Assembly: GCA_902500125.1 (NCBI GenBank)
Contig: GCA_902500125.1_4132.1
Direction: 5' to 3' (one strand)
Length of the DNA: 64,000 bases
DNA from: Escherichia coli
Lineage (GTDB): Bacteria; Pseudomonadota; Gammaproteobacteria; Enterobacterales; Enterobacteriaceae
Part shown: piece after piece, positions 1 to 64,000 of the stretch
How positions within the stretch are numbered: the stretch's first letter is position 1
Layout: the number at the start of each line of letters is the position of its first letter
Notes under the pieces: model-generated
The model's input: only the letters and a program-made list of their open reading frames with translations
Databases searched by the model: none
What the model was told of the DNA's origin: nothing
Translations under genes and position numbers: made by a program

Positions 1-168
1 GGTTATAAGAAAGAAGTACAGAAGATTGATGTATTTGTTCGTGCATTAAGTCCAACACATGCACTATTTAAATTGTTTGATGAAGTAACTAAGTACAACA
101 CACCAAAAACACAACGCTATATTGAAACAGTACATAGTGTAATACTCACTGAATATGATGGAGAATGA
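1..168 (+). CDS. hypothetical protein, 3' end (partial)
   Basis: Open frame from window start to TGA at 166-168; next gene's RBS follows immediately. Confidence 0.5.
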   Translation, partial: GYKKEVQKIDVFVRALSPTHALFKLFDEVTKYNTPKTQRYIETVHSVILTEYDGE

Positions 169-171
169 CAA

Positions 172-390
172 ATGAATTTATATCTAGTTGAAGGGTCAGT
201 ACAAGTATCCAAGCAAGACGGAGAAGGGTATCGTTTTTCACATGTAGAATATTTTAAGTACGTAGTAAAGGCCGATGGTCAGTACGACGCAGAAATTCAG
301 GTTGAAGAATCATTCCGTAAGAAGAATGATATTGGTAAATTTGAATACCAAGACTTACAATTCACTGTATGGCCTAGCATTAATGACTAA
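172..390 (+). CDS. hypothetical protein (72 aa)
   Basis: ORF track; ATG preceded by GGAGAATGAC purine-rich stretch. Confidence 0.5.
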   Translation: MNLYLVEGSVQVSKQDGEGYRFSHVEYFKYVVKADGQYDAEIQVEESFRKKNDIGKFEYQDLQFTVWPSIND

Positions 391-595
391 GATGTGGTGG
401 TGTCATGGTGTCTACAATGTCTATGAATATGGTAGATTCAAAATGAGCAGCACCTATGCCAGACGTGTTAATGCGAAAAACCAAGTTGATGCTGCTTGTG
501 AGATTGTAGAGTGGTATGCAGAGTTCAATGCAATTGATTTTATGTACGAAATAGTTACAATAAATGTTGTACAAATTGACACGTCTTTGATATAA
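383..595 (+). CDS. hypothetical protein (~70 aa)
   Basis: Internal Met of ORF 275..595 just upstream of the preceding stop (overlapping); no clear SD. Confidence 0.35.
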   Translation: MTKMWWCHGVYNVYEYGRFKMSSTYARRVNAKNQVDAACEIVEWYAEFNAIDFMYEIVTINVVQIDTSLI

Positions 596-629
596 TAACT
601 GTATCAAAACAACCGCAACTGAGGATACT

Positions 630-1292
630 ATGTTAGTTAATCTTAATTTCATCACTTCTCCTGATTGGGCATTGCGTGGTGTTTCTTTGAACTTTAAAGA
701 AACTAATTTCGACTACATTGGTGATTGTACTTTAGTTAATGCTACATTTGATCCTCATCATCCTTTTTGGGCTGAAATTCATGATCCTAATGTAAACAAT
801 AGTACATCTGTTATGACTATTGTACAGACGAAACATACAGGTATCCTCGCAGGTTACAGACCAGGACATGCGATTGAACACTTCACTGATTATGATGTAG
901 TAGATGAGTATCCAATGATCCATGAAGATGGAAGTTTATACACGTCAGAAGACTTCCGTGCTATCTTTAATAGTACTGATGACATTCTACCAAGTGGTCG
1001 TCCACGCCCTGAGTCTTATCTTATGCACTCGTCTTATGGTGTAGCAGATACGCTTGAACAGATTTTGACGAAGTACAAGAACCTTATTGAAGGTCCTGAA
1101 GAAATTGTCATGTGCTATCATCCAGTACTGAAGTCTGACCAACCAGAGAGTGGTGGGTGGCGTTGGCATAAGAATGGTGAGTACATCGGTACTAAGCGTA
1201 GTAAAGAACGCTTTGAGTACTTGTATGATGAGCCAGATGTTGAGGTTGTTTTATGTTATAATTTTCTTAAGGTGAAAAAGAAATGTATCTAG
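630..1292 (+). CDS. hypothetical protein (220 aa)
   Basis: ORF track; RBS-like GAGGATACTATG. Confidence 0.6.
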   Translation: MLVNLNFITSPDWALRGVSLNFKETNFDYIGDCTLVNATFDPHHPFWAEIHDPNVNNSTSVMTIVQTKHTGILAGYRPGHAIEHFTDYDVVDEYPMIHEDGSLYTSEDFRAIFNSTDDILPSGRPRPESYLMHSSYGVADTLEQILTKYKNLIEGPEEIVMCYHPVLKSDQPESGGWRWHKNGEYIGTKRSKERFEYLYDEPDVEVVLCYNFLKVKKKCI

Positions 1293-1525
1293 TATTGAGT
1301 TTTGTAGTTGCATTATTGTTTATGTTCTACCCTACACTAGTAGCAGTAGCCACTAAACGAAAGCTGGTGGATATCACTACTGTATTCTTGCTAAACGTGG
1401 CACTCGTTCTAGTGTCTATTATCATTCCCGTGAGCTTTACGGTTATTGATATTATTTCGGTATTACTCTTCGTGTTAAGTTATCTTATGCTTATTGAAGA
1501 AACAAATGTTGACAAACGTTCGTAG
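1283..1525 (+). CDS. small membrane protein (80 aa, hydrophobic)
   Basis: ORF track; two or three hydrophobic helices. Confidence 0.5.
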   Translation: MYLVLSFVVALLFMFYPTLVAVATKRKLVDITTVFLLNVALVLVSIIIPVSFTVIDIISVLLFVLSYLMLIEETNVDKRS

Positions 1526-1582
1526 TACTGTATAATGGTTCCTGTAGTCTGAAACTTAACACTTAAACTTGAGGTAAAAAAT

Positions 1583-1909
1583 ATGCTATCAGTACTAATT
1601 TCAATTCCGTCTTTAATTCTGATTTGGCTTCTGGTTTACGAATGCTTTATTACTGATGATAATGATAAAAAAGAGTTCTCTGAGTTGTTTATGCTTGATT
1701 CACCGATTGTGCGTATTTTCTATACAGTCGTTGTGGTTTCAGTAATTGTATGGGTTTTGAGTTTTATCTTCCCACTCGGTGCAGTAGTTAAAACTTTGGA
1801 TTTAGTTGAGAACTTTGTTGCAATTATGTGGCTAATCAAAGCACTATTTGCAGGAAATGTTAAAATTTGGATTGATATTATCAAATTCAAGTTCACGAAT
1901 AAGATGTAA
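1583..1909 (+). CDS. membrane protein (108 aa)
   Basis: ORF track; RBS TGAGGTAAAAAATATG; hydrophobic segments. Confidence 0.6.
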   Translation: MLSVLISIPSLILIWLLVYECFITDDNDKKEFSELFMLDSPIVRIFYTVVVVSVIVWVLSFIFPLGAVVKTLDLVENFVAIMWLIKALFAGNVKIWIDIIKFKFTNKM

Positions 1910-1987
1910 CAGTGAAAATATCTCTATAGTATTAAATACTTCTGTACATATATATAGTACAGAAGTATTTCTCGTTAGAGGTTTGTT

Positions 1988-2347
1988 ATGAAGAGTTATA
2001 TAAAATTAATAGCACTTGTGTGTGCATTATTTTCATGTTTTAGTTATGGTGCAGCAGCAGAAACATATTGTCGTAGTACTAAGGGAACGTGGCATGTATT
2101 GACTAACGACCCTAGAAATGGTAAAAATATAGTTGTTGATGGTGTGATTTATCGTTTTAAAGTAGCAAGTATTATCGGTAATAAAAAAATCTCGACTTAT
2201 AGAGATGATTCTGGTACATTAGCAAACGTAATATTAATTGTAGACCCAAGAACTGGTAATGGTGATATCTATATAGTAATTTACTTGGACTCATCGGTAC
2301 GCCGTGACCTAGATATAGATAAATTGAACTTACACTGTGAAATATAG
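1988..2347 (+). CDS. secreted/periplasmic small protein (N-terminal signal peptide)
   Basis: MKSYIKLIALVCALFSCFSYGAAAE signal-like N-terminus; RBS GAGGTTTGTTATG. Confidence 0.6.
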   Translation: MKSYIKLIALVCALFSCFSYGAAAETYCRSTKGTWHVLTNDPRNGKNIVVDGVIYRFKVASIIGNKKISTYRDDSGTLANVILIVDPRTGNGDIYIVIYLDSSVRRDLDIDKLNLHCEI

Positions 2348-2358
2348 GACTTAAAAAA

Positions 2359-2736
2359 ATGGTAAACACTATTTTACTTTTGTTGTTGAATATTCCAATT
2401 ATTCTGTCTTTTTTAATTTCTATTTTTATGGCAGGATATTGTTTAGTTGCAGTAATTCATTTCATTTTAACAAACAAATATGTCCTAATTTCTAAGCTTG
2501 ATTCTATTTTTGCTTGCGATTCGATTGCTTATAACTTGTGGTTAATTTGTTCTTGCATTATGGGAGTAACTTTCCTTCTGTATGTATTTGATGTCCTTGA
2601 CCAAAAGTTCGTATATATCAGTACTGGATTGGCTCTTTATCCTGCTACGTGGTACTTGATTTACGTTGGTGATATATGGTATAGTACTTATAAAGAATAT
2701 CAGTACAAGAAATCACTTAACGTTGGAGGAAAATAA
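2359..2736 (+). CDS. membrane protein (125 aa)
   Basis: ORF track; multiple hydrophobic helices. Confidence 0.55.
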   Translation: MVNTILLLLLNIPIILSFLISIFMAGYCLVAVIHFILTNKYVLISKLDSIFACDSIAYNLWLICSCIMGVTFLLYVFDVLDQKFVYISTGLALYPATWYLIYVGDIWYSTYKEYQYKKSLNVGGK

Positions 2737-2738
2737 TC

Positions 2739-3089
2739 ATGAAAATTATTTTATTTTTTGTATGTATGTTAATGTGTGGATTGTCATATGCTGAACCATT
2801 GGAAGGTTTAGTTTGTACAGATGGTAATATTAAACATATCTATCAAGGTGATAGTGACGATCGAGATATTGTATATATTGATGGACAATCATATACGTTT
2901 GTTAAAGAGCATACAGTAGGCGACATTAGCTTCACTGAGTTTTCTAACGACACAGACCCTAACTTCTTAGCGTTTATTGAAGTAGATGTATATGAAGATA
3001 GTAATGGTACACAATATGCTAAATTAGTTATGATGCGTCGTGGTGCTAAAGAAACTAGTTTTGGTGGCTTGTGTAAATATAAGGATTGA
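2739..3089 (+). CDS. secreted small protein (signal peptide)
   Basis: MKIILFFVCMLMCGLSYAEP signal-like start; RBS GGAGGAAAATAATCATG. Confidence 0.6.
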   Translation: MKIILFFVCMLMCGLSYAEPLEGLVCTDGNIKHIYQGDSDDRDIVYIDGQSYTFVKEHTVGDISFTEFSNDTDPNFLAFIEVDVYEDSNGTQYAKLVMMRRGAKETSFGGLCKYKD

Positions 3090-3093
3090 TATT

Positions 3094-3285
3094 ATGTTGA
3101 TTTATCAAAGTGATAATATTCGTGTTATGCAGCATCCCTACTTACAAATCTTTGATGTGCAGCAGTATATGGAAGGTGATGACCCAAGAACCTATGGTCG
3201 TAAGTATGATTACTTCACTGTAAAGCAGTGTAATAATATTAACGAAGTACGACAATTAGTTCAAGAACTTCAAAACAAAGGTTGA
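3094..3285 (+). CDS. hypothetical protein (63 aa)
   Basis: Internal Met of ORF 3040..3285 with RBS AAGGATTGATATTATG. Confidence 0.5.
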   Translation: MLIYQSDNIRVMQHPYLQIFDVQQYMEGDDPRTYGRKYDYFTVKQCNNINEVRQLVQELQNKG

Positions 3286-3305
3286 CTTCGGTCAGCCTTT
3301 TTTGT
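3277..3305 (+). terminator. rho-independent terminator, class T1 (GGTTGAC-TTCG-GTCAGCC + T-tract); also carries promoter-like TTGACT..TATAAT
   Basis: Hairpin with UUCG loop followed by TTTTTTG; same element repeated five times in 3-14 kb. Confidence 0.7.
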
Positions 3306-3339
3306 TATAATTCTCTTAATAAATTAGAGGATTTTAATT

Positions 3340-3780
3340 ATGTATGTATATCGTTTTGAACTTAAATTTAGTTACATTGAACCTAACTTAGATCCTGCAC
3401 GAACTGTAGGTCCGTTTGCACGGTATTCAACCAGATACAGTACTAAAAATGGATTTGACCGTTTGCTTATGACTACACCTTCTCAATTCCAACCTGAACC
3501 AACTGAGGATGGGATCTATTCAATCAAAAGTGGATGGGTATTTGGCTGTCAAAGTTTGAAAGATTTGTTCAGATTCTTCACTATGGACTTAGGTAAATTG
3601 CATCGTGCTGGGTTTGCTATATCTGTATATGAAGTTCCAGACCACCATGTAGACATTGGTCGTAATCAGGTTCAGTACTATTGCGGTAGTGCTAAATTAG
3701 TTCGTATCATGTCAGTTAAGGAAGCAAAGGATGAGTTCCGACAAAGTAAAAGAGAAACACATGAGGTAATATATGGATAA
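3340..3780 (+). CDS. hypothetical protein (146 aa)
   Basis: ORF track; RBS AGAGGATTTTAATTATG. Confidence 0.6.
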   Translation: MYVYRFELKFSYIEPNLDPARTVGPFARYSTRYSTKNGFDRLLMTTPSQFQPEPTEDGIYSIKSGWVFGCQSLKDLFRFFTMDLGKLHRAGFAISVYEVPDHHVDIGRNQVQYYCGSAKLVRIMSVKEAKDEFRQSKRETHEVIYG

Positions 3781-4117
3781 AACTCAAATAGAATTAAAGA
3801 AATTTGTTTCATTCTATCTTCCTGATGACCCACGTAATTCACAAAAAGATATTGAATATTATAATATCCTATCTAAACAGTTAATGAGAAAGTTTCAACA
3901 GTGTTTAACTATATTCAATACAGATGGAAGACGTAGATACCGAATCGTTTCAATGAATGATGAAAACGCAAATTTCTTTGATTACGATGTAGTTTTTAGA
4001 GCATATAATGATGATCGTATAAAATTAAATTATGATCAAATTATACTTGACCTGAATGTTATATGTGTTATAATCACTCACGTAGCCGAACTTAATGGTT
4101 TTAAAGAATGGTATTGA
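3773..4117 (+). CDS. hypothetical protein (114 aa)
   Basis: ORF track; overlaps the upstream stop (coupled). Confidence 0.55.
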   Translation: MDKTQIELKKFVSFYLPDDPRNSQKDIEYYNILSKQLMRKFQQCLTIFNTDGRRRYRIVSMNDENANFFDYDVVFRAYNDDRIKLNYDQIILDLNVICVIITHVAELNGFKEWY

Positions 4118-4131
4118 ATAGAGGATAACAT

Positions 4132-4398
4132 ATGAAGCTTAAATTACAATATAATGGATTTACTTTACGTAATGATACTGAATTTATTAATCGTTCTCCT
4201 GGTGCTGAACTGTTTTTACGAGAGATGAACATTCCTTTCATCATTACTACAGTGGGCGACCGTGAAGTTCTACAATATGCAGAGCATCCGATTATTGATG
4301 TTCCTTGGTACTCTGAGCATATGTACATGGATATGGCACGTCGCTACAACTGTAAGTTCGTAGTTGAAGGTGATAAAATTACAGTCGAATTTAAATAA
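4132..4398 (+). CDS. hypothetical protein (88 aa)
   Basis: ORF track; RBS AGAGGATAACATATG. Confidence 0.55.
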   Translation: MKLKLQYNGFTLRNDTEFINRSPGAELFLREMNIPFIITTVGDREVLQYAEHPIIDVPWYSEHMYMDMARRYNCKFVVEGDKITVEFK

Positions 4399-4409
4399 GG
4401 TAAATTAAA

Positions 4410-4703
4410 ATGATCAGTACTTCAGTTAATGAAAGCATCGTCGCTGACGTAGAAATGGTTAAAGAATGTGCAGATGAAACTCTTCGTGATATGTACATTA
4501 ATGATTTAATTACTGAATACGGTAGTCGTGGTGTACACGAATTTATTCGTTTAAGTGGAGAGTTGATGAAAAATCGAATTCGTATGAAGCTTAACGTACA
4601 TCCAAAAGCATGGGCATTTACATTAAAATACGCAGAAGATATTGTGAATTTGCGTCGAACTGAAGTATATGAACGTTTACACAATGGTATGTTAGATAAA
4701 TGA
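4410..4703 (+). CDS. hypothetical protein (97 aa)
   Basis: ORF track; RBS AAGGTAAATTAAAATG. Confidence 0.55.
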   Translation: MISTSVNESIVADVEMVKECADETLRDMYINDLITEYGSRGVHEFIRLSGELMKNRIRMKLNVHPKAWAFTLKYAEDIVNLRRTEVYERLHNGMLDK

Positions 4704-4713
4704 TTGTAAAATA

Positions 4714-4740
4714 GGAATTCTTAAATGAATTCCTTTTTGT
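4714..4740 (+). terminator. rho-independent terminator (AGGAATTC-TTAAAT-GAATTCCT + TTTTT)
   Basis: Perfect 8-bp stem followed by a T5 run. Confidence 0.65.
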
Positions 4741-4755
4741 TTATAAGGTATAGTA

Positions 4756-4977
4756 ATGAAATATATAGTACTTGTACTGATATTATTCAGTACTGTTGTA
4801 AGTGCTAAACAAAAAGAATATATTAAATGTATAAATTATGAAGAGAAATATGTTGAAACATATAAAAAAAGTATAATTAAAAACGTTTCGATTACTAACA
4901 GAGCAACAATCATTGTACTTAAAAATGGGTTAATTATGCTATATAAACCACACGTTAAATGTGAAATTATTAATTGA
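4756..4977 (+). CDS. secreted small protein (signal peptide)
   Basis: MKYIVLVLILFSTVVSA signal-like N-terminus. Confidence 0.55.
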   Translation: MKYIVLVLILFSTVVSAKQKEYIKCINYEEKYVETYKKSIIKNVSITNRATIIVLKNGLIMLYKPHVKCEIIN

Positions 4978-4984
4978 GGAAATT

Positions 4985-5557
4985 ATGAATCGTAAAGGTC
5001 GTTTTAAAGTATCAAAAAAGAACAAAAGTTCTAGGTTTAAACCTATTGTTTTAACAGTTAAATCTAACAAAGATTTAACTGCACTTAGTAAAAAGATAAT
5101 TTCATCTAAGATTGAAGTATCATACGTAAATTCATTAAAATATATGAATGTCAAACCACTGGACCAACTCATTTCACTTATATTTGAACGTAATGATTTT
5201 GAGATATCAGTAGATGATTATAGAGCCTATAATGCTGGTTTCATTAATGTTACTTGTAATAAAAAACTAACTGAGTTGGAAAATTTGTCATGTATAATAA
5301 ATCTAGATAAAGGTGTTGTGAAGTACCATTTTGTACATTTCACTAATATCAATAATGGAATGGGTGTACAATCCAGACCTATAGTGCCTACGTGTGATGT
5401 TACTAAATTAGCAAAGCTCAATGATGAAGAATATTTTCAAGAAAGCATTGTAACTGAGCATTTAGATGATATAATAGCTACTTACAAAGAATGCATATGG
5501 GTGTTGAATGCTATAAAACCTAAATTGTGTTTAATGAATATTGTTCGTGATTTATGA
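4985..5557 (+). CDS. hypothetical protein; distant member of the EEYFQxS[LI] family (array 3)
   Basis: Internal Met with RBS TTGAGGAAATTATG; contains LNDEEYFQESIV motif shared with the 59-63.7 kb paralogs. Confidence 0.55.
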   Translation: MNRKGRFKVSKKNKSSRFKPIVLTVKSNKDLTALSKKIISSKIEVSYVNSLKYMNVKPLDQLISLIFERNDFEISVDDYRAYNAGFINVTCNKKLTELENLSCIINLDKGVVKYHFVHFTNINNGMGVQSRPIVPTCDVTKLAKLNDEEYFQESIVTEHLDDIIATYKECIWVLNAIKPKLCLMNIVRDL

Positions 5558-5570
5558 ATGGGGAATCGTA

Positions 5571-6014
5571 ATGAGTTGGGTAAATGTTAATAGTATTGAA
5601 CTTAACGAACAAGATATTTTTGCATTTGTAAATTTAACTAATAACACAGTACTAAAAGGGCGTTTGTTCAGTGCGAGTGATGGATATAAATGGATCTCTT
5701 TGATGGATGATAGTGGTGTGATTTATAATGTAATGCAATTACCCCAATGGGTATATAGTAACACTGCCGACGATGTTCTTGCCGCAGTTATGCGTGAGTT
5801 TGAAAAACTCCCAGGTGGTGATATCAAAAACAAAGTTTTTAATGCAGAACGGAAAAATTATACAGCACAGCAGTTGGAATCCCTTGCCATTGCTGCTTAT
5901 CAAGCTGCTATTAAGAAGCCAGAGTGCGTTATTCTTAAGTATGTACCAGACTTAAAACTTACGTTGGAAGACATGGATGCATTCATTTTTACATCTGAAC
6001 TTGATCAGTACTAA
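5571..6014 (+). CDS. hypothetical protein (~147 aa)
   Basis: Internal Met of ORF 5541..6014 with RBS GGGGAATCGTAATG. Confidence 0.5.
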   Translation: MSWVNVNSIELNEQDIFAFVNLTNNTVLKGRLFSASDGYKWISLMDDSGVIYNVMQLPQWVYSNTADDVLAAVMREFEKLPGGDIKNKVFNAERKNYTAQQLESLAIAAYQAAIKKPECVILKYVPDLKLTLEDMDAFIFTSELDQY

Positions 6015-6129
6015 TTTAACTTTGGGACAACCATTCTTATTATGATATAATGTTTTATGTCATTCGATATAAATGACAACGGAACTATAAATATTATAGT
6101 AAAATTTATCTCTTATAGGAGTTATAAAA

Positions 6130-6513
6130 ATGGTTGGTAAATGGAATAAGAAAGATCCATCACATGATGTTGATATTTCTGGTCTAGACAATGCACATAA
6201 GCACAAGTATCTAGATTCACTAGGTCTTCTAAAACCAGACCAAAGTCTTGCACATGATCGTCCATCCCGTGAAAAAGCATTTAGCCTAGAATCACTAGGC
6301 CATGAGCTTAATCGTGTGTTTGAGGATCACCCAATCTATGTACGTGATATTATCGAGAAACTTAAAGTAACTCCTAAAGAGCACTTTAAAGCAACTGTAC
6401 ACTCTGCATTCCGTGCATTACATGAATCTCTAAAGAAAACTCACAATCTTCGTAAAATTCATGATGAAATCGTGAATGCAATCGAAAGTGAAAAACATAA
6501 GTTCAAGAAGTAA
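6130..6513 (+). CDS. hypothetical protein (127 aa); N-terminus paralogous to 7859..9118
   Basis: RBS TAGGAGTTATAAAAATG; shares a KxKYLDSLGLL motif with the 419-aa gene. Confidence 0.6.
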   Translation: MVGKWNKKDPSHDVDISGLDNAHKHKYLDSLGLLKPDQSLAHDRPSREKAFSLESLGHELNRVFEDHPIYVRDIIEKLKVTPKEHFKATVHSAFRALHESLKKTHNLRKIHDEIVNAIESEKHKFKK

Positions 6514-6518
6514 TAAAA

Positions 6519-6545
6519 ATGGTTGACTAAGGTCAGCCCTTTGTT
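6519..6545 (+). terminator. rho-independent terminator, class T1 variant
   Basis: GGTTGAC-TAAG-GTCAGCC hairpin followed by CTTTGTTG. Confidence 0.55.
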
Positions 6546-6581
6546 GTATCATAACTTCTCAATATAACTGAGGTATCATAT

Positions 6582-6695
6582 ATGCAAGGTTTGAAATTTG
6601 TAGTTGCTGCCCTAATCGCTGCTGTTGTAGTGGGTACAGTATGTTATTCAATTGACACCTATATCAATACACCTAGTGTTGAACAAACCAAATAA
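6582..6695 (+). CDS. small hydrophobic peptide (37 aa)
   Basis: RBS ACTGAGGTATCATATATG; MQGLKFVVAALIAAVVVGTVCYSIDTYINTPSVEQTK; below the ORF-track cutoff. Confidence 0.3.
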   Translation: MQGLKFVVAALIAAVVVGTVCYSIDTYINTPSVEQTK

Positions 6696-6703
6696 GGGAT
6701 ATC

Positions 6704-6967
6704 ATGGCTGAAACATTATCACTATATGCGTTAGTACTGTTATTTGTCGGATTTCTTCCCGCACTCATTACAGCCATTCGTGTTGTTAAACATGAAGCTG
6801 CATTGATTGTATGTAGTATTGGGTCGAACATTCTATTGTATTTCTTTTTGACAAATACTATTGTACTGTTTGCTTTCTTTATCATGATTCTGTGGGTACT
6901 TGTAATTCTCGGATTCTTCATTTGGTCATTGGTTGATCCTAAGAAAAAATCAGGAGAAGTGAAATGA
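6704..6967 (+). CDS. membrane protein (87 aa)
   Basis: ORF track; RBS AAGGGATATCATG; hydrophobic. Confidence 0.55.
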   Translation: MAETLSLYALVLLFVGFLPALITAIRVVKHEAALIVCSIGSNILLYFFLTNTIVLFAFFIMILWVLVILGFFIWSLVDPKKKSGEVK

Positions 6968-7260
6968 AATTAATTATAGCAATGATAATGTGTTTGGCTT
7001 TCCCTGTACTGGCTACTCCTAATCTGGACTGCACACTGTTGCGTTCAGATGGTGACACACTTGAAATCAACACATATGAACTCTTTGGTCCAAGTGTAGT
7101 GGAGAATGAAACCACCTACAATTTCAAAGCTATTGACTTTGAAGGTAATGTTCCAGTACTAACTACAATGACTATTGACAAAACTACTTTACTCGGACGA
7201 ATCACCACACAACGCGGAGAAAGTAAAACATTCACAGCGAAAGCTGACTGTAACTACTAA
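6964..7260 (+). CDS. secreted small protein (signal peptide)
   Basis: MKLIIAMIMCLAFPVLATP signal-like start; ATGA overlap with the upstream gene. Confidence 0.6.
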   Translation: MKLIIAMIMCLAFPVLATPNLDCTLLRSDGDTLEINTYELFGPSVVENETTYNFKAIDFEGNVPVLTTMTIDKTTLLGRITTQRGESKTFTAKADCNY

Positions 7261-7282
7261 TGGTATAGTACAGTGAAAATAG

Positions 7283-7306
7283 GGTTGACTTCGGTCAACC
7301 TTTATA
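7283..7306 (+). terminator. rho-independent terminator, class T1
   Basis: GGGTTGAC-TTCG-GTCAACC followed by TTTAT. Confidence 0.6.
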
Positions 7307-7325
7307 TATAATGGAAGAAATAAAC

Positions 7326-7883
7326 ATGGAACGTTGGAAATTAATTCCTGATTATGACTATTCAATTTCTGATCATGGAAGAGTAAGAAACGAACAAACT
7401 GGATATATAAGTTGTGGATTTAAAAATAAAGATGGGTATGTGAAGGTCGATTTGTATCGCAATTCTGTGAAAAATAGAAAGGCGATTCATCGACTAGTAG
7501 CTGAAGCATTTTTACCACCACCCACACAGAAACAGTTACAGTGGGCGAGTAGAACAAAGAAAAAAGTTGTTCACATAAACCATAAAGATTGTAATAGAAG
7601 TAACAATCACTATTTGAATTTGGAATGGAACACAGCATCTGAAAACGTACTATATTCTTATTCACATGGTAACGCAACAACTAATCGTGGTGCTGCTGTG
7701 TTGACATGGGAAATTGTAAGAGAAATAAGAAAAGATTATAATGATAATTATAATGATGTGATAGAATATGCACGAGAAAATTGTAATAAATACCGTGTAT
7801 GTAAAAAAAACAATACGTCGTATTTTATACAATCAAACATGGATAGAGGATTAAAAATATGCCACAAGATAATGGGGATATGA
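7326..7883 (+). CDS. HNH homing endonuclease (NUMOD4 + HNH_3)
   Basis: MERWKLIPDYDYSISDHGRVRN (NUMOD4 motif) and HRLVAEAF...HINHKDCNRSNNHYLNLEWNTASEN (HNH motif). Confidence 0.85.
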   Translation: MERWKLIPDYDYSISDHGRVRNEQTGYISCGFKNKDGYVKVDLYRNSVKNRKAIHRLVAEAFLPPPTQKQLQWASRTKKKVVHINHKDCNRSNNHYLNLEWNTASENVLYSYSHGNATTNRGAAVLTWEIVREIRKDYNDNYNDVIEYARENCNKYRVCKKNNTSYFIQSNMDRGLKICHKIMGI

Positions 7884-9118
7884 AACATCGTAATGGTGGA
7901 CTAGTACAACACTCGGATAAATGGGCCGACCGAAATCGTCGCAAAAATAGTTATCAAGCAGGACAAGGTTCACGTGGTTCCAGAAACCAAGGAACGGGAC
8001 TTGCTGGTAAGGCAAACGCAGAAGCAGGTGAAGTTAAGAGTACTGAGAACATGACTGAGCTAGAAAAGCTACGTTATGTTAATTCATTGGGACTTCTTAA
8101 TGCTACACAAAAACAACGTCTAGCTGATATGGAACGTGAAGAAAAAGAAAAGTCTGCTCCTGCGAAAGAAGAACCAAAACAAGAAGCACCAAAGGCGGTT
8201 AACCCTGTCAAAGAACTGTCTGATAAGTTAGGTAAGATTTTTGCTAATAAACCACAACTTATCCAAGGTATTGTGAAAGAATTGCAATCTGTACCTAAAG
8301 AAGAATTAAAAGTCAAAGCACAAGCTGTACTTGATGCAATGAGTGGAAATACCAGTACTGAACCAACTGAAGTATTCAGTACTATAATGCGTGCACTTGA
8401 AGGTACGCAACAAGGTGATGTGCCTGCACAAGAGGAAGTAAGTCTTGAAAGCGTACTTAAAACATTTGATAGTATTGGTAAAGAAGACCGTGCTAATGCT
8501 CAACAAGTTAAGAATGTACTAGCTAAGTTAGAAAACCGTCTGGAAGGTAAAGACGATAAGATTAAATTAGTATCTGATGCAGTTAACGATGCACTTAAAT
8601 CTTATGTACAAGGTGAAAAGAGTCGTTTTGTAACTGCAATGGATGCTGCATTCAATACTATGAAAAAGTATGAAGCTGATCATGGTGAGAAGGTTACACG
8701 AGATGGTTATCTGATGCGTGATGATGAAGAAGGTGCAGTAGAACAGAATGATGTTCATTCAGACGAAGAAATTGATGACATGGAAGCTGAACTGTCACAA
8801 GACCGCCAAATGACTGAAAAATCCCATAACGAACTACAGAAATTAATGCAATGGGTTGCAGATGTTGGTGAAAAAGCTGGTGCTGATAAGAAGAGTATAA
8901 ACCGAAATCTTAGTTGGATTAAAGATAAAGTTGGTAACAACGCTCGTAAACTACAAAAAGCGTGGACTGATGTAGTGAATGGTGCTGTTGACATTGATGT
9001 TGAATCCGGTGAGGCATATGATTATGCATTGACTACACTTGATGACTCTTTCCGTGATTACGAAAATGGAAATGTAACTCCTTGGGAAAAGGATATCATG
9101 AGCAAATACGGTAAATGA
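7859..9118 (+). CDS. acidic, coiled-coil-rich protein (419 aa)
   Basis: ORF track; RBS AGGATTAAAAATATG; E/K/D-rich; N-terminal region paralogous to 6130..6513. Confidence 0.65.
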   Translation: MPQDNGDMKHRNGGLVQHSDKWADRNRRKNSYQAGQGSRGSRNQGTGLAGKANAEAGEVKSTENMTELEKLRYVNSLGLLNATQKQRLADMEREEKEKSAPAKEEPKQEAPKAVNPVKELSDKLGKIFANKPQLIQGIVKELQSVPKEELKVKAQAVLDAMSGNTSTEPTEVFSTIMRALEGTQQGDVPAQEEVSLESVLKTFDSIGKEDRANAQQVKNVLAKLENRLEGKDDKIKLVSDAVNDALKSYVQGEKSRFVTAMDAAFNTMKKYEADHGEKVTRDGYLMRDDEEGAVEQNDVHSDEEIDDMEAELSQDRQMTEKSHNELQKLMQWVADVGEKAGADKKSINRNLSWIKDKVGNNARKLQKAWTDVVNGAVDIDVESGEAYDYALTTLDDSFRDYENGNVTPWEKDIMSKYGK

Positions 9119-9127
9119 TAAAACAAA

Positions 9128-9152
9128 AGGTTGACTTCGGTCAGCCTTTTTT
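9128..9152 (+). terminator. rho-independent terminator, class T1
   Basis: AAGGTTGAC-TTCG-GTCAGCCTT followed by TTTTTG. Confidence 0.7.
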
Positions 9153-9188
9153 GTTATGATGTTGGTATTAACTACAGAGGATAAAGTA

Positions 9189-9830
9189 ATGACTAAGCAA
9201 GACATATTCAAAACTTTAATTGACATTTTGCGTCCATCAAAAACTCGTTGTGCGATGGAGTTTGATATTCCTTATGCTGAACGCGTAATCTTTCCACAAG
9301 TTAAAGCTGCTGGACTTACTTTGCTTGGAATGGGGATGTACTCTGTAGTAGTTGAACATAAAAACTATCCTGGACGTGCATTTAAAGTAACCACTTCACG
9401 CTGGGATGGTTTTCGTGCTTATGCAAAGTACTGCATTGAAAACGCAGGAACCAAGTTTCTTCCAGTGATCTACAGTGCCAACGAACAAGGAAACTTTGGA
9501 TGGTATGAGATGGACAAGTACTATCCTATAATTAAACAAAAAAATAATTATGATGACTTTGTTAGTACTAAAATTGGAGATTTATATTCTTATGCACATG
9601 CTGGTCAGTACGCTACTTCAGTGAATGATATGCGTGGAAATTCTGAAGAGATTGCTATTGCAACGGTCGCTGCTAACATCATGAAAGAGTTTCACGGGCG
9701 TTTTGTACCAGACATTCATTCAAGTAATGTGATGATGGATAAAGATGGCAATGTATTCATTACTGATCCTCTTTCGTGTGATGTACGTAGAGAAATACCA
9801 GTTACTGAAGAAGATCCAGTTTTTTATTGA
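9189..9830 (+). CDS. protein-kinase-like protein (atypical, ~213 aa)
   Basis: RBS GAGGATAAAGTAATG; G-loop-like LGMGMYSVV, AFKV (VAIK-like), catalytic-loop-like DIHSSNVMMDKDGNVFITD. Confidence 0.55.
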   Translation: MTKQDIFKTLIDILRPSKTRCAMEFDIPYAERVIFPQVKAAGLTLLGMGMYSVVVEHKNYPGRAFKVTTSRWDGFRAYAKYCIENAGTKFLPVIYSANEQGNFGWYEMDKYYPIIKQKNNYDDFVSTKIGDLYSYAHAGQYATSVNDMRGNSEEIAIATVAANIMKEFHGRFVPDIHSSNVMMDKDGNVFITDPLSCDVRREIPVTEEDPVFY

Positions 9831-9891
9831 CAGAACTGATGTTCTGGTGTATTCTTAATAAACCATAAAAATTGCGGTAAAGGATAAAATC

Positions 9892-10173
9892 ATGCGTTCA
9901 TTTGAAAACTTAATAGGTAAGCATCTTTTATCTGAAATTGATGCAGACGTTAAAGAATTATCCAAATCAAAAAGTTACATTCATTTGGATGAACTGTTTA
10001 TTAAGTACGGTGAGATTGGTTTTAAGTCATTATTTGTTTTTACTATGAAAGTACATAGTTTAAAGTACTTCGATTTGAGTTCTAAAGATGGTGAACCGAA
10101 TCTATATTACATGTATTACCTTAAGAACAAAGATGAAGCTAATACATTACTCTCTGAATATATATTGGGGTAA
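9892..10173 (+). CDS. hypothetical protein (93 aa)
   Basis: ORF track; RBS AAAGGATAAAATCATG. Confidence 0.55.
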   Translation: MRSFENLIGKHLLSEIDADVKELSKSKSYIHLDELFIKYGEIGFKSLFVFTMKVHSLKYFDLSSKDGEPNLYYMYYLKNKDEANTLLSEYILG

Positions 10174-10175
10174 AA

Positions 10176-10514
10176 ATGGAACAATATTTTGAATTAATAA
10201 ACAAAGTATCATTTTATGTAGTATCTTTGGTTTGGGTGTATTATATGTTTTGCTATATTATTGCATTCTTCCGATATACTACTTTATATGAACGTATCTA
10301 CTATGATGCCCCAATTTCATTCTTGATGTTTTGTGCATGTACGTGGGGAATATTAGAAGTACTGATATGTGGGTATAGTACTGATGAATTAAATCTGGTA
10401 TCGGTGTTGACTGGGTTTTCATTTGTTGTTATGATAGCTGCCGTTCCAGTATGGTTGTTCTTTGGACTAGTTCATCGCATTGATATATGGCGTTCTAATA
10501 TCCCTGAAAAGTAA
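10176..10514 (+). CDS. membrane protein, family M paralog (4 TM, C-terminal R-x-N-[ILM]-P-E)
   Basis: Hydrophobic; C-terminal WRSNIPEK tail shared with nine other paralogs. Confidence 0.6.
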   Translation: MEQYFELINKVSFYVVSLVWVYYMFCYIIAFFRYTTLYERIYYDAPISFLMFCACTWGILEVLICGYSTDELNLVSVLTGFSFVVMIAAVPVWLFFGLVHRIDIWRSNIPEK

Positions 10515-10517
10515 GGA

Positions 10518-10865
10518 TTGGAAATGATTTATTACACTAACATGTTTGCCTATGCTGTTGCTTGCATTTACATTGTTTACTTCTTATTCGGTGGAGTACT
10601 GTGCTTCTTTAAGTACAAAACGTTGTTCAACCGAATGTACCCAAATCATCCAATTGTAGTTGTACTTTTGATTCTTTCAGTTTCTCAAATAATCGTTGAA
10701 ACTACAATGGGTATCAGTAGTGTACATTATAGTTTTGGCACTATAGTAATTATTACTATGCTTATTGCATACATTTTAGTACTTGGATATGGTATCTTTG
10801 GTAATATTGGTATGAAAATGTATCATCGAATTAAAACATTACGTGATAATCTACCGGAGCGTTGA
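10518..10865 (+). CDS. membrane protein, family M paralog
   Basis: C-terminal LRDNLPER; RBS AAGGATTGGAAATG. Confidence 0.6.
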   Translation: MEMIYYTNMFAYAVACIYIVYFLFGGVLCFFKYKTLFNRMYPNHPIVVVLLILSVSQIIVETTMGISSVHYSFGTIVIITMLIAYILVLGYGIFGNIGMKMYHRIKTLRDNLPER

Positions 10866-10866
10866 T

Positions 10867-11211
10867 ATGTATAATTTGAACCTAATCTCATATATTATAA
10901 CAACACTGTTTACATTCTATGCCTTTGTTGGTATAATCCTACTGTACTTTAAATTTTATAAAGTGTTTAACCGTTTCTATCCTTCAATGGAGAATGAGTT
11001 TTTCTTTGTGTTGTACGTAGGTTACACATTAATGGCTACATGTTTCACTGTAGCCGATGGTGTCATCGGCATTAAAACTGATTCCCCAAATGGTAGTACG
11101 CTGGTTGCATTTATTCTTACTGGATTCCTTGCAACTTATATTGCCTTCATTACAACATGGTCAGTGGTTGAATTTCTCTTGCGACTACGAAAGAATATGC
11201 CGAATCGATAG
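10867..11211 (+). CDS. membrane protein, family M paralog
   Basis: Internal Met after the upstream stop; C-terminal LRKNMPNR. Confidence 0.55.
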   Translation: MYNLNLISYIITTLFTFYAFVGIILLYFKFYKVFNRFYPSMENEFFFVLYVGYTLMATCFTVADGVIGIKTDSPNGSTLVAFILTGFLATYIAFITTWSVVEFLLRLRKNMPNR

Positions 11212-11220
11212 GAGACATAT

Positions 11221-11475
11221 ATGTTTGCGTTGCGTAATAAAAACACTAAAGAATTATTATGTATTGATACCGTATGGGATTGTGCGGGATCAACTACAGT
11301 TCTTGAAGAAGGAACTGGATATTGCGTGTTTGTTGTTCATGATAGGAATGAACTCGAATTATTACTTGCTGAGTTCAATGCTGGTGGTAATCCTAACAGT
11401 ACTGAATACCCTGAGATTATCAATCCAGCACCACCAGGCTCTTATGAAATTCTACAACTGTGGGAGTTGAAGTAA
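11221..11475 (+). CDS. hypothetical protein (84 aa)
   Basis: RBS ATAGGAGACATATATG. Confidence 0.55.
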   Translation: MFALRNKNTKELLCIDTVWDCAGSTTVLEEGTGYCVFVVHDRNELELLLAEFNAGGNPNSTEYPEIINPAPPGSYEILQLWELK

Positions 11476-11855
11476 TGCGTCAAATGCACAAAGTAACCGA
11501 GCTAAACAAGCGTCTGGTTAAACAATCAATGTTCGAGGATAAAGAGTCTTATTATAACTTTAAACGTGCTGTAGAGGCTGCTATCCACATTCAGAAGCTT
11601 AAAGAACGTGGTTGTATTATTCTGGAAAATGGGTCGGAAGTTGTAACGGATGACTTTAGTGTAGCGTTTGATGTTTCACCTGACGGGACGCTATCAATGC
11701 CCCGCTTAGGAACTGGAAACATGACTGTTTGGGTTGGCTTCACTATGGGGAATGTACCTGGTACTGTGTACGTAGATGATGCGGAATTGAAAGACAGTTT
11801 CAAAAACTTATCTTATCTTGAACCACAATACGCACATGAAATGAATTTATTTTGA
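11475..11855 (+). CDS. hypothetical protein (~126 aa)
   Basis: Internal Met with RBS GGGAGTTGAAGTAATG overlapping the upstream stop. Confidence 0.5.
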   Translation: MRQMHKVTELNKRLVKQSMFEDKESYYNFKRAVEAAIHIQKLKERGCIILENGSEVVTDDFSVAFDVSPDGTLSMPRLGTGNMTVWVGFTMGNVPGTVYVDDAELKDSFKNLSYLEPQYAHEMNLF

Positions 11856-11860
11856 GTTGA

Positions 11861-11890
11861 CAAACACATTCAGTACTGTATAATGCTTAT
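11861..11890 (+). promoter_or_regulatory. sigma70-like promoter (TTGACA-N16-TGTATAAT)
   Basis: TTGACAAACACATTCAGTACTGTATAATG upstream of gene 11932. Confidence 0.6.
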
Positions 11891-11931
11891 CAAGGGGATG
11901 AACTTCTCATCCCTACAATCGAGGAACTACC

Positions 11932-12486
11932 ATGATTACTTTTAAGAAAACTGCTAACCACATCCATGAAATCTACATTAACGGTCACAAAGCTGGCCTT
12001 CTTCGTTTACTCGCCCATCATCCTGATGTTACCGTATCTGATAATGAACCTAAAGATTGGCGTGTATTTTTCTTTGGAAAGTACAGTGATTTTCAAGTAT
12101 CAAACCTGAAGAACATTCGTTCAGTATGCACGTTAACTGAAATTAAAGAAAAGTTAGAAAAAGCATTGAAAACTAATCCAGATGGTGTTCTTCCACCTGA
12201 TAACTTTGTAGAGAAAGGTTATGCATTAGCTCATTTCAAAGATGGTACTATTCAATCTATCAGTACTGAATATGAATATCAATGGACTGAGTACTTCACT
12301 TATGGATCGCGTAATACATTGATGGCTTCACGTAGTAAATTGGAAGAAGTACTGACTCGTATGAATGAACGCGAACGTCAATTTTATGACAAACCAGAAA
12401 TGTGGAGTTCAACTTACATTGACCGTATTGACTATGTTATTATGACTCCAATCTTTGACACTGCTTACTATGATTCTTTGAAATAA
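11932..12486 (+). CDS. hypothetical protein (184 aa)
   Basis: ORF track; RBS GAGGAACTACCATG. Confidence 0.65.
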   Translation: MITFKKTANHIHEIYINGHKAGLLRLLAHHPDVTVSDNEPKDWRVFFFGKYSDFQVSNLKNIRSVCTLTEIKEKLEKALKTNPDGVLPPDNFVEKGYALAHFKDGTIQSISTEYEYQWTEYFTYGSRNTLMASRSKLEEVLTRMNERERQFYDKPEMWSSTYIDRIDYVIMTPIFDTAYYDSLK

Positions 12487-12497
12487 GGATAACTTAT

Positions 12498-12674
12498 ATG
12501 AAACTACGTACTCGTAATCGACTGATGGATGCACTGTACCATGAACAGCTTTCACTGAATGAAGTGAAGCGACAGTTAATGTACACATATCTGTTACCCG
12601 ATCGCATTGCAAAACAACGTGCTAAAGAATTGCTGAAAGAAGCAATCGAGTACTGGGAATCTGATTCGTACTAA
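12498..12674 (+). CDS. small hypothetical protein (58 aa)
   Basis: RBS TAAGGATAACTTATATG; below the ORF-track cutoff. Confidence 0.4.
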   Translation: MKLRTRNRLMDALYHEQLSLNEVKRQLMYTYLLPDRIAKQRAKELLKEAIEYWESDSY

Positions 12675-12702
12675 TTGTCACGTTAATTAAGTGAGGCGAT
12701 AA

Positions 12703-12954
12703 ATGAAAATTTTATTAGTTCTAATACTACTAATTGTTTTACCATTTACGTTAGTATCCCCTGAACTTGCATGGAATGTGTTTGTGTACTTAGTATGTAC
12801 TATTGTAGTAAATGGTATCTTGTTCTTAGTTCTATTCATAAATGGAATAGGACACGGTGGAGGATGGACCAGTACTGCTGATATTGTACATAAAACCACT
12901 ATGTCTTTATTTGTAATGTGGAATTTATTCTGGACTTGGTTTGTGTTCTTCTAA
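12703..12954 (+). CDS. membrane protein (83 aa)
   Basis: RBS AGTGAGGCGATAAATG; hydrophobic. Confidence 0.55.
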   Translation: MKILLVLILLIVLPFTLVSPELAWNVFVYLVCTIVVNGILFLVLFINGIGHGGGWTSTADIVHKTTMSLFVMWNLFWTWFVFF

Positions 12955-12962
12955 TTAAAAAT

Positions 12963-13334
12963 ATGAATATAGATTTGAAAGGTGCAACCCGAACTGTCAT
13001 ACTCATTGGGGAATATGCTATCAAGATTCCAACCTTTAAAAGTTGGAAGCTATTCTTAACAGGGATGATAGCTAACCTCAATGAACGTTCGTGGATGCAG
13101 TACTCCAATCGTAGTGATAGTAGTATCTGTCCTACGTTGTGGTCATCATGTACTGGACTAGTAACTGTACAGAAACGTTGTAAGCCAGTGCAACATAGGG
13201 GTTTATTTTGGGTGGAGTTGTGTGCTTTAGCATTGAATTCAGAGTTAAGTACTGACTTCTTCTATTCAGATGCGAAGCCAGAAAACTTTGGGTATCTGTG
13301 TGGTAAGTTGGTTAAACTTGATTATGGAGATTAA
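12963..13334 (+). CDS. mini protein-kinase-like protein (~123 aa)
   Basis: ILIGEYAIKIP (G-loop/AIK-like), YSDAKPENFGYLCGKLVKLDYGD (D-x-K-P-E-N catalytic loop plus DYG). Start could instead be 12918. Confidence 0.5.
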   Translation: MNIDLKGATRTVILIGEYAIKIPTFKSWKLFLTGMIANLNERSWMQYSNRSDSSICPTLWSSCTGLVTVQKRCKPVQHRGLFWVELCALALNSELSTDFFYSDAKPENFGYLCGKLVKLDYGD

Positions 13335-13335
13335 T

Positions 13336-13605
13336 ATGTACGCATTGTATAATAAAGAAAAGAAACGATTTGCTAAGGTTGAAATTTCGATTGATACATT
13401 TGACATGTTGGAGTACTGTATTGTAACGGACTTATATGCTAACTTGTATTACGTTCTTGATGACGTATCAGTACTGCAACGATTGCTTGAGAATTCCAAA
13501 AGTCAATGCCAGGACATCCATGATGGTTCATCTTATGAAACACCTGAGTGTCCCCACGGGCAACTCGATGGGTATGAGATTGTTAAGTTGGGAATTGTTG
13601 AGTAA
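13336..13605 (+). CDS. hypothetical protein (~89 aa)
   Basis: Internal Met with RBS GGAGATTAATATG immediately after the upstream stop. Confidence 0.5.
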   Translation: MYALYNKEKKRFAKVEISIDTFDMLEYCIVTDLYANLYYVLDDVSVLQRLLENSKSQCQDIHDGSSYETPECPHGQLDGYEIVKLGIVE

Positions 13606-13610
13606 AAGGT

Positions 13611-13640
13611 ATTGACACCGTACTCATTTAACTGTATTAT
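13611..13640 (+). promoter_or_regulatory. sigma70-like promoter (TTGACA-N17-TATTAT)
   Basis: TTGACACCGTACTCATTTAACTGTATTATG upstream of gene 13671. Confidence 0.5.
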
Positions 13641-13670
13641 GTATGTACACCAACTAATGAGGAATCGGAA

Positions 13671-14030
13671 ATGGCATCTTTATCTGAAATCACTGAACTG
13701 AATCCACTGGTAATTAGTACTGTTCAACGCACCAAGACGTTTTACTTCCGTCCTGCTGATGGATGGAAACGTGGAATGAATGGTGACTATCGAGTACTGG
13801 AAGATTCGCTCATCGAGCGTATCAACTCTGAACTACAGAAGTATGAAGGTGTTAAAGTTGTCCGTTCAACTTCTCGTTATTTTGAGTACTACATTGAGTC
13901 TTCAACTGTAAATGAAAACTCATCATTCTCGGTGGATAACACTGATATTCTTCGCAATGCAGTTGGTTTGCTATGCAACATTGCAGAAGAAATGGGATTA
14001 ACTATCACCACAATGAGTGAGTTAGAATAG
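13671..14030 (+). CDS. hypothetical protein (119 aa)
   Basis: ORF track; RBS GAGGAATCGGAAATG. Confidence 0.6.
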   Translation: MASLSEITELNPLVISTVQRTKTFYFRPADGWKRGMNGDYRVLEDSLIERINSELQKYEGVKVVRSTSRYFEYYIESSTVNENSSFSVDNTDILRNAVGLLCNIAEEMGLTITTMSELE

Positions 14031-14040
14031 AATAAAAAAA

Positions 14041-14066
14041 GGGTTGACTTAGGTCGGCCCTTTTGC
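14041..14066 (+). terminator. rho-independent terminator (T1/T2-like) followed by TTGCTATTATATC
   Basis: GGGTTGAC-TTAG-GTCGGCCC followed by TTTTG. Confidence 0.6.
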
Positions 14067-14100
14067 TATTATATCTATATCGAAACGAAGGAGACAAACC

Positions 14101-14874
14101 ATGACCCGTCAAGAGAAAGCAATCCAAATCGAAAAAAACTTCAATAGCATGATGGCTGCACTGGAATGCCTTCTTGATACACAAGCTAACTCTATCAACT
14201 CTCTGATCGTATCAGGTAAAGGTGGTGTTGGTAAAACTTATAACGTTGACCAACGGTTGCAGAAAGCTGATGATAACTTTGAAATCGACTACAAGAAAAT
14301 CAGTGGTAAAGTAACTACTTTGGGTCTGTACGAAGCACTGTATCGTTCACGTCATGCCGCATCAGTACTGTTACTTGATGACGTTGATATCTTCTCTGAC
14401 GAGACTAATATTGATTTGCTTAAAGCTGTGTTGGATACGTCAGAGAAGCGTGTAGTTTCTTACGCGACTTCTGCTAAGTACCTGGAACAGCAGGGTATCC
14501 CTAAGCAGTTTGAATTCCGTGGTAAAGTAATCTTTCTGACTAACAAAAACCTGTCACAGATTGCTAAAGGTAAAAGCAGCTTAGCACCACACATCGATGC
14601 ACTGATCACTCGTAGTATCTTTGTTGACCTGCAACTGTTCACCAACGAAGAAGTGATGATTCACATTGAGAACATCATGAACAAAACTAACATCCTTGAA
14701 AACAATGGTGTTAACAAAAATGGTTGTAAAGCAATCCTGAATTGGATGCTGAACAACGAAGAACGTTTGCGTAGTCCATCACTGCGTATGCCAGTACTGA
14801 TCGCTGGTTTGTATAATAAATTCCCATACGATTGGGAATCAATGGCAGAGAATATGTTCCTTGAGAAAATTTAA
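14101..14874 (+). CDS. P-loop ATPase with deviant Walker A (ParA/MinD/Mrp-like)
   Basis: RBS AAGGAGACAAACCATG; VSGKGGVGKT Walker A and VLLLDDVD Walker B-like; 257 aa. Confidence 0.5.
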   Translation: MTRQEKAIQIEKNFNSMMAALECLLDTQANSINSLIVSGKGGVGKTYNVDQRLQKADDNFEIDYKKISGKVTTLGLYEALYRSRHAASVLLLDDVDIFSDETNIDLLKAVLDTSEKRVVSYATSAKYLEQQGIPKQFEFRGKVIFLTNKNLSQIAKGKSSLAPHIDALITRSIFVDLQLFTNEEVMIHIENIMNKTNILENNGVNKNGCKAILNWMLNNEERLRSPSLRMPVLIAGLYNKFPYDWESMAENMFLEKI

Positions 14875-14941
14875 TTACATGTATTGACAGTACTACACTA
14901 TGGTAGTACTATAACTTAATATTCACCACCGGAGATACGAT

Positions 14942-15280
14942 ATGCTTGAGTTTTTTAATTCAGATACAATGATTAGTATTACTTTGATTTATCTGTTTGG
15001 TTTTTTCTTTTATCATGCACTGGTTGTAGTACTGTGGTATTTTAAAAAGAAAATTGTTTTTAAACTGTATCCAGTAAGGAATTCATCACTAGTTCTTTAC
15101 ACACTAGTTCAAGGTTTGTTTGCAATTGTTGGTCTTATGGCACACTTAATTTATTGTGCCAATCCTCACTTGAACTCAATCTCACAATATATTGTATTCT
15201 TTGGGTTGTTCATTTGGTTAGTTGTATACTTAATCCATCTCATTATTCATGGTAGAGATAAAATTCGCGGAGACTTCTAA
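14942..15280 (+). CDS. membrane protein, family M paralog
   Basis: RBS CCGGAGATACGATATG; 3-4 TM helices. Confidence 0.55.
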   Translation: MLEFFNSDTMISITLIYLFGFFFYHALVVVLWYFKKKIVFKLYPVRNSSLVLYTLVQGLFAIVGLMAHLIYCANPHLNSISQYIVFFGLFIWLVVYLIHLIIHGRDKIRGDF

Positions 15281-15627
15281 TGTTTGAAGCTTATCTTGAG
15301 TTTTTAAGGAGTAGTTCAGTTGCACATTCACTTGCAGGGATTATTCTAACAACTTATGTATCATTTTGGGTAGTTATGTTTCTAGGATGGTATTTTAAAC
15401 GACAATTCTATAAACGTAATGGTGAAGATTTTATGAATTCTGCCATTAATCAATCGTTGTTTGCATCAACATTGATTGCATGTATTGTAGCAACACTCAC
15501 AGGAAAGGTACTACCAGCTTTTTCCGCAGTTTACGGCACACTTGGGATGATATGTTTAACTTTTATATTGACCATTAAAATTTGTTGTGTTATGATTGAA
15601 CTTCGAAATAAGATACCGGAGGAATGA
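15280..15627 (+). CDS. membrane protein, family M paralog
   Basis: C-terminal LRNKIPEE; ATGA-type coupling. Confidence 0.6.
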   Translation: MFEAYLEFLRSSSVAHSLAGIILTTYVSFWVVMFLGWYFKRQFYKRNGEDFMNSAINQSLFASTLIACIVATLTGKVLPAFSAVYGTLGMICLTFILTIKICCVMIELRNKIPEE

Positions 15628-15962
15628 TGGAGTACTTTATTGATTTACTGCCGTGGTATATGAAAGTTAGTACCATGTACTATATTATTAGTGCTGGATT
15701 CTACTTTCTGATGTGGTTCTTTAAACGACCAATTTCAGTATTCATCGCTGATAACATGCTGCAATTAAAATTACACGCATGGTTTGGTATGGCGATGATT
15801 ATGCCTATTATTCACTACTCAATGATTAGTAGAGGTTTCCGTTCTAATGGTGAACCAATTGTATTAGTATTCTATTGGGGTTCAACTATTGCATATGTAA
15901 GTTTGTTGTTGTTCCCAGTCGTTCATAAGTTACGTGCTAAAGTTCCTGATGCGAGGTACTAA
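15624..15962 (+). CDS. membrane protein, family M paralog
   Basis: C-terminal LRAKVPDARY; overlaps the upstream stop. Confidence 0.6.
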   Translation: MMEYFIDLLPWYMKVSTMYYIISAGFYFLMWFFKRPISVFIADNMLQLKLHAWFGMAMIMPIIHYSMISRGFRSNGEPIVLVFYWGSTIAYVSLLLFPVVHKLRAKVPDARY

Positions 15963-16276
15963 TGGATATAGTAACATTGATTTACACGTTGTATTCATTC
16001 TATTTCATTATGTGTTGGGTTGGATTTTTATTTGTACTCAAGATGTTTGATTATGTTGAAAAACAGATAAAAGAATTTTGTATTCCTTTTATCGGTTCAA
16101 CCATTATTAGTGTTTCTTGTGTGTATTTTTTGGTTTTTGATCCACCAGATAACACTGCAATGATTGACTTGATGTTACTACCAACAACTGTTACTTTTTT
16201 ATGTAGTCTGATGCCGCCGATTAGCCGTGGACTAACAGAATTTAGACGCAATCAAAAGCGTAAACGAGGGATGTAA
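15962..16276 (+). CDS. membrane protein, family M paralog
   Basis: Hydrophobic; C-terminal FRRNQKRKRGM; coupled. Confidence 0.55.
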   Translation: MDIVTLIYTLYSFYFIMCWVGFLFVLKMFDYVEKQIKEFCIPFIGSTIISVSCVYFLVFDPPDNTAMIDLMLLPTTVTFLCSLMPPISRGLTEFRRNQKRKRGM

Positions 16277-16644
16277 TGGAAATTGCTCTTATTATCTTAA
16301 CTGCTATGCTGTTTATTAGTACTGTGGTTATAATTGGTAAATTCTTTTGTGTATCATTTTTAGAAACGGTATACGATGAAATTGCTGATGATTATGAATT
16401 ACAAGCCGGATTTTTCATTACGTATTGGCTTAGTTTATTTTGTCTAGTCATTGCTTGGATTTTACATATCTTTAAATGGGGTATGGTAGACGGTGATCCT
16501 ATTATGGCAATTATTGTTCTAGTGTTTGGTATCCTTGGTGGTGCAGTGCATAATCTAATGGTTATCTGGCAAACTGTTCAATATGTTTTGGTTCCCTATT
16601 TCGAAAAGATGCACAGTACAATTAAAAAACGTAAACGAGGTTAG
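16276..16644 (+). CDS. membrane protein, family M paralog
   Basis: Hydrophobic; C-terminal KKRKRG; coupled. Confidence 0.6.
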   Translation: MEIALIILTAMLFISTVVIIGKFFCVSFLETVYDEIADDYELQAGFFITYWLSLFCLVIAWILHIFKWGMVDGDPIMAIIVLVFGILGGAVHNLMVIWQTVQYVLVPYFEKMHSTIKKRKRG

Positions 16645-16645
16645 T

Positions 16646-17008
16646 ATGAACGGGATAGAATTATCTTTCGTTGGTCAATTACTAGTAATGGCGTATACAT
16701 TTATCTTCTCACTGAATGCATTCGTGTGCATTGGGAAGTACTTCCATAAGCGACCATTATCAAATATATATGATGTAATCCAAAAGAGATATAGTCCAGC
16801 ATATACTGTGTTGGGTACAGTATTCAATTTTGGTTTTATTGTATTAATAATTGGACTGTTCACATCCTCTTTGAATACAATAACCTTCGGTCTTATGATA
16901 TGTTCATTGGTATTAGCCGTAATTATATGTTGTTTAGTACTGCACCTTGTGGTACTATTGTATATAAAGATCTCTGAAATCCACCAACGTTTGGGTATGA
17001 GGAAATAA
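16646..17008 (+). CDS. membrane protein, family M paralog
   Basis: Internal Met with RBS ACGAGGTTAGTATG directly after the upstream stop. Confidence 0.55.
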   Translation: MNGIELSFVGQLLVMAYTFIFSLNAFVCIGKYFHKRPLSNIYDVIQKRYSPAYTVLGTVFNFGFIVLIIGLFTSSLNTITFGLMICSLVLAVIICCLVLHLVVLLYIKISEIHQRLGMRK

Positions 17009-17009
17009 T

Positions 17010-17381
17010 ATGAGTTACCGTGAGATATTTTCCATTATTTCAATTATTATGTTCAGTACTGGAACACTGGTATGGTTATTATACTTCTTCTGTATTAATC
17101 CAGTGTATAATATGTTATGTAATATTAAATCAAGTGCCGGATATATCACTTTTATGGTCTTTATGGGATATTATTGTCTAAGCATTTTAGGTGTTGTTTT
17201 GGTTGTTATATTTGATGTGGGACCAAATAGTGATGGTATGGAAATACATGAATTAATAACCATGTTTGGATGTATGATACCAACAGCACTACTGTTTGTA
17301 GCTACTGGTAGTGGATTGATAAAATTATATAATTATTTAAAATCCATTCATAATTCCATTCATAATAAGCGTATGTCATAA
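17010..17381 (+). CDS. membrane protein, family M paralog
   Basis: RBS GAGGAAATAATATG; hydrophobic. Confidence 0.6.
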   Translation: MSYREIFSIISIIMFSTGTLVWLLYFFCINPVYNMLCNIKSSAGYITFMVFMGYYCLSILGVVLVVIFDVGPNSDGMEIHELITMFGCMIPTALLFVATGSGLIKLYNYLKSIHNSIHNKRMS

Positions 17382-17423
17382 TAAAAAATCCAGTACTATT
17401 AAGTACTGGATGTATAAGGAGTT

Positions 17424-18086
17424 ATGATGAAATCAAAATTAGGTTTGTTTTATAAAAACTATTTTGTTAAACAACGTAAATTTATAAAAAAATATTTCTC
17501 TGGCGAGAAGTCTAGTCCTATAATCTTTAAAAGACCAAGTTATAATACTTACTTAGCTGGTGCTAAACAGTCTAAGAAATTTATTACTCTTTTACATAAA
17601 AACAAAATTAAAGCTTCTTATGTTGAAACGAGAAGAAACTCATCAATAACTCCTGGTGATTTTATTGAGTACGGATGTTTCAATATTAAGTACAATGATA
17701 ATACATACTTTATGGATATTGATTGTAATACATCCAATCTTTTTAACATTGTAGTAAATCCATTAAAACAATATAATGTTTATGGTGATTCTATTATCAA
17801 ATTAATCAAAAACAAAGATAGCTTTGATTTTGAAATAAATGTTTTAGATGATAATTTTGACGAAGTACCAGTAAACCCTGAAATCTGTGATATTTTAAAC
17901 AGTTTAAAAGGTAGTACCTACACTATATCATCTGATTTAATGTTTCAGTACTCATTAATCCATAAAGATATTGAAAAGTATATTGAATGCTCCAAAATTT
18001 TGAATTATCTTTACGATGAATTTAAAAAGAGTTCTAAAATAACCGCATACACTTTGTACAATATTCCTAAAATGGTGAATCTTTGA
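17424..18086 (+). CDS. hypothetical protein (220 aa)
   Basis: RBS TAAGGAGTTATGATG; converges on the minus-strand array, with a 20-nt 3' overlap. Confidence 0.55.
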   Translation: MMKSKLGLFYKNYFVKQRKFIKKYFSGEKSSPIIFKRPSYNTYLAGAKQSKKFITLLHKNKIKASYVETRRNSSITPGDFIEYGCFNIKYNDNTYFMDIDCNTSNLFNIVVNPLKQYNVYGDSIIKLIKNKDSFDFEINVLDDNFDEVPVNPEICDILNSLKGSTYTISSDLMFQYSLIHKDIEKYIECSKILNYLYDEFKKSSKITAYTLYNIPKMVNL

Positions 18087-18490
18087 CAAATACAGTACTG
18101 GCAACTCCACCGTCTGTAACATATTGTCCAGTACTGTAAATTTGTATACCATCGGTTAAGTAAGTTCTGTATAAAGTTGCTGTAACATATACGTTATTCA
18201 TATTCATCTCTATTGGTAGTACACATTTGGTATAGGCTGAGACATCTGTTTGTGTACCTATACCTAATTGACCTGCGTTATCGCCTGTGTTATAACCAGT
18301 TGCGTAAACACCTAATGAAGTTATAATATGATTAGAAAAATATGAATAACCCAAACTCTTGAGATTCTCTACTGTACAACGTACCATCTGACATAAGGGC
18401 AAAAACTGTTGTATCAGATGAAGCTATTTTTGTTACAGAAGGTTGTATGTTCTGTTTTGATGATGTGATAATTCTTCGAAAGGGTAGCAT
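18067..18490 (-). pseudogene. truncated/frameshifted RCC1-like paralog (MLPFRRII... N-terminus, family-like C-terminus)
   Basis: GGAGGATACAATG then MLPFRRIITSS for 48 codons to a stop; ORF 18067..18402 in another frame ends ...STVFVKDSPF like paralog 26650. Confidence 0.4.
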
Positions 18491-27894: not shown

Positions 27895-27919
27895 AGAATG
27901 AATATAAGGAGAACTGCAC

Positions 27920-28147
27920 ATGACAAATACTTTTAAGTACTACCTCAATACTCTAAATGAACTAGAGTACGCGAAGTTTCTCGCGGATTGTTCGTGGCTA
28001 ATTGAGCTAAAAAAATATAACAGTACTGGATGTAACCTTATGCTGAACAATGCACTTGATACCCTTGTAGTGAGCATTTTACACAACAACATCTGCGGGG
28101 ATAGAAACAAACAATTATCAAAAATCTTAGTACTGCTATCTATATGA
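27920..28147 (+). CDS. array-1 small paralog (75 aa)
   Basis: RBS ATAAGGAGAACTGCACATG; YY...L motif. Confidence 0.55.
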   Translation: MTNTFKYYLNTLNELEYAKFLADCSWLIELKKYNSTGCNLMLNNALDTLVVSILHNNICGDRNKQLSKILVLLSI

Positions 28148-28347
28148 ATATCGAACAGTACTACATCGATGCACTACCAACAAAAGGTCTACGTGAAAGC
28201 CTACTGCATACACAAACTAATTTCAAACACCTCAAACGTAGCCCTAAACTCCTGAACTCGTACAGGAATAATAACATAAGAAATGCTTTACAAGGGGTAG
28301 AATGTATGCAATACTATTACATCCTTACCCTATTAATCGAGTACTAA
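28144..28347 (+). CDS. array-1 small paralog
   Basis: ATGA overlap; MNIEQYYIDALP. Confidence 0.55.
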   Translation: MNIEQYYIDALPTKGLRESLLHTQTNFKHLKRSPKLLNSYRNNNIRNALQGVECMQYYYILTLLIEY

Positions 28348-28348
28348 T

Positions 28349-28558
28349 ATGAATACTGAACATAAAGAATTCTACACCAAATACCTTAGCAACGAAGAAC
28401 AATTGTTTCTAAGGAGTGTATCACCTGTAAGTACCAATACTCAATTCGGTAGAGATTGCTTTAATAATTGTATACGTAGTACTCTAGAAGCAATCGAATG
28501 CAATAACAAAAATATTATGTACTCAGGTTTAATAGGACTAATATATTTCTATGAATAA
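28349..28558 (+). CDS. array-1 small paralog
   Basis: MNTEHKEFYTKYLS...; near-duplicate of 31333. Confidence 0.55.
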   Translation: MNTEHKEFYTKYLSNEEQLFLRSVSPVSTNTQFGRDCFNNCIRSTLEAIECNNKNIMYSGLIGLIYFYE

Positions 28559-28745
28559 TCATAAAGATTTCTATTGTAGTAAACTACCCAAACAAGAACA
28601 GCTATCATTCTCTTTAGCACCACCTATGAGAAAGGATAATCTGTATTATAATTACGATTTCAGGATGGTGACACGTTATGCAATAGAACATCAATTTCCT
28701 GAAACTAAGTACTTATCTATCATGAACATCATCTTTAAGTTCTAA
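28551..28745 (+). CDS. array-1 small paralog
   Basis: MNNHKDFYCSKLP; overlaps the upstream stop. Confidence 0.55.
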   Translation: MNNHKDFYCSKLPKQEQLSFSLAPPMRKDNLYYNYDFRMVTRYAIEHQFPETKYLSIMNIIFKF

Positions 28746-28756
28746 AAGAGTACTAT

Positions 28757-28969
28757 ATGAAAACTATGAACATTCATCAGTACTACTTGGATATTCTCCC
28801 TAAAGATGTACAGTTCATCCTTAAACAAGAATACAGTACTTTAAAAAACCTTAAAAGAACCGCACCGAATGTATTAATCCTGCACCAAGAAAATGTAGTT
28901 GATAATATTCTACAAGGTGTACCAGGAACCGAGTACTTTAACATAATAAGGCTAATTACATTACCATGA
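28757..28969 (+). CDS. array-1 small paralog
   Basis: MKTMNIHQYYLDILP. Confidence 0.55.
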   Translation: MKTMNIHQYYLDILPKDVQFILKQEYSTLKNLKRTAPNVLILHQENVVDNILQGVPGTEYFNIIRLITLP

Positions 28970-29151
28970 ATCATATATTATACTATTACCAAAATCTATC
29001 CGACAGGGACAAGTACACCCACAACTCCCATGTATGGTACTACAAACGCGGTAGTATAAGGGACAAACAACATTACTTCAGTACTGCTATAAAAGAAACA
29101 CTAACAACTAAGTACACGTACAGAGCAGTACTGAAACTTATTGATATGTAA
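28966..29151 (+). CDS. array-1 small paralog
   Basis: ATGA overlap; C-terminal YTYRAVLKLIDM. Confidence 0.55.
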   Translation: MNHILYYYQNLSDRDKYTHNSHVWYYKRGSIRDKQHYFSTAIKETLTTKYTYRAVLKLIDM

Positions 29152-29161
29152 AGAGAATACT

Positions 29162-29347
29162 ATGAATACATTTGAGTACTATACAAATAAACTATCTATG
29201 CCAGAAAGATCTCATCTCTATGTGTGGAGAAATGCGTATAAAAGCGGCAATAAACTTATACAAAGAAATTCCCTTACAGTGTGTACAAATTTAATTAAAG
29301 CAGAGTACCGCACATATATTGAAGTACTGAAACTAATCTCTATCTAA
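29162..29347 (+). CDS. array-1 small paralog
   Basis: Internal Met MNTFEYYTNKL; C-terminal EVLKLISI. Confidence 0.5.
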   Translation: MNTFEYYTNKLSMPERSHLYVWRNAYKSGNKLIQRNSLTVCTNLIKAEYRTYIEVLKLISI

Positions 29348-29355
29348 GGTACTCT

Positions 29356-29535
29356 ATGCAAGAATTCTATATCTATAAACTTCAGCACAAAGATAGATAC
29401 AACTATAATAAATTCCAAAGGTACTACACAGTCGGGAACAAAAGAGATAAAAAACGATACTTTCTATCATGTACAGTAGAAGCACAAAACGAAAAGTACA
29501 CGTACAGAGAAGTACTGAAACTCATCTCTATGTAA
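29356..29535 (+). CDS. array-1 small paralog (59 aa, below track cutoff)
   Basis: MQEFYIYKLQ...YTYREVLKLISM, paralogous to 28966. Confidence 0.45.
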   Translation: MQEFYIYKLQHKDRYNYNKFQRYYTVGNKRDKKRYFLSCTVEAQNEKYTYREVLKLISM

Positions 29536-29543
29536 GGAATAAT

Positions 29544-29723
29544 ATGCAAGAATACTATATAGAACACATAAACATTAAAGACCGTTTCATGTACGACACC
29601 TTCGTGAAGTACTACAACCTGGCAACTAACAGTACTAAAAATATTAATCTCAATAGCTGCATTCATCACGCACTAACAAAAGATAATCCCTTCAGGGAAA
29701 TCCTCGCACTAGCATCTGTATAA
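29544..29723 (+). CDS. array-1 small paralog (59 aa)
   Basis: Internal Met MQEYYIEHINIKDRF; family-like. Confidence 0.45.
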   Translation: MQEYYIEHINIKDRFMYDTFVKYYNLATNSTKNINLNSCIHHALTKDNPFREILALASV

Positions 29724-29733
29724 AGGAAACCAA

Positions 29734-30393
29734 ATGAAACTTAATGCACACAGCAAACAATACCTTAAGCACTTTAAGTACCTCAACAGTATTCAAGCAG
29801 AATCTATTACATCTGCATATACGTATCACCCTAATGTACTAAAGAAACGAAATAAAAAGAAAAAATCCAGAAATGTTCTCGTATCTAAGAACCTCAAATC
29901 GTACTTGAAGAAAAATAATATAGCTCTTGCTTTTATTAATATCTATCATACTGATTTAAAAGTATTGAGTACTAATACCAGCACAAAAGCACTAAAGAAT
30001 GCATCTATCTATATACACATGGATAATATCCCGTGCACTATAATTCTATCTTTCGGGAATGTATACTTCTTCGGGAATTGTAATAGCACCCATGATATCA
30101 GTACTGCACAATTCCAAATCGGCGATATGTACTGCATGGGTTCAGAAAAAATACACGATAACATGCACTTCTTCCAAAAGCAACGTACTAACGAAACTGA
30201 TACAGTACTGCAATTCCTCAAAGAACTACAAAACAAAGAATTAACACCAGAAGAAGAATTCATGTACAGTACTGTAATCGATAATCCAGAACTCTATAAA
30301 AACGCGTACAAACTAACAAAACATGTACAGGAACTTATCAGTACTGATAAGAAATTTCATAACCTCATTACGTATATTACAAACTATGTATAA
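29734..30393 (+). CDS. hypothetical protein (219 aa) embedded in array 1
   Basis: ORF track; RBS AAGGAAACCAAATG. Confidence 0.6.
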   Translation: MKLNAHSKQYLKHFKYLNSIQAESITSAYTYHPNVLKKRNKKKKSRNVLVSKNLKSYLKKNNIALAFINIYHTDLKVLSTNTSTKALKNASIYIHMDNIPCTIILSFGNVYFFGNCNSTHDISTAQFQIGDMYCMGSEKIHDNMHFFQKQRTNETDTVLQFLKELQNKELTPEEEFMYSTVIDNPELYKNAYKLTKHVQELISTDKKFHNLITYITNYV

Positions 30394-30571
30394 AGAATAC
30401 TACATAGAGAAACTCCCAATGTATCTCCAACACCTTCTACCAACAGAACCATTGGGTATAGAAAAAAACTACGAAAAAGACTACTTCATTCAGTGCACTA
30501 AATCCTCGATATATATTGAAGACTATAATCGAGTACTGTATCACATCCTTTTACTAATATATAGGTACTAA
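30386..30571 (+). CDS. array-1 small paralog
   Basis: Internal Met MYKEYYIEKLP...LLLIYRY. Confidence 0.5.
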   Translation: MYKEYYIEKLPMYLQHLLPTEPLGIEKNYEKDYFIQCTKSSIYIEDYNRVLYHILLLIYRY

Positions 30572-30572
30572 T

Positions 30573-30755
30573 ATGCACAAAGAATACTACACACAATTTC
30601 TCCCCAGCATTTTTGAACACTACGCCAGATACAAAGTCCCTATGGATAACGATTTGGCAGTACTGGGATTCAATAACTGCATAGAACGAAGTATAGAAAA
30701 TAGTAGTAGTTATGACCAGCTATATAACACTATCCTACTTATATTCAGGTACTAA
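30573..30755 (+). CDS. array-1 small paralog
   Basis: MHKEYYTQFLP...ILLIFRY. Confidence 0.55.
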   Translation: MHKEYYTQFLPSIFEHYARYKVPMDNDLAVLGFNNCIERSIENSSSYDQLYNTILLIFRY

Positions 30756-30756
30756 T

Positions 30757-30945
30757 ATGCATAAAGAATACTACACAAAATATTTCCCAATGTACCTCAG
30801 TACTAATCTATTAGATAAACCTCGCGGTATCAATGCACAAAACGATAAAGTGTACTTTACTATGTGCACTAAAGCATGTATACTAGATTTTGACAGCTAT
30901 CATCGAGTACTGTATCATACCCTGTACCTAGCTTTCGTATTCTAA
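30757..30945 (+). CDS. array-1 small paralog
   Basis: MHKEYYTKYFP...YLAFVF; starts directly after the upstream stop. Confidence 0.55.
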   Translation: MHKEYYTKYFPMYLSTNLLDKPRGINAQNDKVYFTMCTKACILDFDSYHRVLYHTLYLAFVF

Positions 30946-30954
30946 AAGAACAAT

Positions 30955-31140
30955 ATGCATAAAGAATTCTACTTAAGCCATCTCGATCTAAACTCCCAAA
31001 TGCTTATACCACTAATCCCAATAGATATCAAGGATAAGAAAAATACCGAACAATTCATTTACCATACACAGTGTGCGATCACCCCAAATTACATTCCATA
31101 TGAATTGTACTACATTATCGCCCTAATATATAGGTACTAA
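30955..31140 (+). CDS. array-1 small paralog
   Basis: MHKEFYLSHL...IALIYRY. Confidence 0.55.
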   Translation: MHKEFYLSHLDLNSQMLIPLIPIDIKDKKNTEQFIYHTQCAITPNYIPYELYYIIALIYRY

Positions 31141-31141
31141 T

Positions 31142-31327
31142 ATGCATAGAGAATACTACACACAATTTGTTAAAGGGAACTACAAACATGCCGTACCCAG
31201 AACCCCTTTAAATTCTCATGACCCAAGTACTATATTCTTGTTTAATGACGCAATACGTACAGTACTCAATACTAAAGATGAACAAGTGCAGTACGTATTC
31301 TTACTATTACTTATATACAGACACTAA
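31142..31327 (+). CDS. array-1 small paralog
   Basis: MHREYYTQFV...LLLIYRH. Confidence 0.55.
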   Translation: MHREYYTQFVKGNYKHAVPRTPLNSHDPSTIFLFNDAIRTVLNTKDEQVQYVFLLLLIYRH

Positions 31328-31332
31328 CTAAT

Positions 31333-31542
31333 ATGAATAAAGAACATAAAGAATACTACTCCAAACACCTCAGCCCCTCAGAACAAATGTTTCTAAGGAC
31401 TACTCCACCTTTAAGTACTAATACATTTTTCGGCAGAGTATGCTACAATAATTGTATTCAAATGACTTTAAACGCAAACGAAGATGGTAACAGTACTAAC
31501 CTGTACTCAGGTATCATAGGTATACTATTCCTGTATGAATAA
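31333..31542 (+). CDS. array-1 small paralog
   Basis: MNKEHKEYYSKHLS...; paralog of 28349. Confidence 0.55.
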   Translation: MNKEHKEYYSKHLSPSEQMFLRTTPPLSTNTFFGRVCYNNCIQMTLNANEDGNSTNLYSGIIGILFLYE

Positions 31543-31723
31543 TTACAAAGACTTCTATTTGAATACACTACCTACTGTACTTTCTCTAAGTGCTCAATGT
31601 AAAATCCCGCTGGATAATGCTTACGCCAGATATAGCTATTCCATAACTGTTAATCGATGTATAGAGAATCATTGCAGTACTAACCAGTACTATAACATAA
31701 TCCTACTTATATTCAGGTACTAA
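31535..31723 (+). CDS. array-1 small paralog
   Basis: MNNYKDFYLNTLP...ILLIFRY. Confidence 0.55.
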   Translation: MNNYKDFYLNTLPTVLSLSAQCKIPLDNAYARYSYSITVNRCIENHCSTNQYYNIILLIFRY

Positions 31724-31724
31724 T

Positions 31725-31907
31725 ATGAATAAAGAACATAAAGAATTCTATATACGAAAACTAACATTCGTCCCCGTAAGAATATATAAAGAATGCGACC
31801 CAAGATTATACCTATGGCACTTCAATGAGTGCATAAAAGATTCTATATACCATAAGAACTATAAAGAACAATTGTGCTCAGTACTAACACTAGTACTATC
31901 ATATTAA
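31725..31907 (+). CDS. array-1 small paralog
   Basis: MNKEHKEFYIRKL. Confidence 0.55.
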   Translation: MNKEHKEFYIRKLTFVPVRIYKECDPRLYLWHFNECIKDSIYHKNYKEQLCSVLTLVLSY

Positions 31908-31922
31908 TTAATAGAGAATACT

Positions 31923-32114
31923 ATGTATAAAAACTTCTATATAAGTAAACTAAAAGAAAATGAACAAGTATGGATTAGATCTATAATTCCACTGGCATTT
32001 AATAGATATGCATTTAACAGATGTACCGAGATTGCTATAGACCCTTATAATATTAAAGAGAATGTACAGTATAATCAGTACTACTATATCTTAATGCTTA
32101 TATATAGAAAGTAA
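31923..32114 (+). CDS. array-1 small paralog
   Basis: MYKNFYISKL...ILMLIYRK. Confidence 0.55.
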   Translation: MYKNFYISKLKENEQVWIRSIIPLAFNRYAFNRCTEIAIDPYNIKENVQYNQYYYILMLIYRK

Positions 32115-32290
32115 TTAAACACATAGAGACAGGGGAAGCTCCTAGTGAACAACCTTTATGTACAGGCGAATTGTTAAAATTCAGCCTGGACAAATGCGAT
32201 CACTAGGATTCTCCCCAGGCTAAACCCCGTAATCATAGGTAGTCATAAGTAATCATATATAAACATTTATATGAGCACCGTAGAATCACA

Positions 32291-32388
32291 GAATGATTAT
32301 ATATGATTCAGTACTGATTAGTATAGACAAGATTGCTCAAGAATGCACGGAAATGTGTGTGAATGATTATATATGATTCAGTACTGAT
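32291..32388. repeat. two direct copies of GAATGATTATATATGATTCAGTACTGAT (28 bp) 70 bp apart
   Basis: Exact duplicates at 32291-32318 and 32361-32388 in the non-coding zone. Confidence 0.7.
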
Positions 32389-32762
32389 ATGCCACTAAGT
32401 AGGCAGAGGAAGTCTGCCGTACTTTGTAGTTTCCAAGCTCCTTTTCCATTTTGCAAATTACATCAAATGTAATCAAAAGTAATCACACAATGATTAGTAC
32501 TGAATTATTACTTTCACCTTAATTACAATTACCCTTTTACCCTTCGGGGTAAAATTCCATTACCCCTTGAGGCTCCAGCAAAAAGTTGGTTAGTACTCCA
32601 TCCTAAATCTCGATCCTAAAAATTTTGGAGTACCTATGAAATAAAAGTTGGATCTTCGAAAGTTGAAATTTACGTTGGGACGTTTATGATTTGTGGGATA
32701 TAATGATGTTTGTAGTCGGGTAGTTCTCAAGAATATCAGTACTGAATAATGAAAGAAAGCTA

Positions 32763-32790
32763 TTGACATTATGATTCAGTACTGTATAAT
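32763..32790 (+). promoter_or_regulatory. orphan strong promoter (TTGACA-N16-TGTATAAT) with no downstream ORF
   Basis: TTGACATTATGATTCAGTACTGTATAATG followed by a cassette-like leader ACATAGAGAG and a T-rich stretch about 110 nt later. Confidence 0.5.
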
Positions 32791-33192
32791 GTTCTACATA
32801 GAGAGATGAGTTGCCGCAAACAATTCATTCACTCTACCTCCTGTCGTGAGACAGTACTGAAAGGATAGTTCCTCCTATGGGTGGTACATCTTTTTATAAC
32901 CTCTTTTTTCGTAATATAAACAGTACTGATATTAACAGAATGGTGTCAGTACTGATTTTAATCTAAAGCATTATGCCACCAGCTTGTGCTGGTGGATTCC
33001 CTCTAACAGTATTCAGTACTACATGATGGTCTTCATCCTCCTAGGGTAACATAGTGAGGGCTATGATGGCAGTACTGAATACTCCCTTTCAAAAGATAGA
33101 TCTATGGTATAGTACTGACGGATTTTGGGTGTAGTTACCCTGGGTGGATTTTGGACGTAGATATGTCTAGCCCTCCAGAAGTCTGGAAGTAA

Positions 33193-33332
33193 AGATGGCT
33201 ATCCATCTAGACGGCTAAACGGCTAGATTTCTGGATGGCTGGATGGCTAGATTTCTGGATGGCTGGATGGCTAGACGTTTGGACGGCTAAACGGCTAGAT
33301 GGTTACACGTCTGGAAGTATAGACGGCTAAAT
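33193..33332. repeat. iteron array of about 12 copies of an 8-bp unit GRWYGGCT (GGATGGCT/GACGGCTA/AACGGCTA)
   Basis: GACGGCTAAACGGCTAGATTTCTGGATGGCTGGATGGCTAG... tandem short repeats. Confidence 0.7.
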
Positions 33333-33949
33333 CAAAATTTTATTTTGTTTTTTCCAATAGTTCCCCTACCGCGTGGGGATAGTTTCCCCGCAGTATCTGG
33401 AGTTAGATTTTTCTGAATCTGGAATCATTATCTTATAAACTGGGGGCAATGTCAACGGCCTGGACGGATATTTTTAAAAATTTTTTCAGTACTGAATTTT
33501 GGGCGTAACTATGCACCCGGTGGGCTTGAGTCTTTCTCGACTTGATGGAACTATTATACAGTACTGAAAAAATAAAGCAATACCCTGGAAGCAAAAAAAT
33601 TTTAATTAATTTGCTTGCTATCCTGGGCCGGACTATGGTACTATATTTCAGTACTGAGAAAGTGCGTTTGCCTGCTAGGGTGCGGGAGTGTATCCTTTTT
33701 TTATATCTTGAATTTTGGGCGTAATTCCGCACCCCCTGGGGTTTCCGCTTTCTCGCGTCTATGTAGTAATTATACGCTTTTTCAGGATCAAGTCAATACC
33801 TAAAAACAAAATAATTGAAAATAATTTAACGCGTTTAAACGGCCCGTAAAGCCCTGGAATGATTAGAATGGTGCAAATGTATAGCTTAGGTGTATTAATG
33901 CGTTAGAATGCGTCTGAGGCCGTTTTACGGGGTATAGGGATGATTTAGT

Positions 33950-34104
33950 GGATTGATTCAGTACTGAATAATAGTACTCCTATATAGAAAGATAGTTCCC
34001 CTGGATTGATTCAGTACTGAATAATAGTACTCCTATATAGAAAGATAGTTCCCCTGGATGGTTGCAGTACTGAATGATAGTACTGAATAATAGTTCCCCT
34101 ATAT
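33950..34104. repeat. three tandem copies (~52 bp) of GGATTGATTCAGTACTGAATAATAGTACTCCTATATAGAAAGATAGTTCCCCT
   Basis: Copies 1 and 2 identical; copy 3 degenerate. Confidence 0.75.
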
Positions 34105-34142
34105 AGAAAGAAAACTATTTTAAAAGTATTTGTAGAAAGTAC

Positions 34143-34201
34143 TTGCAAACTAAGTTTAACGGCGTATAATGTTTTACATCGAGAGCGGGAACACTTCCCG
34201 C
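34143..34201 (+). promoter_or_regulatory. early-type cassette: A-tract/AGTACTTGCAA -35, TATAAT, 5' leader hairpin GCGGGAA-CAC-TTCCCGC
   Basis: AAAGTACTTGCAAACTAAGTTTAACGGCGTATAATGTTTTACATCGAGAGCGGGAACACTTCCCGC. Confidence 0.65.
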
Positions 34202-34225
34202 TACATATTACGAGAGATTAAAACG

Positions 34226-34588
34226 ATGGCGACTCAAATCACTAAAATTATTGCTAACCTGGTTAACTTTCGCGACGAGATGAAAGATCTTCCGGCAGAA
34301 ACGGTAAAAATTCACATTTCAGCTTATCGGGAACTTATTGCAATGTTACCGCTTAAGCGTGAACAATACGCCGCGACCGTGATGCTTGATGCGATGATCC
34401 ATAAGATGATCGCCAGTGATTTAACGATGGTTTATCAGTATATGGGCGAAAATTTCGCGGTGTATAGTAAACCAGTACCAGGAATGGAAAGTACAGAAGT
34501 ATTACACGGTTTAAATTTAAAACAAGATGCATGGGATAATATGCCTCGTTTCCTGGTATGGGCTGACAGTGGCAAGATTTACGAATAA
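34226..34588 (+). CDS. hypothetical early protein (120 aa)
   Basis: Start placed after the leader hairpin (MATQITKII); the ORF-track N-terminus would span the promoter. Confidence 0.55.
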   Translation: MATQITKIIANLVNFRDEMKDLPAETVKIHISAYRELIAMLPLKREQYAATVMLDAMIHKMIASDLTMVYQYMGENFAVYSKPVPGMESTEVLHGLNLKQDAWDNMPRFLVWADSGKIYE

Positions 34589-34602
34589 GTTTTAGAAAGT
34601 AC

Positions 34603-34659
34603 TTGCAAACTAAGTTTAAAAGCGTATAATGTTTTACATCAGGTGGGGAATAGTTCCCC
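34603..34659 (+). promoter_or_regulatory. early cassette promoter + leader hairpin GGGGAATAGTTCCCC
   Basis: TTGCAA-N16-TATAAT; hairpin 34645-34659. Confidence 0.65.
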
Positions 34660-34681
34660 ACTATATAAGAGGATTAAAAAA

Positions 34682-34921
34682 ATGGCTAAATCAAAAATGT
34701 TCTTAGGTCACAAAAACAAAACTCATTGGAATGTAAGCCTTTGGATTAATAACGATGAGTCATTGTACCGGTTGGCCCAGGACTTTATTAACGATAGCAC
34801 TAATCGCAATGATGCGGCCCGTCATATGATGTTATTTTTAGAACAGACTGGACAAGATAAAACACCGGACGGATTCAAATATAGCACTACTGCGATCCGT
34901 GCGGCTATGGTTGGAATGTAA
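34682..34921 (+). CDS. hypothetical early protein (79 aa); paralog of 36724..36963
   Basis: RBS AAGAGGATTAAAAAAATG; MAKSKMFLGHKNKTHWNVSLWINN shared with its paralog. Confidence 0.6.
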   Translation: MAKSKMFLGHKNKTHWNVSLWINNDESLYRLAQDFINDSTNRNDAARHMMLFLEQTGQDKTPDGFKYSTTAIRAAMVGM

Positions 34922-34947
34922 TAGAATAGAATTTATTTAAAGTACTA

Positions 34948-34972
34948 TTGCACGGGGATAGTACTTTATAAT
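34948..34972 (+). promoter_or_regulatory. putative weak promoter (TTGCAC ... TATAAT, short spacer)
   Basis: ATTGCACGGGGATAGTACTTTATAATAG; spacing is non-canonical. Confidence 0.3.
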
Positions 34973-35009
34973 AGTGTTTTATTCATACACCAACGATAAG
35001 GGCAACAGC

Positions 35010-35276
35010 ATGAATATTAAGTATTTTGCGACGCGTGAACAAGCTCGGATCGCCGCTCGCCAGGACGGGGCAACGTTTAAAGATATGGGCGTACAATCGG
35101 AACGTGGTAAACGTTGGGCCATTGTAAAGCGTAGTACAGCCAGATCATTACAGTACTGGTTAGCGGCGTTAAAAAGTCCCGATAGTGTATCGCGTCGAGT
35201 GGTAGAAATAAAGCTCGACCGAAAGGGCAACCGCGTGACCGTGTACCGTACTAAAAAGATTGCAGTACTTGAATAA
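35010..35276 (+). CDS. hypothetical early protein (88 aa); paralog of 46942..47337
   Basis: MNIKYFATREQARIAARQDGATFKDMG...DRKGNRVTVY shared with 46942. Confidence 0.55.
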   Translation: MNIKYFATREQARIAARQDGATFKDMGVQSERGKRWAIVKRSTARSLQYWLAALKSPDSVSRRVVEIKLDRKGNRVTVYRTKKIAVLE

Positions 35277-35284
35277 AAAGTACT

Positions 35285-35341
35285 TGCACCGTACTGATAA
35301 AAGCGTATAATGTTTTACATCGAGAGCGGGAACTCTTCCCG
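35285..35341 (+). promoter_or_regulatory. early cassette promoter + leader hairpin GCGGGAACTCTTCCCGC
   Basis: TTGCAC-N15-TATAAT; loop variant of cassette 1. Confidence 0.6.
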
Positions 35342-35363
35342 CCTATAACCTGGAGTAATGAAA

Positions 35364-35594
35364 ATGACTAATATGTATATGACTGAAGTTAAAACCGTAA
35401 AAGATACTACCACGAATAAAACTACTTACTTACAGCGGATCTGTGGTGTATGGCAACGTATCAGCAAATCAAAGTACTTTAAATTAACATCATATGCAAA
35501 CCGTTCGGATTCATTCAGTACTGAAATAAAAGGTAATAAAGTACACCAATACGGCACTTATTATTATTACAGCCTGGACGCGATTGCAGTATAA
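35364..35594 (+). CDS. hypothetical early protein (~76 aa)
   Basis: RBS CTGGAGTAATGAAAATG, second ATG chosen. Confidence 0.5.
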   Translation: MTNMYMTEVKTVKDTTTNKTTYLQRICGVWQRISKSKYFKLTSYANRSDSFSTEIKGNKVHQYGTYYYYSLDAIAV

Positions 35595-35624
35595 GCAGTT
35601 TACAAATCTTTACAATTGCCGGTA

Positions 35625-35653
35625 TTGACTTATTTTGTCAGTACTGGCATAAT
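35625..35653 (+). promoter_or_regulatory. promoter TTGACT-N17-CATAAT with no ORF for ~370 nt
   Basis: TTGACTTATTTTGTCAGTACTGGCATAATG; the transcript would cover intergenic elements A and B. Confidence 0.45.
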
Positions 35654-35843
35654 GTATTCATTGGCAGATAAGCCGTAGCCCATAGGGTGCGGGAGTGTAT
35701 CTATAGAAAAATTAGTTTAGTATAGTTACAATTGTGCACCCGGTGGGTTAGCTGTTGTCATGGGGTATATTATGCCAGTACTTGATAATGCTGTCAATAC
35801 TTTTTTTTAATATTCAGTACTGAAAACTATTTTTAAAAAGTAC

Positions 35844-35871
35844 TTGTAAACTATGTTTAAAGGCGTATAAT
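35844..35871 (+). promoter_or_regulatory. early promoter (TTGTAA-N16-TATAAT), upstream one of a tandem pair
   Basis: AAAAAGTACTTGTAAACTATGTTTAAAGGCGTATAATG. Confidence 0.6.
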
Positions 35872-35880
35872 GTTTTACAT

Positions 35881-35960
35881 CAGGACGGGGAACGAAATAA
35901 GTAACTTCCCGTTAAGTAGCCCAGGAGTAAGGCACACGAAAAACTCCCCTGATAAAATAG
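35881..35960 (+). ncRNA. ~80-nt structured leader/candidate small RNA between tandem promoters (copy 1)
   Basis: CAGGACGGGGAACGAAATAAGTAACTTCCCCGTTAAGTAGCCCAGGAGTAAGGCACACGAAAAACTCCCCTGAT; duplicated at 46021-46100 with stem-preserving changes. Confidence 0.35.
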
Positions 35961-35961
35961 T

Positions 35962-35989
35962 TTGACAATAGAAAGTAAAAGCGTATAAT
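35962..35989 (+). promoter_or_regulatory. promoter TTGACA-N16-TATAAT (downstream of the tandem pair)
   Basis: TTGACAATAGAAAGTAAAAGCGTATAATAC. Confidence 0.6.
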
Positions 35990-36021
35990 ACTTACATCAA
36001 CTACTGAATGAGGGTTACAAA

Positions 36022-36633
36022 ATGAAAACTATCACTACTACTACTTTTGTTATGGCTTTTTCTGAACTGAACGCAGAACAAAAAACGGCGGCTATCGAAC
36101 TGGTTCGGGATCGTGAGCGTTCATGTGAGGATAATTTCTTTGCTGAGGGCGTTATCGAGTACTATAAAGAAACAGTACTACCAGAATACGGCATAGATGA
36201 AGCTGAATTGCAATACAGTGGTTTTTGGTCGCAAGGTGACGGTGCATCAATCAGTACTAACCACGTTGACGCTGAGAAGTTTTTACGCAAGGTTAAGGCG
36301 TTAACGAAATATCGTTCAATCCGTCACCTGTTGAACGAGGATGATTTAGAAATGAGTGTAGAACGTTTCCAATCACGCTACGCACACGAAAACACGGTAG
36401 GCGGTTGCGTTGATACTCGCTACACTGATTTAACTGTAAAACAGGCGGCATTGGCTGAGGATCTGGAAAACTTACTGACTGATGCGATCCGTGAATTATC
36501 TCGTAAGTTGTACCGTGATTTAGAGAATGCATATGAGGATCAATTCACTACTGAAAACATTACTGCACTGATTGAGGGTAACGAATATCAATTCAATGTT
36601 ATTGATGGCGTAGTGGAATCAATCGAATATTAA
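36022..36633 (+). CDS. acidic hypothetical protein (203 aa)
   Basis: ORF track; RBS TGAGGGTTACAAAATG. Confidence 0.65.
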   Translation: MKTITTTTFVMAFSELNAEQKTAAIELVRDRERSCEDNFFAEGVIEYYKETVLPEYGIDEAELQYSGFWSQGDGASISTNHVDAEKFLRKVKALTKYRSIRHLLNEDDLEMSVERFQSRYAHENTVGGCVDTRYTDLTVKQAALAEDLENLLTDAIRELSRKLYRDLENAYEDQFTTENITALIEGNEYQFNVIDGVVESIEY

Positions 36634-36645
36634 TTTAAAAAGTAC

Positions 36646-36704
36646 TTGTAAACTAAGTTTAAAAGCGTATAATACTTTACATCAAGGCGGGGAGTGGTTC
36701 CCCG
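36646..36704 (+). promoter_or_regulatory. early cassette promoter + leader hairpin CGGGGAGTGGTTCCCCG
   Basis: TTGTAA-N16-TATAAT. Confidence 0.6.
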
Positions 36705-36723
36705 CTCAAACGAGGATTTAAAA

Positions 36724-36963
36724 ATGGCTAGTACTAAAACTTACAACGGACACAAAAACAAAACTCATTGGAATGTAAGCCTTTGGATTAATAACGGTGA
36801 GTCATTGTATCGGCTTGCTCAAAGTTGCATCGCACAAAGTAGAACTAAAGATATTGCTGCGGAATGTATGTACCGCAGATTAAAAGCCAACGGTACTACT
36901 ACAACGCCGGACGGCTTTAAGTATAGCACTACTGCGATCCGTGCTGCAATGGTTGGAATGTAA
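36724..36963 (+). CDS. hypothetical early protein (79 aa); paralog of 34682
   Basis: RBS ACGAGGATTTAAAAATG. Confidence 0.6.
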   Translation: MASTKTYNGHKNKTHWNVSLWINNGESLYRLAQSCIAQSRTKDIAAECMYRRLKANGTTTTPDGFKYSTTAIRAAMVGM

Positions 36964-37020
36964 TATTCAGTACTGAGATAATGGCGGGTAATAGTTCCCG
37001 CCTTTACTGAGGGTTATCTA

Positions 37021-37281
37021 ATGAGTAAAGTAATTAGCTATACAGCACTAAGCAAGTCATTATCTATTAGCCAGTGCACCGATGGTTATTGGCTTTATGA
37101 TGAAACGCGTGGAATGAATTTAGCTATGCGTGCAAAAACTGCTGAGGCGGCGTATCTTGAGGCACTGGAATACTACCAGGAACGTTTAACGGAAGTAGAA
37201 GAAGATTATAAAAGCCTCAAAGCGAAAGTAGATCATTTCGTCGGTCAATTCATCGAGGAAGACGACGATAAACAATACTGA
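37021..37281 (+). CDS. hypothetical protein (86 aa)
   Basis: Preceded by hairpin GGCGGGTAATAGTTCCCGCC and RBS TGAGGGTTATCTAATG. Confidence 0.55.
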   Translation: MSKVISYTALSKSLSISQCTDGYWLYDETRGMNLAMRAKTAEAAYLEALEYYQERLTEVEEDYKSLKAKVDHFVGQFIEEDDDKQY

Positions 37282-37291
37282 AAAAAAGTAC

Positions 37292-37350
37292 TTGCAATTA
37301 GTTTTCAGTACTGTATAATGGTTTACATCAAAGGGAGAAATGGTTCTCCC
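37292..37350 (+). promoter_or_regulatory. early cassette promoter + leader hairpin GGGAGAAATGGTTCTCCC
   Basis: TTGCAA-N16-TGTATAAT (extended -10). Confidence 0.65.
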
Positions 37351-37369
37351 TGGTAATGAGGAAAATAAA

Positions 37370-37591
37370 ATGGCTAATATCACTACTCTTTCCCAACTGG
37401 AAGCACTGGTGAAATCTATGCGGGAACATGCCGACAAAATCGGCGTACAAGATCCAGCCGTTTGCTTCTGCGACGAATTGAATGATGATACCCTGGTAAT
37501 AGCAGAAGTCCAGGACGTTTCTAACTATTCATCGCGTTACACTGGCGGCGTAGCAAATAAAGGCGACTTCTGTTTATACCTTACAAAATAA
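37370..37591 (+). CDS. hypothetical early protein (73 aa)
   Basis: RBS TGAGGAAAATAAAATG after the hairpin. Confidence 0.55.
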   Translation: MANITTLSQLEALVKSMREHADKIGVQDPAVCFCDELNDDTLVIAEVQDVSNYSSRYTGGVANKGDFCLYLTK

Positions 37592-37595
37592 CAAC

Positions 37596-37626
37596 GCGGG
37601 GAGATAATAACTCCCCGTTACTTTTT
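37596..37626 (+). terminator. rho-independent terminator (CGGGGAG-ATAATAA-CTCCCCG + T-tract)
   Basis: Hairpin followed by TTACTTTTT. Confidence 0.65.
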
Positions 37627-37768
37627 CAGTACTGAATCATTTAATAGACGGATCTCGGCACCCGGTGGGTTAGTGACTGTTTCGTCTTGATGTAGTAATT
37701 ATGCCAGTACTGGATGCACTTGTCAACAACTATTTTTCAAATACTTTTTATTAAAATACTTGCAATTA

Positions 37769-37825
37769 GTTTTTAAACGCGTATAATGTTTTGCATAGGG
37801 GGAGCGGTTCCCCCTGGTAACTAAG
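37769..37825 (+). promoter_or_regulatory. early cassette promoter + leader hairpin GGGGGAGCGGTTCCCCC
   Basis: TTGCAA-N16-TATAAT. Confidence 0.6.
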
Positions 37826-37835
37826 GAATAATAAA

Positions 37836-38072
37836 ATGCTTGAACAAATCAAATCAACGACTTCGAATGTAACGGGAACGGTAGCACACTTTACTAGTGA
37901 TGAATCGCGGGGCGTACCCTATTGTGCTGTACATGTAAACACTGATGGCAACTACTGGTTTACTGTTTACGGATCATATTCCTTTGGACGACCAGGGCAT
38001 CAAAAAATTCTGGATAAAGTACAGCCAACGGGTAAAAATATCACTGCTGAAATGTTTTATAAAAAATCATAA
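37836..38072 (+). CDS. hypothetical early protein (78 aa)
   Basis: RBS CTAAGGAATAATAAAATG. Confidence 0.6.
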   Translation: MLEQIKSTTSNVTGTVAHFTSDESRGVPYCAVHVNTDGNYWFTVYGSYSFGRPGHQKILDKVQPTGKNITAEMFYKKS

Positions 38073-38077
38073 AGTAC

Positions 38078-38136
38078 TTGATAATAGTTTTTAGTACTGT
38101 ATAATATTTTACATCGCAAGGGGGAGCGGTTCCCCC
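38078..38136 (+). promoter_or_regulatory. early cassette promoter (TTGATA-N16-TGTATAAT) + leader hairpin GGGGGAGCGGTTCCCCC
   Basis: Same hairpin sequence as the preceding cassette. Confidence 0.6.
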
Positions 38137-38156
38137 TGGTAACTAAGGATAATCAA

Positions 38157-38456
38157 ATGAAAATTGCAATCATCGCCCTGGCTTTATCTGTTTCCTCTTT
38201 CGCTGTTAATGCGTCATTAGATGTAAGTAGTGAAAAATTCATTCAGTGCACTGTTGCAATGACCGATGAAAGTACTGGCGAGATTGTATTAAAGGATCTG
38301 GAGATTCAGCCGGAAGCATTTAAAAACGGCCCGTTCCATGAAGAAGACGAAAACGGTAGCACGACAATTTATTATGATGCCAGTACTAAACGCGGTTCGG
38401 TCACTGTAATGGATACTGAGAAAGTAACGCATACCGGCGTTATTAATTGCCGTTGA
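38157..38456 (+). CDS. secreted early protein with signal peptide (99 aa)
   Basis: MKIAIIALALSVSSFAVNASLD; RBS CTAAGGATAATCAAATG. Confidence 0.6.
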   Translation: MKIAIIALALSVSSFAVNASLDVSSEKFIQCTVAMTDESTGEIVLKDLEIQPEAFKNGPFHEEDENGSTTIYYDASTKRGSVTVMDTEKVTHTGVINCR

Positions 38457-38477
38457 TAGATACTACGGGGTAACATC

Positions 38478-38708
38478 ATGACTAAGCGAATTGTTTTACT
38501 TAACGAAAGCAGTACTACACAACTACTTAACGCCGTGCATTATGATATTGAAACGAGCGTTAATCTTATCAGTACTGTAGTACTGTTGGACACTGGAAAG
38601 GTCGCCAATGATAAAGCGATTGCAGGTATATTAACGGATCTTGAGCCTGGTAGCAGTGCACCAATAACGTTAAATGGTAAAGTGTTTAATATTTTACTCA
38701 CTGATTAA
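38478..38708 (+). CDS. hypothetical protein (76 aa)
   Basis: ORF track; weak RBS; no promoter of its own. Confidence 0.5.
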   Translation: MTKRIVLLNESSTTQLLNAVHYDIETSVNLISTVVLLDTGKVANDKAIAGILTDLEPGSSAPITLNGKVFNILLTD

Positions 38709-38714
38709 GTACAT

Positions 38715-38737
38715 AGCCCACCTGGTGGGCTTTTTTG
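38715..38737 (+). terminator. rho-independent terminator (AGCCCACC-T-GGTGGGCT + T6)
   Basis: Perfect stem followed by TTTTTTG. Confidence 0.7.
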
Positions 38738-38790
38738 TTTTTGTAGTATCGTAGTACTGAGATACTTTGAAAATAGTTTTAAGAAAGTAG

Positions 38791-38819
38791 TTGACATTAC
38801 CGCAGAAAAGCGTAGAATG
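38791..38819 (+). promoter_or_regulatory. promoter TTGACA-N17-TAGAAT with ~110-nt structured leader
   Basis: Leader 38825-38925 is related to the 35881/46021 elements (ACGGGGA..AAGTAG..AGTAAG..ACGAAAAACT). Confidence 0.55.
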
Positions 38820-38941
38820 TATTACATCAAGACGGGGAGCACTAAGTAGACCGCCAGTAAGTCGAACGAAAAACTGGACACGTCGAGAAAACTTTGATAC
38901 ACTAATAAACGTAAACTAAACTTTAATTGAGGATTTATAAA

Positions 38942-39424
38942 ATGGCTAATGTAAAATCATTCATCAAAGCACTGGTAGCAAATGAAACTAACGTCGCGGC
39001 TGAGATCCTGGCTGAACTGGATAACGATACCATGAAAGCGGTACGCAATAATTTTAACATCGCGTACAGTACTGCGAAAGAACTACAAGCAAATAAAGCG
39101 GCAGAGATTGAAGCAGCGAAGGCGGCCCGTGAAGCAGAACTACAAGCAACAATTGAAAGTATCCAGGCGGCAGTAGTTGGGCTGGATCTGGAAGTAGTTA
39201 CCGAGATGGCACAAAAAGCCCTGGCGGTTAAGTACGGGGAAGATAAGCCGGAATCTAAGCCTAAAAAATGGATTCAAGAACGTGTAGCGGTAGTACTTGA
39301 TAACGGGGAAGAATATCTGATTCCGGTGCGTGGTAACTGCATTGCGGTAGTACTGGATGCTATCAAAGAAAGCGGATTGACTCGCGAGGAATGGATCGAA
39401 GCTCATCGCAAAGTTGAAGCATAA
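38942..39424 (+). CDS. Ala/Glu-rich coiled-coil early protein (161 aa)
   Basis: RBS ATTGAGGATTTATAAAATG. Confidence 0.6.
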   Translation: MANVKSFIKALVANETNVAAEILAELDNDTMKAVRNNFNIAYSTAKELQANKAAEIEAAKAAREAELQATIESIQAAVVGLDLEVVTEMAQKALAVKYGEDKPESKPKKWIQERVAVVLDNGEEYLIPVRGNCIAVVLDAIKESGLTREEWIEAHRKVEA

Positions 39425-39445
39425 CAATTAAAGTACTGAATCATT

Positions 39446-39472
39446 AGCCCACTTATACAGTGGGCTTTTTTG
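39446..39472 (+). terminator. rho-independent terminator (AGCCCACT-TATAC-AGTGGGCT + T6)
   Basis: Hairpin followed by TTTTTTG. Confidence 0.7.
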
Positions 39473-39625
39473 TGTTTATCGTTTACCAGGCCACCAGCAC
39501 CGCCTAGAAACGATTCTAACGTATTAAACTGTTTATCTGATGCATTGCCCTAGCTGGTGGCGTTAAAGTCGTTAGAATGCGATTGAGTGCGTTTAAAGTA
39601 TTTTGCAAAAAGTAATAAAAAGTAC

Positions 39626-39685
39626 TTGCACGATTAAGAGATTAGCGTATAATGTTTTACATCGAGAGGGGGAAACGGTTCTCCT
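39626..39685 (+). promoter_or_regulatory. early cassette promoter + leader hairpin GGGGGAAACGGTTCTCC
   Basis: TTGCAC-N16-TATAAT. Confidence 0.6.
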
Positions 39686-39708
39686 TCCAAATCAAAGGAA
39701 TCAAAACA

Positions 39709-39936
39709 ATGGCTATCGTAATCGCTTATGTAACTGGTACTACTGGCACTTCTTCTACTGTTGCTGTAATTACCAACAAGAAAGGTGCGGAATTACATTC
39801 TGCAATGGATACCTGGGCGGTAAATGAGTTCGGTCAGTGGGCAAGTGTAGCATATGTTGAAACCTATCAAGTGCCAACCATTAGCTTAACGGATCTCGGT
39901 GTAGATCGTATCCTTTGCCTGGATGAATTAAATTAA
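39709..39936 (+). CDS. hypothetical early protein (75 aa)
   Basis: MAIVIAYVTGTTGTSS; RBS AAAGGAATCAAAACAATG. Confidence 0.55.
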   Translation: MAIVIAYVTGTTGTSSTVAVITNKKGAELHSAMDTWAVNEFGQWASVAYVETYQVPTISLTDLGVDRILCLDELN

Positions 39937-39944
39937 AAAAGTAC

Positions 39945-40005
39945 TTGCAAAGTAAGTTGGATAAAGTATAATACATTACATCAAGGGGAGAAAATGGTTC
40001 TCCCC
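39945..40005 (+). promoter_or_regulatory. early cassette promoter + leader hairpin GGGGAGAAAATGGTTCTCCCC
   Basis: TTGCAA-N16-TATAAT. Confidence 0.6.
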
Positions 40006-40023
40006 ACTAAGAGGAAACTAAAA

Positions 40024-40167
40024 ATGAAAACTTGTCAATGTGGTAAAAAATCTATTACTGGTTTGAAACGGGGCGTTGCTCTTTGTCAGTATCACTATAA
40101 CGCTCAGGTATGGGGTAAAGAGTGGGCCGACCAGGTGGAAGCAGTAAAGAAAGCAAAAAGTAAGTAA
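40024..40167 (+). CDS. small Cys-rich protein (47 aa, CQCG...CQYH zinc-ribbon-like)
   Basis: RBS AAGAGGAAACTAAAAATG; the antisense ORF 40018..40227 was rejected. Confidence 0.45.
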   Translation: MKTCQCGKKSITGLKRGVALCQYHYNAQVWGKEWADQVEAVKKAKSK

Positions 40168-40186
40168 AATTATTATCACAGTACTA

Positions 40187-40215
40187 TTGACATAGATTGA
40201 TAGTACTGGCATAAT
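40187..40215 (+). promoter_or_regulatory. class-2 promoter AGTACTATTGACATAGATTGATAGTACTGGCATAAT (flanking inverted AGTACTAT/ATAGTACT)
   Basis: TTGACA-N17-CATAAT; same block at 40481, 43338 and 50987. Confidence 0.55.
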
Positions 40216-40248
40216 AGATTTTATCAAGACAACTAAGAGGAAACAATA

Positions 40249-40461
40249 ATGGCTATCATCACAAAAATCAAAGTAAACAAATCACTGGTTAAGCTGGAAG
40301 AAGTGAAAGAAGGTTATAAAGTATCGTGGTGCGGCATGTATCGGATTTTTACAGATGTTGACGATGCAATCAATTACTACACTGACACGGTAAAAAACTT
40401 TGTTCGTGCTGATGTGGTTATGGCAGTGGCAACACACAAAGCATCGAAAGAAAGTAAGTAA
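40249..40461 (+). CDS. hypothetical early protein (70 aa)
   Basis: RBS CTAAGAGGAAACAATAATG. Confidence 0.6.
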   Translation: MAIITKIKVNKSLVKLEEVKEGYKVSWCGMYRIFTDVDDAINYYTDTVKNFVRADVVMAVATHKASKESK

Positions 40462-40480
40462 AAATATTATCACAGTACTA

Positions 40481-40509
40481 TTGACATAGTTTGATAGTAC
40501 TGGCATAAT
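40481..40509 (+). promoter_or_regulatory. class-2 promoter (duplicate of 40187 block)
   Basis: About 80 bp duplicated almost exactly, including the downstream RBS region. Confidence 0.55.
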
Positions 40510-40542
40510 AGATTTTATCAAGACAACTAAGAGGAAATTAAA

Positions 40543-40887
40543 ATGGCTAATATCAACACTATCGCAAAACAAAATATCAACCTGTCTTCTGTTGAAGTTG
40601 TACATATTGCCGCTCGGCGTTGGTTCCAGGCTTCATATGGTAACACTTATTTCTCTTTAAGTGTAGACGTAGAAATTGATGGTAATTTTATTGAAGTAGT
40701 AAACGTGCCGTTCCAATATGGATACGGGGATCACTTTGACACTGTAGCAATGGAAGAATTTAGCAAGGTTATTAATATGGAAGATAAAGAGTTTTTACGC
40801 GGTTCTTATCTTTCCCGTTTTTGCCGTGACAATAATATCACTGTTTACAGTTCGGTAACTGATGTTAAACGCAAAAAAGATCTTTAA
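40543..40887 (+). CDS. hypothetical early protein (114 aa); paralog of 46523..46846
   Basis: Shared NTY..S and C-terminal VKRKKD[LM]. Confidence 0.6.
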   Translation: MANINTIAKQNINLSSVEVVHIAARRWFQASYGNTYFSLSVDVEIDGNFIEVVNVPFQYGYGDHFDTVAMEEFSKVINMEDKEFLRGSYLSRFCRDNNITVYSSVTDVKRKKDL

Positions 40888-40967
40888 TTAGCTTTACTTT
40901 ATGCAGATACTTTGATATAGTGTCTGCATAGGGGAAAGAAATTAAATTAACTTAAGAGGATCGTATA

Positions 40968-41237
40968 ATGAAAAATATCAGTACTTTAATCGATGCAGGT
41001 ACACATGTTCGGCGGTCTATGGTTGCAACCAGTACTACAAAACAAGTAGCGAGCGGTTATCTTGTATTTGTGCACGATGGTAAACTCCTGGAACGTTCAA
41101 TCAATTTTGATGTTAAAAACAATTGCCGTTTTATTATCTTTCGCCGTGAACAATATAAGATCGACATTCCAGCGAAGCCCATTAGCGGTGCGTACAATGT
41201 GCAATCATTGTTTGAGCGTCAACCATACACCTATTAA
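40968..41237 (+). CDS. hypothetical protein (89 aa)
   Basis: RBS TAAGAGGATCGTATAATG. Confidence 0.55.
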   Translation: MKNISTLIDAGTHVRRSMVATSTTKQVASGYLVFVHDGKLLERSINFDVKNNCRFIIFRREQYKIDIPAKPISGAYNVQSLFERQPYTY

Positions 41238-41288
41238 TCAAAACATCGTTAGCGGTCGATTCAGGCCGCTTATATTGGGGATTATACC

Positions 41289-41561
41289 ATGAACGTTAAT
41301 CAAGTACTGAATGAGATCGAAAGCATCATTAAACCGATGAAGCGTACTGATGCTATGTTAACACCGGAAGAATGCCGCCTTTATGAGCGTTACAGCGTCG
41401 AACAAGTCCAGGCAATGGCTATGGCTACCCCAGCCGTTAAACCGCCTGAGAATGCGTTACAGGACGTTACAGGGGATTATATCATCAATCCAGTACTAGG
41501 GAAGATGGCTGCAATCACCGAAGATCAACAAGACTACTTAAGCCAGTACTTAAAAGGTTAA
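41289..41561 (+). CDS. hypothetical protein (90 aa)
   Basis: ORF track; RBS TGGGGATTATACCATG. Confidence 0.55.
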   Translation: MNVNQVLNEIESIIKPMKRTDAMLTPEECRLYERYSVEQVQAMAMATPAVKPPENALQDVTGDYIINPVLGKMAAITEDQQDYLSQYLKG

Positions 41562-41566
41562 TTAAT

Positions 41567-41776
41567 ATGCTTACTGTACAGGATAAGATCGACATCTTAA
41601 AGGTTAATATGTATGTGATTGATGCCGTACCTGGTAAAGTATTTGCATACGATGACACTACTGTAAGCGATTTCTACTATAGCCAGGCCGTGGGGGATCT
41701 TTCTGTACAGTCGGTTATTGAAAACGTAGTTAATGCAGCGTATGAGCATTTACTTTCAAATAGTACTTGCAATTAG
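41567..41776 (+). CDS. hypothetical protein (69 aa)
   Basis: ORF track; its 3' end overlaps the next promoter. Confidence 0.5.
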   Translation: MLTVQDKIDILKVNMYVIDAVPGKVFAYDDTTVSDFYYSQAVGDLSVQSVIENVVNAAYEHLLSNSTCN

Positions 41777-41826
41777 TTTTTAAACGCGTATAATGTTTTA
41801 CATGAAGGGGAGAAATGATTCTCCCC
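41767..41826 (+). promoter_or_regulatory. early cassette promoter + leader hairpin GGGGAGAAATGATTCTCCCC
   Basis: TTGCAA-N16-TATAAT. Confidence 0.6.
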
Positions 41827-41845
41827 ACTAATTAAGGAATATGAA

Positions 41846-41992
41846 ATGAAAGCATCAAAAAAGAGTAATACTAAGAAAGCACGTTCACCTTTCGCTGGGG
41901 TATTCCCTTTACGTTTCGTTGATGAAGTAGTTTCCTACCCGCCGGGCCTTACTCCTGAGATGGTAGAAAGTTTGCGTAAATCTAAAAAATAG
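41846..41992 (+). CDS. small basic protein (48 aa)
   Basis: RBS TTAAGGAATATGAAATG; below the track cutoff. Confidence 0.4.
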   Translation: MKASKKSNTKKARSPFAGVFPLRFVDEVVSYPPGLTPEMVESLRKSKK

Positions 41993-41995
41993 TAC

Positions 41996-42055
41996 TTGCA
42001 ATTAGTTTTTAGTACTGTATAATAGTTTACATGAAGGGGAGAAATGATTCTCCCC
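41996..42055 (+). promoter_or_regulatory. early cassette promoter + leader hairpin GGGGAGAAATGATTCTCCCC
   Basis: TTGCAA-N16-TGTATAAT; hairpin identical to the previous cassette. Confidence 0.6.
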
Positions 42056-42073
42056 AATAACAGGAGAAACAAA

Positions 42074-42226
42074 ATGAAACAATACAACGCTCGGTTTGAT
42101 GTTACTATCGGTAACGGCAAAGGTCAATTCTCTTTCAGTACTCGCAAAAGTTATACAGAAAACTTCCTGCGTAATTGTGCACTGACCGCCGCTCAAATTA
42201 AACATTATTTTCAGGCTAAAAAATGA
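42074..42226 (+). CDS. small hypothetical protein (50 aa)
   Basis: RBS ACAGGAGAAACAAAATG. Confidence 0.5.
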   Translation: MKQYNARFDVTIGNGKGQFSFSTRKSYTENFLRNCALTAAQIKHYFQAKK

Positions 42227-42312
42227 AATCATTAGCTTATTACAGTTCAGCGGTGATCGGTGCATTGATCGCGGCATTGTTAGTAACCTATCTATTCTTT
42301 ATGGTGATTTAA
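42223..42312 (+). CDS. 29-aa hydrophobic peptide
   Basis: ATGA-coupled; MKSLAYYSSAVIGALIAALLVTYLFFMVI. Confidence 0.3.
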   Translation: MKSLAYYSSAVIGALIAALLVTYLFFMVI

Positions 42313-42453
42313 ATGAATCCTAACGGTTTAATTTACAGTACTCCTAAAACGAAAGCAGATAAAGCGAAAGCACGTAAAGCGAAAGTAAAGGAGTACATTA
42401 AGCAAGGCATGACGCGAAAGGCCGCACTACTCAGAGTAAAGGCTGAAAAATAA
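42313..42453 (+). CDS. 46-aa basic peptide
   Basis: Starts right after the upstream stop; K/R-rich. Confidence 0.3.
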   Translation: MNPNGLIYSTPKTKADKAKARKAKVKEYIKQGMTRKAALLRVKAEK

Positions 42454-42461
42454 TTGAAAAA

Positions 42462-42492
42462 AGGGTTGACTCCGGTCAGTCCCTTTGCTATT
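42462..42492 (+). terminator. class T2 terminator/promoter element (AGGGTTGAC-TCCG-GTCAGTCCCTTTGCTATTAT)
   Basis: Hairpin followed by TTTG; TTGACT within the stem lies 17 nt from TATTAT. Confidence 0.65.
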
Positions 42493-42588
42493 ATATATAC
42501 ATACCAGCGATACACTGGCGGCCCATAGGGTGCACAAATGTATCTATTATATAAGTATTGAGTACTGAAAACTATTTTTAAAAAGTAC

Positions 42589-42647
42589 TTGCAAACTATC
42601 TCAATAAGCGTATAATGTTTTACATCGAAAGGGGAAACGGTTTCCCC
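42589..42647 (+). promoter_or_regulatory. early cassette promoter + leader hairpin GGGGAAACGGTTTCCCC
   Basis: TTGCAA-N16-TATAAT; preceded by intergenic element A. Confidence 0.6.
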
Positions 42648-42667
42648 TGGTAATAAGGAAACAAATC

Positions 42668-43009
42668 ATGACTATCTCAATTGCTCAATCTAACTTTGAA
42701 AATGAAATCATCGCCCAGGCACTGCGTTTAAATGATGGTCGGGCCGAAATTAATTACGGTTTCAATTCAGGCGGTTGTGAAAAATATCAGTACTTTGTAA
42801 CGGCTGATGGCGGTGTCCTGGGTATCAATACAGTTATTGTAAACATCCAAAAAATTAATTTCAATGATCCAGACGATAGCCAGTTTTACATCACGGGCGT
42901 AGACGTGAACTATGAGGATGACTCACTAACTGATGACTACACTGGTGAAACGTTAGAAAGTGCATACTGTGAAGATGATTATCAGTCCGGTCCAGAAGAT
43001 TTCGAATAA
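42668..43009 (+). CDS. acidic hypothetical protein (113 aa)
   Basis: RBS TAAGGAAACAAATCATG. Confidence 0.6.
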   Translation: MTISIAQSNFENEIIAQALRLNDGRAEINYGFNSGGCEKYQYFVTADGGVLGINTVIVNIQKINFNDPDDSQFYITGVDVNYEDDSLTDDYTGETLESAYCEDDYQSGPEDFE

Positions 43010-43024
43010 TATAAAAAAATAGTT

Positions 43025-43084
43025 TGACAATAGATTATAGTACTGTATAATAGTTTACATCAAGGGGAGAAAAACTTCTCCCCA
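43025..43084 (+). promoter_or_regulatory. early cassette promoter (TTGACA-N16-TGTATAAT) + hairpin GGGGAGAAAAACTTCTCCCC
   Basis: Consensus-like promoter. Confidence 0.65.
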
Positions 43085-43105
43085 CTAACAGAGAGAGAAA
43101 ACAAA

Positions 43106-43318
43106 ATGGCTAATATCTGCACTGTACTGAAAAATGCAAAACAAGTTTTATTTTCTGATCACGATCATTTAAACAAGGATATTACTGGCGTTCGGAATAT
43201 CAAAGATGTAAAAAGTGTTATGGGTATCTATTGCAATATGAAACGTGTTGGAACGTTCGGCGACAAAGTACTATACCAGGCAGGGGATTACAATTTTACA
43301 CTGACTATCATTAACTAA
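43106..43318 (+). CDS. hypothetical early protein (70 aa)
   Basis: RBS AGAGAGAGAAAACAAAATG. Confidence 0.55.
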   Translation: MANICTVLKNAKQVLFSDHDHLNKDITGVRNIKDVKSVMGIYCNMKRVGTFGDKVLYQAGDYNFTLTIIN

Positions 43319-43337
43319 AAATATATTACCAGTACTA

Positions 43338-43365
43338 TTGACATAGTTTGATAGTACTGTATAAT
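43338..43365 (+). promoter_or_regulatory. class-2 promoter (AGTACTATTGACATAGTTTGATAGTACTGTATAAT)
   Basis: TTGACA-N16-TGTATAAT. Confidence 0.55.
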
Positions 43366-43409
43366 AAGTTTTATAAACAGTAGTTAACTTAACCTAAGAG
43401 AGAAATAAA

Positions 43410-43553
43410 ATGATCGCACTGGATTCATTCATCGACGCAGTACTGGCAAAAACTGGCGAGGATCTGACCGCAGAACAATACGCGATGATCGAGCAATGTC
43501 AGCAAGACGGTAAATCGGTGAAAGATACTGTTAAGATTATCCGCAAGATGTAA
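43410..43553 (+). CDS. small acidic protein (47 aa)
   Basis: RBS TAAGAGAGAAATAAAATG; below the track cutoff. Confidence 0.4.
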   Translation: MIALDSFIDAVLAKTGEDLTAEQYAMIEQCQQDGKSVKDTVKIIRKM

Positions 43554-43560
43554 TATTATA

Positions 43561-43590
43561 GCCCACTGGTCAACGCTGGTGGGCTTTAAT
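43561..43590 (+). terminator. terminator-like hairpin AGCCCACTGG-TCAACG-CTGGTGGGCT
   Basis: 10-bp stem; weak T-tract (TTTAATCC). Confidence 0.45.
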
Positions 43591-43652
43591 CCTTTACCCT
43601 ATACAATGCCAGTACTAAACCGTTTATCTCGTTAGAATGCGTTACAGGACGT

Positions 43653-43856
43653 TTGACAATGATTAGCATGAAATCAGTACAAAAACAAATAGAAACATTA
43701 TCAAAAATTAAACGTAAACAGTACTCGTTAGAATATACAATCAATGGTAACTATCATCTAATGAAAGAGAATAATTTTATTGTCATTGATGAATCATTGC
43801 AAATCATTAGTATAGTACTGAAAGCATTAATCAATGACAGAAAAAAATTAAAATAA
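43653..43856 (+). CDS. hypothetical protein (67 aa)
   Basis: ORF track; weak RBS; AT-rich. Confidence 0.35.
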   Translation: MTMISMKSVQKQIETLSKIKRKQYSLEYTINGNYHLMKENNFIVIDESLQIISIVLKALINDRKKLK

Positions 43857-43860
43857 TCTA

Positions 43861-43889
43861 TTGACAATATCATCCAGTACTGGCATAAT
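43861..43889 (+). promoter_or_regulatory. promoter TTGACA-N17-CATAAT with ~295-nt leader
   Basis: TTGACAATATCATCCAGTACTGGCATAAT; the leader holds element A and a cluster of GATCAA/TGATCA motifs. Confidence 0.55.
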
Positions 43890-44185
43890 ACTTACATCAA
43901 GACGAGAACGTCACTAACCCATAGGGTGCACAAATGTAACTATATAATATCGATCAATAAATGATCAAAAAAGTACTGGATCAATTTAACATAAGGAGTA
44001 TAATTCTGATCAATTCTTGATCAAAGGCAATATACGCAGTTGAATTTATATAGACATTACAAAGGCGTTACTATCCGTGGTAATGCTGGTGGATATGTAG
44101 TATCATATGGTTTGAATAAGATTAGCACTAGTAGTATTATTGTAGCATTACAGTACTATAGTATTTTTATAATGAGGTTAAAATA

Positions 44186-44443
44186 ATGGCAGTAGGATAC
44201 GCGAAAGACGGGGCCGAACAAGACGAGATTCACGCAGTGATTCAGGCCGCCGTTAACCACGCTAGAAAGCAAATTAACGCACAAAGAGAATCACTGGTAC
44301 ATTGCCTCGACTGCGGCGATAAAATCCCTGAGAATCGACGCCAGGCCGTTATAGGGTGCATGTATTGTATTACTTGCCAGGAGGATCATGATAGTACTTT
44401 TAAAAGAGATCCGCGTAATTGTTGGCATAGATCTATGAGATAA
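44186..44443 (+). CDS. DksA/TraR-family C4 zinc-finger protein
   Basis: HCLDCGDKIPENRRQAVIGCMYCITCQ (C-x2-C...C-x2-C with a P-x-x-RR motif); RBS TGAGGTTAAAATAATG. Confidence 0.75.
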   Translation: MAVGYAKDGAEQDEIHAVIQAAVNHARKQINAQRESLVHCLDCGDKIPENRRQAVIGCMYCITCQEDHDSTFKRDPRNCWHRSMR

Positions 44444-44450
44444 AAAGTAA

Positions 44451-44478
44451 TTGACAGTACTGAAAGATAGTGTATAAT
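44451..44478 (+). promoter_or_regulatory. promoter TTGACA-N16-TGTATAAT
   Basis: TTGACAGTACTGAAAGATAGTGTATAATG. Confidence 0.6.
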
Positions 44479-44507
44479 GTTTTATATCTTAACTGAGGAT
44501 AGTAATC

Positions 44508-44864
44508 ATGGGAATACAACATATCACGCGTACTACTGACAATGGAGAGATCACTGGTTATCAGGTACAGGGCAAAGTAGCACAATTGCAGTACTGGTTT
44601 GTTAAACGTGGAATCATTGCACCGGATCTTGATTATGACCGTGTAGCGTTTATTGATTCTCTTTATGTTGATCCTGATAGTCGGGGCAATGGTGAAGGTA
44701 ACGAATTAATGAATGCCTTTATCGATGCCGCCGATGATTCAGATTGTATCATCTTAGAATGCGATACGGGAGAAGATAACGCCTTTAATCTTAAAGAATG
44801 GTACGAAGGTTTCGGATTCGAGGTATTGATAGATAGTGAATATCCTATCATGATTTTATCATAG
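44508..44864 (+). CDS. small GNAT-family acetyltransferase-like protein (118 aa)
   Basis: VDPDSRGNGEGNELMNAF (acetyl-CoA motif A-like R/Q-x-x-G-x-G) and ...KEWYEGFGFE; RBS TGAGGATAGTAATCATG. Confidence 0.5.
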   Translation: MGIQHITRTTDNGEITGYQVQGKVAQLQYWFVKRGIIAPDLDYDRVAFIDSLYVDPDSRGNGEGNELMNAFIDAADDSDCIILECDTGEDNAFNLKEWYEGFGFEVLIDSEYPIMILS

Positions 44865-44867
44865 TAC

Positions 44868-44924
44868 TTGCATTTAGTTTTCAGTACTGTTATAGTACTT
44901 GCATCAAGGGGAAACATCTTCCCC
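44868..44924 (+). promoter_or_regulatory. early cassette promoter (TTGCAT...TATAGT) + hairpin GGGGAAACATCTTCCCC
   Basis: -10 non-consensus. Confidence 0.45.
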
Positions 44925-44942
44925 TACTAAGAGGAAATAAAA

Positions 44943-45131
44943 ATGGAAAACTTATCAAGTATTTTAGTACAAGATGATTTCGGTAATCCTGGAAGTGCTA
45001 TCATTGTTCGGGGCAATAAAGCAACGTTTGTTATTGCTGGTGGACCCGTACAGCGTAGCATTAAAAATAATGCTGTTACCATTAATAATGTACGCTATCG
45101 CTTAGATAAAGAATTAATTCATAAACTGTAA
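44943..45131 (+). CDS. hypothetical early protein (62 aa)
   Basis: RBS TAAGAGGAAATAAAAATG. Confidence 0.55.
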   Translation: MENLSSILVQDDFGNPGSAIIVRGNKATFVIAGGPVQRSIKNNAVTINNVRYRLDKELIHKL

Positions 45132-45138
45132 AAAAGTA

Positions 45139-45200
45139 CTGGATAATAGATTATAGTACTGTATAATAGTTTACATGAAGGGGAGAAATGATTCTCCCCA
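45139..45200 (+). promoter_or_regulatory. early cassette promoter (weak -35, TGTATAAT) + hairpin GGGGAGAAATGATTCTCCCC
   Basis: Extended -10; third occurrence of this hairpin sequence. Confidence 0.5.
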
Positions 45201-45216
45201 CTAAGAGGAAAGAAAA

Positions 45217-45429
45217 ATGCAAGGTCAACTAATCGTTCGTAAATGGTCTGATACTAACGAAAAACCGTGGGATGTACAATACATCGCCCCCAATGGTGAA
45301 TCCAGATATCAACCAGGTGTAACGCATAGTACTGAGCAATTCGCCGCCGCTCATCGCGAACGTCTGTTACAATCAATGCAGCAAGGTTTCGGTGAAAAAT
45401 TCATTCAGGATCATTGGCTGAAAGATTAA
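45217..45429 (+). CDS. hypothetical early protein (70 aa)
   Basis: RBS TAAGAGGAAAGAAAAATG. Confidence 0.55.
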   Translation: MQGQLIVRKWSDTNEKPWDVQYIAPNGESRYQPGVTHSTEQFAAAHRERLLQSMQQGFGEKFIQDHWLKD

Positions 45430-45436
45430 AAAGTAC

Positions 45437-45494
45437 TTGCACTGTACTGAATAAAGTGTATAATGTTTTATATCGGAAGGGGAATAGTTCCCCT
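45437..45494 (+). promoter_or_regulatory. early cassette promoter + hairpin GGGGAATAGTTCCCC
   Basis: TTGCAC-N16-TGTATAAT. Confidence 0.6.
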
Positions 45495-45515
45495 CCTAAC
45501 AAAGAGGAAAGTATA

Positions 45516-45689
45516 ATGGTCCAGGTAGAATTAACAGTACTGAAAGATCTGTTTTATCGGATTGGTACTACTGGCGAATATCCGAAGGGTGATAATGCAA
45601 AACTTTACGTATCACTCGACTTATGGCAACGCGAACAATTAGCAACGGCCTGGCGTAAAGGCAAAGCAGATAGCGAGGTGAAAGCATGA
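45516..45689 (+). CDS. small hypothetical protein (57 aa)
   Basis: RBS AAAGAGGAAAGTATAATG after the hairpin. Confidence 0.5.
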   Translation: MVQVELTVLKDLFYRIGTTGEYPKGDNAKLYVSLDLWQREQLATAWRKGKADSEVKA

Positions 45690-45835
45690 AAGAATTCTTA
45701 TTTGAAGTAGTGTTTCAAGGTGTCGGTAGTAACCAACTGATTCGCTCAAGTGGTTATAATGTTAACCAGGCATGGAATAACATTAAACAAATGTACCCGA
45801 ACGCTATCACCTATCGCAACCCGAAAGAAGTTTAA
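45686..45835 (+). CDS. small hypothetical protein (49 aa)
   Basis: ATGA-coupled ORF MKEFLFEVVFQG...; below the track cutoff. Confidence 0.35.
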   Translation: MKEFLFEVVFQGVGSNQLIRSSGYNVNQAWNNIKQMYPNAITYRNPKEV

Positions 45836-45848
45836 AAATAATTGAAAA

Positions 45849-45880
45849 AGGGATTGACTCCGGTCAGTCCCTTTGCTATT
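45849..45880 (+). terminator. class T2 terminator/promoter element
   Basis: AAAAAGGGATTGACTCCGGTCAGTCCCTTTGCTATTATATACGCATAG. Confidence 0.65.
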
Positions 45881-45982
45881 ATATACGCATAGAAACAAAT
45901 TAGCCCACCGGGTGCATAAATGTATCTATTGTTTGCTGGTGGCTAGTACTATCAAGTACTGAAAACTATTTTTAAAAAGTAC

Positions 45983-46010
45983 TTGCATTGTAATTAGAAT
46001 CAAGTATAAT
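45983..46010 (+). promoter_or_regulatory. early promoter (TTGCAT-N16-TATAAT), upstream of tandem pair
   Basis: Part of a ~170-bp block duplicated from 35823-35990. Confidence 0.6.
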
Positions 46011-46020
46011 GTTTTACATC

Positions 46021-46100
46021 AGGACGGGGAACGAAACAAGTAACCCCGTTAAGTAGTCCAGGAGTAAGACATACGAAAAACTCCCCTGATAAAATAGTTT
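46021..46100 (+). ncRNA. structured leader/candidate small RNA (copy 2)
   Basis: Copy of 35881-35960 with stem-compatible substitutions (ACGGGGAACGAAACAAGTAACCCCGTT). Confidence 0.35.
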
Positions 46101-46126
46101 GACAATAGAAAGTAAACGAGTATAAT
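46099..46126 (+). promoter_or_regulatory. promoter TTGACA-N16-TATAAT (downstream of pair)
   Basis: TTGACAATAGAAAGTAAACGAGTATAATAC. Confidence 0.6.
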
Positions 46127-46159
46127 ACTTACATCAACCACTGATAAGGAAACATTAAA

Positions 46160-46435
46160 ATGCGGATTCTACTGACAGCTAACGAAATCGAACAAGTACT
46201 GACTACTAACCTGGAACAATGGAAACGTGATGCAGATATCCAGGCGGTTCAATGGCTTAACGATAAGTTAACGCCGGATGACTTAAGCAAGATTGTAGAT
46301 CCTCAATTCTACGAAGATATTCACGACACGGCTTTAAGCGTCGAGGATGTACTTGATAAGCATTACATTAATACCGATTTACAGGTTTACGGGCGTAAAA
46401 ACTTTATCACTATTCACGACATTTACAATACTTAA
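46160..46435 (+). CDS. hypothetical early protein (91 aa)
   Basis: RBS TAAGGAAACATTAAAATG. Confidence 0.6.
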   Translation: MRILLTANEIEQVLTTNLEQWKRDADIQAVQWLNDKLTPDDLSKIVDPQFYEDIHDTALSVEDVLDKHYINTDLQVYGRKNFITIHDIYNT

Positions 46436-46438
46436 GTA

Positions 46439-46497
46439 TTGACAAAGTATCTTAGTACTGTATAATAGTTTACATCAAGGCGGGGAAATGGTTCCCC
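46439..46497 (+). promoter_or_regulatory. early cassette promoter (TTGACA-N16-TGTATAAT) + hairpin CGGGGAAATGGTTCCCCT
   Basis: Consensus promoter. Confidence 0.65.
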
Positions 46498-46522
46498 TCC
46501 TAACAAAGAGAGAGAAATAAAA

Positions 46523-46846
46523 ATGGCTATGATCCTTACCCAGAAAGTGGAATTGAAAATTGTAACCTCCTTTGACATTAAAGTTAATCGCTGGACTGAT
46601 CGGAACGGCAATACTTACCACTCTTGCTACGTGTCTGCGTTAATTGGCGACCGCTGGGAAGACCTGGGACACGAAACCTTTACATACGGTTACGGTACGC
46701 AAGGCGAATACACTGGTTTGGAGATCATTAAAGAAACCGTTATAGGTTTCAACCCGAAAGAAAAAGTTATGCACCGCATCGAAAAAGAGATTAACAAAGA
46801 AATAACAGTTCGCTACTACGATGTAAAACGTAAGAAAGACATGTAA
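46523..46846 (+). CDS. hypothetical early protein (107 aa); paralog of 40543
   Basis: RBS AGAGAGAGAAATAAAAATG. Confidence 0.6.
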   Translation: MAMILTQKVELKIVTSFDIKVNRWTDRNGNTYHSCYVSALIGDRWEDLGHETFTYGYGTQGEYTGLEIIKETVIGFNPKEKVMHRIEKEINKEITVRYYDVKRKKDM

Positions 46847-46868
46847 TAGAATCCATTTAAAGTACTAT

Positions 46869-46897
46869 TTGACATTGCCCAGATAGTACTTTATAAT
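46869..46897 (+). promoter_or_regulatory. promoter TTGACA-N17-TATAAT
   Basis: TTGACATTGCCCAGATAGTACTTTATAAT. Confidence 0.6.
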
Positions 46898-46941
46898 AGA
46901 CTCTAACTTGTAGTACTAACTCAACTAATAGGATGTATACC

Positions 46942-47337
46942 ATGATTACTAAATTCTACGCTACCCGTGAAGCTGCCCGTATTGTTGCACGCGAGGAAGG
47001 AGCAGCATTTAAAGACATGGGAACGACAGCACCGAAAGGTCAACGCTGGGCCGTACAGTTCAAAGAAATCTCTGATATTGTGAATTCACCTGAGCCAGTA
47101 CTAACAGCAGCAGAACTAAAACGAGCGGATATGCTGGCGGCAATACTTGACGCACAAGATGAGTTTATCGCTGATTCTGATATCAAAGTACAGGTAAACC
47201 ACACCGCATGGACTCACGCGGATCACCTGGCAAACCTTAAGCGTCCAAGTGAACTGATTCGCAACCAGAAAGAGATCCGACATGATCGTAAGGGTAATCG
47301 TGTAACAGTATACAGTAAACGCCGCCAGGTTATCTAA
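46942..47337 (+). CDS. hypothetical protein (~131 aa); paralog of 35010
   Basis: MITKFYATREAARIVAREEGAAFKDMG...DRKGNRVTVY; RBS TAGGATGTATACCATG. Confidence 0.55.
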   Translation: MITKFYATREAARIVAREEGAAFKDMGTTAPKGQRWAVQFKEISDIVNSPEPVLTAAELKRADMLAAILDAQDEFIADSDIKVQVNHTAWTHADHLANLKRPSELIRNQKEIRHDRKGNRVTVYSKRRQVI

Positions 47338-47359
47338 TAACTTGCAGTACTAACAACAC

Positions 47360-47385
47360 GGCGGGATCAGTTCCCGCCTTTTTTA
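47360..47385 (+). terminator. rho-independent terminator (GGCGGGA-TCAG-TTCCCGCC + T6)
   Basis: Hairpin followed by TTTTTTA. Confidence 0.7.
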
Positions 47386-47398
47386 TAGGACAAACAAA

Positions 47399-47653
47399 AT
47401 GATTAAGGTTCAACTATATAAAGATAACATCTTACGGGTACACTATAAAGCACCGAAGAGAATCATCACAAAGGCCGTACAGCTTGCTAATGAGTTTATT
47501 AATGGTAACCTATTACCAAGGAAGTTAAGCAACGGGAAACTGCGTGTAATCGACGTGGACACTAACAACAGGATAGTAATCGAGAACACAGGAAAAATAA
47601 ACCTTTATGAGCATCAACAATACAATAAGAAAATAAAACTAATATCACGTTGA
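47399..47653 (+). CDS. hypothetical protein (84 aa)
   Basis: RBS ATAGGACAAACAAAATG. Confidence 0.55.
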   Translation: MIKVQLYKDNILRVHYKAPKRIITKAVQLANEFINGNLLPRKLSNGKLRVIDVDTNNRIVIENTGKINLYEHQQYNKKIKLISR

Positions 47654-47679
47654 CAGTACTCAAATGTTTTAGTATTATG
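47650..47679 (+). promoter_or_regulatory. promoter TTGACA-N18-TATTAT (duplicated block, copy 1)
   Basis: TTGACAGTACTCAAATGTTTTAGTATTATG. Confidence 0.5.
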
Positions 47680-47706
47680 TACACATACCAACACGGGAGA
47701 AACAAA

Positions 47707-47925
47707 ATGAAATTATCTAAAATCGAAAAGAAAACTATTGATGAAGCAGTTAAGCACGGTTATACCTTTCGTAATGATTCACATTTTACCAATTTTCAAC
47801 AGGGGTATCGTACTATTAAAAAACTAATTGACAAAGGTTTATTAGTTGAAGTCAATAATGGGAACGGTATCGAGTATCAGCCAACCCAAGACGCATTATC
47901 TTTAAAGAAATATAATATTATCTAA
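47707..47925 (+). CDS. hypothetical protein (72 aa)
   Basis: RBS ACGGGAGAAACAAAATG. Confidence 0.55.
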   Translation: MKLSKIEKKTIDEAVKHGYTFRNDSHFTNFQQGYRTIKKLIDKGLLVEVNNGNGIEYQPTQDALSLKKYNII

Positions 47926-47953
47926 TTGACAGTACTCAAATGTTTTAGTACTA
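47926..47953 (+). promoter_or_regulatory. promoter (duplicated block, copy 2)
   Basis: TTGACAGTACTCAAATGTTTTAGTACTAT. Confidence 0.45.
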
Positions 47954-47983
47954 TATGTACATACCAACACGGGGAAAAACAAA

Positions 47984-48226
47984 ATGATTACTTTAGAAAA
48001 ACGTATCAAAGAAACTACATCGCTGGTGGAATTGTTAACAGTACTCAAATGTAAAACAACACCATTCAGCACGCCGGACTTTATTAATATGGTTGATGTT
48101 AATGGTCGCTATCGTATCACGGTCGAACAAGGAGCGGCGAAAGTATTCAGTACTAAAAACACGAAGGAAGTGATCCACGCCGTTAATGTTAAAAAAGTAG
48201 TTGCCATTGATAGTAAAGTACTGTAA
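47984..48226 (+). CDS. hypothetical protein (80 aa)
   Basis: RBS ACGGGGAAAAACAAAATG. Confidence 0.55.
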   Translation: MITLEKRIKETTSLVELLTVLKCKTTPFSTPDFINMVDVNGRYRITVEQGAAKVFSTKNTKEVIHAVNVKKVVAIDSKVL

Positions 48227-48257
48227 TATAGTTTCATTAACTCAAGGAGAACATGCA

Positions 48258-48842
48258 ATGCGTAATTATACTAAATTCATCCGTACACTGTCAGAAATGG
48301 AAACCAACAAAGAGATCCTTTCAGCTTGTCGGTTAGCTGGCCTGGAGATCATCGGTGCTGGTTCTTCCCGTATAGTTTTCGCTTTAAATGATCGGTTAGT
48401 GATTAAGGTCGCGAATTGTGATGCGGGTGTAGAACAAAATGAAACTGAATGTAAGGTATGGAATTTTTTAGACTATGACCGCCCTCAGTTGAAACAGTAC
48501 TTTGCAAAGGTGCATATGCATTTATGCGATCCTGATAATATGTTTATCGTTATGGATCGGTTGAGTACTGCAAGCAAAGGTAGTGTGAAGCACGTAAACG
48601 CGTGCAATGAATTAAAGTACAATATTAAACGTAATGCAATCGAACGCCAGCACCGCTTTGCTGATGCACTACAACACGTCGATGATACATTATCAACACT
48701 AACGATAAGAGATATCAGAAAACAGAATATCGGCCAGGATCGTAATGGCCTTATTAAAGTACTTGATTACGGTTTAACCTGCAATATCTGGAATCAGTAC
48801 TATAAAAAGCGTGATGTGGCAGCAAGTAAGGTAACACGATAA
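48258..48842 (+). CDS. small protein-kinase-like protein (~194 aa)
   Basis: RBS AAGGAGAACATGCAATG; IIGAGSSRIVF (G-loop), VIKVA, IRDIRKQNIG (catalytic-loop-like), KVLDYG (DFG-like). Confidence 0.6.
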   Translation: MRNYTKFIRTLSEMETNKEILSACRLAGLEIIGAGSSRIVFALNDRLVIKVANCDAGVEQNETECKVWNFLDYDRPQLKQYFAKVHMHLCDPDNMFIVMDRLSTASKGSVKHVNACNELKYNIKRNAIERQHRFADALQHVDDTLSTLTIRDIRKQNIGQDRNGLIKVLDYGLTCNIWNQYYKKRDVAASKVTR

Positions 48843-48855
48843 AAAAGATTAAAAA

Positions 48856-48890
48856 AGGGATTGACTCCGGTCAGTCCCTTTGCTATTATA
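48856..48890 (+). terminator. class T2 terminator/promoter element
   Basis: AAAAAAGGGATTGACTCCGGTCAGTCCCTTTGCTATTATATA. Confidence 0.65.
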
Positions 48891-48983
48891 TATCCATTGA
48901 GAGATAACTCACTGACCCATAGGGTGCGGAAGTGTATCTATTATATAAGTATTCAGTACTGAAAACTATTTTTTAAAAAGTAC

Positions 48984-49046
48984 TTGCATTGTACTTAGAA
49001 TCAAGTATAATGTTTTATATCGAGAGGGGGAAATGGTTCTCCCTGG
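48984..49046 (+). promoter_or_regulatory. early cassette promoter + hairpin GGGGGAAATGGTTCTCCC
   Basis: TTGCAT-N16-TATAAT; preceded by element A. Confidence 0.6.
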
Positions 49047-49065
49047 TATATTAAGGAATAAAATC

Positions 49066-49287
49066 ATGACTACAATGACTTGCATTTACGCTTCCAATCG
49101 TCTGAATGATGCGGCCTTTAATGTTGATTCAGAATATCAATGTTATCGGGATGAAAATAAAAAAGTTTTTGTAGTTGATAATAATGGTTTCCATATTGAA
49201 TTACAATCCGGCTTCACTGGTGTTGATGGTAAATCAGTATGGGGCGTACAGGATGATAAAGGTACATATCATTTTAAACGTAATTAA
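49066..49287 (+). CDS. hypothetical early protein (73 aa)
   Basis: RBS TTAAGGAATAAAATCATG. Confidence 0.55.
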   Translation: MTTMTCIYASNRLNDAAFNVDSEYQCYRDENKKVFVVDNNGFHIELQSGFTGVDGKSVWGVQDDKGTYHFKRN

Positions 49288-49291
49288 GTAT

Positions 49292-49353
49292 TTGACAAAG
49301 TATCTTAGTACTGTATAATAGTTTACATCAAGGGGAGAATAGTTCTCCCCGAT
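49292..49353 (+). promoter_or_regulatory. early cassette promoter (TTGACA-N16-TGTATAAT) + hairpin GGGGAGAATAGTTCTCCCC
   Basis: Consensus promoter. Confidence 0.65.
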
Positions 49354-49371
49354 ACTAAAAGGAATAAAATC

Positions 49372-49776
49372 ATGACTACTACTAATCTTGCTCGGAATAT
49401 CGCCAACGATAAAAATCATGCTGCAATGGTCGCTGGTTACATTGAAGCTATGCAATTCAGTACTGTACATAATGATAACGGCGATTACCTGGAAGATTAT
49501 GAGTTATCTGATGAAGCACGTCAAGCGGCGGTGATTGCATGTTCTCGCTTCATTGAGAAACACGGTAATGATCTGGAAGTAGTTCGCGGTATGTTTATTG
49601 ATTACGGTTATGAGCAAGCTGGTCATGATCTGTTCCTTACCCGCGAAGGTCACGGAACTGGTTTTTGGGATCGTGGTTTAGGTCACTATGGCGATGTATT
49701 CACGAAGTACTGCGAAGAAATCAACGTTTGCGATCCCTATGTAGGCGATGATAACTTAATCTATATGGGCGAATAA
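49372..49776 (+). CDS. hypothetical early protein (134 aa)
   Basis: RBS AAAAGGAATAAAATCATG. Confidence 0.6.
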   Translation: MTTTNLARNIANDKNHAAMVAGYIEAMQFSTVHNDNGDYLEDYELSDEARQAAVIACSRFIEKHGNDLEVVRGMFIDYGYEQAGHDLFLTREGHGTGFWDRGLGHYGDVFTKYCEEINVCDPYVGDDNLIYMGE

Positions 49777-49782
49777 AAGTAT

Positions 49783-49843
49783 TTGACAAAGTATATCAGT
49801 ACTGTATAATAGTTTACATCAAGGGGAGAATAGTTCTCCCCAA
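49783..49843 (+). promoter_or_regulatory. early cassette promoter (TTGACA-N16-TGTATAAT) + hairpin GGGGAGAATAGTTCTCCCC
   Basis: Near-duplicate of the 49292 cassette. Confidence 0.65.
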
Positions 49844-49863
49844 TACTAAAAGGAAACAAAATT

Positions 49864-50136
49864 ATGTCCAGCTACTCCGCTACTATGATCATTAAAGATA
49901 TGAACGGTAATCCTACTTCTGCTGGTGGATCATTTGGAAATATTAACTTAGATGGGCGGTTATCCATGCAATCAGCCATCGATGCAGCGAAAGAAGTTTT
50001 TAAGAATGAATGTACTGTTAGTAAGCTGGATTATATGGGTTTCGCTATCGAGAAAACTACTCGTTTTGTGAACTACAAAAATCCACTGATGATTGATACT
50101 AACCTGAAAGCTAACGAAGTGGGGTACTTATTATGA
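49864..50136 (+). CDS. hypothetical early protein (90 aa)
   Basis: RBS AAAAGGAAACAAAATTATG. Confidence 0.6.
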   Translation: MSSYSATMIIKDMNGNPTSAGGSFGNINLDGRLSMQSAIDAAKEVFKNECTVSKLDYMGFAIEKTTRFVNYKNPLMIDTNLKANEVGYLL

Positions 50137-50324
50137 CAGTAGAAGAAGTAAAAAAAGTACTGGCAGTACTACGATATCATAATCATTGCAAGGTGAAGAA
50201 TGATCCTGATTATCTTGATTCATCCCTGGAGGAAGACACCTTGAACGCTATAAGCCATATGCAGACATTAGCAAAGCGTATGACTGAAAAGAACATGCCG
50301 GACTATATCGGAAATAAAATTTAA
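50133..50324 (+). CDS. hypothetical protein (63 aa)
   Basis: ATGA-coupled. Confidence 0.5.
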   Translation: MTVEEVKKVLAVLRYHNHCKVKNDPDYLDSSLEEDTLNAISHMQTLAKRMTEKNMPDYIGNKI

Positions 50325-50331
50325 AAAGTAC

Positions 50332-50393
50332 TTGCATTGTAGTTAGATTAACGTATAATGTTTTATATCGAGAGGGGGAAATGGTTTCCCCTC
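50332..50393 (+). promoter_or_regulatory. early cassette promoter + hairpin GGGGGAAATGGTTTCCCC
   Basis: TTGCAT-N16-TATAAT. Confidence 0.6.
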
Positions 50394-50411
50394 AAGTCCA
50401 GGAGATACACA

Positions 50412-50675
50412 ATGAACACTATCGAAATCACTATCAATGCACACGTATACGACAACGTAGTACTGCAAACTACTATGACCGCTAATGATACCAGTACTTT
50501 GCGGAATACTGTTATTAGTGCCGTATGTGCTGCAATCGGTGATGTATCCCTGGAAAATGCAGAACATATCAACAACGGTTTCACTATGTGCAAGCGTGAT
50601 AACGCAAAACATATCATCGTGGAAGGTTACGGCGGTGTAGAATTTAATGTTTATATGAAAAAAGTACTTGCATAA
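50412..50675 (+). CDS. hypothetical early protein (87 aa)
   Basis: RBS CCAGGAGATACACAATG. Confidence 0.55.
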   Translation: MNTIEITINAHVYDNVVLQTTMTANDTSTLRNTVISAVCAAIGDVSLENAEHINNGFTMCKRDNAKHIIVEGYGGVEFNVYMKKVLA

Positions 50676-50724
50676 TAACTAAAACAAAGTATAATGTTTT
50701 GCATAGGGGGAGATATCCTCCCCC
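50668..50724 (+). promoter_or_regulatory. early cassette promoter + hairpin GGGGGAGATATCCTCCCCC
   Basis: TTGCAT-N16-TATAAT; overlaps the 3' end of the upstream gene. Confidence 0.55.
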
Positions 50725-50742
50725 ACTAAAAGGAGTAATAAA

Positions 50743-50967
50743 ATGGCTAACTTTGATGAACTGATGCGGGAAGTAGCTAACCTGGCAGAAGAGAAGAAAT
50801 CATTCGATTCTATCTATAACACCGCTCACCGTGATTCAGTACTGGCATGTAACCAGGATCAAAAAGATGAACTAATCGCCACCTATCATGAAGCATGGAA
50901 GTACTACCGACAATGGGAGAAAGAAGAAAGTGAGTCTACCATTGACGGCCTCAATAATCTAATCTAA
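50743..50967 (+). CDS. hypothetical early protein (74 aa)
   Basis: RBS AAAGGAGTAATAAAATG. Confidence 0.6.
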   Translation: MANFDELMREVANLAEEKKSFDSIYNTAHRDSVLACNQDQKDELIATYHEAWKYYRQWEKEESESTIDGLNNLI

Positions 50968-50986
50968 AAGTTTTATTTCAGTACTA

Positions 50987-51016
50987 TTGACATAGCTTGA
51001 TAGTACTGATGTAATA
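50987..51016 (+). promoter_or_regulatory. class-2 promoter (AGTACTATTGACATAGCTTGATAGTACTGATGTAAT)
   Basis: TTGACA-N17-TGTAAT. Confidence 0.5.
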
Positions 51017-51043
51017 ACTTTACTAACTACAAGGGGAAACATA

Positions 51044-51301
51044 ATGGATCAGTTCACACAATATCGGGTAAATCCTCAAGCTATGGCCTACGTAGAAGAC
51101 CATAAAACGTTACCAGTACTGCAACCAGTTAAAGGCCATATCTATCGTGCAATGTCGTGGTGTGCGGCCCAGGATGGCTATAAAACCGTAGCCGTTGGTA
51201 TGTACTGCGGTAATGGTGAATGGTTTGATCCAAATAATCCGGTATCCATTGACAGTACTGAAAAAATGAAATGGGCCGACTACATCGAAGATATTTCATA
51301 A
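51044..51301 (+). CDS. hypothetical protein (85 aa)
   Basis: RBS AAGGGGAAACATAATG. Confidence 0.55.
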   Translation: MDQFTQYRVNPQAMAYVEDHKTLPVLQPVKGHIYRAMSWCAAQDGYKTVAVGMYCGNGEWFDPNNPVSIDSTEKMKWADYIEDIS

Positions 51302-51308
51302 AAACTAT

Positions 51309-51370
51309 TTGACAGTACTAACCAGTAATGTATAATGTTTTACATAGAGCGGGGGAATAGTTCTCCCGCC
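51309..51370 (+). promoter_or_regulatory. early cassette promoter (TTGACA-N16-TATAAT) + hairpin GCGGGGGAATAGTTCTCCCGCC
   Basis: Consensus promoter. Confidence 0.65.
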
Positions 51371-51391
51371 AATAGTTTGGAGTAAAACATT

Positions 51392-51592
51392 ATGTCTATC
51401 GCTATCGCCCTGGTTGAAGTACTGAAAGAAGCTAAAGCCAACCAGATCGACGTAAAGATCCAGGAACTACAAAACGGCTTAATCGGCTGTACTTGTACCG
51501 CTGGTGGAGCGGCAGACTATCGAGAACACGAATCACTCGAATCACTGGTTCGGTATCTTACCATGATCGTTGATGATTGGAGAATCATCTAA
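51392..51592 (+). CDS. hypothetical early protein (66 aa)
   Basis: RBS TTGGAGTAAAACATTATG. Confidence 0.55.
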   Translation: MSIAIALVEVLKEAKANQIDVKIQELQNGLIGCTCTAGGAADYREHESLESLVRYLTMIVDDWRII

Positions 51593-51608
51593 CAAAAAAG
51601 AATAAAAA

Positions 51609-51640
51609 AGGGATTGACTCCGGTCAGTCCCTTTGCTATT
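51609..51640 (+). terminator. class T2 terminator/promoter element
   Basis: AAAAAGGGATTGACTCCGGTCAGTCCCTTTGCTATTATATACGCATAG. Confidence 0.65.
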
Positions 51641-51754
51641 ATATACGCATAGACAAAAACTAGCCCACAGGGTGCATAGGTGTATCCAAAATATATAGTT
51701 AATAACGGTGAGTAACTATCTGCTGGTGGAACTAAAACTATTAATAAAAAAGTA

Positions 51755-51783
51755 TTGACAAAGTATATCAGTACTGCAATAAT
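51755..51783 (+). promoter_or_regulatory. promoter TTGACA-N16-CAATAAT
   Basis: AAAAAGTATTGACAAAGTATATCAGTACTGCAATAATG. Confidence 0.45.
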
Positions 51784-51836
51784 GTATCTCGTAGGGCGGC
51801 AATGGTGCGACGGCCCACAAAGTTAGGAGATTCAAA

Positions 51837-52169
51837 ATGACTACTTCAATCGCTATCGTTAAAGCTTTCATCCGTACTAATGTTTCCTCTGTATTCATCG
51901 ACGGCCTCGACCGTAACGTAGAATACTCAATCATTATCGCACAAACGGCAAACGGTTCTCGGTACATCCTGAATGATAGTGAAGCAAATCACTACTACTT
52001 CACTAAAGCCACTGGCTTTAAACGCATCGATGCTGATGTAGTATACGCTAAGATGAATAAGCTGGTAGACAAGATTAACGCGAAAGGTACTATCGATTTA
52101 CAGTACTGGACCGAAACCGATCCAGAATATGGATCTCACCGCTACCTGAATCCAGGTATTAAAATGTAA
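51837..52169 (+). CDS. hypothetical protein (110 aa)
   Basis: RBS TTAGGAGATTCAAAATG. Confidence 0.6.
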   Translation: MTTSIAIVKAFIRTNVSSVFIDGLDRNVEYSIIIAQTANGSRYILNDSEANHYYFTKATGFKRIDADVVYAKMNKLVDKINAKGTIDLQYWTETDPEYGSHRYLNPGIKM

Positions 52170-52176
52170 AAAGTAC

Positions 52177-52236
52177 TTGCATAGTACTTAGAATCAAGTA
52201 TAATGTTTTACATAGAGAGGGGGAAATGGTTCTCCC
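52177..52236 (+). promoter_or_regulatory. early cassette promoter + hairpin GAGGGGGAAATGGTTCTCCCTC
   Basis: TTGCAT-N16-TATAAT. Confidence 0.6.
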
Positions 52237-52258
52237 TCCTAAATTAAGGAGTTTTATC

Positions 52259-52660
52259 ATGACCTTCTCAATCAATTCCTTCGCTGACGTTTTAGTACTG
52301 GCCCGGACTTTTGGTAAAGCTGGCCTTGAACACGCTGTAAGTAATGGTCATATGCACCCTGAATATTGCCGCATCATTGGAAGCTGTAAACGTTGGGCCG
52401 TGTCCCGTAACATTGAGATTGAAAACTTCAATGACGGTAACAACGAATATACAGTTGATGCAGTATTCGAATCCGTTGATCTCGGCGGTATCTATAACAC
52501 TAACCTGAATGATGTGCGTATCGTTCGCACGGGGTTCGGTGCTTATGATGTATCTATCCGTGAAGCTATGGACAAGGGATACATTAGCAAGGACCAGTTA
52601 GCTTACATCATGCAGCAAACTAAGGAACGTAACGAAGCACGTACTATCTTAGGGCTGTAA
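52259..52660 (+). CDS. hypothetical early protein (133 aa)
   Basis: RBS TTAAGGAGTTTTATCATG. Confidence 0.6.
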   Translation: MTFSINSFADVLVLARTFGKAGLEHAVSNGHMHPEYCRIIGSCKRWAVSRNIEIENFNDGNNEYTVDAVFESVDLGGIYNTNLNDVRIVRTGFGAYDVSIREAMDKGYISKDQLAYIMQQTKERNEARTILGL

Positions 52661-52685
52661 GCAATACACATCACCAAACATCATA

Positions 52686-52708
52686 GGCCGCTCTCTAGCG
52701 GCCTTAAC
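52686..52708 (+). terminator. terminator-like palindrome AGGCCGCTCTCTAGCGGCCT
   Basis: 8-bp stem; weak T-tract. Confidence 0.35.
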
Positions 52709-52728
52709 TATATCAGGAGGGCATACAT

Positions 52729-52938
52729 ATGTTCTATACAGTATACAGCGTTCTAGGCACTATTGCAGGCGTACATGATAACGTCGATAGTGCTATGCGT
52801 ACAGTACTGCAACAGGTTCCACTAAAGCCTAAGACCATTAAGCAGATGACAGCACGACTAACCAGGGCGACGGCTGGCGTGGAAGTATGGCAGGACTATG
52901 GGGATACACAGATAATCGTAAGCGTAACGAAGGATTAA
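52729..52938 (+). CDS. hypothetical protein (69 aa)
   Basis: RBS TCAGGAGGGCATACATATG. Confidence 0.55.
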   Translation: MFYTVYSVLGTIAGVHDNVDSAMRTVLQQVPLKPKTIKQMTARLTRATAGVEVWQDYGDTQIIVSVTKD

Positions 52939-53129
52939 TGCGTAAAAGGATTTAGTACTGAATCATAAAAAAGTCAAGGCATTTTTAAAAATCAGCGTTA
53001 AAAAAATGCATAGGTAATCCCTTGACTTTTATGAATAAAAAGGGATTGGACTATGGCAAAATGCGTAGGGGGCTTAACTGCGGGTAACCTTAGCGACTTC
53101 GATAAAGGGGTATTACTAATAAAATGTTA

Positions 53130-53158
53130 TTGACTTTTTATACGAATCGTATATTATA
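53130..53158 (+). promoter_or_regulatory. promoter TTGACT-N17-TATTAT for array 2
   Basis: TTGACTTTTTATACGAATCGTATATTATAGG about 30 nt before the first array gene. Confidence 0.5.
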
Positions 53159-53187
53159 GGATTGATATTATTTTTAATGGAGTCCCT

Positions 53188-53385
53188 ATGCGTATTTTAA
53201 CTCAAGCAGAACATCACGAAAGACTTATCAATAACATGGCATATATCCTACATATGTCACATATCCGTGGTATTGCATATAAGCGTGAATTGGTTATGGC
53301 ACTATTCATTGGAACTAACTTTCAGGAAAGGTATGTCAAGGATTGGATTTCATATTTAATTGAAGATATAACGGGTAAACTATGA
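53188..53385 (+). CDS. array-2 small paralog (LGTN[YF]QE motif)
   Basis: RBS-like GGAGTCCCTATG; ...FIGTNFQERYVKDWISYLIEDITGKL. Confidence 0.55.
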   Translation: MRILTQAEHHERLINNMAYILHMSHIRGIAYKRELVMALFIGTNFQERYVKDWISYLIEDITGKL

Positions 53386-53589
53386 AAATTATCACACAAT
53401 TTCAACTATATAATCTTATGATCGAATATAGAAAGAATATATATATATACCAGATGAGTTATCTAGGGATGAAAAAAAGTTTATTCTATCGGAGTGGTGG
53501 ATGATGGCTGGACTGGGAACCAACTTCCAAGAAAGTTTTGTTAATGATTGGATTTTACATTTAATAAAAGATATAAAGAGTAAACAATG
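53382..53589 (+). pseudogene. array-2 paralog with frameshift at a (TA)n tract
   Basis: MKIITQF... then AATATATATATATAC run (~53438-53449); the C-terminal family motif WWMMAGLGTNFQESFVNDWILHLIKDIKSKQ is in another frame. Confidence 0.45.
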
Positions 53590-53796
53590 AAAACTATAAC
53601 ACGAACCCAATCATTAGGTCTTATCTTGAAATACATGGACTTAATGTTGGATATCAGCAAAGACCTTCCTAAAACTGAAATCCAAGTTGCAAGAGCAGAG
53701 ATCCGCATGTTGGCTGTACTGAACACAAACCATCAGGAAGATTATGTTGAAGAATGGATTCGATTTTTAATAGAAGATATAAAGAGTAAATTATGA
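53587..53796 (+). CDS. array-2 small paralog
   Basis: ATGA overlap; LNTNHQEDYVEEWIRFLIEDIKSKL. Confidence 0.6.
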   Translation: MKTITRTQSLGLILKYMDLMLDISKDLPKTEIQVARAEIRMLAVLNTNHQEDYVEEWIRFLIEDIKSKL

Positions 53797-54008
53797 TTAT
53801 TATAGAAAACTCATATCAATATACTGAACGCATCGCTGCCAGACAACTTGAAATCCTCATAATATACGAAGAGACTTCTGATTTAAACTTAGCCGAGGTA
53901 TTGGAAAATGATATACTATTGGGTGCATTCTTAGGAACAGACTATCAGAAGTATTATGAGGAAAAGTATTTGTCATCTCTTGAGAAATATATCAGGAGCA
54001 AATTATGA
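53793..54008 (+). CDS. array-2 small paralog
   Basis: ATGA overlap; FLGTDYQKYYEEKY. Confidence 0.6.
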   Translation: MIIIENSYQYTERIAARQLEILIIYEETSDLNLAEVLENDILLGAFLGTDYQKYYEEKYLSSLEKYIRSKL

Positions 54009-54217
54009 TTTTTTTAACACCAGAAGAATATAAGAAACGTTTCAATTCCGCACAGGGTGAAATCTTACTTATATACCTTTCAAATGCAGACCTTAACTTA
54101 TCAAGGGTATTAGAAAAAGATTTACTTATGGGTGCATTCCTTGATACAGACTTTCAGGTGTATTATGTAGGGGAATACTTAATTGCACTTCAGAATTATA
54201 TCAGGAGTAAACTATGA
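54005..54217 (+). CDS. array-2 small paralog
   Basis: ATGA overlap; FLDTDFQVYYVGEY. Confidence 0.6.
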   Translation: MIFLTPEEYKKRFNSAQGEILLIYLSNADLNLSRVLEKDLLMGAFLDTDFQVYYVGEYLIALQNYIRSKL

Positions 54218-54441
54218 AACATTTAAGTAATTCCGAGAAGAATAAAATTATCATTGCTGCAATAAACAAATATTTTACACTTCCTCACAAAGAAGGTTTA
54301 TGTATAAGAGAACACAGGATAAACACCACCGATATACGCATGATGGCTGTACTGGGGACGAACTTCCAGGAAGAGTATGTTATTGCACACATAGTTGCAC
54401 TCAAGAATTACATTATGGACAAATGTAATGAACATCATTAA
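54214..54441 (+). CDS. array-2 small paralog
   Basis: ATGA overlap; VLGTNFQEEYVIAH. Confidence 0.6.
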   Translation: MKHLSNSEKNKIIIAAINKYFTLPHKEGLCIREHRINTTDIRMMAVLGTNFQEEYVIAHIVALKNYIMDKCNEHH

Positions 54442-54652
54442 TAACTTTGAATACGAGGCCCGTGCTAAGAGTGCCAGAAAAAAAGAGAACACCATTTACT
54501 TCACTATGATGTACTTACAATGGACTGAAATTGAAGAAAAGGTTGCTGAAGTATGGATGTTGGAATTCATGGGGACGCAGTATCAGAATAGGTTTGCGGG
54601 TGAGTATATCAATGTTCTTATGAAACAAATAGAAAGAAAGGAAAAGAACTAA
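54428..54652 (+). CDS. array-2 small paralog
   Basis: Internal Met; FMGTQYQNRFAGEY. Confidence 0.5.
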   Translation: MNIINNFEYEARAKSARKKENTIYFTMMYLQWTEIEEKVAEVWMLEFMGTQYQNRFAGEYINVLMKQIERKEKN

Positions 54653-54810
54653 TGGTTTTCATTAACATATCTGACCAACTCGATACTAAACTAGAAGTCG
54701 AGCAGAGTGAGGGATGGATGTTGTACTTTCTTGGAACTTCTCATCAGAATTTTTATATCCATGAACACATAGTTGCACTCACAAATCTAATAAGGGATAA
54801 ATGTAAATGA
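54652..54810 (+). CDS. array-2 short paralog (52 aa)
   Basis: TAATG overlap; FLGTSHQNFYIHEHIVAL; below the track cutoff. Confidence 0.4.
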   Translation: MVFINISDQLDTKLEVEQSEGWMLYFLGTSHQNFYIHEHIVALTNLIRDKCK

Positions 54811-55064
54811 AACACTTGACGAACGATGAATATTCACTTAGAATTCGAAAGCTCACCCCAGAAGCAAGAGTAATCTACGATGACGATGCACTTTCATGGA
54901 ACGAGATGAAAGTTAAAGTTCATGAGCTATGGTTGCTGTACTTTGTGGGAACCCAATATCAAGAGAAATATTGTACCGATTATCTTGAACAACTAATGGA
55001 TCTTATACAGATAAAACTAAATGAACGAATTGTGGAAAAATATGAAAACTTTATCAAGCACTGA
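54807..55064 (+). CDS. array-2 small paralog
   Basis: ATGA overlap; FVGTQYQEKYCTDY. Confidence 0.6.
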   Translation: MKHLTNDEYSLRIRKLTPEARVIYDDDALSWNEMKVKVHELWLLYFVGTQYQEKYCTDYLEQLMDLIQIKLNERIVEKYENFIKH

Positions 55065-55293
55065 GTATCAAACTGCCCTCTTCTCCCTTCTAAACACCCT
55101 CCGCACGAACAATAAACTTTATAATTCCCGTGAAGCTGATATCGTCAACGCTGATGTATATCTTAATAAATTCATAGGGACTAACTATCAAGAACTGTTC
55201 ACTCTACGATATATCGCTGCATTGAGAAACGAAATATCAGATAAAACCCGTCAAGCCAGAAGAGAATGGAATAAACAATGCGACAAAGACTAA
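55042..55293 (+). CDS. array-2 small paralog
   Basis: FIGTNYQELFTLRY; start ambiguous (55021 or 55042). Confidence 0.5.
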   Translation: MKTLSSTEYQTALFSLLNTLRTNNKLYNSREADIVNADVYLNKFIGTNYQELFTLRYIAALRNEISDKTRQARREWNKQCDKD

Positions 55294-55514
55294 ATCACAA
55301 AATGTATTGTAAACTATTGCAGACACTGGCACAGAAACACTATGACACTGTATCTGAAATATTACCCTATGATATCATGCGTTTAATTCATAGTGAGGCA
55401 GAGATGCTTGTACTGATGACAGGCACTGATAAAAAAGCAATTGCCAAATCAATAGATATGTTCATCGAAGCACAATGTCAACACATTAGAACCGAGATAT
55501 GGAGACGAGAATGA
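55278..55514 (+). CDS. array-2 small paralog (divergent)
   Basis: LMTGTDKKAIAKSIDMFIEAQCQHI. Confidence 0.5.
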   Translation: MRQRLNHKMYCKLLQTLAQKHYDTVSEILPYDIMRLIHSEAEMLVLMTGTDKKAIAKSIDMFIEAQCQHIRTEIWRRE

Positions 55515-55726
55515 TAACACTAAATGAGTTTCAGTATCATTGGAGGTTACAAACTATCAAATCAAAAGTGTATAGTATTGTGTTAAACAAATCTATTGCA
55601 CAAGAGGACAAATGTGTTATAATAGCTGAAATGAAGTTGGGTGCTTTCGTAGGGACAAACTATCAAAACATCTACACTGACGTATTGTTAAGTGCCTTAC
55701 GTAACAAGGTGGTATCCAAAATATGA
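55511..55726 (+). CDS. array-2 small paralog
   Basis: ATGA overlap; FVGTNYQNIYTDVL. Confidence 0.6.
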   Translation: MITLNEFQYHWRLQTIKSKVYSIVLNKSIAQEDKCVIIAEMKLGAFVGTNYQNIYTDVLLSALRNKVVSKI

Positions 55727-55941
55727 GAAATTTACAAGGCTTTGAATACATCAGACTCCTGAAAACATGCACCAGCAGAAGGAAAATCTTATCAAGCGAT
55801 AAGAGCATCCAAGCTAACCTTAAGCACGCACTAGTAACTGAACTCTATGTAGGTGCACTCTTAGGCACAAACTATCAACAAATGTATGTGGATCTATGGA
55901 TTGACGCTCTACAGAAAGAGGTTAAAAGTAAATGCAAATGA
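55723..55941 (+). CDS. array-2 small paralog
   Basis: ATGA overlap; LLGTNYQQMYVDLW. Confidence 0.6.
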   Translation: MRNLQGFEYIRLLKTCTSRRKILSSDKSIQANLKHALVTELYVGALLGTNYQQMYVDLWIDALQKEVKSKCK

Positions 55942-56150
55942 TTAATTTAAGTAAAGATGAATATTATGAACGTCTTGCAAAAACTTATCCAGCACGTAAG
56001 GCCGTTTATGATAGTCACATTATTGAACGCTCAAAGAAGTTGATTGTAGTAAATGAGATTAAGATGCTTTCAGTCTTAGGAACAAACTATCAAGAGAATG
56101 CTGTACTGTTGTTAATTGATGCCCTCCAGAGAGAGATACAAAGTAAATGA
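55938..56150 (+). CDS. array-2 small paralog
   Basis: ATGA overlap; VLGTNYQENAVLLL. Confidence 0.6.
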   Translation: MINLSKDEYYERLAKTYPARKAVYDSHIIERSKKLIVVNEIKMLSVLGTNYQENAVLLLIDALQREIQSK

Positions 56151-56395
56151 TTCATTTATCTTACCATGATTATCAAAAACGTTTAAATGCATCAAGGGAT
56201 ATAAGGATTCAAATCTTCAATAACAAAAAATTGAAACCTGACACCAGAAGAATCAAAATGATAGAAGCAGAGTTATGCAACTTCCTGGGGACGAACTATC
56301 AGGCAGGTAAGGTAAAAAACTATCTTAGAGAACTAATGATTTGTATCGAAAATAAATGTGAGGTTGATGAACATGCAAATGATCAATTTAAGTAA
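56147..56395 (+). CDS. array-2 small paralog
   Basis: ATGA overlap; FLGTNYQAGKVKNY. Confidence 0.6.
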   Translation: MIHLSYHDYQKRLNASRDIRIQIFNNKKLKPDTRRIKMIEAELCNFLGTNYQAGKVKNYLRELMICIENKCEVDEHANDQFK

Positions 56396-56636
56396 AGATG
56401 AATATACCGAGCGTATGACAAAAATTACGCACAAACGTAATACAATCTATCACAACCCAGAAATTCAACACAGTAAGAAAATGATTATGATGCGTGAGTT
56501 AAAGATGGGTGTATTCTTGGGAACAAACTATCAAGAGCCAGAAGTAAATCGATTAATTGCTGAGTTACTATTGGAAATCAAAGGTAAGCTGTACTTTCAT
56601 CAAATGACCCAGCCACTGAGGTGTACTGATCGATGA
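56379..56636 (+). CDS. array-2 small paralog
   Basis: MINLSKDEY start by analogy with 55938; FLGTNYQEPEVNRL. Confidence 0.5.
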   Translation: MINLSKDEYTERMTKITHKRNTIYHNPEIQHSKKMIMMRELKMGVFLGTNYQEPEVNRLIAELLLEIKGKLYFHQMTQPLRCTDR

Positions 56637-56884
56637 ATGCGATGAATATTGTGAATAACATCAGATTAGCAGAAAGATTTGATAGAATTGGGGAAGCACT
56701 GAGAAGATACGATAAAGAATATGGTCATTTGAGCTTTTCTATAGAAAAGAGATATGAACTTGAAGCAGAGTTTAAAATGCAGAGTCTCTTAGGCACACAG
56801 TATCAAAACCAATATATTCAAACTTGGATTGATTGTTTAATCCAGACAATTTACGTAAGAAACATTAAATGCAAAATGAAATGA
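56633..56884 (+). CDS. array-2 small paralog
   Basis: ATGA overlap; LLGTQYQNQYIQTW. Confidence 0.55.
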   Translation: MNAMNIVNNIRLAERFDRIGEALRRYDKEYGHLSFSIEKRYELEAEFKMQSLLGTQYQNQYIQTWIDCLIQTIYVRNIKCKMK

Positions 56885-57129
56885 TATACTTAACCTATAA
56901 TGAATACGTCGAGAGATTAGTTCGTGCCAAGAGATATACCAATAAACGTCCAATTGACCTAAACCAAACCCCAGCAGAAAGGAGTGCAGAAGTATTATTC
57001 CAATCACTACCATATCTTCTGGGAACTGATAGACAAGAGGAATATGTTGCACGTATGATTAGATATCTTAAAATCACTATTAAGGAAAAAGTAAATGCAA
57101 ATGCAAATGAAATACTTAACAGACGATGA
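56881..57129 (+). CDS. array-2 small paralog (divergent, LGTDRQEEY)
   Basis: ATGA overlap; paralog of 57107. Confidence 0.5.
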   Translation: MIYLTYNEYVERLVRAKRYTNKRPIDLNQTPAERSAEVLFQSLPYLLGTDRQEEYVARMIRYLKITIKEKVNANANEILNRR

Positions 57130-57352
57130 GTTAAAAGAACGACTAATTAAATCCAGAAAACTTACAAATCAACTTCCAAACGACACAAACAAGTCACATG
57201 CCGAAAGGAGTGCAGAAGTTTTATACATTCAACTCATGTACTTTCTTGGTACTGACAGACAAGAGTATTACATTGAAAGTATGCTTCGATATCTTAAATT
57301 CTCTATAAAGGAAAAGATACATGCTCAAGAATTTAAAAATCCTAACAGTTAA
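57107..57352 (+). CDS. array-2 small paralog (LGTDRQEYY)
   Basis: MKYLTDDEL; near-duplicate of 56881. Confidence 0.5.
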   Translation: MKYLTDDELKERLIKSRKLTNQLPNDTNKSHAERSAEVLYIQLMYFLGTDRQEYYIESMLRYLKFSIKEKIHAQEFKNPNS

Positions 57353-57563
57353 TGAATATCATAAGATTGTAATGAAAACTAATAGTGAAATTTCTAAAAA
57401 ATCAAACCCAAAGTACATACTGGAACACACATTCGAAGAACGTCAATTAGCTCTAGTTGAAGCAAAACTTCTTGCACTCCTAGGGACTAACTATCAAGAA
57501 GAATACATCAGAAAACTAATATACCTTTTAACTAAACATATAAGAAAAAGAAAAAATGCATGA
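57321..57563 (+). CDS. array-2 small paralog
   Basis: LLGTNYQEEYIRKL. Confidence 0.55.
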   Translation: MLKNLKILTVNEYHKIVMKTNSEISKKSNPKYILEHTFEERQLALVEAKLLALLGTNYQEEYIRKLIYLLTKHIRKRKNA

Positions 57564-57790
57564 AACACTTGACAGATGATGAACATGGGCTTATAGTAAT
57601 GGATGTAATCAACATCGAATACAAAAAGTTGATACGCTACCGTTGTTATGAAGATAAGCAACTCGTTCTAGCAGAACAGAAGTTGTTTCGACTCTTAAAC
57701 ACAAACTTCCAAGCACAATACGAAGAATCGTATATGTACCTTTTGGCGAGGAAAGCAAAAAGAGATTATGAAAATTTTAAGCAAAGGTGA
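57560..57790 (+). CDS. array-2 small paralog
   Basis: ATGA overlap; LLNTNFQAQYEESY. Confidence 0.55.
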   Translation: MKHLTDDEHGLIVMDVINIEYKKLIRYRCYEDKQLVLAEQKLFRLLNTNFQAQYEESYMYLLARKAKRDYENFKQR

Positions 57791-57983
57791 TTCAGTAATA
57801 TTACTTATAGAGAGTTCAAGTAAATTCTTAAACATAACACTGTCTGATATAGATGAAGATGACAAAGAAGTACTGAGAGCAGATTTAAGAGTACTGTTAC
57901 ATATCGGAACAAACCTACAAGAAGAATATGTAGAGTGCTACATCAATGAACTTAAAGAATTAGTACTGAGAAAATGCAAATGA
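57768..57983 (+). CDS. array-2 small paralog
   Basis: HIGTNLQEEYVECY. Confidence 0.55.
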   Translation: MKILSKGDSVILLIESSSKFLNITLSDIDEDDKEVLRADLRVLLHIGTNLQEEYVECYINELKELVLRKCK

Positions 57984-58201
57984 AAATCATTACCGATGCA
58001 GAATACCTAACAATCATAAATGGACTGTTTTTGAAGCTCTTCGTCATTAACACATCAGATATACCAGATATGGATAAAATTATTAAGAGAAATGAAGTCT
58101 ATGTTCTAGCTACCCTTGGAACGAACTATCAAGAACACGACATTAAAGATTATATTAATACACTTAAACGAGCGATTGAACTAAAATGCCAAAACCACTA
58201 G
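57980..58201 (+). CDS. array-2 small paralog
   Basis: ATGA overlap; TLGTNYQEHDIKDY. Confidence 0.55.
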   Translation: MKIITDAEYLTIINGLFLKLFVINTSDIPDMDKIIKRNEVYVLATLGTNYQEHDIKDYINTLKRAIELKCQNH

Positions 58202-58401
58202 GAACAGCAGAATACATTGAACTAATGGGATTACACTTCTCATCCTTTCAGAAACTTATGCGAGAATCAAAGAATGATTTAGAATATACCATCAGAGGTT
58301 CCGATTTAAGAATGCTTCTCACCCTAGACACAGATTCCCAAGAGCGATTTGTCAATGAGCATATTAGAGCACTTTTAATGGAAATTCAAAGTAAACTATG
58401 A
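58186..58401 (+). CDS. array-2 small paralog
   Basis: TLDTDSQERFVNEH. Confidence 0.55.
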   Translation: MPKPLGTAEYIELMGLHFSSFQKLMRESKNDLEYTIRGSDLRMLLTLDTDSQERFVNEHIRALLMEIQSKL

Positions 58402-58613
58402 AGGTAATATCAAATCAAGAGTACTTGGCACTATTCAGGAAGAATAATCACAAATATATGGCACTTGATTCAAGAACTGATATAAGTGAACTTGAAAAAA
58501 ATCTTTTGCGTTCAGATATGATAGTACTGACACTCTTAGGAACACAGCATCAAGAGAGAACTGTTAATTCACACATAGGGATTCTAATGCAGATAGTACA
58601 GGAAAAGATATGA
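58398..58613 (+). CDS. array-2 small paralog
   Basis: ATGA overlap; LLGTQHQERTVNSH. Confidence 0.55.
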   Translation: MKVISNQEYLALFRKNNHKYMALDSRTDISELEKNLLRSDMIVLTLLGTQHQERTVNSHIGILMQIVQEKI

Positions 58614-58831
58614 GAATCATAACACAACAAGATATTCTTAAGTTCACAAGGGTTCATGCATCTGAATTTGATGCTATATTATCAAAAAGTTACAACAACC
58701 CTTATACAGAAGATGTACACTACAATGAATTATGGGTGTATATACTTTTAGGTACAGATCATCAAGAGCAAGCAGTACAGAAGTATTTGTTAGCTTTACG
58801 TGATGCTACTGCTAATGGAGTACGTGTTTAA
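58610..58831 (+). CDS. array-2 small paralog
   Basis: ATGA overlap; LLGTDHQEQAVQKY. Confidence 0.55.
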   Translation: MRIITQQDILKFTRVHASEFDAILSKSYNNPYTEDVHYNELWVYILLGTDHQEQAVQKYLLALRDATANGVRV

Positions 58832-58832
58832 T

Positions 58833-59075
58833 ATGAAAGTACTGACAGAACTAGAAATGTATCATAGATTTAATAAGTACTATCATTTACTTAAGCCTAT
58901 ACAGAGGATTAAATGTCCATTTGAAGAGAAACAGGTATTAATTTATGAGCATAAGTTATTTGTATCATTAGGTACAGATCAACAAGAGTACTATTTGACG
59001 TTGTACTTGATTACATTAATAGATTTAATTTACTATAAAACCAAACAAGCTAATAAAGAGAAATATGAAAACTAA
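58833..59075 (+). CDS. array-2 small paralog
   Basis: Internal Met MKVLTELEMY; SLGTDQQEYYLTLY. Confidence 0.5.
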   Translation: MKVLTELEMYHRFNKYYHLLKPIQRIKCPFEEKQVLIYEHKLFVSLGTDQQEYYLTLYLITLIDLIYYKTKQANKEKYEN

Positions 59076-59409
59076 TATACAACTCAAGGTATATAAATCA
59101 TTTGAACATACATATATCAAAAGTAGTCTATGTAGAGATGTAATGGATTACAAGGGTAAGCCATTCACAATTACTTATGATTCTTATGTTGATGATTTAT
59201 ATATATCATTTGTTAATTACGAAAATAAAATATACAAGCACGTTGATATTAAAGATTTAAGTACTTTATCACCAGAGGAATACTTCCAGGAATCATTAGT
59301 ATGGGATTTAGAGTTCCCTATGCCATTAGTACATAAGATGATAGTACTAATGAAAGAATCTAAACAGGAGCCTAATAGTGCTTATGAAGAACACATTATT
59401 GAGTATTAA
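59065..59409 (+). CDS. array-3 paralog (EEYFQxSL family, 114 aa)
   Basis: LSPEEYFQESLVWDLEFPMPLVHKMIVLMKE. Confidence 0.55.
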   Translation: MKTNIQLKVYKSFEHTYIKSSLCRDVMDYKGKPFTITYDSYVDDLYISFVNYENKIYKHVDIKDLSTLSPEEYFQESLVWDLEFPMPLVHKMIVLMKESKQEPNSAYEEHIIEY

Positions 59410-59779
59410 GAGTACTGATAATATTAAGAGTTATACAAGCTCAAGTACTGTGACAATCGAAGTGAATTCTATTAATGCTGGTAATGCAGTAGATAAGTTC
59501 TTTATTGCTCAAGGGTACAGGAAAGATATTCATCAATATTGTTCAGTATATGGGGAGTACAATAGTACTGAAGATATAATTTATTGGTCAACACATCAAG
59601 ATTATCTAACTAAAATTGGAGTCCCAGATGTTAGTACTTTATCTGAAGAAGAATACTTTCAGTACAGCTTAATATGTGATGTACCTATACCTTTAGGGTT
59701 AATCAAGGGTATACAGGAAGAGGTTCATAAGCTTAAATCCATGAGTAAAGGTACTTTCATTAGAACAGTGCAATACTAG
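59378..59779 (+). CDS. array-3 paralog (133 aa)
   Basis: LSEEEYFQYSLICDVPIPLGLIKGIQEEVHKL. Confidence 0.55.
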   Translation: MLMKNTLLSIKSTDNIKSYTSSSTVTIEVNSINAGNAVDKFFIAQGYRKDIHQYCSVYGEYNSTEDIIYWSTHQDYLTKIGVPDVSTLSEEEYFQYSLICDVPIPLGLIKGIQEEVHKLKSMSKGTFIRTVQY

Positions 59780-59838
59780 CTTGACAGTACTTTTCATTAC
59801 TGATATAGTACACTAACGTTAATCATAGGGTAAAAATT

Positions 59839-60084
59839 ATGTTAAATTTTTTAAATTTCCTTATCGTTTTGTGTATTGTTCTTGGGATTGCACCATTTGT
59901 ATTGTATTTCATGGATTCAGATGAAATGCAGAAGATGAATTGTACAAGGACAGGACAGAGTAGAGAAGAGACGATTCTTATGCCTGTTACGGTTATTGTT
60001 AACAACATGCCCATTACAAACATGGTCCCTACCCTAACGACAACGTACCAGTACTCTTGTGCTGACGGAGAGAGGTGGAGATGA
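59839..60084 (+). CDS. small membrane/Cys-containing protein (81 aa)
   Basis: RBS ATAGGGTAAAAATTATG; hydrophobic N-terminus. Confidence 0.5.
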   Translation: MLNFLNFLIVLCIVLGIAPFVLYFMDSDEMQKMNCTRTGQSREETILMPVTVIVNNMPITNMVPTLTTTYQYSCADGERWR

Positions 60085-60401
60085 AATTTAATATAGCAAA
60101 AACATCGAGTATATGTATTTTTGGTTATGCAGAAGAGTTAGGTGATATTGACATTCTTTTGTACAAAAAGGATGGTGTTATGCATTTCAAGTACCAGGAT
60201 GAAGAGGCAGACAATTATCTTTTACCTAATTTAGTACAAATGCAGGAAGAGGAATTATTCCAGTACAGCTTAGTATACGACATTGATATTTGCACGATGC
60301 CAGTACTAATTAGTATTCAAAAAGTGATGCTCGATATGTATGATAAGCTAATACAAGGTACATCAGGGAGAATCATTGAAATCGATATACAAGACAATTA
60401 A
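60075..60401 (+). CDS. array-3 paralog (108 aa)
   Basis: MQEEELFQYSLVYDIDICTMPVLISIQKVMLDMYDKL. Confidence 0.55.
   Translation: MEMKFNIAKTSSICIFGYAEELGDIDILLYKKDGVMHFKYQDEEADNYLLPNLVQMQEEELFQYSLVYDIDICTMPVLISIQKVMLDMYDKLIQGTSGRIIEIDIQDN

Positions 60402-64000: not shown

Follow-up and report, generated by a model that had tools for sequence, protein, structure and literature searches.

A terminal-repeat early region of an Asteriusvirus jumbo coliphage carries sigma70 expression cassettes with a covarying leader hairpin

Why would a phage place nearly the same promoter and leader hairpin in front of one small gene after another? The window (the whole stretch of DNA that we analyzed, 64,000 nucleotides) comes from an Asteriusvirus (PBECO4/121Q-like) jumbo coliphage, and its positions ~32.4-53.1 kb are the direct terminal repeat (DTR) early region, built of ~50 one-gene expression modules. 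The annotated DTR of phage vB_Ec-M-J (record positions 1-21525) aligns with window positions 32398-53092 at 94-96% identity, and the cassette array coincides with it.

32398..53092, + strand, equivalent of the ~20.7 kb DTR of Asteriusvirus phages (by alignment)

This region opens with a repeat-rich non-coding head of 1.7 kb, followed by ~50 small genes on the + strand. In at least seven records of 366-384 kb, the first cassette lies ~1.5-3 kb after the record start, and a DTR of 20,668 bp was determined by PhageTerm for phage Sharanji (PMC11895373). Gene content is compatible with an early region, comprising a DksA/TraR zinc finger protein, a GNAT acetyltransferase, and otherwise unknowns. The earlier note had likened the architecture to host-takeover modules, and this likeness was strengthened, as the array maps onto a relative's DTR and the related jumbo phages PA5oct (PMC7318152) and CBB (PMC5259590) locate early genes in their terminal repeats. 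Many terminal-repeat genes of PA5oct are highly transcribed early (PMC7318152), and CBB has RpoD-like promoters with UP elements in its early region and terminal repeat (PMC5259590).

By hand-checking each candidate, we catalogued 24 full cassettes (promoter, leader hairpin, SD, and ATG), all on the + strand between 34143 and 52261, with -35 hexamers running from 34143 to 52177. The architecture that the earlier note described was thus upheld, but its count of about 30 fell to 24, plus one copy outside the DTR equivalent.

34143..34228, +, cassette 1: -35 TTGCAA, -10 TATAAT, hairpin 34184-34202, ATG 34226 (120 aa)
34603..34684, +, cassette 2: hairpin 34642-34662 (GGTGGGGAA tag TTCCCCACT), ATG 34682 (79 aa)
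35284..35366, +, cassette 3: hairpin 35323-35344, ATG 35364 (76 aa)
36646..36726, +, cassette 4: hairpin 36686-36706, ATG 36724 (79 aa)
37292..37372, +, cassette 5: hairpin 37332-37351, ATG 37370 (73 aa)
37760..37838, +, cassette 6: hairpin 37796-37816, ATG 37836 (78 aa)
38078..38159, +, cassette 7: hairpin 38116-38140, ATG 38157 (99 aa)
39626..39711, +, cassette 8: hairpin 39666-39687 (two G.U pairs), ATG 39709 (75 aa)
39945..40026, +, cassette 9: hairpin 39985-40005, ATG 40024 (47 aa)
41767..41848, +, cassette 10: hairpin 41807-41826, ATG 41846 (48 aa)
41996..42076, +, cassette 11: hairpin 42036-42055, ATG 42074 (50 aa)
42589..42670, +, cassette 12: hairpin 42630-42648, ATG 42668 (113 aa)
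43024..43108, +, cassette 13: -35 TTGACA, hairpin 43064-43083, ATG 43106 (70 aa)
44867..44945, +, cassette 14: weaker promoter TTGCAT-17-TATAGT, hairpin 44907-44925, ATG 44943 (62 aa)
45140..45219, +, cassette 15: hairpin 45180-45199, ATG 45217 (70 aa)
45437..45518, +, cassette 16: hairpin 45475-45496, ATG 45516 (57 aa)
46439..46525, +, cassette 17: hairpin 46478-46501, ATG 46523 (107 aa)
48984..49068, +, cassette 18: hairpin 49025-49044, ATG 49066 (73 aa)
49292..49374, +, cassette 19: hairpin 49332-49350, ATG 49372 (134 aa)
49783..49866, +, cassette 20: hairpin 49823-49841, ATG 49864 (90 aa)
50332..50414, +, cassette 21: hairpin 50372-50393, ATG 50412 (87 aa)
50668..50745, +, cassette 22: hairpin 50706-50724 (GGGGGAG atatc CTCCCCC), ATG 50743 (74 aa)
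51309..51394, +, cassette 23: hairpin 51349-51369, ATG 51392 (66 aa)
52177..52261, +, cassette 24, the last: hairpin 52213-52241, ATG 52259 (133 aa)
11857..11934, +, the only same-architecture cassette outside the DTR equivalent: covarying different stem GGGGATGA acttc TCATCCCT, ATG 11932 (184 aa)
36983..37023, +, hairpin, SD, and ATG without a canonical promoter: GGCGGG taatagtt CCCGCC, 18 nt from hairpin end to ATG
47360..47401, +, terminator-like variant: hairpin followed by T6, then SD and ATG

The repetition is far above chance, with 65 matches to AAAAGTACTTGCAA at up to three mismatches compared to 13.8 ± 3.3 in shuffles, the good ones falling almost entirely on the + strand at 34-52 kb. 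A regular expression, TATAAT-N1-2-TTTWCAT, found 19 strict copies, each of them on the + strand and each with a G-rich/C-rich hairpin, then an SD and an ATG, downstream. An independent sigma70 scan (score ≥10/12) returned 35 sites on the + strand vs. 7 on the - strand. The module promoters are near-consensus for sigma70, with an A/T-rich upstream region, TTGCAA or TTGACA, a spacer of 16 nt (17 in a few), and TATAAT, supporting their description as stereotyped early-type sigma70 expression cassettes. As a correction to the earlier note, the hairpin is optional. It is missing behind similar promoters at some 12 additional genes of the region (e.g., at 34922, 40168, 40462, 43319, 44444, 46847, and 50968), and two hairpins, at 36983 and 47360, lack a clear promoter.

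Across the 24 cassettes, stems have 7-9 pairs as a rule and folding energies of -10.6 to -15.9 kcal/mol. Hairpins start 8-13 nt after the -10 hexamer, or 1-6 unpaired nt from a +1 predicted from that hexamer alone (mode 5). The predicted transcripts open with ~5 unpaired, purine-rich nucleotides (AUCAAG / AUCGAGAG) and continue through the hairpin into unpaired, A-rich sequence and the SD; the ATG lies 16-23 nt beyond the hairpin's 3′ end. The G-rich 5′ arm and C-rich 3′ arm noticed earlier were confirmed, the purine arm always coming first. The G-rich arm, which the earlier note had called SD-like, forms no convincing switch with the true SD; when the full leaders were folded, 23 of the 24 minimum-energy structures left all nucleotides 3′ of the hairpin unpaired. 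Among 36 distinct hairpins, the top of the stem is A-U, A-U in 27-34. UAG and AUGG are the commonest loops and a GAA...UUC stem top recurs often, alongside CAC, CUC, CGG, AAAC, ACAUC, AUAUC, and other loops. Such recurrences could arise from recognition of a specific sequence or just from common descent.

Selection acts on the hairpin as a + strand RNA structure. Swapping arms between copies weakened folding from a native mean of -12.05 kcal/mol to -9.19 ± 0.35 kcal/mol, and none of 20000 permutations reached the native mean (z = -8.1). When the 36 distinct hairpins, which are related paralogues, were aligned by anchoring on each predicted loop, 91% of pairing cells were paired vs. 73.9 ± 1.2 in shuffles, double changes were present at all nine stem levels, and the covariation score was 0.576, compared to 0.227 ± 0.02 for shuffled and 0.14-0.26 for slid partners. 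The arm covariation that the earlier note had proposed, and for which it had suggested a formal test, is thereby supported by both approaches, although loop anchoring and the kinship of the copies qualify the second. G.U pairs outnumber U.G pairs 19 to 2; because the former become A.C mismatches on the other strand, folding is better on the + strand (Wilcoxon p = 0.009), and this tolerance and better folding together indicate selection on + strand RNA. In five relatives, the stems at orthologous positions differ yet still fold; with the CMSTMSU record (error-prone) and two replacements by non-homologous sequence set aside, every variant reaches -8.4 kcal/mol or better.

The same layout occurs in other phages, which, like the terminal-repeat setting and the PeSL-like (promoter-early stem-loop) shuffling of genes at the cassettes, the earlier note had not seen. 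Klebsiella phage RaK2 has it with a different stem (GGGGATACA tag TGTATCCCC), and the same architecture is found in unrelated ~146 kb Justusliebigvirus phages (Stephanstirmvirinae). Phage muut shares modules with the window phage in a different order and has the layout behind different promoters, the hairpin again lying ~11 nt after the -10. The stem top is replaced in RaK2 and in one muut copy.

Exchange is also evident among relatives. Comparison with six of them gave 35 distinct indel junctions, at which 56 of 70 ends fell between genes, although intergenic DNA makes up only 34% of the bases (P = 3e-15). Repeated cassette sequence of 44-105 bp was present at 14 junctions, and gene-sized indels between relatives break inside cassettes. 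Because a cassette of ~85 bp is repeated before most genes, it would provide homology for gaining, losing, or swapping whole genes. Comparative evidence thus shows the cassettes acting as homology, among relatives and with unrelated phages, in what would presumably be a recombinational process, and they are best read as doubling as recombination linkers, much as the PeSLs of T4-type phages do.

For the hairpin itself, the earlier note had offered three roles, a 5′-end mRNA stabilizer, a processing site, or a regulator-binding site, each of which stays a candidate. We estimate a probability of about one half for the following reading as a whole: sigma70 early modules whose 5′ hairpin stabilizes and insulates the mRNA, within cassettes that double as recombination linkers. 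Host RNA polymerase would use the module promoters once the DNA enters the cell. The hairpin, whose likeliest job is to shield and insulate early mRNAs, would act in cis, hindering attack that depends on the 5′ end (RppH action, followed by RNase E entering there or scanning from it) and pairing the G-rich and C-rich leader segments with each other, so that the A-rich ribosome-binding site could stay open in own-promoter and read-through transcripts alike. Stabilization of E. coli mRNAs by 5′ stem-loops is familiar from the ompA and T7 gene 10 leaders, and RNase E scanning is impeded by 5′ UTR structures. Purine-rich initial transcribed sequences favor promoter escape, as in T5 N25, and this would account for the constant purine-first order of the arms. 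However, classical 5′-terminal stabilizers are reported to have no more than 2-4 unpaired 5′ nucleotides, making the ~5 predicted here borderline, at or beyond that limit. Nor is the hairpin required for expression, since ~12 genes of the region have similar promoters without it. Its distance to the ATG is constrained as tightly as its distance to the +1 and is kept in the promoter-less hairpin at 36983, so that a translation-related or protein-binding role fits equally well.

Such a role leads to a possible, if rather doubtful, alternative, in which the hairpin binds a trans-acting factor, encoded by the phage (an early or middle protein) or by the host (an RNA-binding protein), that makes the early genes one regulon by translational repression, by guiding a nuclease for early-mRNA shut-off, or through a nut/boxB-like antitermination signal. 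An element that keeps the same position in 24 early leaders, with 16-23 nt between it and the ATG and a purine arm first in every case, a favored A-U, A-U stem top, and dominant UAG and AUGG loops, would suit a binding site. In several stems, moreover, GGAGAAUAG comes close to the consensus GG*AGRAYARAA of T4 RegB, but RegB does not cut GGAG buried in secondary structure (PMC3014915). Loops also vary widely and all stem levels vary with compensation, which is typical of selection for structure rather than sequence; the stem top itself differs in RaK2 and one muut copy, and no candidate binding protein was identified. We consider it unlikely that the hairpin instead works as PeSL-type insulation, attenuating read-through from upstream promoters or, once the A-rich stretch has been cleaved, protecting the 3′ end of the preceding message, so that each gene's output is set by its own promoter. 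No terminator lies between cassettes, meaning that read-through transcripts must cross the hairpins, and the A-rich single strand just after them would be a plausible RNase E target. In RB49/phi1, G-run/C-run stem-loops by sigma70 early promoters cut downstream lacZ about as strongly as rrnB T1 (PMC2839356). Yet none of the 24 cassette hairpins was called a terminator or is followed by a U-tract (longest T run 2; the next 8 nt are 51% A), and a terminator at +6 to +25 would also halt the cassette's own transcripts. The region has separate canonical terminators, indicating that a different element is used where the phage wants termination: real ones at 37596, 38715, 39446, and 47360 and in AAAGGG..CCCTTT elements, and composites with a stem-loop between -35 and -10 at 42455, 45847, 48854, and 51607. 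True PeSL geometry thus occurs separately, as a terminator between -35 TTGACT and -10 TATTAT.

The remaining explanations deny the RNA a function. Since the arms are inverted repeats, both strands can fold, and cassettes hold indel junctions, so the palindrome might act in DNA, as a dimeric-protein operator, by forming a cruciform, or by mobilizing cassettes through site-specific recombination, with the RNA hairpin a by-product. This seems improbable to us given the 19:2 tolerance of G.U in the + sense, the constant placement on the coding strand downstream of +1, and the freedom of the stem to vary where an operator would conserve sequence; junction overlaps span the whole 44-105 bp cassette, pointing to ordinary homologous recombination rather than a hairpin site. 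That the hairpin is functionless, part of one ancestral leader copied along with its promoter, would accord with cassettes that are clearly paralogous and exchanged as units and with the many genes that manage without it, but we find it scarcely credible. The window holds 22 distinct hairpins whose arms match their own partners far better than those of other copies, compensatory double changes occur at all stem levels, and RaK2 and muut preserve the structure although their stems and promoters differ.

Among known systems, Rfam holds no family that matches the hairpin. Lambda-type nut sites (boxA plus a boxB hairpin, recognized via a conserved GNRA-like pentaloop) and HK022 put RNAs are likewise promoter-proximal RNA hairpins in phage early transcripts. 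However, nut sites number one or two per genome, compared to 24 copies with variable loops here, and neither a boxA-like partner nor an N-like protein was identified for the cassettes. Arrays of early or host-takeover genes in terminal repeats of large virulent phages are known from the SPO1 host-takeover module and the T5 pre-early region. The DTR of PA5oct measures 39 kb (PMC7318152). In these phages, as in CBB and here, the terminal repeat is packed with small genes that have strong promoters of host type and mostly lack a known function, and by analogy the Asteriusvirus array is probably expressed early; a stereotyped leader hairpin is not described for those arrays in the papers searched.

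The 5′-terminal stem-loop stabilizers of E. coli and its phages, namely, ompA leader hp1 and the T7 gene 10 leader GGGAGACCACAACGGUUUCCC, share a stable hairpin near the 5′ end of a short leader and an unstructured ribosome-binding site after it, and T7 gene 10 has a similar sequence flavor (GGGAGA...UCUCCC). By contrast, they are single leaders whose hairpins start at or within 0-4 nt of the 5′ end, while ours form a 24-copy family with ~5 nt predicted unpaired. A close likeness is that to the PeSLs of T4-type phages RB49/phi1, PST, and nt-1 (Arbiol et al. 2010, PMC2839356; Comeau et al. 2014, PMC4122927). Like our cassettes, PeSLs are short intergenic repeats in which a near-consensus sigma70 early promoter, AT-rich on its upstream side, is combined with a G-run/C-run stem-loop, an SD, and an ATG. 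Both kinds stand before small genes whose functions are unknown, lie where the genome is plastic, and bound indels between close relatives. Still, the PeSL stem-loop varies in position (upstream of the -35, overlapping the -35/-10, between them, or just before the start site), lies outside its own promoter's transcript, and was shown to be a terminator/attenuator, whereas the stem-loop here never has a U-tract, sits in the transcribed leader at one fixed position (+2 to +7 through ~+25 from the predicted +1), and covaries as RNA.

Between 34 and 53 kb, a stereotyped expression cassette recurs ahead of many small genes, and motif enrichment, 19 strict copies and the folding of every leader establish it as real. 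The upstream/-35 word AAAAGTACTTGCAA (up to three mismatches) matched 65 times vs. 13.8 ± 3.3 times in shuffled sequence, with every good match on the + strand, at 34–52 kb. A search for TATAAT-N1-2-TTTWCAT returned 19 strict copies, each leading into a G-rich arm, short loop and C-rich arm, then a Shine-Dalgarno (SD) sequence and an ATG. By inspecting all intergenic spaces and folding all leaders, we arrived at 24 complete cassettes plus one outlying copy. The earlier note had described about 30 cassettes serving nearly every small gene; the repetition holds, the number was a modest overcount, and about 12 further genes carry the same kind of promoter with an unstructured leader. In the cassette promoter, TTGCAA or TTGACA is separated from TATAAT by 16 nt (17 in a few copies), A/T-rich sequence lies upstream, and two flavours occur, with ...GCGTATAAT or ...CAGTACTGTATAAT. 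An independent consensus promoter scan (score ≥10/12) gave 35 + strand and 7 - strand sites, and we count ~36–40 + strand promoters within 19 kb.

Promoters and hairpins of the cassette region
34143 to 52177 (-35 hexamers): 24 complete cassettes; one more at 11857
34922, 40168, 40462, 43319, 44444, 46847, 47654, 47926, 50968, + strand: promoter without hairpin, unstructured leader
35962, 46099, + strand: second promoters, unstructured leader
36983, 47360, + strand: hairpins before genes, no clear promoter

We took the A eight nt past the -10 hexamer as +1, a predicted rather than mapped start that gives RNA 5′ ends of AUCAAG, AUCGAGAG, AUGAAG or AUAGAG. The hairpin begins 8–13 nt after the -10 hexamer in all 24 cassettes and therefore lies within the predicted transcript, preceded by 1–6 unpaired nt (mode 5) relative to the predicted +1. 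It usually has 7–9 pairs and a 3–5 nt loop, with a folding energy of -10.6 to -15.9 kcal/mol; the 5′ arm carries a G-run and the 3′ arm a C-run, the purine arm coming first in every cassette. The ATG follows 16–23 nt after the hairpin's 3′ end, and when the whole leader was folded to minimum energy, the sequence downstream of the hairpin, SD and ATG included, was unpaired throughout in 23 of 24 cassettes. Loop sequences vary, with 13 different loops among the 24 copies. Four cassettes have a loop ATG in frame with the gene, and in three a 9-codon ORF starts at ACATGAAGGGG; an alternative start or mini-ORF is probably coincidental, as the arrangement is not general and the GGAG-to-ATG spacing is only 2 nt.

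The proposal that the hairpin arms covary gained formal support from an arm-swap test and a loop-anchored alignment. We adopted these because plain MAFFT alignment of the span between -10 and ATG, followed by RNAalifold, placed the stems out of register and yielded only a weak 6-pair consensus. In the alignment-free swap, the 5′ halves of 22 distinct hairpins were joined to the 3′ halves of others; native hairpins had a mean energy of -12.05 kcal/mol vs. -9.19 ± 0.35 kcal/mol when swapped, and none of 20000 permutations reached the native value (z = -8.1). The alignment used nine nt on each side of the predicted loop in 36 distinct hairpins drawn from the window, three Asteriusvirus relatives, the Klebsiella phage RaK2 and the coliphage muut. 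Standard pairs filled 91% of its cells vs. 73.9 ± 1.2% after shuffling, two-sided changes occurred at nine of nine stem levels, and double-change cells numbered 56 vs. 16.1 ± 3.8. The covariation score was 0.576 vs. 0.227 ± 0.02, a value reached by none of 500 shuffles, and sliding the partner by 1–3 columns gave 0.14–0.26; because predicted loops anchor the alignment and the copies share ancestry, these covariation figures are not probabilities, but the signal is still large.

We also considered whether the hairpins belong to a known RNA class. An intrinsic terminator reading was rejected on sequence grounds: there is no U-tract (the 8 nt 3′ of the stems are 51% A, with a longest T run of 2), and none of the 24 cassette hairpins was called as a terminator. 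No Rfam family or tRNA was found anywhere in the window at gathering thresholds, and a permissive Rfam scan (E ≤ 1) of 32.3–53.3 kb returned two chance-level matches only. For a possible SD/anti-SD switch, in which the C-rich 3′ arm would pair with the true SD, we cut the leaders at the loop, removing the SD-like 5′ arm, and compared the refolded remainder with shuffles. The mean energy was -3.4 and the mean z -0.5, with z clearly below -2 in only 2–3 cassettes, leaving the switch unsupported as a general mechanism.

The cassette array appears to lie within a direct terminal repeat, with the boundaries in the source phage placed by homology. The stretches at 34–44 kb and 44–64 kb are 91–96% identical, in patches, to ~350 kb Asteriusvirus jumbo coliphages, including SP27, PBECO4, 121Q, phAPEC6, G17 and Sharanji. 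Phage vB_Ec-M-J has an annotated repeat at 1–21525, of which position 1 corresponds to 32398 in the window and position 21525 to 53092 (boundary identity 94–96%), and the Sharanji terminal repeat is 20,668 bp by PhageTerm (PMC11895373). At least seven independent records of 366–384 kb begin 1.5–3 kb before the first cassette, and the 370.8 kb G17 record has the region near both ends. The array, which the earlier note put at 34143–52236, fills the repeat downstream of a 1.7 kb head that is non-coding and rich in repeats; past ~53.1 kb, small genes overlap one another and have no promoters of their own. The head (32398–34140) contains no convincing gene, a 53 nt tandem unit at 33949–34054, many copies of CAGTACTG and a TGGATGGCTAGA-like run at 33150–33330, and could be the site of packaging or terminus signals or of an origin.

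This placement sharpens the view of the array as an early module, which was probably right as first proposed. Its recognisable products, a DksA/TraR zinc finger and a GNAT acetyltransferase, fit an early region; the rest have no assigned function. Many genes of the 39 kb terminal repeat of PA5oct are highly transcribed early by RNA-seq (PMC7318152), and for CBB, a prediction placed RpoD-like promoters with UP elements in both the early region and the terminal repeat (PMC5259590). From the sigma70 consensus promoters and the PA5oct RNA-seq, we infer that host RNA polymerase would transcribe the array within the first minutes of infection. Adjoining the repeat at 18500–32000 is a block of - strand genes with negative GC skew, including a tandem family of ~370–410 aa proteins annotated in relatives as RCC1-like “regulator of chromosome condensation”; one copy gives a match to the Pfam RCC1-like domain that stays below the family cut-off.

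At the same positions in five relatives, a different family hairpin is often present (e.g., at 38100, 39648, 44891 and 50354). Column-wise comparison of orthologues was confounded by gaps in the G/C runs, and we replaced it by refolding each leader; with the record of Escherichia phage CMSTMSU (L010, MH494197) and two non-homologous replacements left out, every remaining orthologous variant folded at -8.4 kcal/mol or better. In the CMSTMSU record, the hairpin G/C runs are systematically one or two bases shorter and ORFs are fragmented, which looks like homopolymer sequencing error rather than biology in a record that is probably error-prone.

More distantly, an 87 nt cassette query matched 66 phage records. 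In RaK2 (Alcyoneusvirus), the layout is kept around a different stem, with SD and ATG following (TTGACA-N16-CAGTACTGTATAAT-GTATTACATCAA-AGGGGATACA tag TGTATCCCCT), and over the 12 kb compared its nucleotide matches to the window lay mainly in regulatory cassettes, not in genes. In the unrelated Justusliebigvirus muut (146 kb), a 1.5 kb stretch carries four units of this kind, with covarying stems (GGCGGTGG/CCACCGCC); three have quite different promoters, with the hairpin again ~11 nt past the -10. Four muut modules match window modules at 68–93% identity in changed order (40.6, 46.0, 34.6 and 39.7 kb). A strict pattern scan of IMG/VR found the cassette on only five contigs of ~109–366 kb, including 121Q and a ~149 kb contig.

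Aligning six relatives to the window and chaining the alignments gave 49 indel or replacement junctions in the repeat, 35 of them distinct. Junction ends were intergenic in 56 of 70 cases vs. 34% of bases (binomial P = 3e-15), and most of the others fell within ~25 nt of a stop codon. At 14 junctions, 44–105 bp were present on both sides, equal to one cassette length. Cassette-bounded indels are the signature reported for the promoter-early stem-loop cassettes (PeSLs) of T4-type phages (PMC2839356, PMC4122927).

The region holds further repeated elements, given here as observations in their own right. In a second stereotyped composite, a -35 TTGACT and a -10 TATTAT(ATA) flank a strong terminator (AAAGGGATTGAC tccg GTCAGTCCCTTT); the composite has true PeSL geometry, its A3G3-loop-C3T3 stem is the type reported for phage nt-1, and it also occurs in RaK2 (L007, 5199–5334). 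The motif CCCAYMGGGTGC followed by RNRRRTGTAWCTAT occurs nine times vs. 0.25 expected, each copy ~20–25 nt downstream of a promoter with no ORF after it, and two pairs face each other (35679+/35736- and around 37658). These sites are candidates for short non-coding transcripts; two highly expressed ncRNAs are reported from the PA5oct terminal repeat (PMC7318152). A conserved, structured leader of ~80 nt, in which a closing stem (AUCAGG/CCUGAU) surrounds two hairpins, follows a full promoter and is directly followed by a second one, so genes 36022 and 46160 have tandem promoters. It is 90–93% identical in the unrelated muut, and its copies are too similar to show covariation.

Other elements in the window and comparison loci
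37596, 38715, 39446, 47360, 42463, 45847, 48854, 51607: canonical terminators
42455–42500, 45847–45890, 48854–48895, 51607–51650, 14037–14075: terminator composites (AAAGGG-loop-CCCTTT)
33513, 35679, 35736, 37658, 42522, 43918, 45904, 48916, 51664, both strands: copies of CCCAYMGGGTGC
35879–35962, 46018–46099; muut (L006) 2078–2160: ~80 nt structured leader

Short words are also strongly biased. AGTACT occurs 278 times in the window vs. 21.6 expected from base composition, most densely at 28000–52000, and CAGTACTG 65 times vs. 0.7. AGTACT lies directly before many -10 hexamers and just before the -35, and is still ~13-fold enriched within coding regions; it is enriched in all Rak2-like loci examined, including RaK2 and IMG/VR contigs, and not in muut. 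GCGC is absent from the window (1–64000; ~64 expected) and from every Rak2-like comparison locus (L003, L005, L007, L008, L009, L012, L013 and L017), while CGCG and GGCC are near expectation and GCGC is over-represented in muut. When 10 larger ORFs in 1–31 kb were scanned against Pfam, none was a candidate GCGC-specific nuclease, the sole matches being to an HNH/NUMOD4 homing endonuclease and to an RCC1-like domain.

The cassette thus joins a consensus sigma70 promoter, an RNA-level hairpin near the predicted 5′ end and an open ribosome-binding site (RBS), with no terminator features. Drawing on general knowledge of E. coli mRNA decay, we suggest that the hairpin would protect the message from 5′-end-dependent decay and may leave the RBS accessible regardless of the upstream sequence. 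Initial transcribed sequences rich in purines favour promoter escape, as at the T5 N25 promoter, and the purine arm may come first because it would ease escape from very strong promoters. Against the stabiliser reading, ~5 unpaired 5′ nt are predicted, the hairpin is optional among the region's genes, and its spacing to the ATG, which is as tight as that to +1, is kept in a promoter-less hairpin. The hairpin could instead be the binding site of a trans-acting factor, or it could insulate against read-through or protect 3′ ends. A role at the DNA level is another alternative. G.U pairs outnumber U.G pairs 19 to 2 and folding favours the + strand over its complement (Wilcoxon p = 0.009), so the selected structure is + sense RNA and not a symmetric DNA site. 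Finally, the hairpin could have no function. The feature itself is real and formally supported, and its functional role is a proposal.

Returning to a functional hairpin, our most far-reaching reading is that it tags ~24 early mRNAs as one post-transcriptional regulon, in which a phage factor (a nuclease, translational repressor or antiterminator) times the early-to-middle switch, and that the cassette is also mobile between unrelated phage families, the Rak2-like jumbo phages and Stephanstirmvirinae. We consider this unlikely, at a probability of roughly 15%. 

If the main reading of the cassettes as early expression modules is right, Rak2-like jumbo phages would run the first minutes of infection from plug-in units of promoter, 5′ hairpin, RBS and gene in the terminal repeat. 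Recombination at the repeated cassette would then be a mechanism for rapid turnover of early genes, including those with anti-host and anti-defence functions, and the whole modules common to unrelated 146 kb phages would suggest a shared coliphage early-gene pool. Moreover, the unit would serve as a natural, compact “part” for E. coli expression that is strong and insulated, and as a testable case of 5′-UTR structure governing mRNA fate over a whole gene class. For annotation, the cassette reliably marks the true start codons of very small genes and shows how far the terminal repeat extends in collapsed assemblies.

Among the papers that could be searched, none describes this leader hairpin in Rak2-like phages, nor the AGTACT motif there. 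We compared the cassette with systems described elsewhere. Lambda-type nut/boxB sites have a conserved loop for an N-like protein together with boxA, whereas the cassette loops are variable and match no Rfam family. The 5′ stabilisers of ompA and T7 gene 10 are similar leader elements; such 5′-terminal hairpins leave about 0–4 unpaired nt before the stem and lengthen mRNA half-life in a manner dependent on RNase E/RppH, and by its predicted +1 the cassette hairpin would mostly begin a few nt further in. With PeSLs, the cassettes share a near-consensus sigma70 early promoter, AT-rich upstream sequence, repetition in intergenic spaces, a stable G-run/C-run stem-loop beside the promoter, the genomic setting and cassette-bounded indels. 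A further PeSL trait is the formation of mini-circles, circular products excised through cassette-to-cassette recombination. The PeSL stem-loop, however, precedes the start site, either inside the promoter or upstream of it, at positions that vary (five subclasses), whereas the cassette hairpin is fixed in the predicted leader; moreover, the PeSL stem-loop is a terminator or attenuator of upstream transcription, a role for which the cassette hairpins lack the sequence features. Because stem-loop position and terminator role both differ on sequence criteria, we do not file the cassettes as PeSLs. Still, their architecture appears to be a variation on known promoter-stem-loop cassettes, with PeSLs as the closest described relatives.

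Follow-up and report, generated by a model that had tools for sequence, protein, structure and literature searches.

Structured cis-acting RNAs of phage early leaders, such as nut and put, have taught much about the control of transcription, and few families of them are known. The putL and putR RNAs of HK022 are ~70-nt, two-stem, cis-acting RNAs that lie just 3' of phage early promoters transcribed by the host polymerase. Stabiliser stem-loops of the ompA type, located at the 5' terminus, are obstacles to RNase E access. In T4-type phages, the PeSL stem-loops are simple hairpins described as terminators (Arbiol 2010; Comeau 2014, PMC4122927).

We examined a stretch of 64 kb (the window), which is an Asteriusvirus-like jumbo coliphage. 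It carries a 16-kb array that, in the manner of PeSL cassettes, repeats an early promoter and a short stem-loop before small genes without known function and shows signs of cassette exchange; the cassette layout is AGTACTTGcaa-N16-TATAAT-gtttt-ACATC, a short GGGGA..TCCCC hairpin, SD and ATG. Three elements are special members of this array, where the simple hairpin is replaced by a larger, pseudoknotted and sequence-conserved domain that differs from PeSL in being common to unrelated phage families. We detected exactly three copies in the window, each flanked 5' by a sigma70-type promoter and 3' by a second promoter, and the element lies 3' of terminator-like hairpins according to the terminator scan. 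The features are as follows:

34130..50730, + strand: array of at least 21 early promoter cassettes (families D1-D6)
35844..35871, + strand: promoter P1 of copy A, TTGTAA-16-TATAAT (10/12 in scan; family D2; predicted start near A35877)
35877..35957, + strand: element copy A (MFE fold gives closing helix P1, hairpin P2 and stem P3; z -1.9)
35962..35989, + strand: promoter P2 of copy A, consensus TTGACA-16-TATAAT (12/12 in scan)
36022..36633, + strand: gene served by copy A, 203 aa (phrog_5162, annotated as unknown function)
38715..38731, + strand: intrinsic-terminator-like hairpin AGCCCACCTGGTGGGCT followed by T5, just 5' of copy C (terminator scan)
38791..38818, + strand: promoter P1 of copy C, TTGACA-16-TAGAAT (11/12 in scan)
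38824..38887, + strand: element copy C, diverged and without the P2 hairpin (sequence comparison; R1 match)
38894..38922, + strand: weak second promoter of copy C, TTGATA-17-TAAACT (9/12 in scan)
38942..39424, + strand: gene served by copy C, 160 aa (phrog_27871, no known function)
39446-39466: terminator-like hairpin 3' of the copy-C gene (terminator scan)
45983..46010, + strand: promoter P1 of copy B, TTGCAT-16-TATAAT (read from the sequence; family D2)
46016..46096, + strand: element copy B (MFE and centroid folds both give a three-way junction; z -3.3)
46099..46126, + strand: promoter P2 of copy B, TTGACA-16-TATAAT (12/12 in scan)
46160..46435, + strand: gene served by copy B, 91 aa (phrog_14947, no known function)

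The 203-aa gene had no Pfam match above cut-off. Both promoter-element-promoter blocks lay where the original prediction had put them, and the related version that it had noticed near 38825 is copy C, which retains the core and has a 17-nt gap where the first hairpin would be. Copies A and B are 94% identical over 100 nt (35908-36007 and 46045-46144; family D11), and 5' of this stretch they differ by one substitution and a 2-nt indel. The ACGGGG/CCCCGU stem is indeed preserved despite the substitutions between these two copies; as the key feature it did not hold up, since it is dispensable and absent from copy C and from many relatives. Nor is the start motif ACATCARGACGGGGA specific to the element, because related versions follow many other early promoters of the window (7 matches). 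The conserved core is instead the downstream junction, stem P3 and the P3 loop. In the family this core reads UAAGUAG-N-C in the junction, a 5-bp stem P3, and UAAG-N-C-NN-ACGAAAAA in the loop, and all three window copies contain UAAGUAG-N-C ... UAAG-N-C-NN-ACGAAA. A 33-nt degenerate pattern of the core matched these three sites only (0.00 expected from shuffles). The core covariance model R1 recovered the same sites with 56-59 bits (56.3, 56.8 and 58.6 bits for copies A, C and B, respectively; E ~1e-14), the runner-up in 64 kb having 9 bits.

The sequence comparisons show that the element is a folded RNA domain, comprising the first ~65-80 nt of the transcript of the upstream early promoter. 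The closing helix starts at about +3 of the transcript, leaving ~2 nt before it, and finishes right behind P3, hairpin P2 is optional, and the P3 loop has 14-16 nt. The parts of the three copies are the following:

35879-35884 with 35948-35953, + strand: closing helix P1 of copy A (MFE fold)
35885-35892 with 35906-35912, + strand: hairpin P2 of copy A (MFE fold)
35913-35922, + strand: junction of copy A, UAAGUAGCCC
35924-35928 with 35943-35947, + strand: stem P3 of copy A, loop 35929-35942 (MFE fold)
G35919-C35921 with G35931-C35933, + strand: pseudoknot of copy A (covariation)
38831-38834 (GACG) with 38881-38884 (CGUC), + strand: closing helix of copy C (compensated in the JNE01, EJP2 and 121Q relatives)
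38843-38852, + strand: junction of copy C
38854-38858 with 38873-38877, + strand: stem P3 of copy C
G38849-C38851 with G38861-C38863, + strand: pseudoknot of copy C
46018-46023 with 46085-46090, + strand: closing helix P1 of copy B (MFE/centroid fold)
46024-46029 with 46044-46049, + strand: hairpin P2 of copy B (MFE/centroid fold)
46050-46059, + strand: junction of copy B
46061-46065 with 46080-46084, + strand: stem P3 of copy B (MFE/centroid fold)
G46056-C46058 with G46068-C46070, + strand: pseudoknot of copy B

The original prediction of a structured RNA element between tandem promoters, on the promoter-sense strand, is supported by compensatory changes, and the covariation check with homologs that it had suggested found the fold kept in this way across a far wider range of phages than was first visible. 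In the all-clade comparison, stem P3 shows CG/GC, CG/GC/UA and UA/AU swaps; copies A and B have GGAGU/ACUCC, copy C has CCAGU/ACUGG and the T7-like phages have CCUG/CAGG. The G-N-C of the junction forms 3 bp with G-N'-C of the loop, an H-type pseudoknot whose covariation rests on one variable pair (AU 21, UA 3, CG 2 and other 1 in the family; C-G, U-A and A-U in copies A, B and C, respectively) between invariant G-C and C-G flanks. The closing helix ends 0-3 nt past P3; copies A and B have AUCAGG/CCUGAU there and copy C has GACG/CGUC. Closing helices and pseudoknots were assigned partly by hand, and ViennaRNA cannot score pseudoknots. Helices of the nested type comprise nine different complementary sequences, with a mean length of 5.4 against 4.0 +/- 0.2 with permuted partners (0/20000). 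In the T7-like alignment, 10/15 pairs vary on both sides and 91% of the cells are paired, compared with 14-35% in slid controls and a value as high in 0/500 shuffles; a second pseudoknot is also supported in these phages. The covariation controls, taken together, remove shared ancestry only in part. The unpaired bases are 85-92% identical between unrelated phage families, a conservation that would suit a trans-acting decoy as well as a cis-acting leader.

In both the T7-like and the all-clade alignments G·U pairs are many and A·C pairs almost none, and this assigns the fold to the RNA in promoter sense. This pattern bears on a DNA-level explanation, in which the element would serve promoter P2 as an UP or activator site, or would be a homology block hitch-hiking with promoter-cassette recombination as in the PeSL cassettes. 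A-rich tracts precede the -35 hexamer of P2, the A2 -35 TTGAC of T7 is itself the 3' strand of one helix, and the promoter cassettes arrayed in the window recombine, one of them being shared whole with Justusliebigvirus muut (near-identical element, P2 and first ~40 nt of the copy-B gene, the extent compared). However, compensatory changes with G·U and not A·C are strand-specific, so that the helices are conserved at the RNA level; L016, L034 and L059 keep the helix strand complementary though it is not a -35 hexamer; and between 2 and ~40 nt separate the core from the -35 hexamer that comes next, the second promoter being absent in L125 and L041. We consider a DNA-level role very improbable.

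We found the element in more than 500 genomes of phages of enteric bacteria, T7 among them, where it lies shortly 3' of the first early promoter of host type. The core occurs in Justusliebigvirus, in Vequintavirinae phages, in 485 T7-like records (one place each) and in other jumbo phages (Salmonella 7t3, Klebsiella fENko-Kae01 and Erwinia Hallingskeid). It sits between two promoters of differing sequence in outra, muut, A7_1, W70 and EmilieFrey, and likewise in these three jumbo phages. A cis role leaves this near-constant second strong promoter 3' of the element unexplained. The element is always 0-45 nt 3' of a sigma70-type promoter, on the sense strand. The T7 A1-A2 interval belongs to the same RNA family (core at 546-592, scoring 65.9 bits against the core model; A1 at 498, A2 at 626). 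It has the junction, P3, the loop and the closing helix, and the element is again flanked by tandem sigma70 promoters. The T7-likes differ in that the 5' strand of the closing helix is part of the loop of the hairpin before it, which creates the second pseudoknot, in that the element begins ~35-49 nt into the transcript and not at +3, and in that the 3' strand of the helix overlaps the A2 -35 hexamer (TTGAC).

We found no published description of the T7 A1-A2 RNA element in the literature. No Rfam 15 family (riboswitches, ribozymes, ToxI, sRNAs, leaders) matched anywhere in the window at gathering score; the best match on the element had E = 4.5, a chance level, and T7 490-930 was also without a match. 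No E. coli genome contained a match to the element, and a scan of 185,579 species genomes returned one chance match and two small contigs carrying an early leader of the T7-like kind, which we take to be phage contamination. By these comparisons the element belongs to a phage-only RNA family, here named the AAGUAG/ACGAAA leader pseudoknot.

The stable hairpins between promoter P1 and the gene might suggest an attenuator halting P1 transcripts ahead of the gene, and the original prediction had proposed that the structure attenuates read-through. The terminator scan found no terminator-like site between P1 and the start codon (35872-36021, 38819-38941 and 46011-46159), and no U-tract or terminator-like hairpin followed the element in ~40 distinct copies inspected across clades. 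The element is therefore not an attenuator, a role that we regard as extremely improbable.

The same lack of a terminator counts against the main rival, in which P1 and the element would be a small RNA gene before an ordinary promoter-gene cassette, its trans-acting product titrating or redirecting a host factor or defence protein very early. Having its own promoter but no terminator, a discrete ~80-100-nt RNA would need processing. In this reading the pseudoknot would be released by RNase III in T7 and, elsewhere, by RNase E cutting in the A-rich tract past the closing helix. An A/G-rich single-stranded tract does lie 3' of the element in most clades, and RNase III detaches the T7 leader from the 0.3 mRNA. 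The element owns a strong promoter, and a further one nearly always comes with the next cassette, the hardest arrangement for a cis model; the unpaired bases are conserved as described above, and the downstream genes are unrelated to one another. Yet the element is always directly 5' of, and co-oriented with, early genes, in the L125 and L041 relatives the next gene has no other 5' UTR, and no host sequence resembles it in the genome scans above. On balance, a trans-acting RNA seems rather unlikely, though a serious competitor.

In size, two-stem build and position just 3' of an early promoter the element matches the description of HK022 putL, and could be a processive antiterminator of this kind, its nascent RNA binding its own polymerase and conferring terminator resistance across the cassette array. 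Against this, the HK022 early region has no sequence or structure match (core model on 20000-40751, best 6.7 bits, E 1.2), and the intrinsic-terminator-like hairpins at 38715 and 39446 bracket copy C and its single gene. T7 A1 transcripts also terminate efficiently at TE in vitro. We judge such an antiterminator improbable. The lambda nut and rrn boxA-boxB signals are likewise promoter-proximal RNA signals, those of nut in phage early leaders, and an rrn-type boxA lies 3' of the element in T7-likes and L041; no boxA was found near the three window copies, and the loop of 14-16 nt is unlike boxB.

Our tentative preference, close to an even call, is a leader RNA domain near the promoter that a conserved component of the host would recognise, acting at the RNA level and in cis on immediate-early transcripts of host RNA polymerase. 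A conserved Enterobacterales component probably reads the invariant bases that are left unpaired, with the transcription-elongation/Rho machinery or the RNA-decay machinery as candidates. The domain would secure the long untranslated P1 transcript against Rho-dependent termination or, alternatively, shield it from RNase E scanning and decay that depends on the 5' end; transcription of the gene without the domain would then fall to P2, an ordinary promoter. The closing helix leaves ~2 unpaired 5' nt in jumbo-phage and rV5-like copies, as in ompA-type stem-loops, and a pure 5'-stabiliser role would suit the jumbo phages because their 5' end is paired. It would suit T7 poorly, since there the domain is not at the extreme 5' end but starts near +35 to +49 and the leader is cleaved off by RNase III; moreover, a simple stabiliser needs no invariant loop or junction bases.

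It is possible, although we would not press the point, that the element represents a class of regulatory RNA in phages that has yet to be described: a compact pseudoknot that the strongest immediate-early promoters would transcribe first and that has stayed near-unchanged from T7 to 350-kb jumbo phages. Its partner would be a host protein that is itself conserved (RNA polymerase/Nus/Rho, an RNase or an immunity factor), and binding would secure early transcription or disarm a defence. T7 is the standard model for early transcription by the host polymerase and for transcription-driven genome entry, and such a class would mean an unrecognised functional RNA in its A1 leader. As the element is present in at least three unrelated enterobacterial phage groups, T7 included, binding of a host factor would identify a shared early step of takeover or protection, which T7 genetics would allow to be tested directly, and the domain would be a compact natural part for transcript control in E. 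coli. Even as a merely stabilising fold, it would be useful for annotating these phages, since it marks the early promoter with which a transcription unit begins.

The 12 kb around the finding is a mosaic of pieces sharing 88-95% identity with jumbo coliphages of the 121Q/PBECO4/SP27 group (Asteriusvirus), and in some records of this group the matching region lies inside annotated direct terminal repeats. We detected here an early promoter array and three copies of a structured element:

~34.1-50.7 kb (34130-50730), + strand: early promoter cassette array, at least 21 near-identical cassettes before small ORFs
35877-35957, + strand: element copy A
38824-38887, + strand: element copy C, diverged
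46016-46096, + strand: element copy B

An ordinary cassette consists of AGTACTTGcaa, N16, TATAAT, gtttt, ACATC, a short GGGGA..TCCCC hairpin, SD and ATG; the initial transcribed sequence ACATC is conserved, and the 5' hairpin has no U-tract. The array resembles the PeSL (promoter/stem-loop) cassettes of T4-type phages. Ordinary cassettes of the window also contain the ~15 nt with which the element begins, ACATCAGGACGGGG, so that the element corresponds to a cassette whose simple 5' hairpin was exchanged for a larger structure. Other repeats were found in the same region: a 53-nt unit, perfectly duplicated in tandem and accompanied by a diverged third unit, directly precedes the array's first early promoter (33949-34054), and the motif GCACCCGGTGGGYT is repeated with conserved flanks at 33504-33557, 33720-33773, 37649-37702 and ~35738, its copies often adjoining -10-like hexamers.

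Inspection of the window placed the two duplicated blocks and the diverged third copy where the original prediction had them. Copies A and B were 94% identical across 100 nt, second promoter included. A 33-nt degenerate core pattern had exactly three sites in the window (0.00 expected), and a core covariance model scored the three copies at 56-59 bits and the rest of the 64 kb at 9 bits or less. Among the sigma70-type promoters flanking the copies, the downstream (P2) promoters of A and B matched the consensus at 12/12 positions each, the upstream (P1) promoters of A and C at 10-11/12, and the P2 promoter of C at 9/12. The genes downstream of the three copies are mutually unrelated and have no assigned function; thus, no common theme such as anti-restriction emerged. 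No start codon with an SD was found inside the element when the three copies were read for a leader peptide, and no tRNA or tmRNA was found in the window. Terminator-like hairpins precede each copy, and copy C and its gene are bracketed by two; the hairpins at 38715 and 39446 are palindromic relatives of the GCACCCGGTGGGYT motif. The structure had also been proposed to attenuate read-through into the downstream gene. This is unlikely: a terminator-like site between the P1 promoter and the start codon was present in none of the three copies, and relatives have no U-tract after the element.

The window also carries a ~135-nt intergenic module on the minus strand, in three copies with 84% column identity (42445-42590, 45833-45985 and 48840-48985). 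Each has a TATAAT-like -10 followed by an RNA of ~85-95 nt that begins with ACAUUUGUGCACCC and ends in the intrinsic-terminator-like AAAGGGACUGACCGGAGUCAAYCCCUUUUUU. From its sequence, this module may be a small RNA gene that runs antisense to the early array, and its hairpin may also serve as a bidirectional terminator directly upstream of the P1 promoter of copy B.

In blast searches the 89-nt element was recovered in other Asteriusvirus genomes (88-100% identity) and in phages of ~140-146 kb (~90-93% identity), namely Justusliebigvirus (outra, muut and EmilieFrey) and A7_1, A5-4, W70 and A73, filed under Vequintavirinae. There too it is placed between two promoters; in A7_1 the element is conserved even though both promoters differ in sequence (-10 TAAGAT). 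Comparison of muut (2499-2700) with 46016-46435 of the window found the element, the P2 promoter and the first ~40 nt of a 91-aa gene near-identical in the compared part of this jumbo phage and the 146-kb Justusliebigvirus, which suggests that a cassette was exchanged between phage families. In outra the same element stands before another gene, one that in the window follows an ordinary cassette; the module is thus portable. The core of copy C matched Yersinia phage phiA1122 (at 553-587), Kayfunavirus and Klebsiella T7-likes, and the jumbo phages 7t3, Munch, fENko-Kae01 and Hallingskeid. In T7 the core occupies 546-592, within the A1 transcript (start 498), and its 3' end lies in the -35 hexamer of A2 (start 626). 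A T7 query recovered 485 phage records, with one place in each, from phages of hosts such as Escherichia, Klebsiella, Salmonella, Yersinia, Enterobacter, Citrobacter, Shigella and Serratia; at least one is an Aeromonas phage. Pattern scans of IMG/VR and JGI metagenomes added variants, including a 68-kb contig (L089) and three short contigs (L041, L125 and L127); in IMG/VR the strict pattern was over-specified and gave no matches, and a looser one was productive.

We show that the element is a conserved pseudoknotted RNA domain that opens the transcript of a unit's first early promoter. The original prediction had called for covariation analysis with homologs, and compensatory changes indeed maintain the helices across the T7-like, all-clade and nested-type (jumbo and rV5-like) sets, some helices being assigned by eye and the pseudoknots carrying no energy score. 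The T7-like alignment (21 distinct sequences) supported three helices: hairpin S1, the 5-bp core stem P3, and S2, in which the S1 loop pairs with the 5-6 nt following P3 to give a pseudoknot. Both-sided change was seen in 10 of the 15 pairs and 91% of cells were paired, against 14-35% in slid controls; the observed value was reached in 0 of 500 shuffles. Here and below, shuffle controls overstate significance because the sequences are related. The S2 variants share one register (GUCAA/UUGAC, GAUUAG/CUAAUC, GUCAC/GUGAC, GUCAUC/GAUGAC and GUCGGU/ACCGAC), and the 3' strand is complementary even where it is not a -35 hexamer. Across all clades (29 sequences) P3 showed CG/GC, CG/GC/UA and UA/AU swaps, with 92% of cells paired. 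The variable junction base (AAGUAG-N-C) covaries with the variable loop base (UAAG-N'-C) as AU (21), UA (3) and CG (2), with one mismatch, and is flanked by invariant G-C and C-G pairs; in the window the pair is C-G in copy A, U-A in B and A-U in C. This covariation points to a 3-bp junction-loop helix, an H-type pseudoknot.

In the nested type, a closing helix pairs positions +3 to +8 of the predicted RNA with the bases directly after P3. Twelve lineages use nine different complementary sequences for it, and Hallingskeid and L099 differ by a clean C-G to G-C swap. The registers of this helix differ and therefore allow no single column-wise alignment, so per-sequence permutation was used: the mean length was 5.4, compared with 4.0 +/- 0.2 for permuted partners (0/20000) and 3.5 for shuffled tails (0/5000). 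The minimum-energy fold of copies A and B is this three-way junction (z of -1.9 and -3.3, respectively). A tertiary contact is predicted for ACGAAAAA.

G·U pairs are frequent (e.g. 8-9 at the P3 base) and A·C nearly absent, which indicates that the selected fold is that of promoter-sense RNA and not of duplex DNA; a role at the DNA level is thus unlikely. An UP element was rejected on this evidence together with the variable spacing to the P2 promoter (2 to ~40 nt to the next -35 hexamer), and the second promoter is absent in L125 and L041.

Rfam gave no family match for the whole window at the gathering threshold, and only chance matches (Lnt, NBR2 and snoU49) for the element and the T7 leader at E up to 10, which argues against hammerhead, pistol, hatchet, ToxI or a known riboswitch. 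Blastn of 5,426 E. coli genomes, with E allowed up to 10, found no host homologue, and when 185,579 species genomes were scanned with a pattern, the only matches were two small contigs carrying T7-like sequence and one by chance in coding sequence; by sequence, the element is thus no host mimic. The loop variants AAGUCGAACG and AAGUCGUA resemble 16S rRNA segments, a likeness we judged coincidental since the loop positions vary, one of them covarying with the junction.

Near-invariant unpaired bases are kept among phage families with no other common DNA, and the element is confined to phages of Enterobacterales; together these suggest recognition by a conserved host macromolecule. We tentatively favour, at slightly under an even chance, a promoter-proximal action in cis: the element would protect or promote the long untranslated transcript from P1, perhaps by countering Rho, or 5'-end-dependent decay and RNase E scanning. 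This preference follows from the absence of a 3'-end signal in every copy, from the placement of all copies immediately ahead of early genes and in the same orientation, and from those copies that form a gene's only 5' UTR. The main rival, a decoy RNA released from the transcript to act in trans, is distinctly less probable, though it accounts better for the near-constant independent second promoter and would explain why T7 cuts its leader off at the RNase III site R0.3. A general antiterminator of the put kind is improbable, considering the terminator-like hairpins flanking copy C and the A1 transcripts of T7, which end at TE; membership in put itself was tested and rejected.

With regard to boxA, none was found near the three element copies in the window, whose only exact rrn-type match (TGCTCTTTAACAA, 2899-2911, minus strand) apparently lies within coding sequence. 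Elsewhere, an rrn-type boxA GCTCTTTAACAA occurs downstream of the element in T7 (~810), in the T7-likes L009 and L011 (~555-575) and in L041 (~4160), and a version TGCTCTTTAAAAA in the metagenomic phage L089.

In 8 million full texts, a scope outside which older subscription-journal literature falls, searches by keyword and by literal sequence found no description of the motif, the T7 sequence appearing solely as a printed template. We rate the element, which may have been described in those older journals, as a new family within a known kind, namely structured leader RNAs in the early operons of phages. Because T7 carries it, the element lends itself unusually well to testing.

Follow-up and report, generated by a model that had tools for sequence, protein, structure and literature searches.

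Proteins p6 of phi29 and TF1 of SPO1 bind along the viral genome, prefer the early promoters of its terminal regions and switch off early transcription. Promoter-early stem-loop (PeSL) cassettes have been described in T4-type phages (Arbiol et al. 2010; Comeau et al. 2014, PMC4122927); as there, repeated near-consensus sigma-70 early promoters were found here before small genes of no assigned function in a variable region, and the repeats border single-gene insertions and deletions between close relatives. The DNA analysed (64,000 nucleotides, the window) is from an Asteriusvirus-like E. coli jumbo phage. Positions 32398..53090 (+ strand) are the counterpart of the 20,993-bp direct terminal repeat of fEgEco12; its ~55 small genes are arrayed on the + strand, mostly each behind a sigma-70 promoter of its own, and it contains 142 AGTACT sites (~7 per kb). 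The window also contains four copies of a composite terminator/promoter, AAAGGG-ATTGACT...-CCCTTT followed by TATTAT, which resembles the nt-1-type stem-loop consensus (PMC4122927). The promoter motif considered below is not mentioned in the genome papers searched on fEgEco12, Sharanji, RaK2 and CBB, and no description of an AGTACT DNA-recognition system was found in the literature searched.

The preliminary description had reported four near-identical repeats at 40187, 40481, 43338 and 50987, each with an 8-bp inverted repeat around the -35 hexamer and a -10 behind it. The repeats were confirmed: the 28-mer AGTACTATTGACATAG[A/T/C]TTGATAGTACT (pattern AGTACTATTGACATAGNTTGATAGTACT) has exactly four matches in the window, all on the + strand (40180-40207, 40474-40501, 43331-43358 and 50980-51007; variable base A, T, T and C, respectively), and 0 matches in 100 dinucleotide-preserving shuffles; the positions first reported mark where TTGACA starts, 7 nt into the 28-mer. 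The 8-bp inverted repeat is present in 4/4 copies and, with the flanking C and G included, extends to a perfect inverted repeat of 9 bp, CAGTACTAT / ATAGTACTG; a -10 follows the dyad in all four, that of copy 4 (TGTAAT) being poor. Copy 1 (40180..40215, +): AGTACT boxes 40180-40185 and 40202-40207, -35 TTGACA 40187-40192, extended -10 TGgCATAAT ending at 40215; copy 2 (40474..40509, +): boxes at 40474 and 40496, -35 40481-40486, -10 CATAAT 40504-40509; copy 3 (43331..43365, +): boxes at 43331 and 43353, -35 43338-43343, -10 TATAAT 43360-43365; copy 4 (50980..51015, +): boxes at 50980 and 51002, -35 50987-50992, -10 TGTAAT 51010-51015. Two diverged members with the same 8-bp arms were found on the + strand: a fifth (46861..46897; dyad 46861-46890, box spacing 24), AGTACTAT-TTGACATTGCCCAG-ATAGTACT followed by TATAAT, and a sixth (34941..34972; dyad 34941-34965, spacing 19), AGTACTAT-TGCACGGGG-ATAGTACT followed by TATAAT, in which the arms are retained, the middle has diverged and the -35 is degenerate.

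Judged by their hexamers (near TTGACA/TATAAT, spacer 16-18 nt), the four copies are sigma-70-type promoters. Copies 1 and 2 (TTGACA-17-CATAAT with TG extension) have a consensus score of 11/12 and copy 3 (TTGACA-16-TATAAT) of 12/12; copy 4 (TTGACA-17-TGTAAT) has no A at the key -11 position and does not pass the rule of the promoter scan. A-tracts lie upstream of the distal box, and an ATG with a GAGG/GGGG-type ribosome-binding site is located 40-60 nt downstream of each copy. The genes that follow, all on the + strand and of no assigned function, are 40249..40461 (70 aa, phrog_35559), 40543..40887 (114 aa, phrog_6246), 43410..43553 (47 aa, phrog_34103) and 51044..51301 (85 aa, phrog_34861) for copies 1–4, respectively; protein family comparison gave no family common to the four. 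The fifth and sixth members precede two paralogous + strand genes of phrog_8127 (46933-47337 and 35010-35276, respectively).

Copies 1 and 2 have ~95 bp in common, from the upstream stop codon to the ribosome-binding site, and flank a one-gene cassette absent from fEgEco12; copies 3 and 4 have little in common past the 28-mer and an A/T-rich upstream tract. At the position of copy 3, fEgEco12 has two copies flanking one extra gene. Single-gene insertions and deletions relative to fEgEco12 are bounded by promoter copies, with the breakpoints inside the repeat; the near-identity of the copies is attributed to recombination between promoter cassettes and not to shared regulation of four related genes.

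AGTACT is over-represented throughout the window (1..64000), with 278 sites vs ~21 expected, in coding (all three frames) and non-coding DNA alike; CAGTACTG occurs 65 times vs 0.9 expected. Counts in other genomes were: phage EC22.5-2, 913 vs 101 expected; Klebsiella phage RaK2, 92 vs 8.8; Cronobacter phage GAP32, 96 vs 11.2; Yersinia phage fHe-Yen9-03, 85 vs 10.9 (an 8-10-fold excess in the last three); no enrichment was observed in Pseudomonas phage PA5oct (1 vs 8.8), T4 (3 vs 4.7) or E. coli (3 vs 4.8). The density is ~1 per 400 bp in the phages vs ~1 per 17 kb in E. coli; non-coding density is only ~2-fold above coding (739 coding sites), and late-gene coding DNA is ~5-fold enriched. Specificity is strict: the exact hexamer is 9-fold enriched vs 0.6-2.2-fold for one-mismatch variants, and other 6-bp palindromes are depleted (GGTACC 0 vs 33 expected; CGTACG 0 vs 18 expected). 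The flanks of the sites are mirror images (T-rich, C, AGTACT, G, A-rich), even inside + strand genes, and their symmetric A/T phasing reaches ~10 bp; the sites also form arrays ~20-24 bp apart.

Of 36 strong promoters on the + strand of the terminal-repeat region, at least 26 carry an AGTACT box and 8 of these carry two, counts that within one genome are not independent because many copies are paralogous; the boxes occupy -19..-14, -29..-24 or -39..-34/-42..-37. AGTACT-to-TATAAT distances, taken in Asteriusvirus, RaK2, GAP32, a CBB-sized contig and a 366-kb contig, gave sharp peaks at 7 and 27-30 on the coding strand only; offsets in use are 7-8, 17-18 and 27-31, and no box was found at offsets 9-16. 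Early promoters across genera carry AGTACT at few fixed positions, -19..-14 and/or beside the -35. The four copies have both boxes, one 1 nt 5' of the -35 and the other 1-2 nt 5' of the -10; their separation of 22 bp is approximately two helical turns, so that both boxes face one side of the helix. Box pairs 16-24 bp apart number at least 17 (spacings 16, 19, 20, 22, 23 and 24 bp), and in one paralogous promoter pair the box spacing is shifted by 5 bp; this variable spacing is at odds with a rigid cooperative geometry. The preliminary description had proposed that the dyad may be an operator, for a repressor or an activator, which would define a separately regulated subset of early genes. The sigma-70-type promoter, the dyad around its -35 and, on the comparative data given below, selection on the arms speak for an operator, which is thereby partly supported; against a separate subset, each arm is an ordinary AGTACT box and not special to the four genes. 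The regulated subset was abandoned in view of the promoter, site and box-pair counts and of four downstream genes without a common family: the dyad does not define one because its arms are the general AGTACT box.

Selection on the hexamer was observed at several levels. Ser-Thr pairs are encoded AGT-ACT in 359/676 cases vs 106 expected, and the Tyr codon TAC is used at 78% in xAG_Txx context vs 27% elsewhere; the excess is maintained via codon choice. Between two genomes 92.9% of AGTACT sites are intact vs 82.4% for control hexamers of the same composition, site gains (15) equalling losses (15), mostly by point changes. Across genera, 7 sites (of 31 in the first genome and of 17 in EC22.5-2) kept their positions vs 0.05 expected. 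In an alignment of 11 distinct dyads from two genera (four Asteriusvirus genomes plus Klebsiella phage RaK2), C-AGTACT-A-TTGACA and GAT-AGTACT-G are invariant and all six middle bases vary; in RaK2 another middle stands between identical arms, and GAP32/CBB-like phages retain a pair of AGTACT boxes around TTGACA, spaced 22-23 bp, with differing flanks. Invariant arms, a free middle and boxes kept in the GAP32/CBB-like phages make the dyad resemble a protein-binding site. AGTACT is a two-fold symmetric DNA-level element held by selection genome-wide in enterobacterial RaK2-like phages; it combines the large excess, synonymous-site upkeep and lineage specificity of a genome-wide selected word, and no other DNA word in RaK2-like genomes appears to be under selection as strong.

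We infer that AGTACT is the core site of a putative dimeric AGTACT-specific factor, probably phage-encoded and possibly packaged in the virion, that would prefer TCAGTACTGA over point mutants and would cover phage DNA ~40-100 times more densely than host DNA. At promoters the boxes adjoin both sigma-70 hexamers, and there the factor would be a competitor of RNA polymerase; its role at promoters, read only from the box positions and the near-consensus promoters, is most likely that of a repressor, and two-box promoters such as the four copies would undergo the tightest, cooperative shut-off as it builds up. A repressor role alone does not account for the enrichment in late-gene coding DNA. No recognisable DNA-binding domain was found in the ~55 proteins of the terminal-repeat region, the only hits being a DksA/TraR zinc finger, a GNAT acetyltransferase, a ParE-like toxin and, weakly, a kinase; neither an HU-like nor a p6-like protein was found. 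Taken jointly, the reading in which the four copies form a single subfamily of mobile early-promoter cassettes within the terminal-repeat (host-takeover) region, each with two sites for the putative factor, is given slightly less than an even chance.

AGTACT may otherwise be an epigenetic mark, set by a phage methyltransferase: methylation beside the -35 and -10 would alter early promoters, injected (fully methylated) and newly replicated DNA would differ there, and a genome-wide mark would label phage DNA as self for a reader protein or nuclease. Strong enrichment of the exact hexamer only is as expected of restriction-modification-type enzymes; AGTACT is the ScaI/Eco255I recognition site, and because the genome removes other 6-bp palindromes, 900 unprotected sites of this type would be a liability. 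The phage does encode DNA methyltransferases, which are also found in the Sharanji and RaK2 papers; however, only two were detected in a motif scan of ORFs of at least 120 aa (a Dam-family N6-adenine and a C5-cytosine enzyme), the RaK2 paper ascribes methylation to Dam/Dcm/CpG-type sites, methylation alone gives no reason for enrichment, and the symmetric ~10-bp A/T-phased flanks resemble a protein footprint and not an enzyme site, so that this explanation is regarded as unlikely. An improbability of the same order attaches to a dyad without a regulatory role of its own, in which PeSL-type cassettes spread and were homogenised by recombination, and boxes collect under genome-wide pressure in intergenic DNA, where hexamers stay undisturbed. 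The repeat-bounded single-gene insertions and deletions, the composite promoter/stem-loop cassettes that mediate modular shuffling in T4-type phages (PMC4122927) and the merely ~2-fold higher non-coding box density agree with it; the box positions are, however, far too sharp (7-8, 17-18, 27-31; none at 9-16), recur in genera with otherwise different promoter sequences, and the arms stay unchanged in two genera in which all six middle bases vary.

Direct contact of the boxes by host RNA polymerase, strength being tuned without an extra factor, would make the distal box a UP-proximal-like element and the proximal one a spacer or extended -10 element. The boxes do adjoin both hexamers, ACTGg gives the TG of the extended -10 in copies 1 and 2, and A-tracts precede the distal box; but the TG is one base out of register in AGTACTGTATAAT promoters, one palindrome for two unrelated contact surfaces is odd and the 739 coding sites are left unexplained, which makes direct contact quite improbable. 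That the dyad forms an RNA hairpin when transcripts read through, serving between cassettes as terminator, insulator or processing site, has a very small probability: a fold of 12-13 pairs including G-U is predicted at -12.5 to -14.2 kcal/mol (z-scores -4.0 to -5.1), but the stem is not followed by a U-tract, only the 9-bp core is kept in 121Q-like phages and RaK2, the extra pairs being lost, GAP32/CBB-like promoters keep the boxes without extended complementarity, and the boxes are placed relative to the -35/-10 and not to the upstream stop codon; the arms, which never vary, show no covariation. The terminator scan listed 0/4 copies (post-stem sequence GGCATAATAG, no U-tract), and the copies do not qualify as intrinsic terminators, which have a G+C-rich stem directly before a U-tract. 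Equally remote is binding of the box by a host protein, e.g., the nucleoid-occlusion factor SlmA, which the phage would titrate or activate. Its site GTGAGTACTCAC has the same AGTACT core, and the enrichment is found in the sampled Enterobacterales phages and not in Pseudomonas phage PA5oct; SlmA, however, requires G1, T2, A4, G5 and a purine at position 3 (PMC3020112), whereas the phage sites favour C at position 3 and lack G at position 1, GAGTACTC is their least frequent flank combination (4/913), and GT[GA]AG[TC][GA]CT[TC]AC has 0 matches in the window or in a 350-kb relative, although chance alone would give only ~0.8.

A putative AGTACT-specific factor is thus retained as the preferred reading, and it may be extended: enterobacterial RaK2-like jumbo phages might mark their own DNA with AGTACT, a dedicated reader telling phage from host DNA. 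This is considered doubtful, if a real possibility. Coating, protection, compaction or silencing of the phage genome could be the task of such a reader, and the promoter boxes would be part of a code timing early transcription, a sequence-based counterpart of the base-modification self-marking of T-even phages. If true, phages that have neither modified bases nor a nucleus-like shell would possess a novel form of self-recognition. Many RaK2-group jumbo phages are being isolated for therapeutic use, and the majority of their early genes are without assigned function; AGTACT, which shapes codon choice, persists in palindrome-removing genomes and holds fixed early-promoter positions across four genera, offers a concrete handle for experiments on the switch-off of the early programme.

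Compared with PeSLs, the four copies have no G+C-rich stem-loop or U-tract (an A/U-rich hairpin of ~-13 kcal/mol is predicted, without U-tract), their sole dyad is the AGTACT box pair, and they reside in RaK2-like jumbo phages, not in Straboviridae; to our knowledge, PeSLs have not been described with a built-in genome-wide hexamer. The proposed way of working of the putative factor and the arrays ~20-24 bp apart recall phi29 p6 and SPO1 TF1, which in contrast recognise DNA bendability or modified bases and not a strict hexamer. Lac and tet operators, lambda OR and LexA boxes likewise place a dyad with conserved arms and a free spacer over the polymerase footprint; the AGTACT half-site differs in being a full 6-bp palindrome, present ~900 times per genome and mostly intragenic. 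The SlmA-binding sequence (PMC3020112) has an AGTACT core, is palindromic and belongs to an enterobacterial host, but the phage sites lack or disfavour the flanking bases on which SlmA depends. Large excess, synonymous-site upkeep and restriction to one lineage are shared with Chi, DNA uptake sequences and GATC with Dam/SeqA; AGTACT, being palindromic and therefore without orientation, differs from these words in that it occurs in a virus and is coupled to promoter positions.

The 28-mer AGTACTATTGACATAGNTTGATAGTACT was matched exactly four times in the window (40180, 40474, 43331 and 50980; + strand only; 0 matches in 100 shuffles of the window), which bears out the four near-identical dyad copies of the preliminary description, where positions were counted from the first base of TTGACA. 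The inverted repeat formed by the AGTACT boxes on both sides of TTGACA comes to 9 bp once the flanking C and G are counted. The anatomy is promoter-like: copies 1 and 2 have TGgCATAAT as the −10 element after the 28-mer, copy 3 (43331) has TATAAT and copy 4 (50980) has TGTAAT, lacking the critical A at −11; downstream of each lies a small gene that has a ribosome-binding site. Copies 1 and 2 have ~95 bp in common; copies 3 and 4 share little outside the 28-mer. The genes downstream of the four copies each fall into a different PHROG family, function unassigned.

Identity of the region to E. coli jumbo phages of the Asteriusvirus type (e.g., fEgEco12, vB_Ec-M-J, G17, CMSTMSU) is 93–97%, and window 32398–53090 is the counterpart of fEgEco12's direct terminal repeat (20,993 bp); this stretch holds ~55 small genes in an array, all on the + strand and most of them having a promoter of their own. 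The cassettes are mobile: relative to fEgEco12, the window carries one additional gene, located between copies 1 and 2; at the position of copy 3, where only that copy is present in the window, fEgEco12 has two copies with one additional gene between them; the breakpoints lie inside the repeat. Copies of the repeat bound single-gene insertions and deletions, like the PeSL (promoter-early stem-loop) cassettes of T4-type phages, in which genes are shuffled as modules at repeated promoters (PMC4122927). A repeated terminator hairpin, AAAGGGATTGACTCCGGTCAGTCCCTTT (42463–42482, variant; 45847–45874; 48854–48881; 51607–51634), holds TTGACT followed by TATTAT at promoter spacing and is, with this promoter, a composite terminator/promoter of the PeSL type.

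E. coli Chi (GCTGGTGG) was found 12 times on the + strand, 10 of them in the terminal-repeat region (32988, 39553, 43575, 44085, 45036, 45935, 48022, 49921, 51500 and 51722), and four times on the − strand (24700, 24958, 32976 and 39491); our own estimate from base composition is ~0.2 per strand. The copies at 32976 and 32988 make a hairpin, CCACCAGC...GCTGGTGG. The Chi excess may shield the linear genome ends from RecBCD.

The main result beyond the four copies is a clade-wide AGTACT code. No other hexamer of the window comes near the enrichment of AGTACT (278 vs. ~21 expected; CAGTACTG, 65 vs. 0.9); in the related phage EC22.5-2 (OR845138.1, 350 kb) it occurs 913 times (101 expected), with peak density in the terminal repeat (~7 per kb) and 1–4 per kb elsewhere. 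An 8–10-fold excess was found in RaK2 (Klebsiella), GAP32 (Cronobacter) and fHe-Yen9-03 (Yersinia) and none in PA5oct, T4 or E. coli K-12; a trait shared by A+T-rich coliphages or by the T4 superfamily was ruled out, as T4 and PA5oct are not enriched. One-mismatch variants are just 0.6–2.2-fold enriched, and the excess contrasts with the strong avoidance of many other 6-bp palindromes (window: CCATGG, CAGCTG, CTCGAG, AGGCCT and AGCGCT, all 0; EC22.5-2: GGTACC 0 vs. 33 expected, CGTACG 0 vs. 18).

Two islands of the window (52960–57868 and 60310–64000) are free of AGTACT, and GTAC is rare there too; both consist of overlapping, tightly packed genes of ~70 aa, the first begins almost exactly where the terminal repeat ends, and fEgEco12 and EC22.5-2 have the same gaps. 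At 18000–27900 (− strand) lies an array of paralogous genes (roughly 250–410 aa) separated by terminators whose stems are made of the AGTACT word, e.g., GCCAGTAC-AAA-GTACTGGC followed by a T-run. In the array of ~60–70-aa genes at 27900–32200 AGTACT density is 8–10 per kb, and (A/G)GTACTA(AT) or AATACT stands immediately 5' of ATG, where a clear Shine-Dalgarno sequence would be expected.

Between AGTACT and a TATAAT further downstream, distances cluster sharply at 7 and 27–30, on the coding strand only (window, EC22.5-2, RaK2, GAP32, a CBB-sized contig of 378 kb and another contig of 366 kb). A box was present in 26 of the 36 strong + strand promoters of the repeat region, and two boxes in 8; distances from box to −10 were 7–8, 17–18 and 27–31, with none at 9–16, so the boxes abut the −10 element and both edges of −35. 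Copies 1–4 form the subclass of promoters in which a consensus TTGACA is combined with two boxes at a spacing of 22 bp. The proposal that the dyad is an operator is partly right, since the arms are selected and probably functional; that it delimits a separately regulated subset of early genes is not supported, the same box being found in most strong promoters of the repeat region and at 278 sites of the window. A scan of viral contigs gave C-AGTACT-A-TTGACA-N6-GAT-AGTACT-G in RaK2 and a 121Q-sized genome, with all six middle bases variable, and AGTACT directly before TTGACA-N10-AGTACT-T-TATAAT in GAP32 and CBB-like phages (spacing 22–23, flanks different); the conserved feature is therefore the two boxes and their spacing, and the 8–9-bp arms are an extension particular to the Asteriusvirus/RaK2 lineage. 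Most other promoters of the region carry a conserved 5'-leader hairpin, GGGGAGAA-N4-TTCTCCCC, just past the start region GTTTTACAT (e.g., 41800–41835, 43060–43095, 45175–45210, 49330–49365); copies 1–4 lack it.

By sequence comparison, AGTACT is under selection as a DNA-level word. Coding sites use all three frames (76/43/57), and non-coding density is roughly twice the coding one; AGT-ACT accounts for 359 of the 676 Ser-Thr pairs, with 106 expected, whereas ACT-AGT is depleted, and TAC is the Tyr codon in 78% of cases where the context completes AGTACT vs. 27% otherwise. A codon or peptide artefact was ruled out by the use of all three frames and the context-dependent codon choice. In a comparison of the window with EC22.5-2 (95% identity), AGTACT was intact in 92.9% of 210 aligned sites (control: 82.4% of 1,623 hexamers of the same composition); the differences were mostly point changes, three lay in deleted stretches, and 15 losses were matched by 15 gains, which rules out spread through hexamer insertion. 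In orthologous genes across genera, 7 sites were conserved in position (of 31 in the first genome and 17 in EC22.5-2; 0.05 expected). The flanks are mirror-symmetric (T-rich, C, AGTACT, G, A-rich; A/T phasing to ~10 bp), also at 456 sites within + strand genes, which suggests that double-stranded DNA is recognised with two-fold symmetry and makes recognition at the RNA level unlikely. A helical periodicity of AGTACT spacing was rejected: genome-wide, there was only a weak excess at 20–24 bp, mainly promoter-derived.

That AGTACT is a methylation mark would agree with the strict hexamer specificity and the avoidance of other palindromes; it is nevertheless unlikely, as a motif scan of ORFs of at least 120 aa, made for an AGTACT-specific methyltransferase, found only Dam-family and C5 enzymes, and methylation of RaK2 was reported at other sites (RaK2 paper). 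EC22.5-2 encodes a 173-aa Dam-family N6-adenine methyltransferase (91151–91672; PF05869) and a 286-aa C5-cytosine methyltransferase (307362–308222; PF00145). Passive accumulation of boxes in mobile cassettes, against which stand their sharp positions and conservation across genera, is about equally improbable, and direct contact of RNA polymerase with the boxes somewhat more so, TG being out of register in most promoters. The inverted repeat is predicted to fold in RNA at ~−13 kcal/mol, but it has no U-tract and conservation ends at the boxes, so that a hairpin function is very improbable. Binding by host SlmA deserves just as little credence: the phage sites lack the flanks that it requires (PMC3020112), and SlmA was rejected as the reader on this ground.

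We tentatively favour a dimeric AGTACT-specific factor, for which the box would be the core site. It would load preferentially on phage DNA (site density 40–100 times the host's); at promoters it would lie across the polymerase footprint and would most plausibly repress early transcription, with the strongest effect where two boxes are present. The varying box spacing (16–24 bp) is a weak point of this model, and repression leaves the enrichment inside late genes unexplained. Pfam and PHROG scans of the ~55 terminal-repeat proteins found no DNA-binding domain, regulator or candidate AGTACT-binding protein, and a regulator encoded there was rejected; the sole matches were a DksA/TraR zinc finger, a GNAT acetyltransferase, a ParE-like toxin (early gene, 47399–47653; PF24732, E = 4.6e-11) and a weak kinase match. 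In phage Turkey5 the gene next to the toxin gene bears the annotation "transcriptional regulator"; neither that protein nor the window gene at the same position (47677–47925) matched a Pfam or PHROG family. A capsid inner body has been reported for phAPEC6 and 121Q, so that a DNA-binding protein packaged in the virion would be conceivable.

AGTACT is not mentioned in the searchable papers on fEgEco12, Sharanji, RaK2, CBB or phAPEC6, and phage literature searches with AGTACT or CAGTACTG returned nothing relevant. Tentatively, AGTACT could be a new, sequence-based self-marking system. Analogues of the proposed factor are phi29 p6 and SPO1 TF1.

Follow-up and report, generated by a model that had tools for sequence, protein, structure and literature searches.

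Gene content and genomic context

The locus lies in a 64-kb stretch of DNA, referred to below at its full length as the window. It comprises two short genes on the plus strand, preceded by tandem promoters and a group of closely spaced GATC sites. The first gene (44040..44186, 48 aa, TTG start) is annotated in relatives as 121Q gp293 and belongs to the PHROG 38664 family. Its stop codon overlaps the ATG of the second gene (TAATG), an 85-aa TraR/DksA-type C4 zinc-finger gene (44186..44443; PF01258, E-value = 3.7e-9) for which relatives carry the annotation DksA-like zinc-finger protein. Judging from this stop/start overlap, the TraR-like gene appears to be placed for translational coupling to gp293.

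Compared with 121Q, the gp293 ORF exhibits 1, 1 and 9 substitutions at the first, second and third codon positions, with seven synonymous and three non-synonymous codon changes. The divergent allele of PBECO4 retains the gp293 frame at the same length, starting with GTG, and stops abound in the other two frames. On this sequence evidence, ORF 44040-44186 is a genuine coding gene. Its translation signals consist of the TTG start and a poor Shine-Dalgarno sequence. The original prediction had placed the interval 43890-44185 in a long 5' leader belonging to the TraR-like gene. The interval is no simple leader: it contains both a second promoter and this real 48-aa ORF.

The 1.4 kb around the cluster exhibits 92-99% identity with the Asteriusvirus jumbo coliphages JNE01, Ecwhy_1, fEgEco12, 121Q and PBECO4, and by sequence similarity the window is identified as an Asteriusvirus jumbo phage of the 121Q/PBECO4 group. 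Hardly any annotation exists for the early ("host takeover") regions of jumbo phages of the Rak2/121Q type. Phage fEgEco12 possesses direct terminal repeats of 20,993 bp, which are experimentally supported (PMC13070987). Its position 1 aligns to window position 32398, so that the physical left genome end maps at about 32398 and the terminal repeat corresponds to about 32.4-53.1 kb of the window. This puts the GATC cluster some 11.5 kb into the direct terminal repeat, in the early-gene region. For a whole-genome background we assembled TH47, an unannotated relative of 352,450 bp.

Several other features of the terminal repeat may be recorded here. The GC skew flips at about 32398, where the physical left end maps. 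The first 5-6 kb of the repeat (32398-38100) are poor in ORFs, and this stretch harbors convergent promoter pairs (35625 on the plus strand and 35797 on the minus strand) whose short transcripts carry, on both strands, the leader element described below as motif X. No tRNA was found in the leader or elsewhere in the window. Rfam gave no match at the gathering threshold in the window, and the region 43000-45000 exhibited only chance-level matches (E-value of at least 1).

Promoters and GATCAA sites

The upstream promoter, P1 (43861..43889, plus strand), is an early sigma70-type promoter with TTGACA, a 17-nt spacer and CATAAT with a TG extension. It matches 11 of the 12 consensus positions and is identical in the two main alleles of the locus (A and B, see below). 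To its left, at the end of the gp292 ORF, lies one copy of a 10-bp direct repeat, TTAAAATAAT (43847..43856, plus strand). The other copy (44177..44186, plus strand) is found at the junction with the TraR start. The transcript from P1 would carry a 5' hairpin, GACG-AGAA-CGTC (43901..43912, plus strand), the stem of which covaries among paralogous copies (GACG/CGTC, AGTC/GACT, CGC/GCG and GCC/GGC).

The hairpin is followed by a 27-nt element that we call motif X, CCCATAGGGTGCACAAATGTAACTATA (43918..43944, plus strand). The window has ten copies of it, each within the terminal repeat, at 33524(-), 33740(-), 35679(+), 35747(-), 37669(-), 42522(+), 43918(+), 45904(+), 48916(+) and 51664(+). These define the consensus CCCAYMGGGTGC-N6-GTAWCTAT, and each is located 25-28 nt downstream of a -10 box. 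Copies of the P1 type are preceded by a 5' hairpin with a covarying stem. Motif X is also conserved in jumbo phages of Klebsiella (Muenster), Cronobacter (GAP32) and Erwinia. Possible roles are a leader RNA element of the nut/put kind or a promoter box specific to the phage.

Downstream of motif X we identified five GATC sites, starting at positions 43952, 43963, 43979, 44008 and 44019, each of which extends to GATCAA. The first two form the upstream pair cGATCAAt-aaa-TGATCAAa (43951..43969), direct repeats 11 bp apart at offsets of +34 and +45 from motif X. This pair is found in all Asteriusvirus alleles that carry the region and in every Erwinia-type locus examined. The third GATC is contained in the putative -35 element of a second promoter, P2 (TGGATC, 43977..43982, plus strand), which is followed after a 16-nt spacer by a TATAAT -10 element (43999..44004, plus strand) and a predicted start at about 44010. 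The last two sites constitute a 17-bp perfect palindrome, TGATCAA-TTC-TTGATCA (44007..44023), with the core GATCAA-N3-TTGATC, lying over the predicted P2 start. The complete order is P1, 5' hairpin, motif X, GATCAA pair, -35, 16 nt, -10, palindrome, gp293 and TraR. The five sites span positions -59 to +14 of the predicted P2, a number and placement in the range of Dam-dependent promoter switches, where at least two such sites are expected.

The -35 element of P2 is weak in this allele. It reads TTGATC in allele B and TTGACT or TTGACA in Erwinia-type loci, with the TTGACT-17-AATAAT of which P2 aligns; the -10 element is kept in alleles A and B and in a natural A/B chimera. Neighbouring early intergenic regions exhibit the same plan (first promoter, motif X, AAAAAGTAC, TTGCAA or TTGTAA, 16 nt, TATAAT, 5' stem-loop, Shine-Dalgarno sequence, ATG), and P2 was therefore assigned here by homology. 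Composite terminator-promoter units, AAAAGGGATTGACTCCGGTCAGTCCCTTTGCTATTAT, in which a hairpin contains the -35 element, were observed at 42455-42500, 45843-45888, 48850-48895 and 51603-51648; they are similar to the PeSL cassettes known from T4-type phages (PMC2839356, PMC4122927).

The interval 43890-44040 contains no ORF of at least 20 aa. An AAGGAG at 43993 was considered as a ribosome-binding site and discarded, being AAGGCG or AAGTAG in relatives and followed by a frame of just five codons. Two antisense promoters using TTGATC as -35 (44024->43997 and 43968->43939) were likewise dropped; the -10 of the former, TATACT, becomes TATACG in 121Q and Turkey3. By-eye comparison with the consensus sequences of IHF (WATCAANNNNTTR), FNR (TTGAT-N4-ATCAA), Fur, OxyR and H-NS (TCGATAAATT) gave none that fits all the sites, the H-NS motif matching at 8 of 10 positions at one site; nor was an OxyR, Lrp or Fur consensus recognised by eye at the cluster.

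Density of the GATC sites

The sequences quoted in the original prediction were all found in the letters at the positions it gave. Its count of at least six hexamers stands for GATCAA and TTGATC taken together, but these six lie on five GATC cores, the TTGATC at 44017 overlapping the last GATCAA site. The TGATCA palindromes that it reported are also present (43962, 44007 and 44018), and all sites contain GATC.

The window contains 138 GATC sites, and after this cluster its next densest 100-bp windows contain three. In TH47 the tetranucleotide is depleted, with 581 occurrences observed against 1243 expected from trinucleotide frequencies in 352,450 bp (ratio 0.47). The cluster is the sole 80-bp window with five GATC sites in TH47, and one other 100-bp window has four. 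Under uniform placement, the genome-wide probability of at least five sites in 80 bp is 0.0055, and none of 60 third-order Markov simulations reached five. Within the terminal repeat GATC is more frequent (87 sites in 20.7 kb, or 4.2 per kb). The density of the cluster nevertheless exceeds the local expectation, with P = 0.024 against the terminal-repeat background and P(>=5) = 0.001 in dinucleotide shuffles of the 183-nt leader, which contained 0.97 sites on average. As to the hexamers, the cluster holds 6 of the 14 GATCAA/TTGATC of the terminal repeat, a result obtained in none of 40,000-50,000 simulations. Part of the GATC excess stems from a 27-nt internal duplication, TATAAT-N3-GATCAAT-N3-TGATCAAA, with copies at 43943 and 43999. 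No other GATCAA cluster hinting at a regulon was found in the 352-kb TH47 genome.

Other short palindromes also exhibit unusual frequencies. GCGC is absent from the 64-kb window and from the 352-kb TH47 genome, where about 172 occurrences are expected; this absence suggests either strong counter-selection of the restriction type or a phage nuclease or modification activity targeting GCGC. The ratio for CCGG in TH47 is 0.61, a depletion as for GATC, and GTAC is enriched (1.37). AGTACT occurs 278 times in the window, especially at 28000-52000, against about 22 expected from base composition, with up to 24-35 copies in 4 kb of the terminal repeat. Promoter spacers (cAGTACTgTATAAT) and UP regions contain it, and two copies bracket the -35 and -10 elements of the promoter of one gp293 lineage, the CBB type described below. 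AGTACT may be a generic counterpart of the GATCAA sites.

Alleles within Asteriusvirus

Two main alleles were recognised. Allele A (this window, 121Q, TH47 and others) has five GATC sites with the palindrome over +1. Allele B (PBECO4, UB and others) has four, all upstream of or in the -35 element, with GATCAA-TAC-TTGATC over the -35 (TTGATC). The allele B leader is about 79% identical to that of allele A, against more than 90% in the flanks. A divergent island (43945-44140), roughly two-thirds identical between the alleles, takes in the array of sites together with two-thirds of gp293 from its N-terminus. Pattern scans of IMG/VR returned only 121Q, and one metagenome scan returned two contigs that carry a natural A/B chimera with three GATC sites and a crossover at GATCAATTT. 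The intact palindrome is missing from this chimera and from locus L056, one of the loci collected in this study.

Three siblings, ph0011, phAPEC6 and UE-S1, are otherwise about 95% identical and possess no sites at all. In these phages a whole 330-bp cassette, from P1 to gp293 and bounded by the 10-bp direct repeats, is missing and gp292 is joined straight to TraR; in ph0011 the end of gp292 runs into GTTAAAATAATG of the TraR start. The cassette is dispensable. This presence/absence polymorphism and the chimeric alleles provide ready-made natural genetic controls.

Homologous loci beyond Asteriusvirus

A BLAST match was obtained in the Erwinia phage Hallingskeid, where the same order of elements is observed: a first promoter, motif X, TTGATCAA-gaaa-TGATCAAA, TTGACT, 17 nt, an AATAAT within the palindrome GATCAATAATTGATC, a Shine-Dalgarno sequence and an ATG. 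The 60-aa gene that follows is a gp293 homologue (tblastn E-value = 1e-6), and the next gene is not TraR-like. In this phage only, an HNH endonuclease gene is inserted directly upstream of the gp293-type regulatory region (positions 114-542 of our locus L045); the other Erwinia-type contigs exhibit a 196-aa ORF at that position.

A profile search yielded ten further members of the gp293 family, the contigs of which were fetched. All seven Erwinia-type loci share the architecture, and their first two sites keep the offset from motif X that is seen in the E. coli phages. Across the seven loci identity is 100% at site 1, 100% at site 2, 98% in the palindrome and 93% at the -35 element, against 37-65% in the linkers and the spacer. 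The AA beyond GATC is conserved as strictly as the GATC core. The proteins of the two groups are only about 35% identical. The position of the 15-bp palindrome GATCAA-N3-TTGATC relative to the promoter varies, with three independent arrangements overlapping +1 in allele A, the -35 in allele B and the -10 in the Erwinia-type loci. In a third lineage, the CBB type (47-49 aa), TTGACA-17-TATAGT is the only promoter, and both motif X and the GATC cluster are missing.

TraR-like genes in other jumbo phages and in T4-like phages exhibit no GATC cluster and are coupled to unrelated upstream ORFs. The cluster thus co-occurs with gp293 homologues and not with TraR, which indicates that the control element belongs to gp293. 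The annotation is corrected accordingly: the element is that of the small gene, not of TraR.

The gp293 protein

The gp293 family consists of ORFan proteins of 47-62 aa that stand alone, and PHROG 38664 has no assigned function. The copy in the window contains six K/R residues and no D/E. The AlphaFold model, built from a 12-sequence alignment, is confident (pLDDT 88.7) and exhibits four beta-strands (residues 3-7, 10-15, 18-23 and 26-30) and a C-terminal helix (33-47), the arrangement of AP2/integrase domains with an antiparallel sheet against a helix, and all 48 residues align to 6sy0_A at 2.1 Å. The fold is accordingly predicted from the model to be closest to AP2/integrase-type DNA-binding domains. 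Such domains are common to integrases of lambdoid phages and proteins of mobile elements (PMC1702500). Many uncharacterised phage proteins of 45-65 aa in BFVD possess a gp293-like fold.

For gp293, Pfam returned no family at an E-value of 0.01 or less, and the PF00847 profile was not matched. Foldseek of the model against the PDB gave nothing significant, a PDB profile search returned only designed beta-propellers, and phmmer against 1.84 billion representatives retrieved, outside the family, only one beta-hairpin repeat protein.

Proposed operator array

Judged by the conservation of its sites, the cluster is a real, conserved cis-regulatory element. The inference of regulated expression in the original prediction is borne out to this extent: the sites are phylogenetically footprinted and the cluster is very probably regulatory. 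We propose that the GATCAA sites are an operator array around the internal sigma70-type promoter P2, which would drive gp293 and the TraR-like gene, and that the binder is a sequence-specific protein, with gp293 as the leading candidate; to this proposal as a whole we give about even chances. The sites lie over elements of the gene's own promoter, they are conserved above the flanking DNA, and they are inherited together with gp293, the CBB type lacking them.

The mechanism may be outlined as follows. P2 would drive gp293 and, via the stop/start overlap, the TraR-like gene. We infer that a protein recognising (T)GATCAA(W) occupies the sites. Bound at the palindrome over +1 (or over the -10 or the -35 in the other types), it would repress P2 and block read-through from P1, and the upstream pair would add cooperativity. 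Were gp293 the binder, the outcome would be negative autoregulation of a weakly translated early operon. Three properties make the protein the leading candidate: its gene adjoins the sites, its sequence is strongly basic, and its predicted fold is AP2/integrase-like. The suggestion of a phage factor, one of several binders named in the original prediction, fares best, and the cluster is non-random and located in non-coding DNA; assignment to the TraR leader does not stand, and a pure Dam/SeqA reading would leave unexplained that the AA flank is as strict as GATC.

Occupancy of the sites may hinge on adenine methylation, by the host Dam or by a methyltransferase of the phage itself. The host E. 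coli is Dam+. TH47 encodes a 174-aa N6-adenine methyltransferase of the PF05869 'Dam' family (E-value = 3.5e-33, with an NPPY motif) on the minus strand at about 48.7 kb from the start of the record. Since every site is a Dam target, GATC is purged elsewhere and this enzyme is present in TH47, methylation-sensitive binding is plausible.

Several observations count against the operator reading. The CBB-type lineage has gp293 without sites, the chimera and L056 lack an intact palindrome, and the -35 of allele A is weak. With no second GATCAA cluster in the 352-kb genome, the binder would have no other clustered target in the phage. The sequence searches with gp293 matched no DNA-binding family, which likewise speaks against the protein as binder.

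If gp293 does bind its own sites, an ORFan family would gain a function and, possibly, a Dam-dependent phage regulator would be found in a genome that purges GATC. The locus offers a concrete candidate circuit for the early region, in which tandem promoters and a conserved, operator-like array of GATCAA sites precede the genes of a tiny conserved protein, predicted to have a DNA-binding fold, and of a TraR/DksA-type modulator of RNA polymerase that would be translated together with it. A bolder version, speculative and quite unlikely, is that the gp293 family represents a new class of miniature AP2/integrase-fold DNA-binding proteins in jumbo phages that read (T)GATCAA, serve a methylation-sensing feedback operator and, early in infection, occupy GATC-rich host targets (oriC, substrates of SeqA and MutH). 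Early takeover, with the co-expressed TraR-like modulator of RNA polymerase, would then be linked to the adenine-methylation state of the host.

Alternative explanations

The main rival is that the five GATC sites are read through their methylation state alone, with no dedicated phage factor. SeqA might act on hemimethylated phased sites after replication, or methylation of the GATCs in the -35 and at +1 might alter the use of P2 by the polymerase, and the gp293-TraR operon would be shut off or timed in this way. GATC is indeed contained in every site, those in the -35 and at +1 of P2 among them, and the spacings of 11, 16, 29 and 11 bp are those of phased pairs no more than 31 bp apart, as suits SeqA. 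GATC is counter-selected throughout the genome, so that five sites kept together would imply a GATC-dependent function. The close relative TH47 encodes the 'Dam' family enzyme, and bacterial promoters with GATC clusters provide precedents (opvAB, PMC4856963; std, PMC6735912; sci1, PMC3145626). However, GATC alone is all that Dam and SeqA need, whereas conservation covers (T)GATCAA(W), with flanks as invariant as the core, and their recognition leaves unaccounted for a palindrome GATCAA-N3-TTGATC that is found at three different promoter positions. Moreover, tblastn found no E. coli- or T4-type Dam in the phage. We consider methylation alone an unlikely explanation.

The repeats might alternatively act in RNA, self-complementary GAUCAA copies in the P1 transcript folding into a long hairpin that controls the stability, processing or translation initiation of gp293. 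For the leader of this allele (43896-44060) the predicted folding energy is -31.4 kcal/mol, with z = -3.4 relative to shuffled sequences. In this fold the two repeat units pair with each other, and 43937-43951 with codons 2-6 of gp293; complementarity between the two arms, 43952-43977 and 43997-44022, is 77%. This structure is not a shared property of the alleles, however. Allele B folds differently (z = -1.5), the long arms are missing from the A/B chimera and from the leaders of the Erwinia type, and compensatory changes were not observed. A transcript from P2 would begin inside the palindrome, and the conserved blocks match promoter elements rather than helices. An RNA-level role appears very unlikely.

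That the cluster has no function at all, and is the by-product of a local duplication of the GATCAAT unit in a fast-evolving intergenic island, is highly improbable. The 27-nt duplicated unit does account for four of the five sites, and the divergent island exhibits site turnover among alleles (5, 4 and 3 sites). But the first two sites keep their motif X offsets between E. coli and Erwinia-type phages despite the divergence of gp293, the sites stay unchanged where the linkers between them are 37-65% identical, and GATC is otherwise selected against in the genome, as seen in TH47.

Finally, a site of DNA metabolism, such as a replication origin like oriC or the oriR of phage P1, or a methylation-controlled packaging site like P1 pac, is hardly credible and was rejected on dispensability and position: dense TGATCA in AT-rich DNA beside a strong promoter inside the terminal repeat would suit it, but the cassette is absent from ph0011, phAPEC6 and UE-S1, sits some 11.5 kb from the physical terminus of the 20,993-bp repeat, exhibits no switch in GC skew and is always tied to one small gene.

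Comparison with known systems

P1 pac uses TGATCA/G hexamers, and the cluster resembles both this site and the oriC/SeqA clusters in its high local density of TGATCA and GATC and in its helical phasing. Unlike those sites, it is dispensable, lies in the interior of the terminal repeat and accompanies a single small gene.

As a mobile unit, the cassette recalls the PeSL cassettes of T4-type phages (PMC2839356, PMC4122927). Both are modules with an early promoter and a small ORFan that some close relatives have and others lack, and both lie where promoter/terminator composites recur many times. In contrast to PeSLs, the indel here is bounded by the 10-bp TTAAAATAAT repeat at ORF ends and not by a stem-loop. 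By analogy, PeSLs may account for the movement of the cassette, and would not account for the function of the GATCAA sites.

The AP2/integrase domains (plant ERF, ApiAP2 and the arm-binding domain of lambda Int; PMC1702500) differ from gp293 in that the latter exhibits no PF00847 sequence match, has only 47-62 aa and stands alone.

A further group is formed by the Dam-factor switches, pap, agn43, opvAB (PMC4856963), std (PMC6735912) and sci1 (PMC3145626), which employ the host factors OxyR, Lrp, HdfR and Fur and produce heritable ON/OFF lineages. They share with this locus several GATC sites inside candidate protein-binding sites of a promoter, and by analogy methylation and factor binding could be mutually exclusive here as well. 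Unlike them, the present promoter is an early promoter of a lytic jumbo phage at which no host-factor consensus was recognised by eye, and the conserved motif is GATCAA itself rather than a host box that happens to hold GATC.

Lastly, there are the autoregulated small repressors with operator arrays over their own promoters, such as Arc and Mnt of P22, Cro of lambda and CopG of plasmids. In contrast to these, gp293 is only a candidate binder and is predicted to be a beta-sheet plus helix (AP2/integrase-like) instead of a ribbon-helix-helix or helix-turn-helix; furthermore, the half-site contains a Dam target, and one gp293 lineage has no sites. In common with Arc/Mnt, Cro and CopG, the locus encodes a tiny protein directly downstream of a promoter overlapped by a short palindrome with extra repeats, and the sites and the gene are inherited together.
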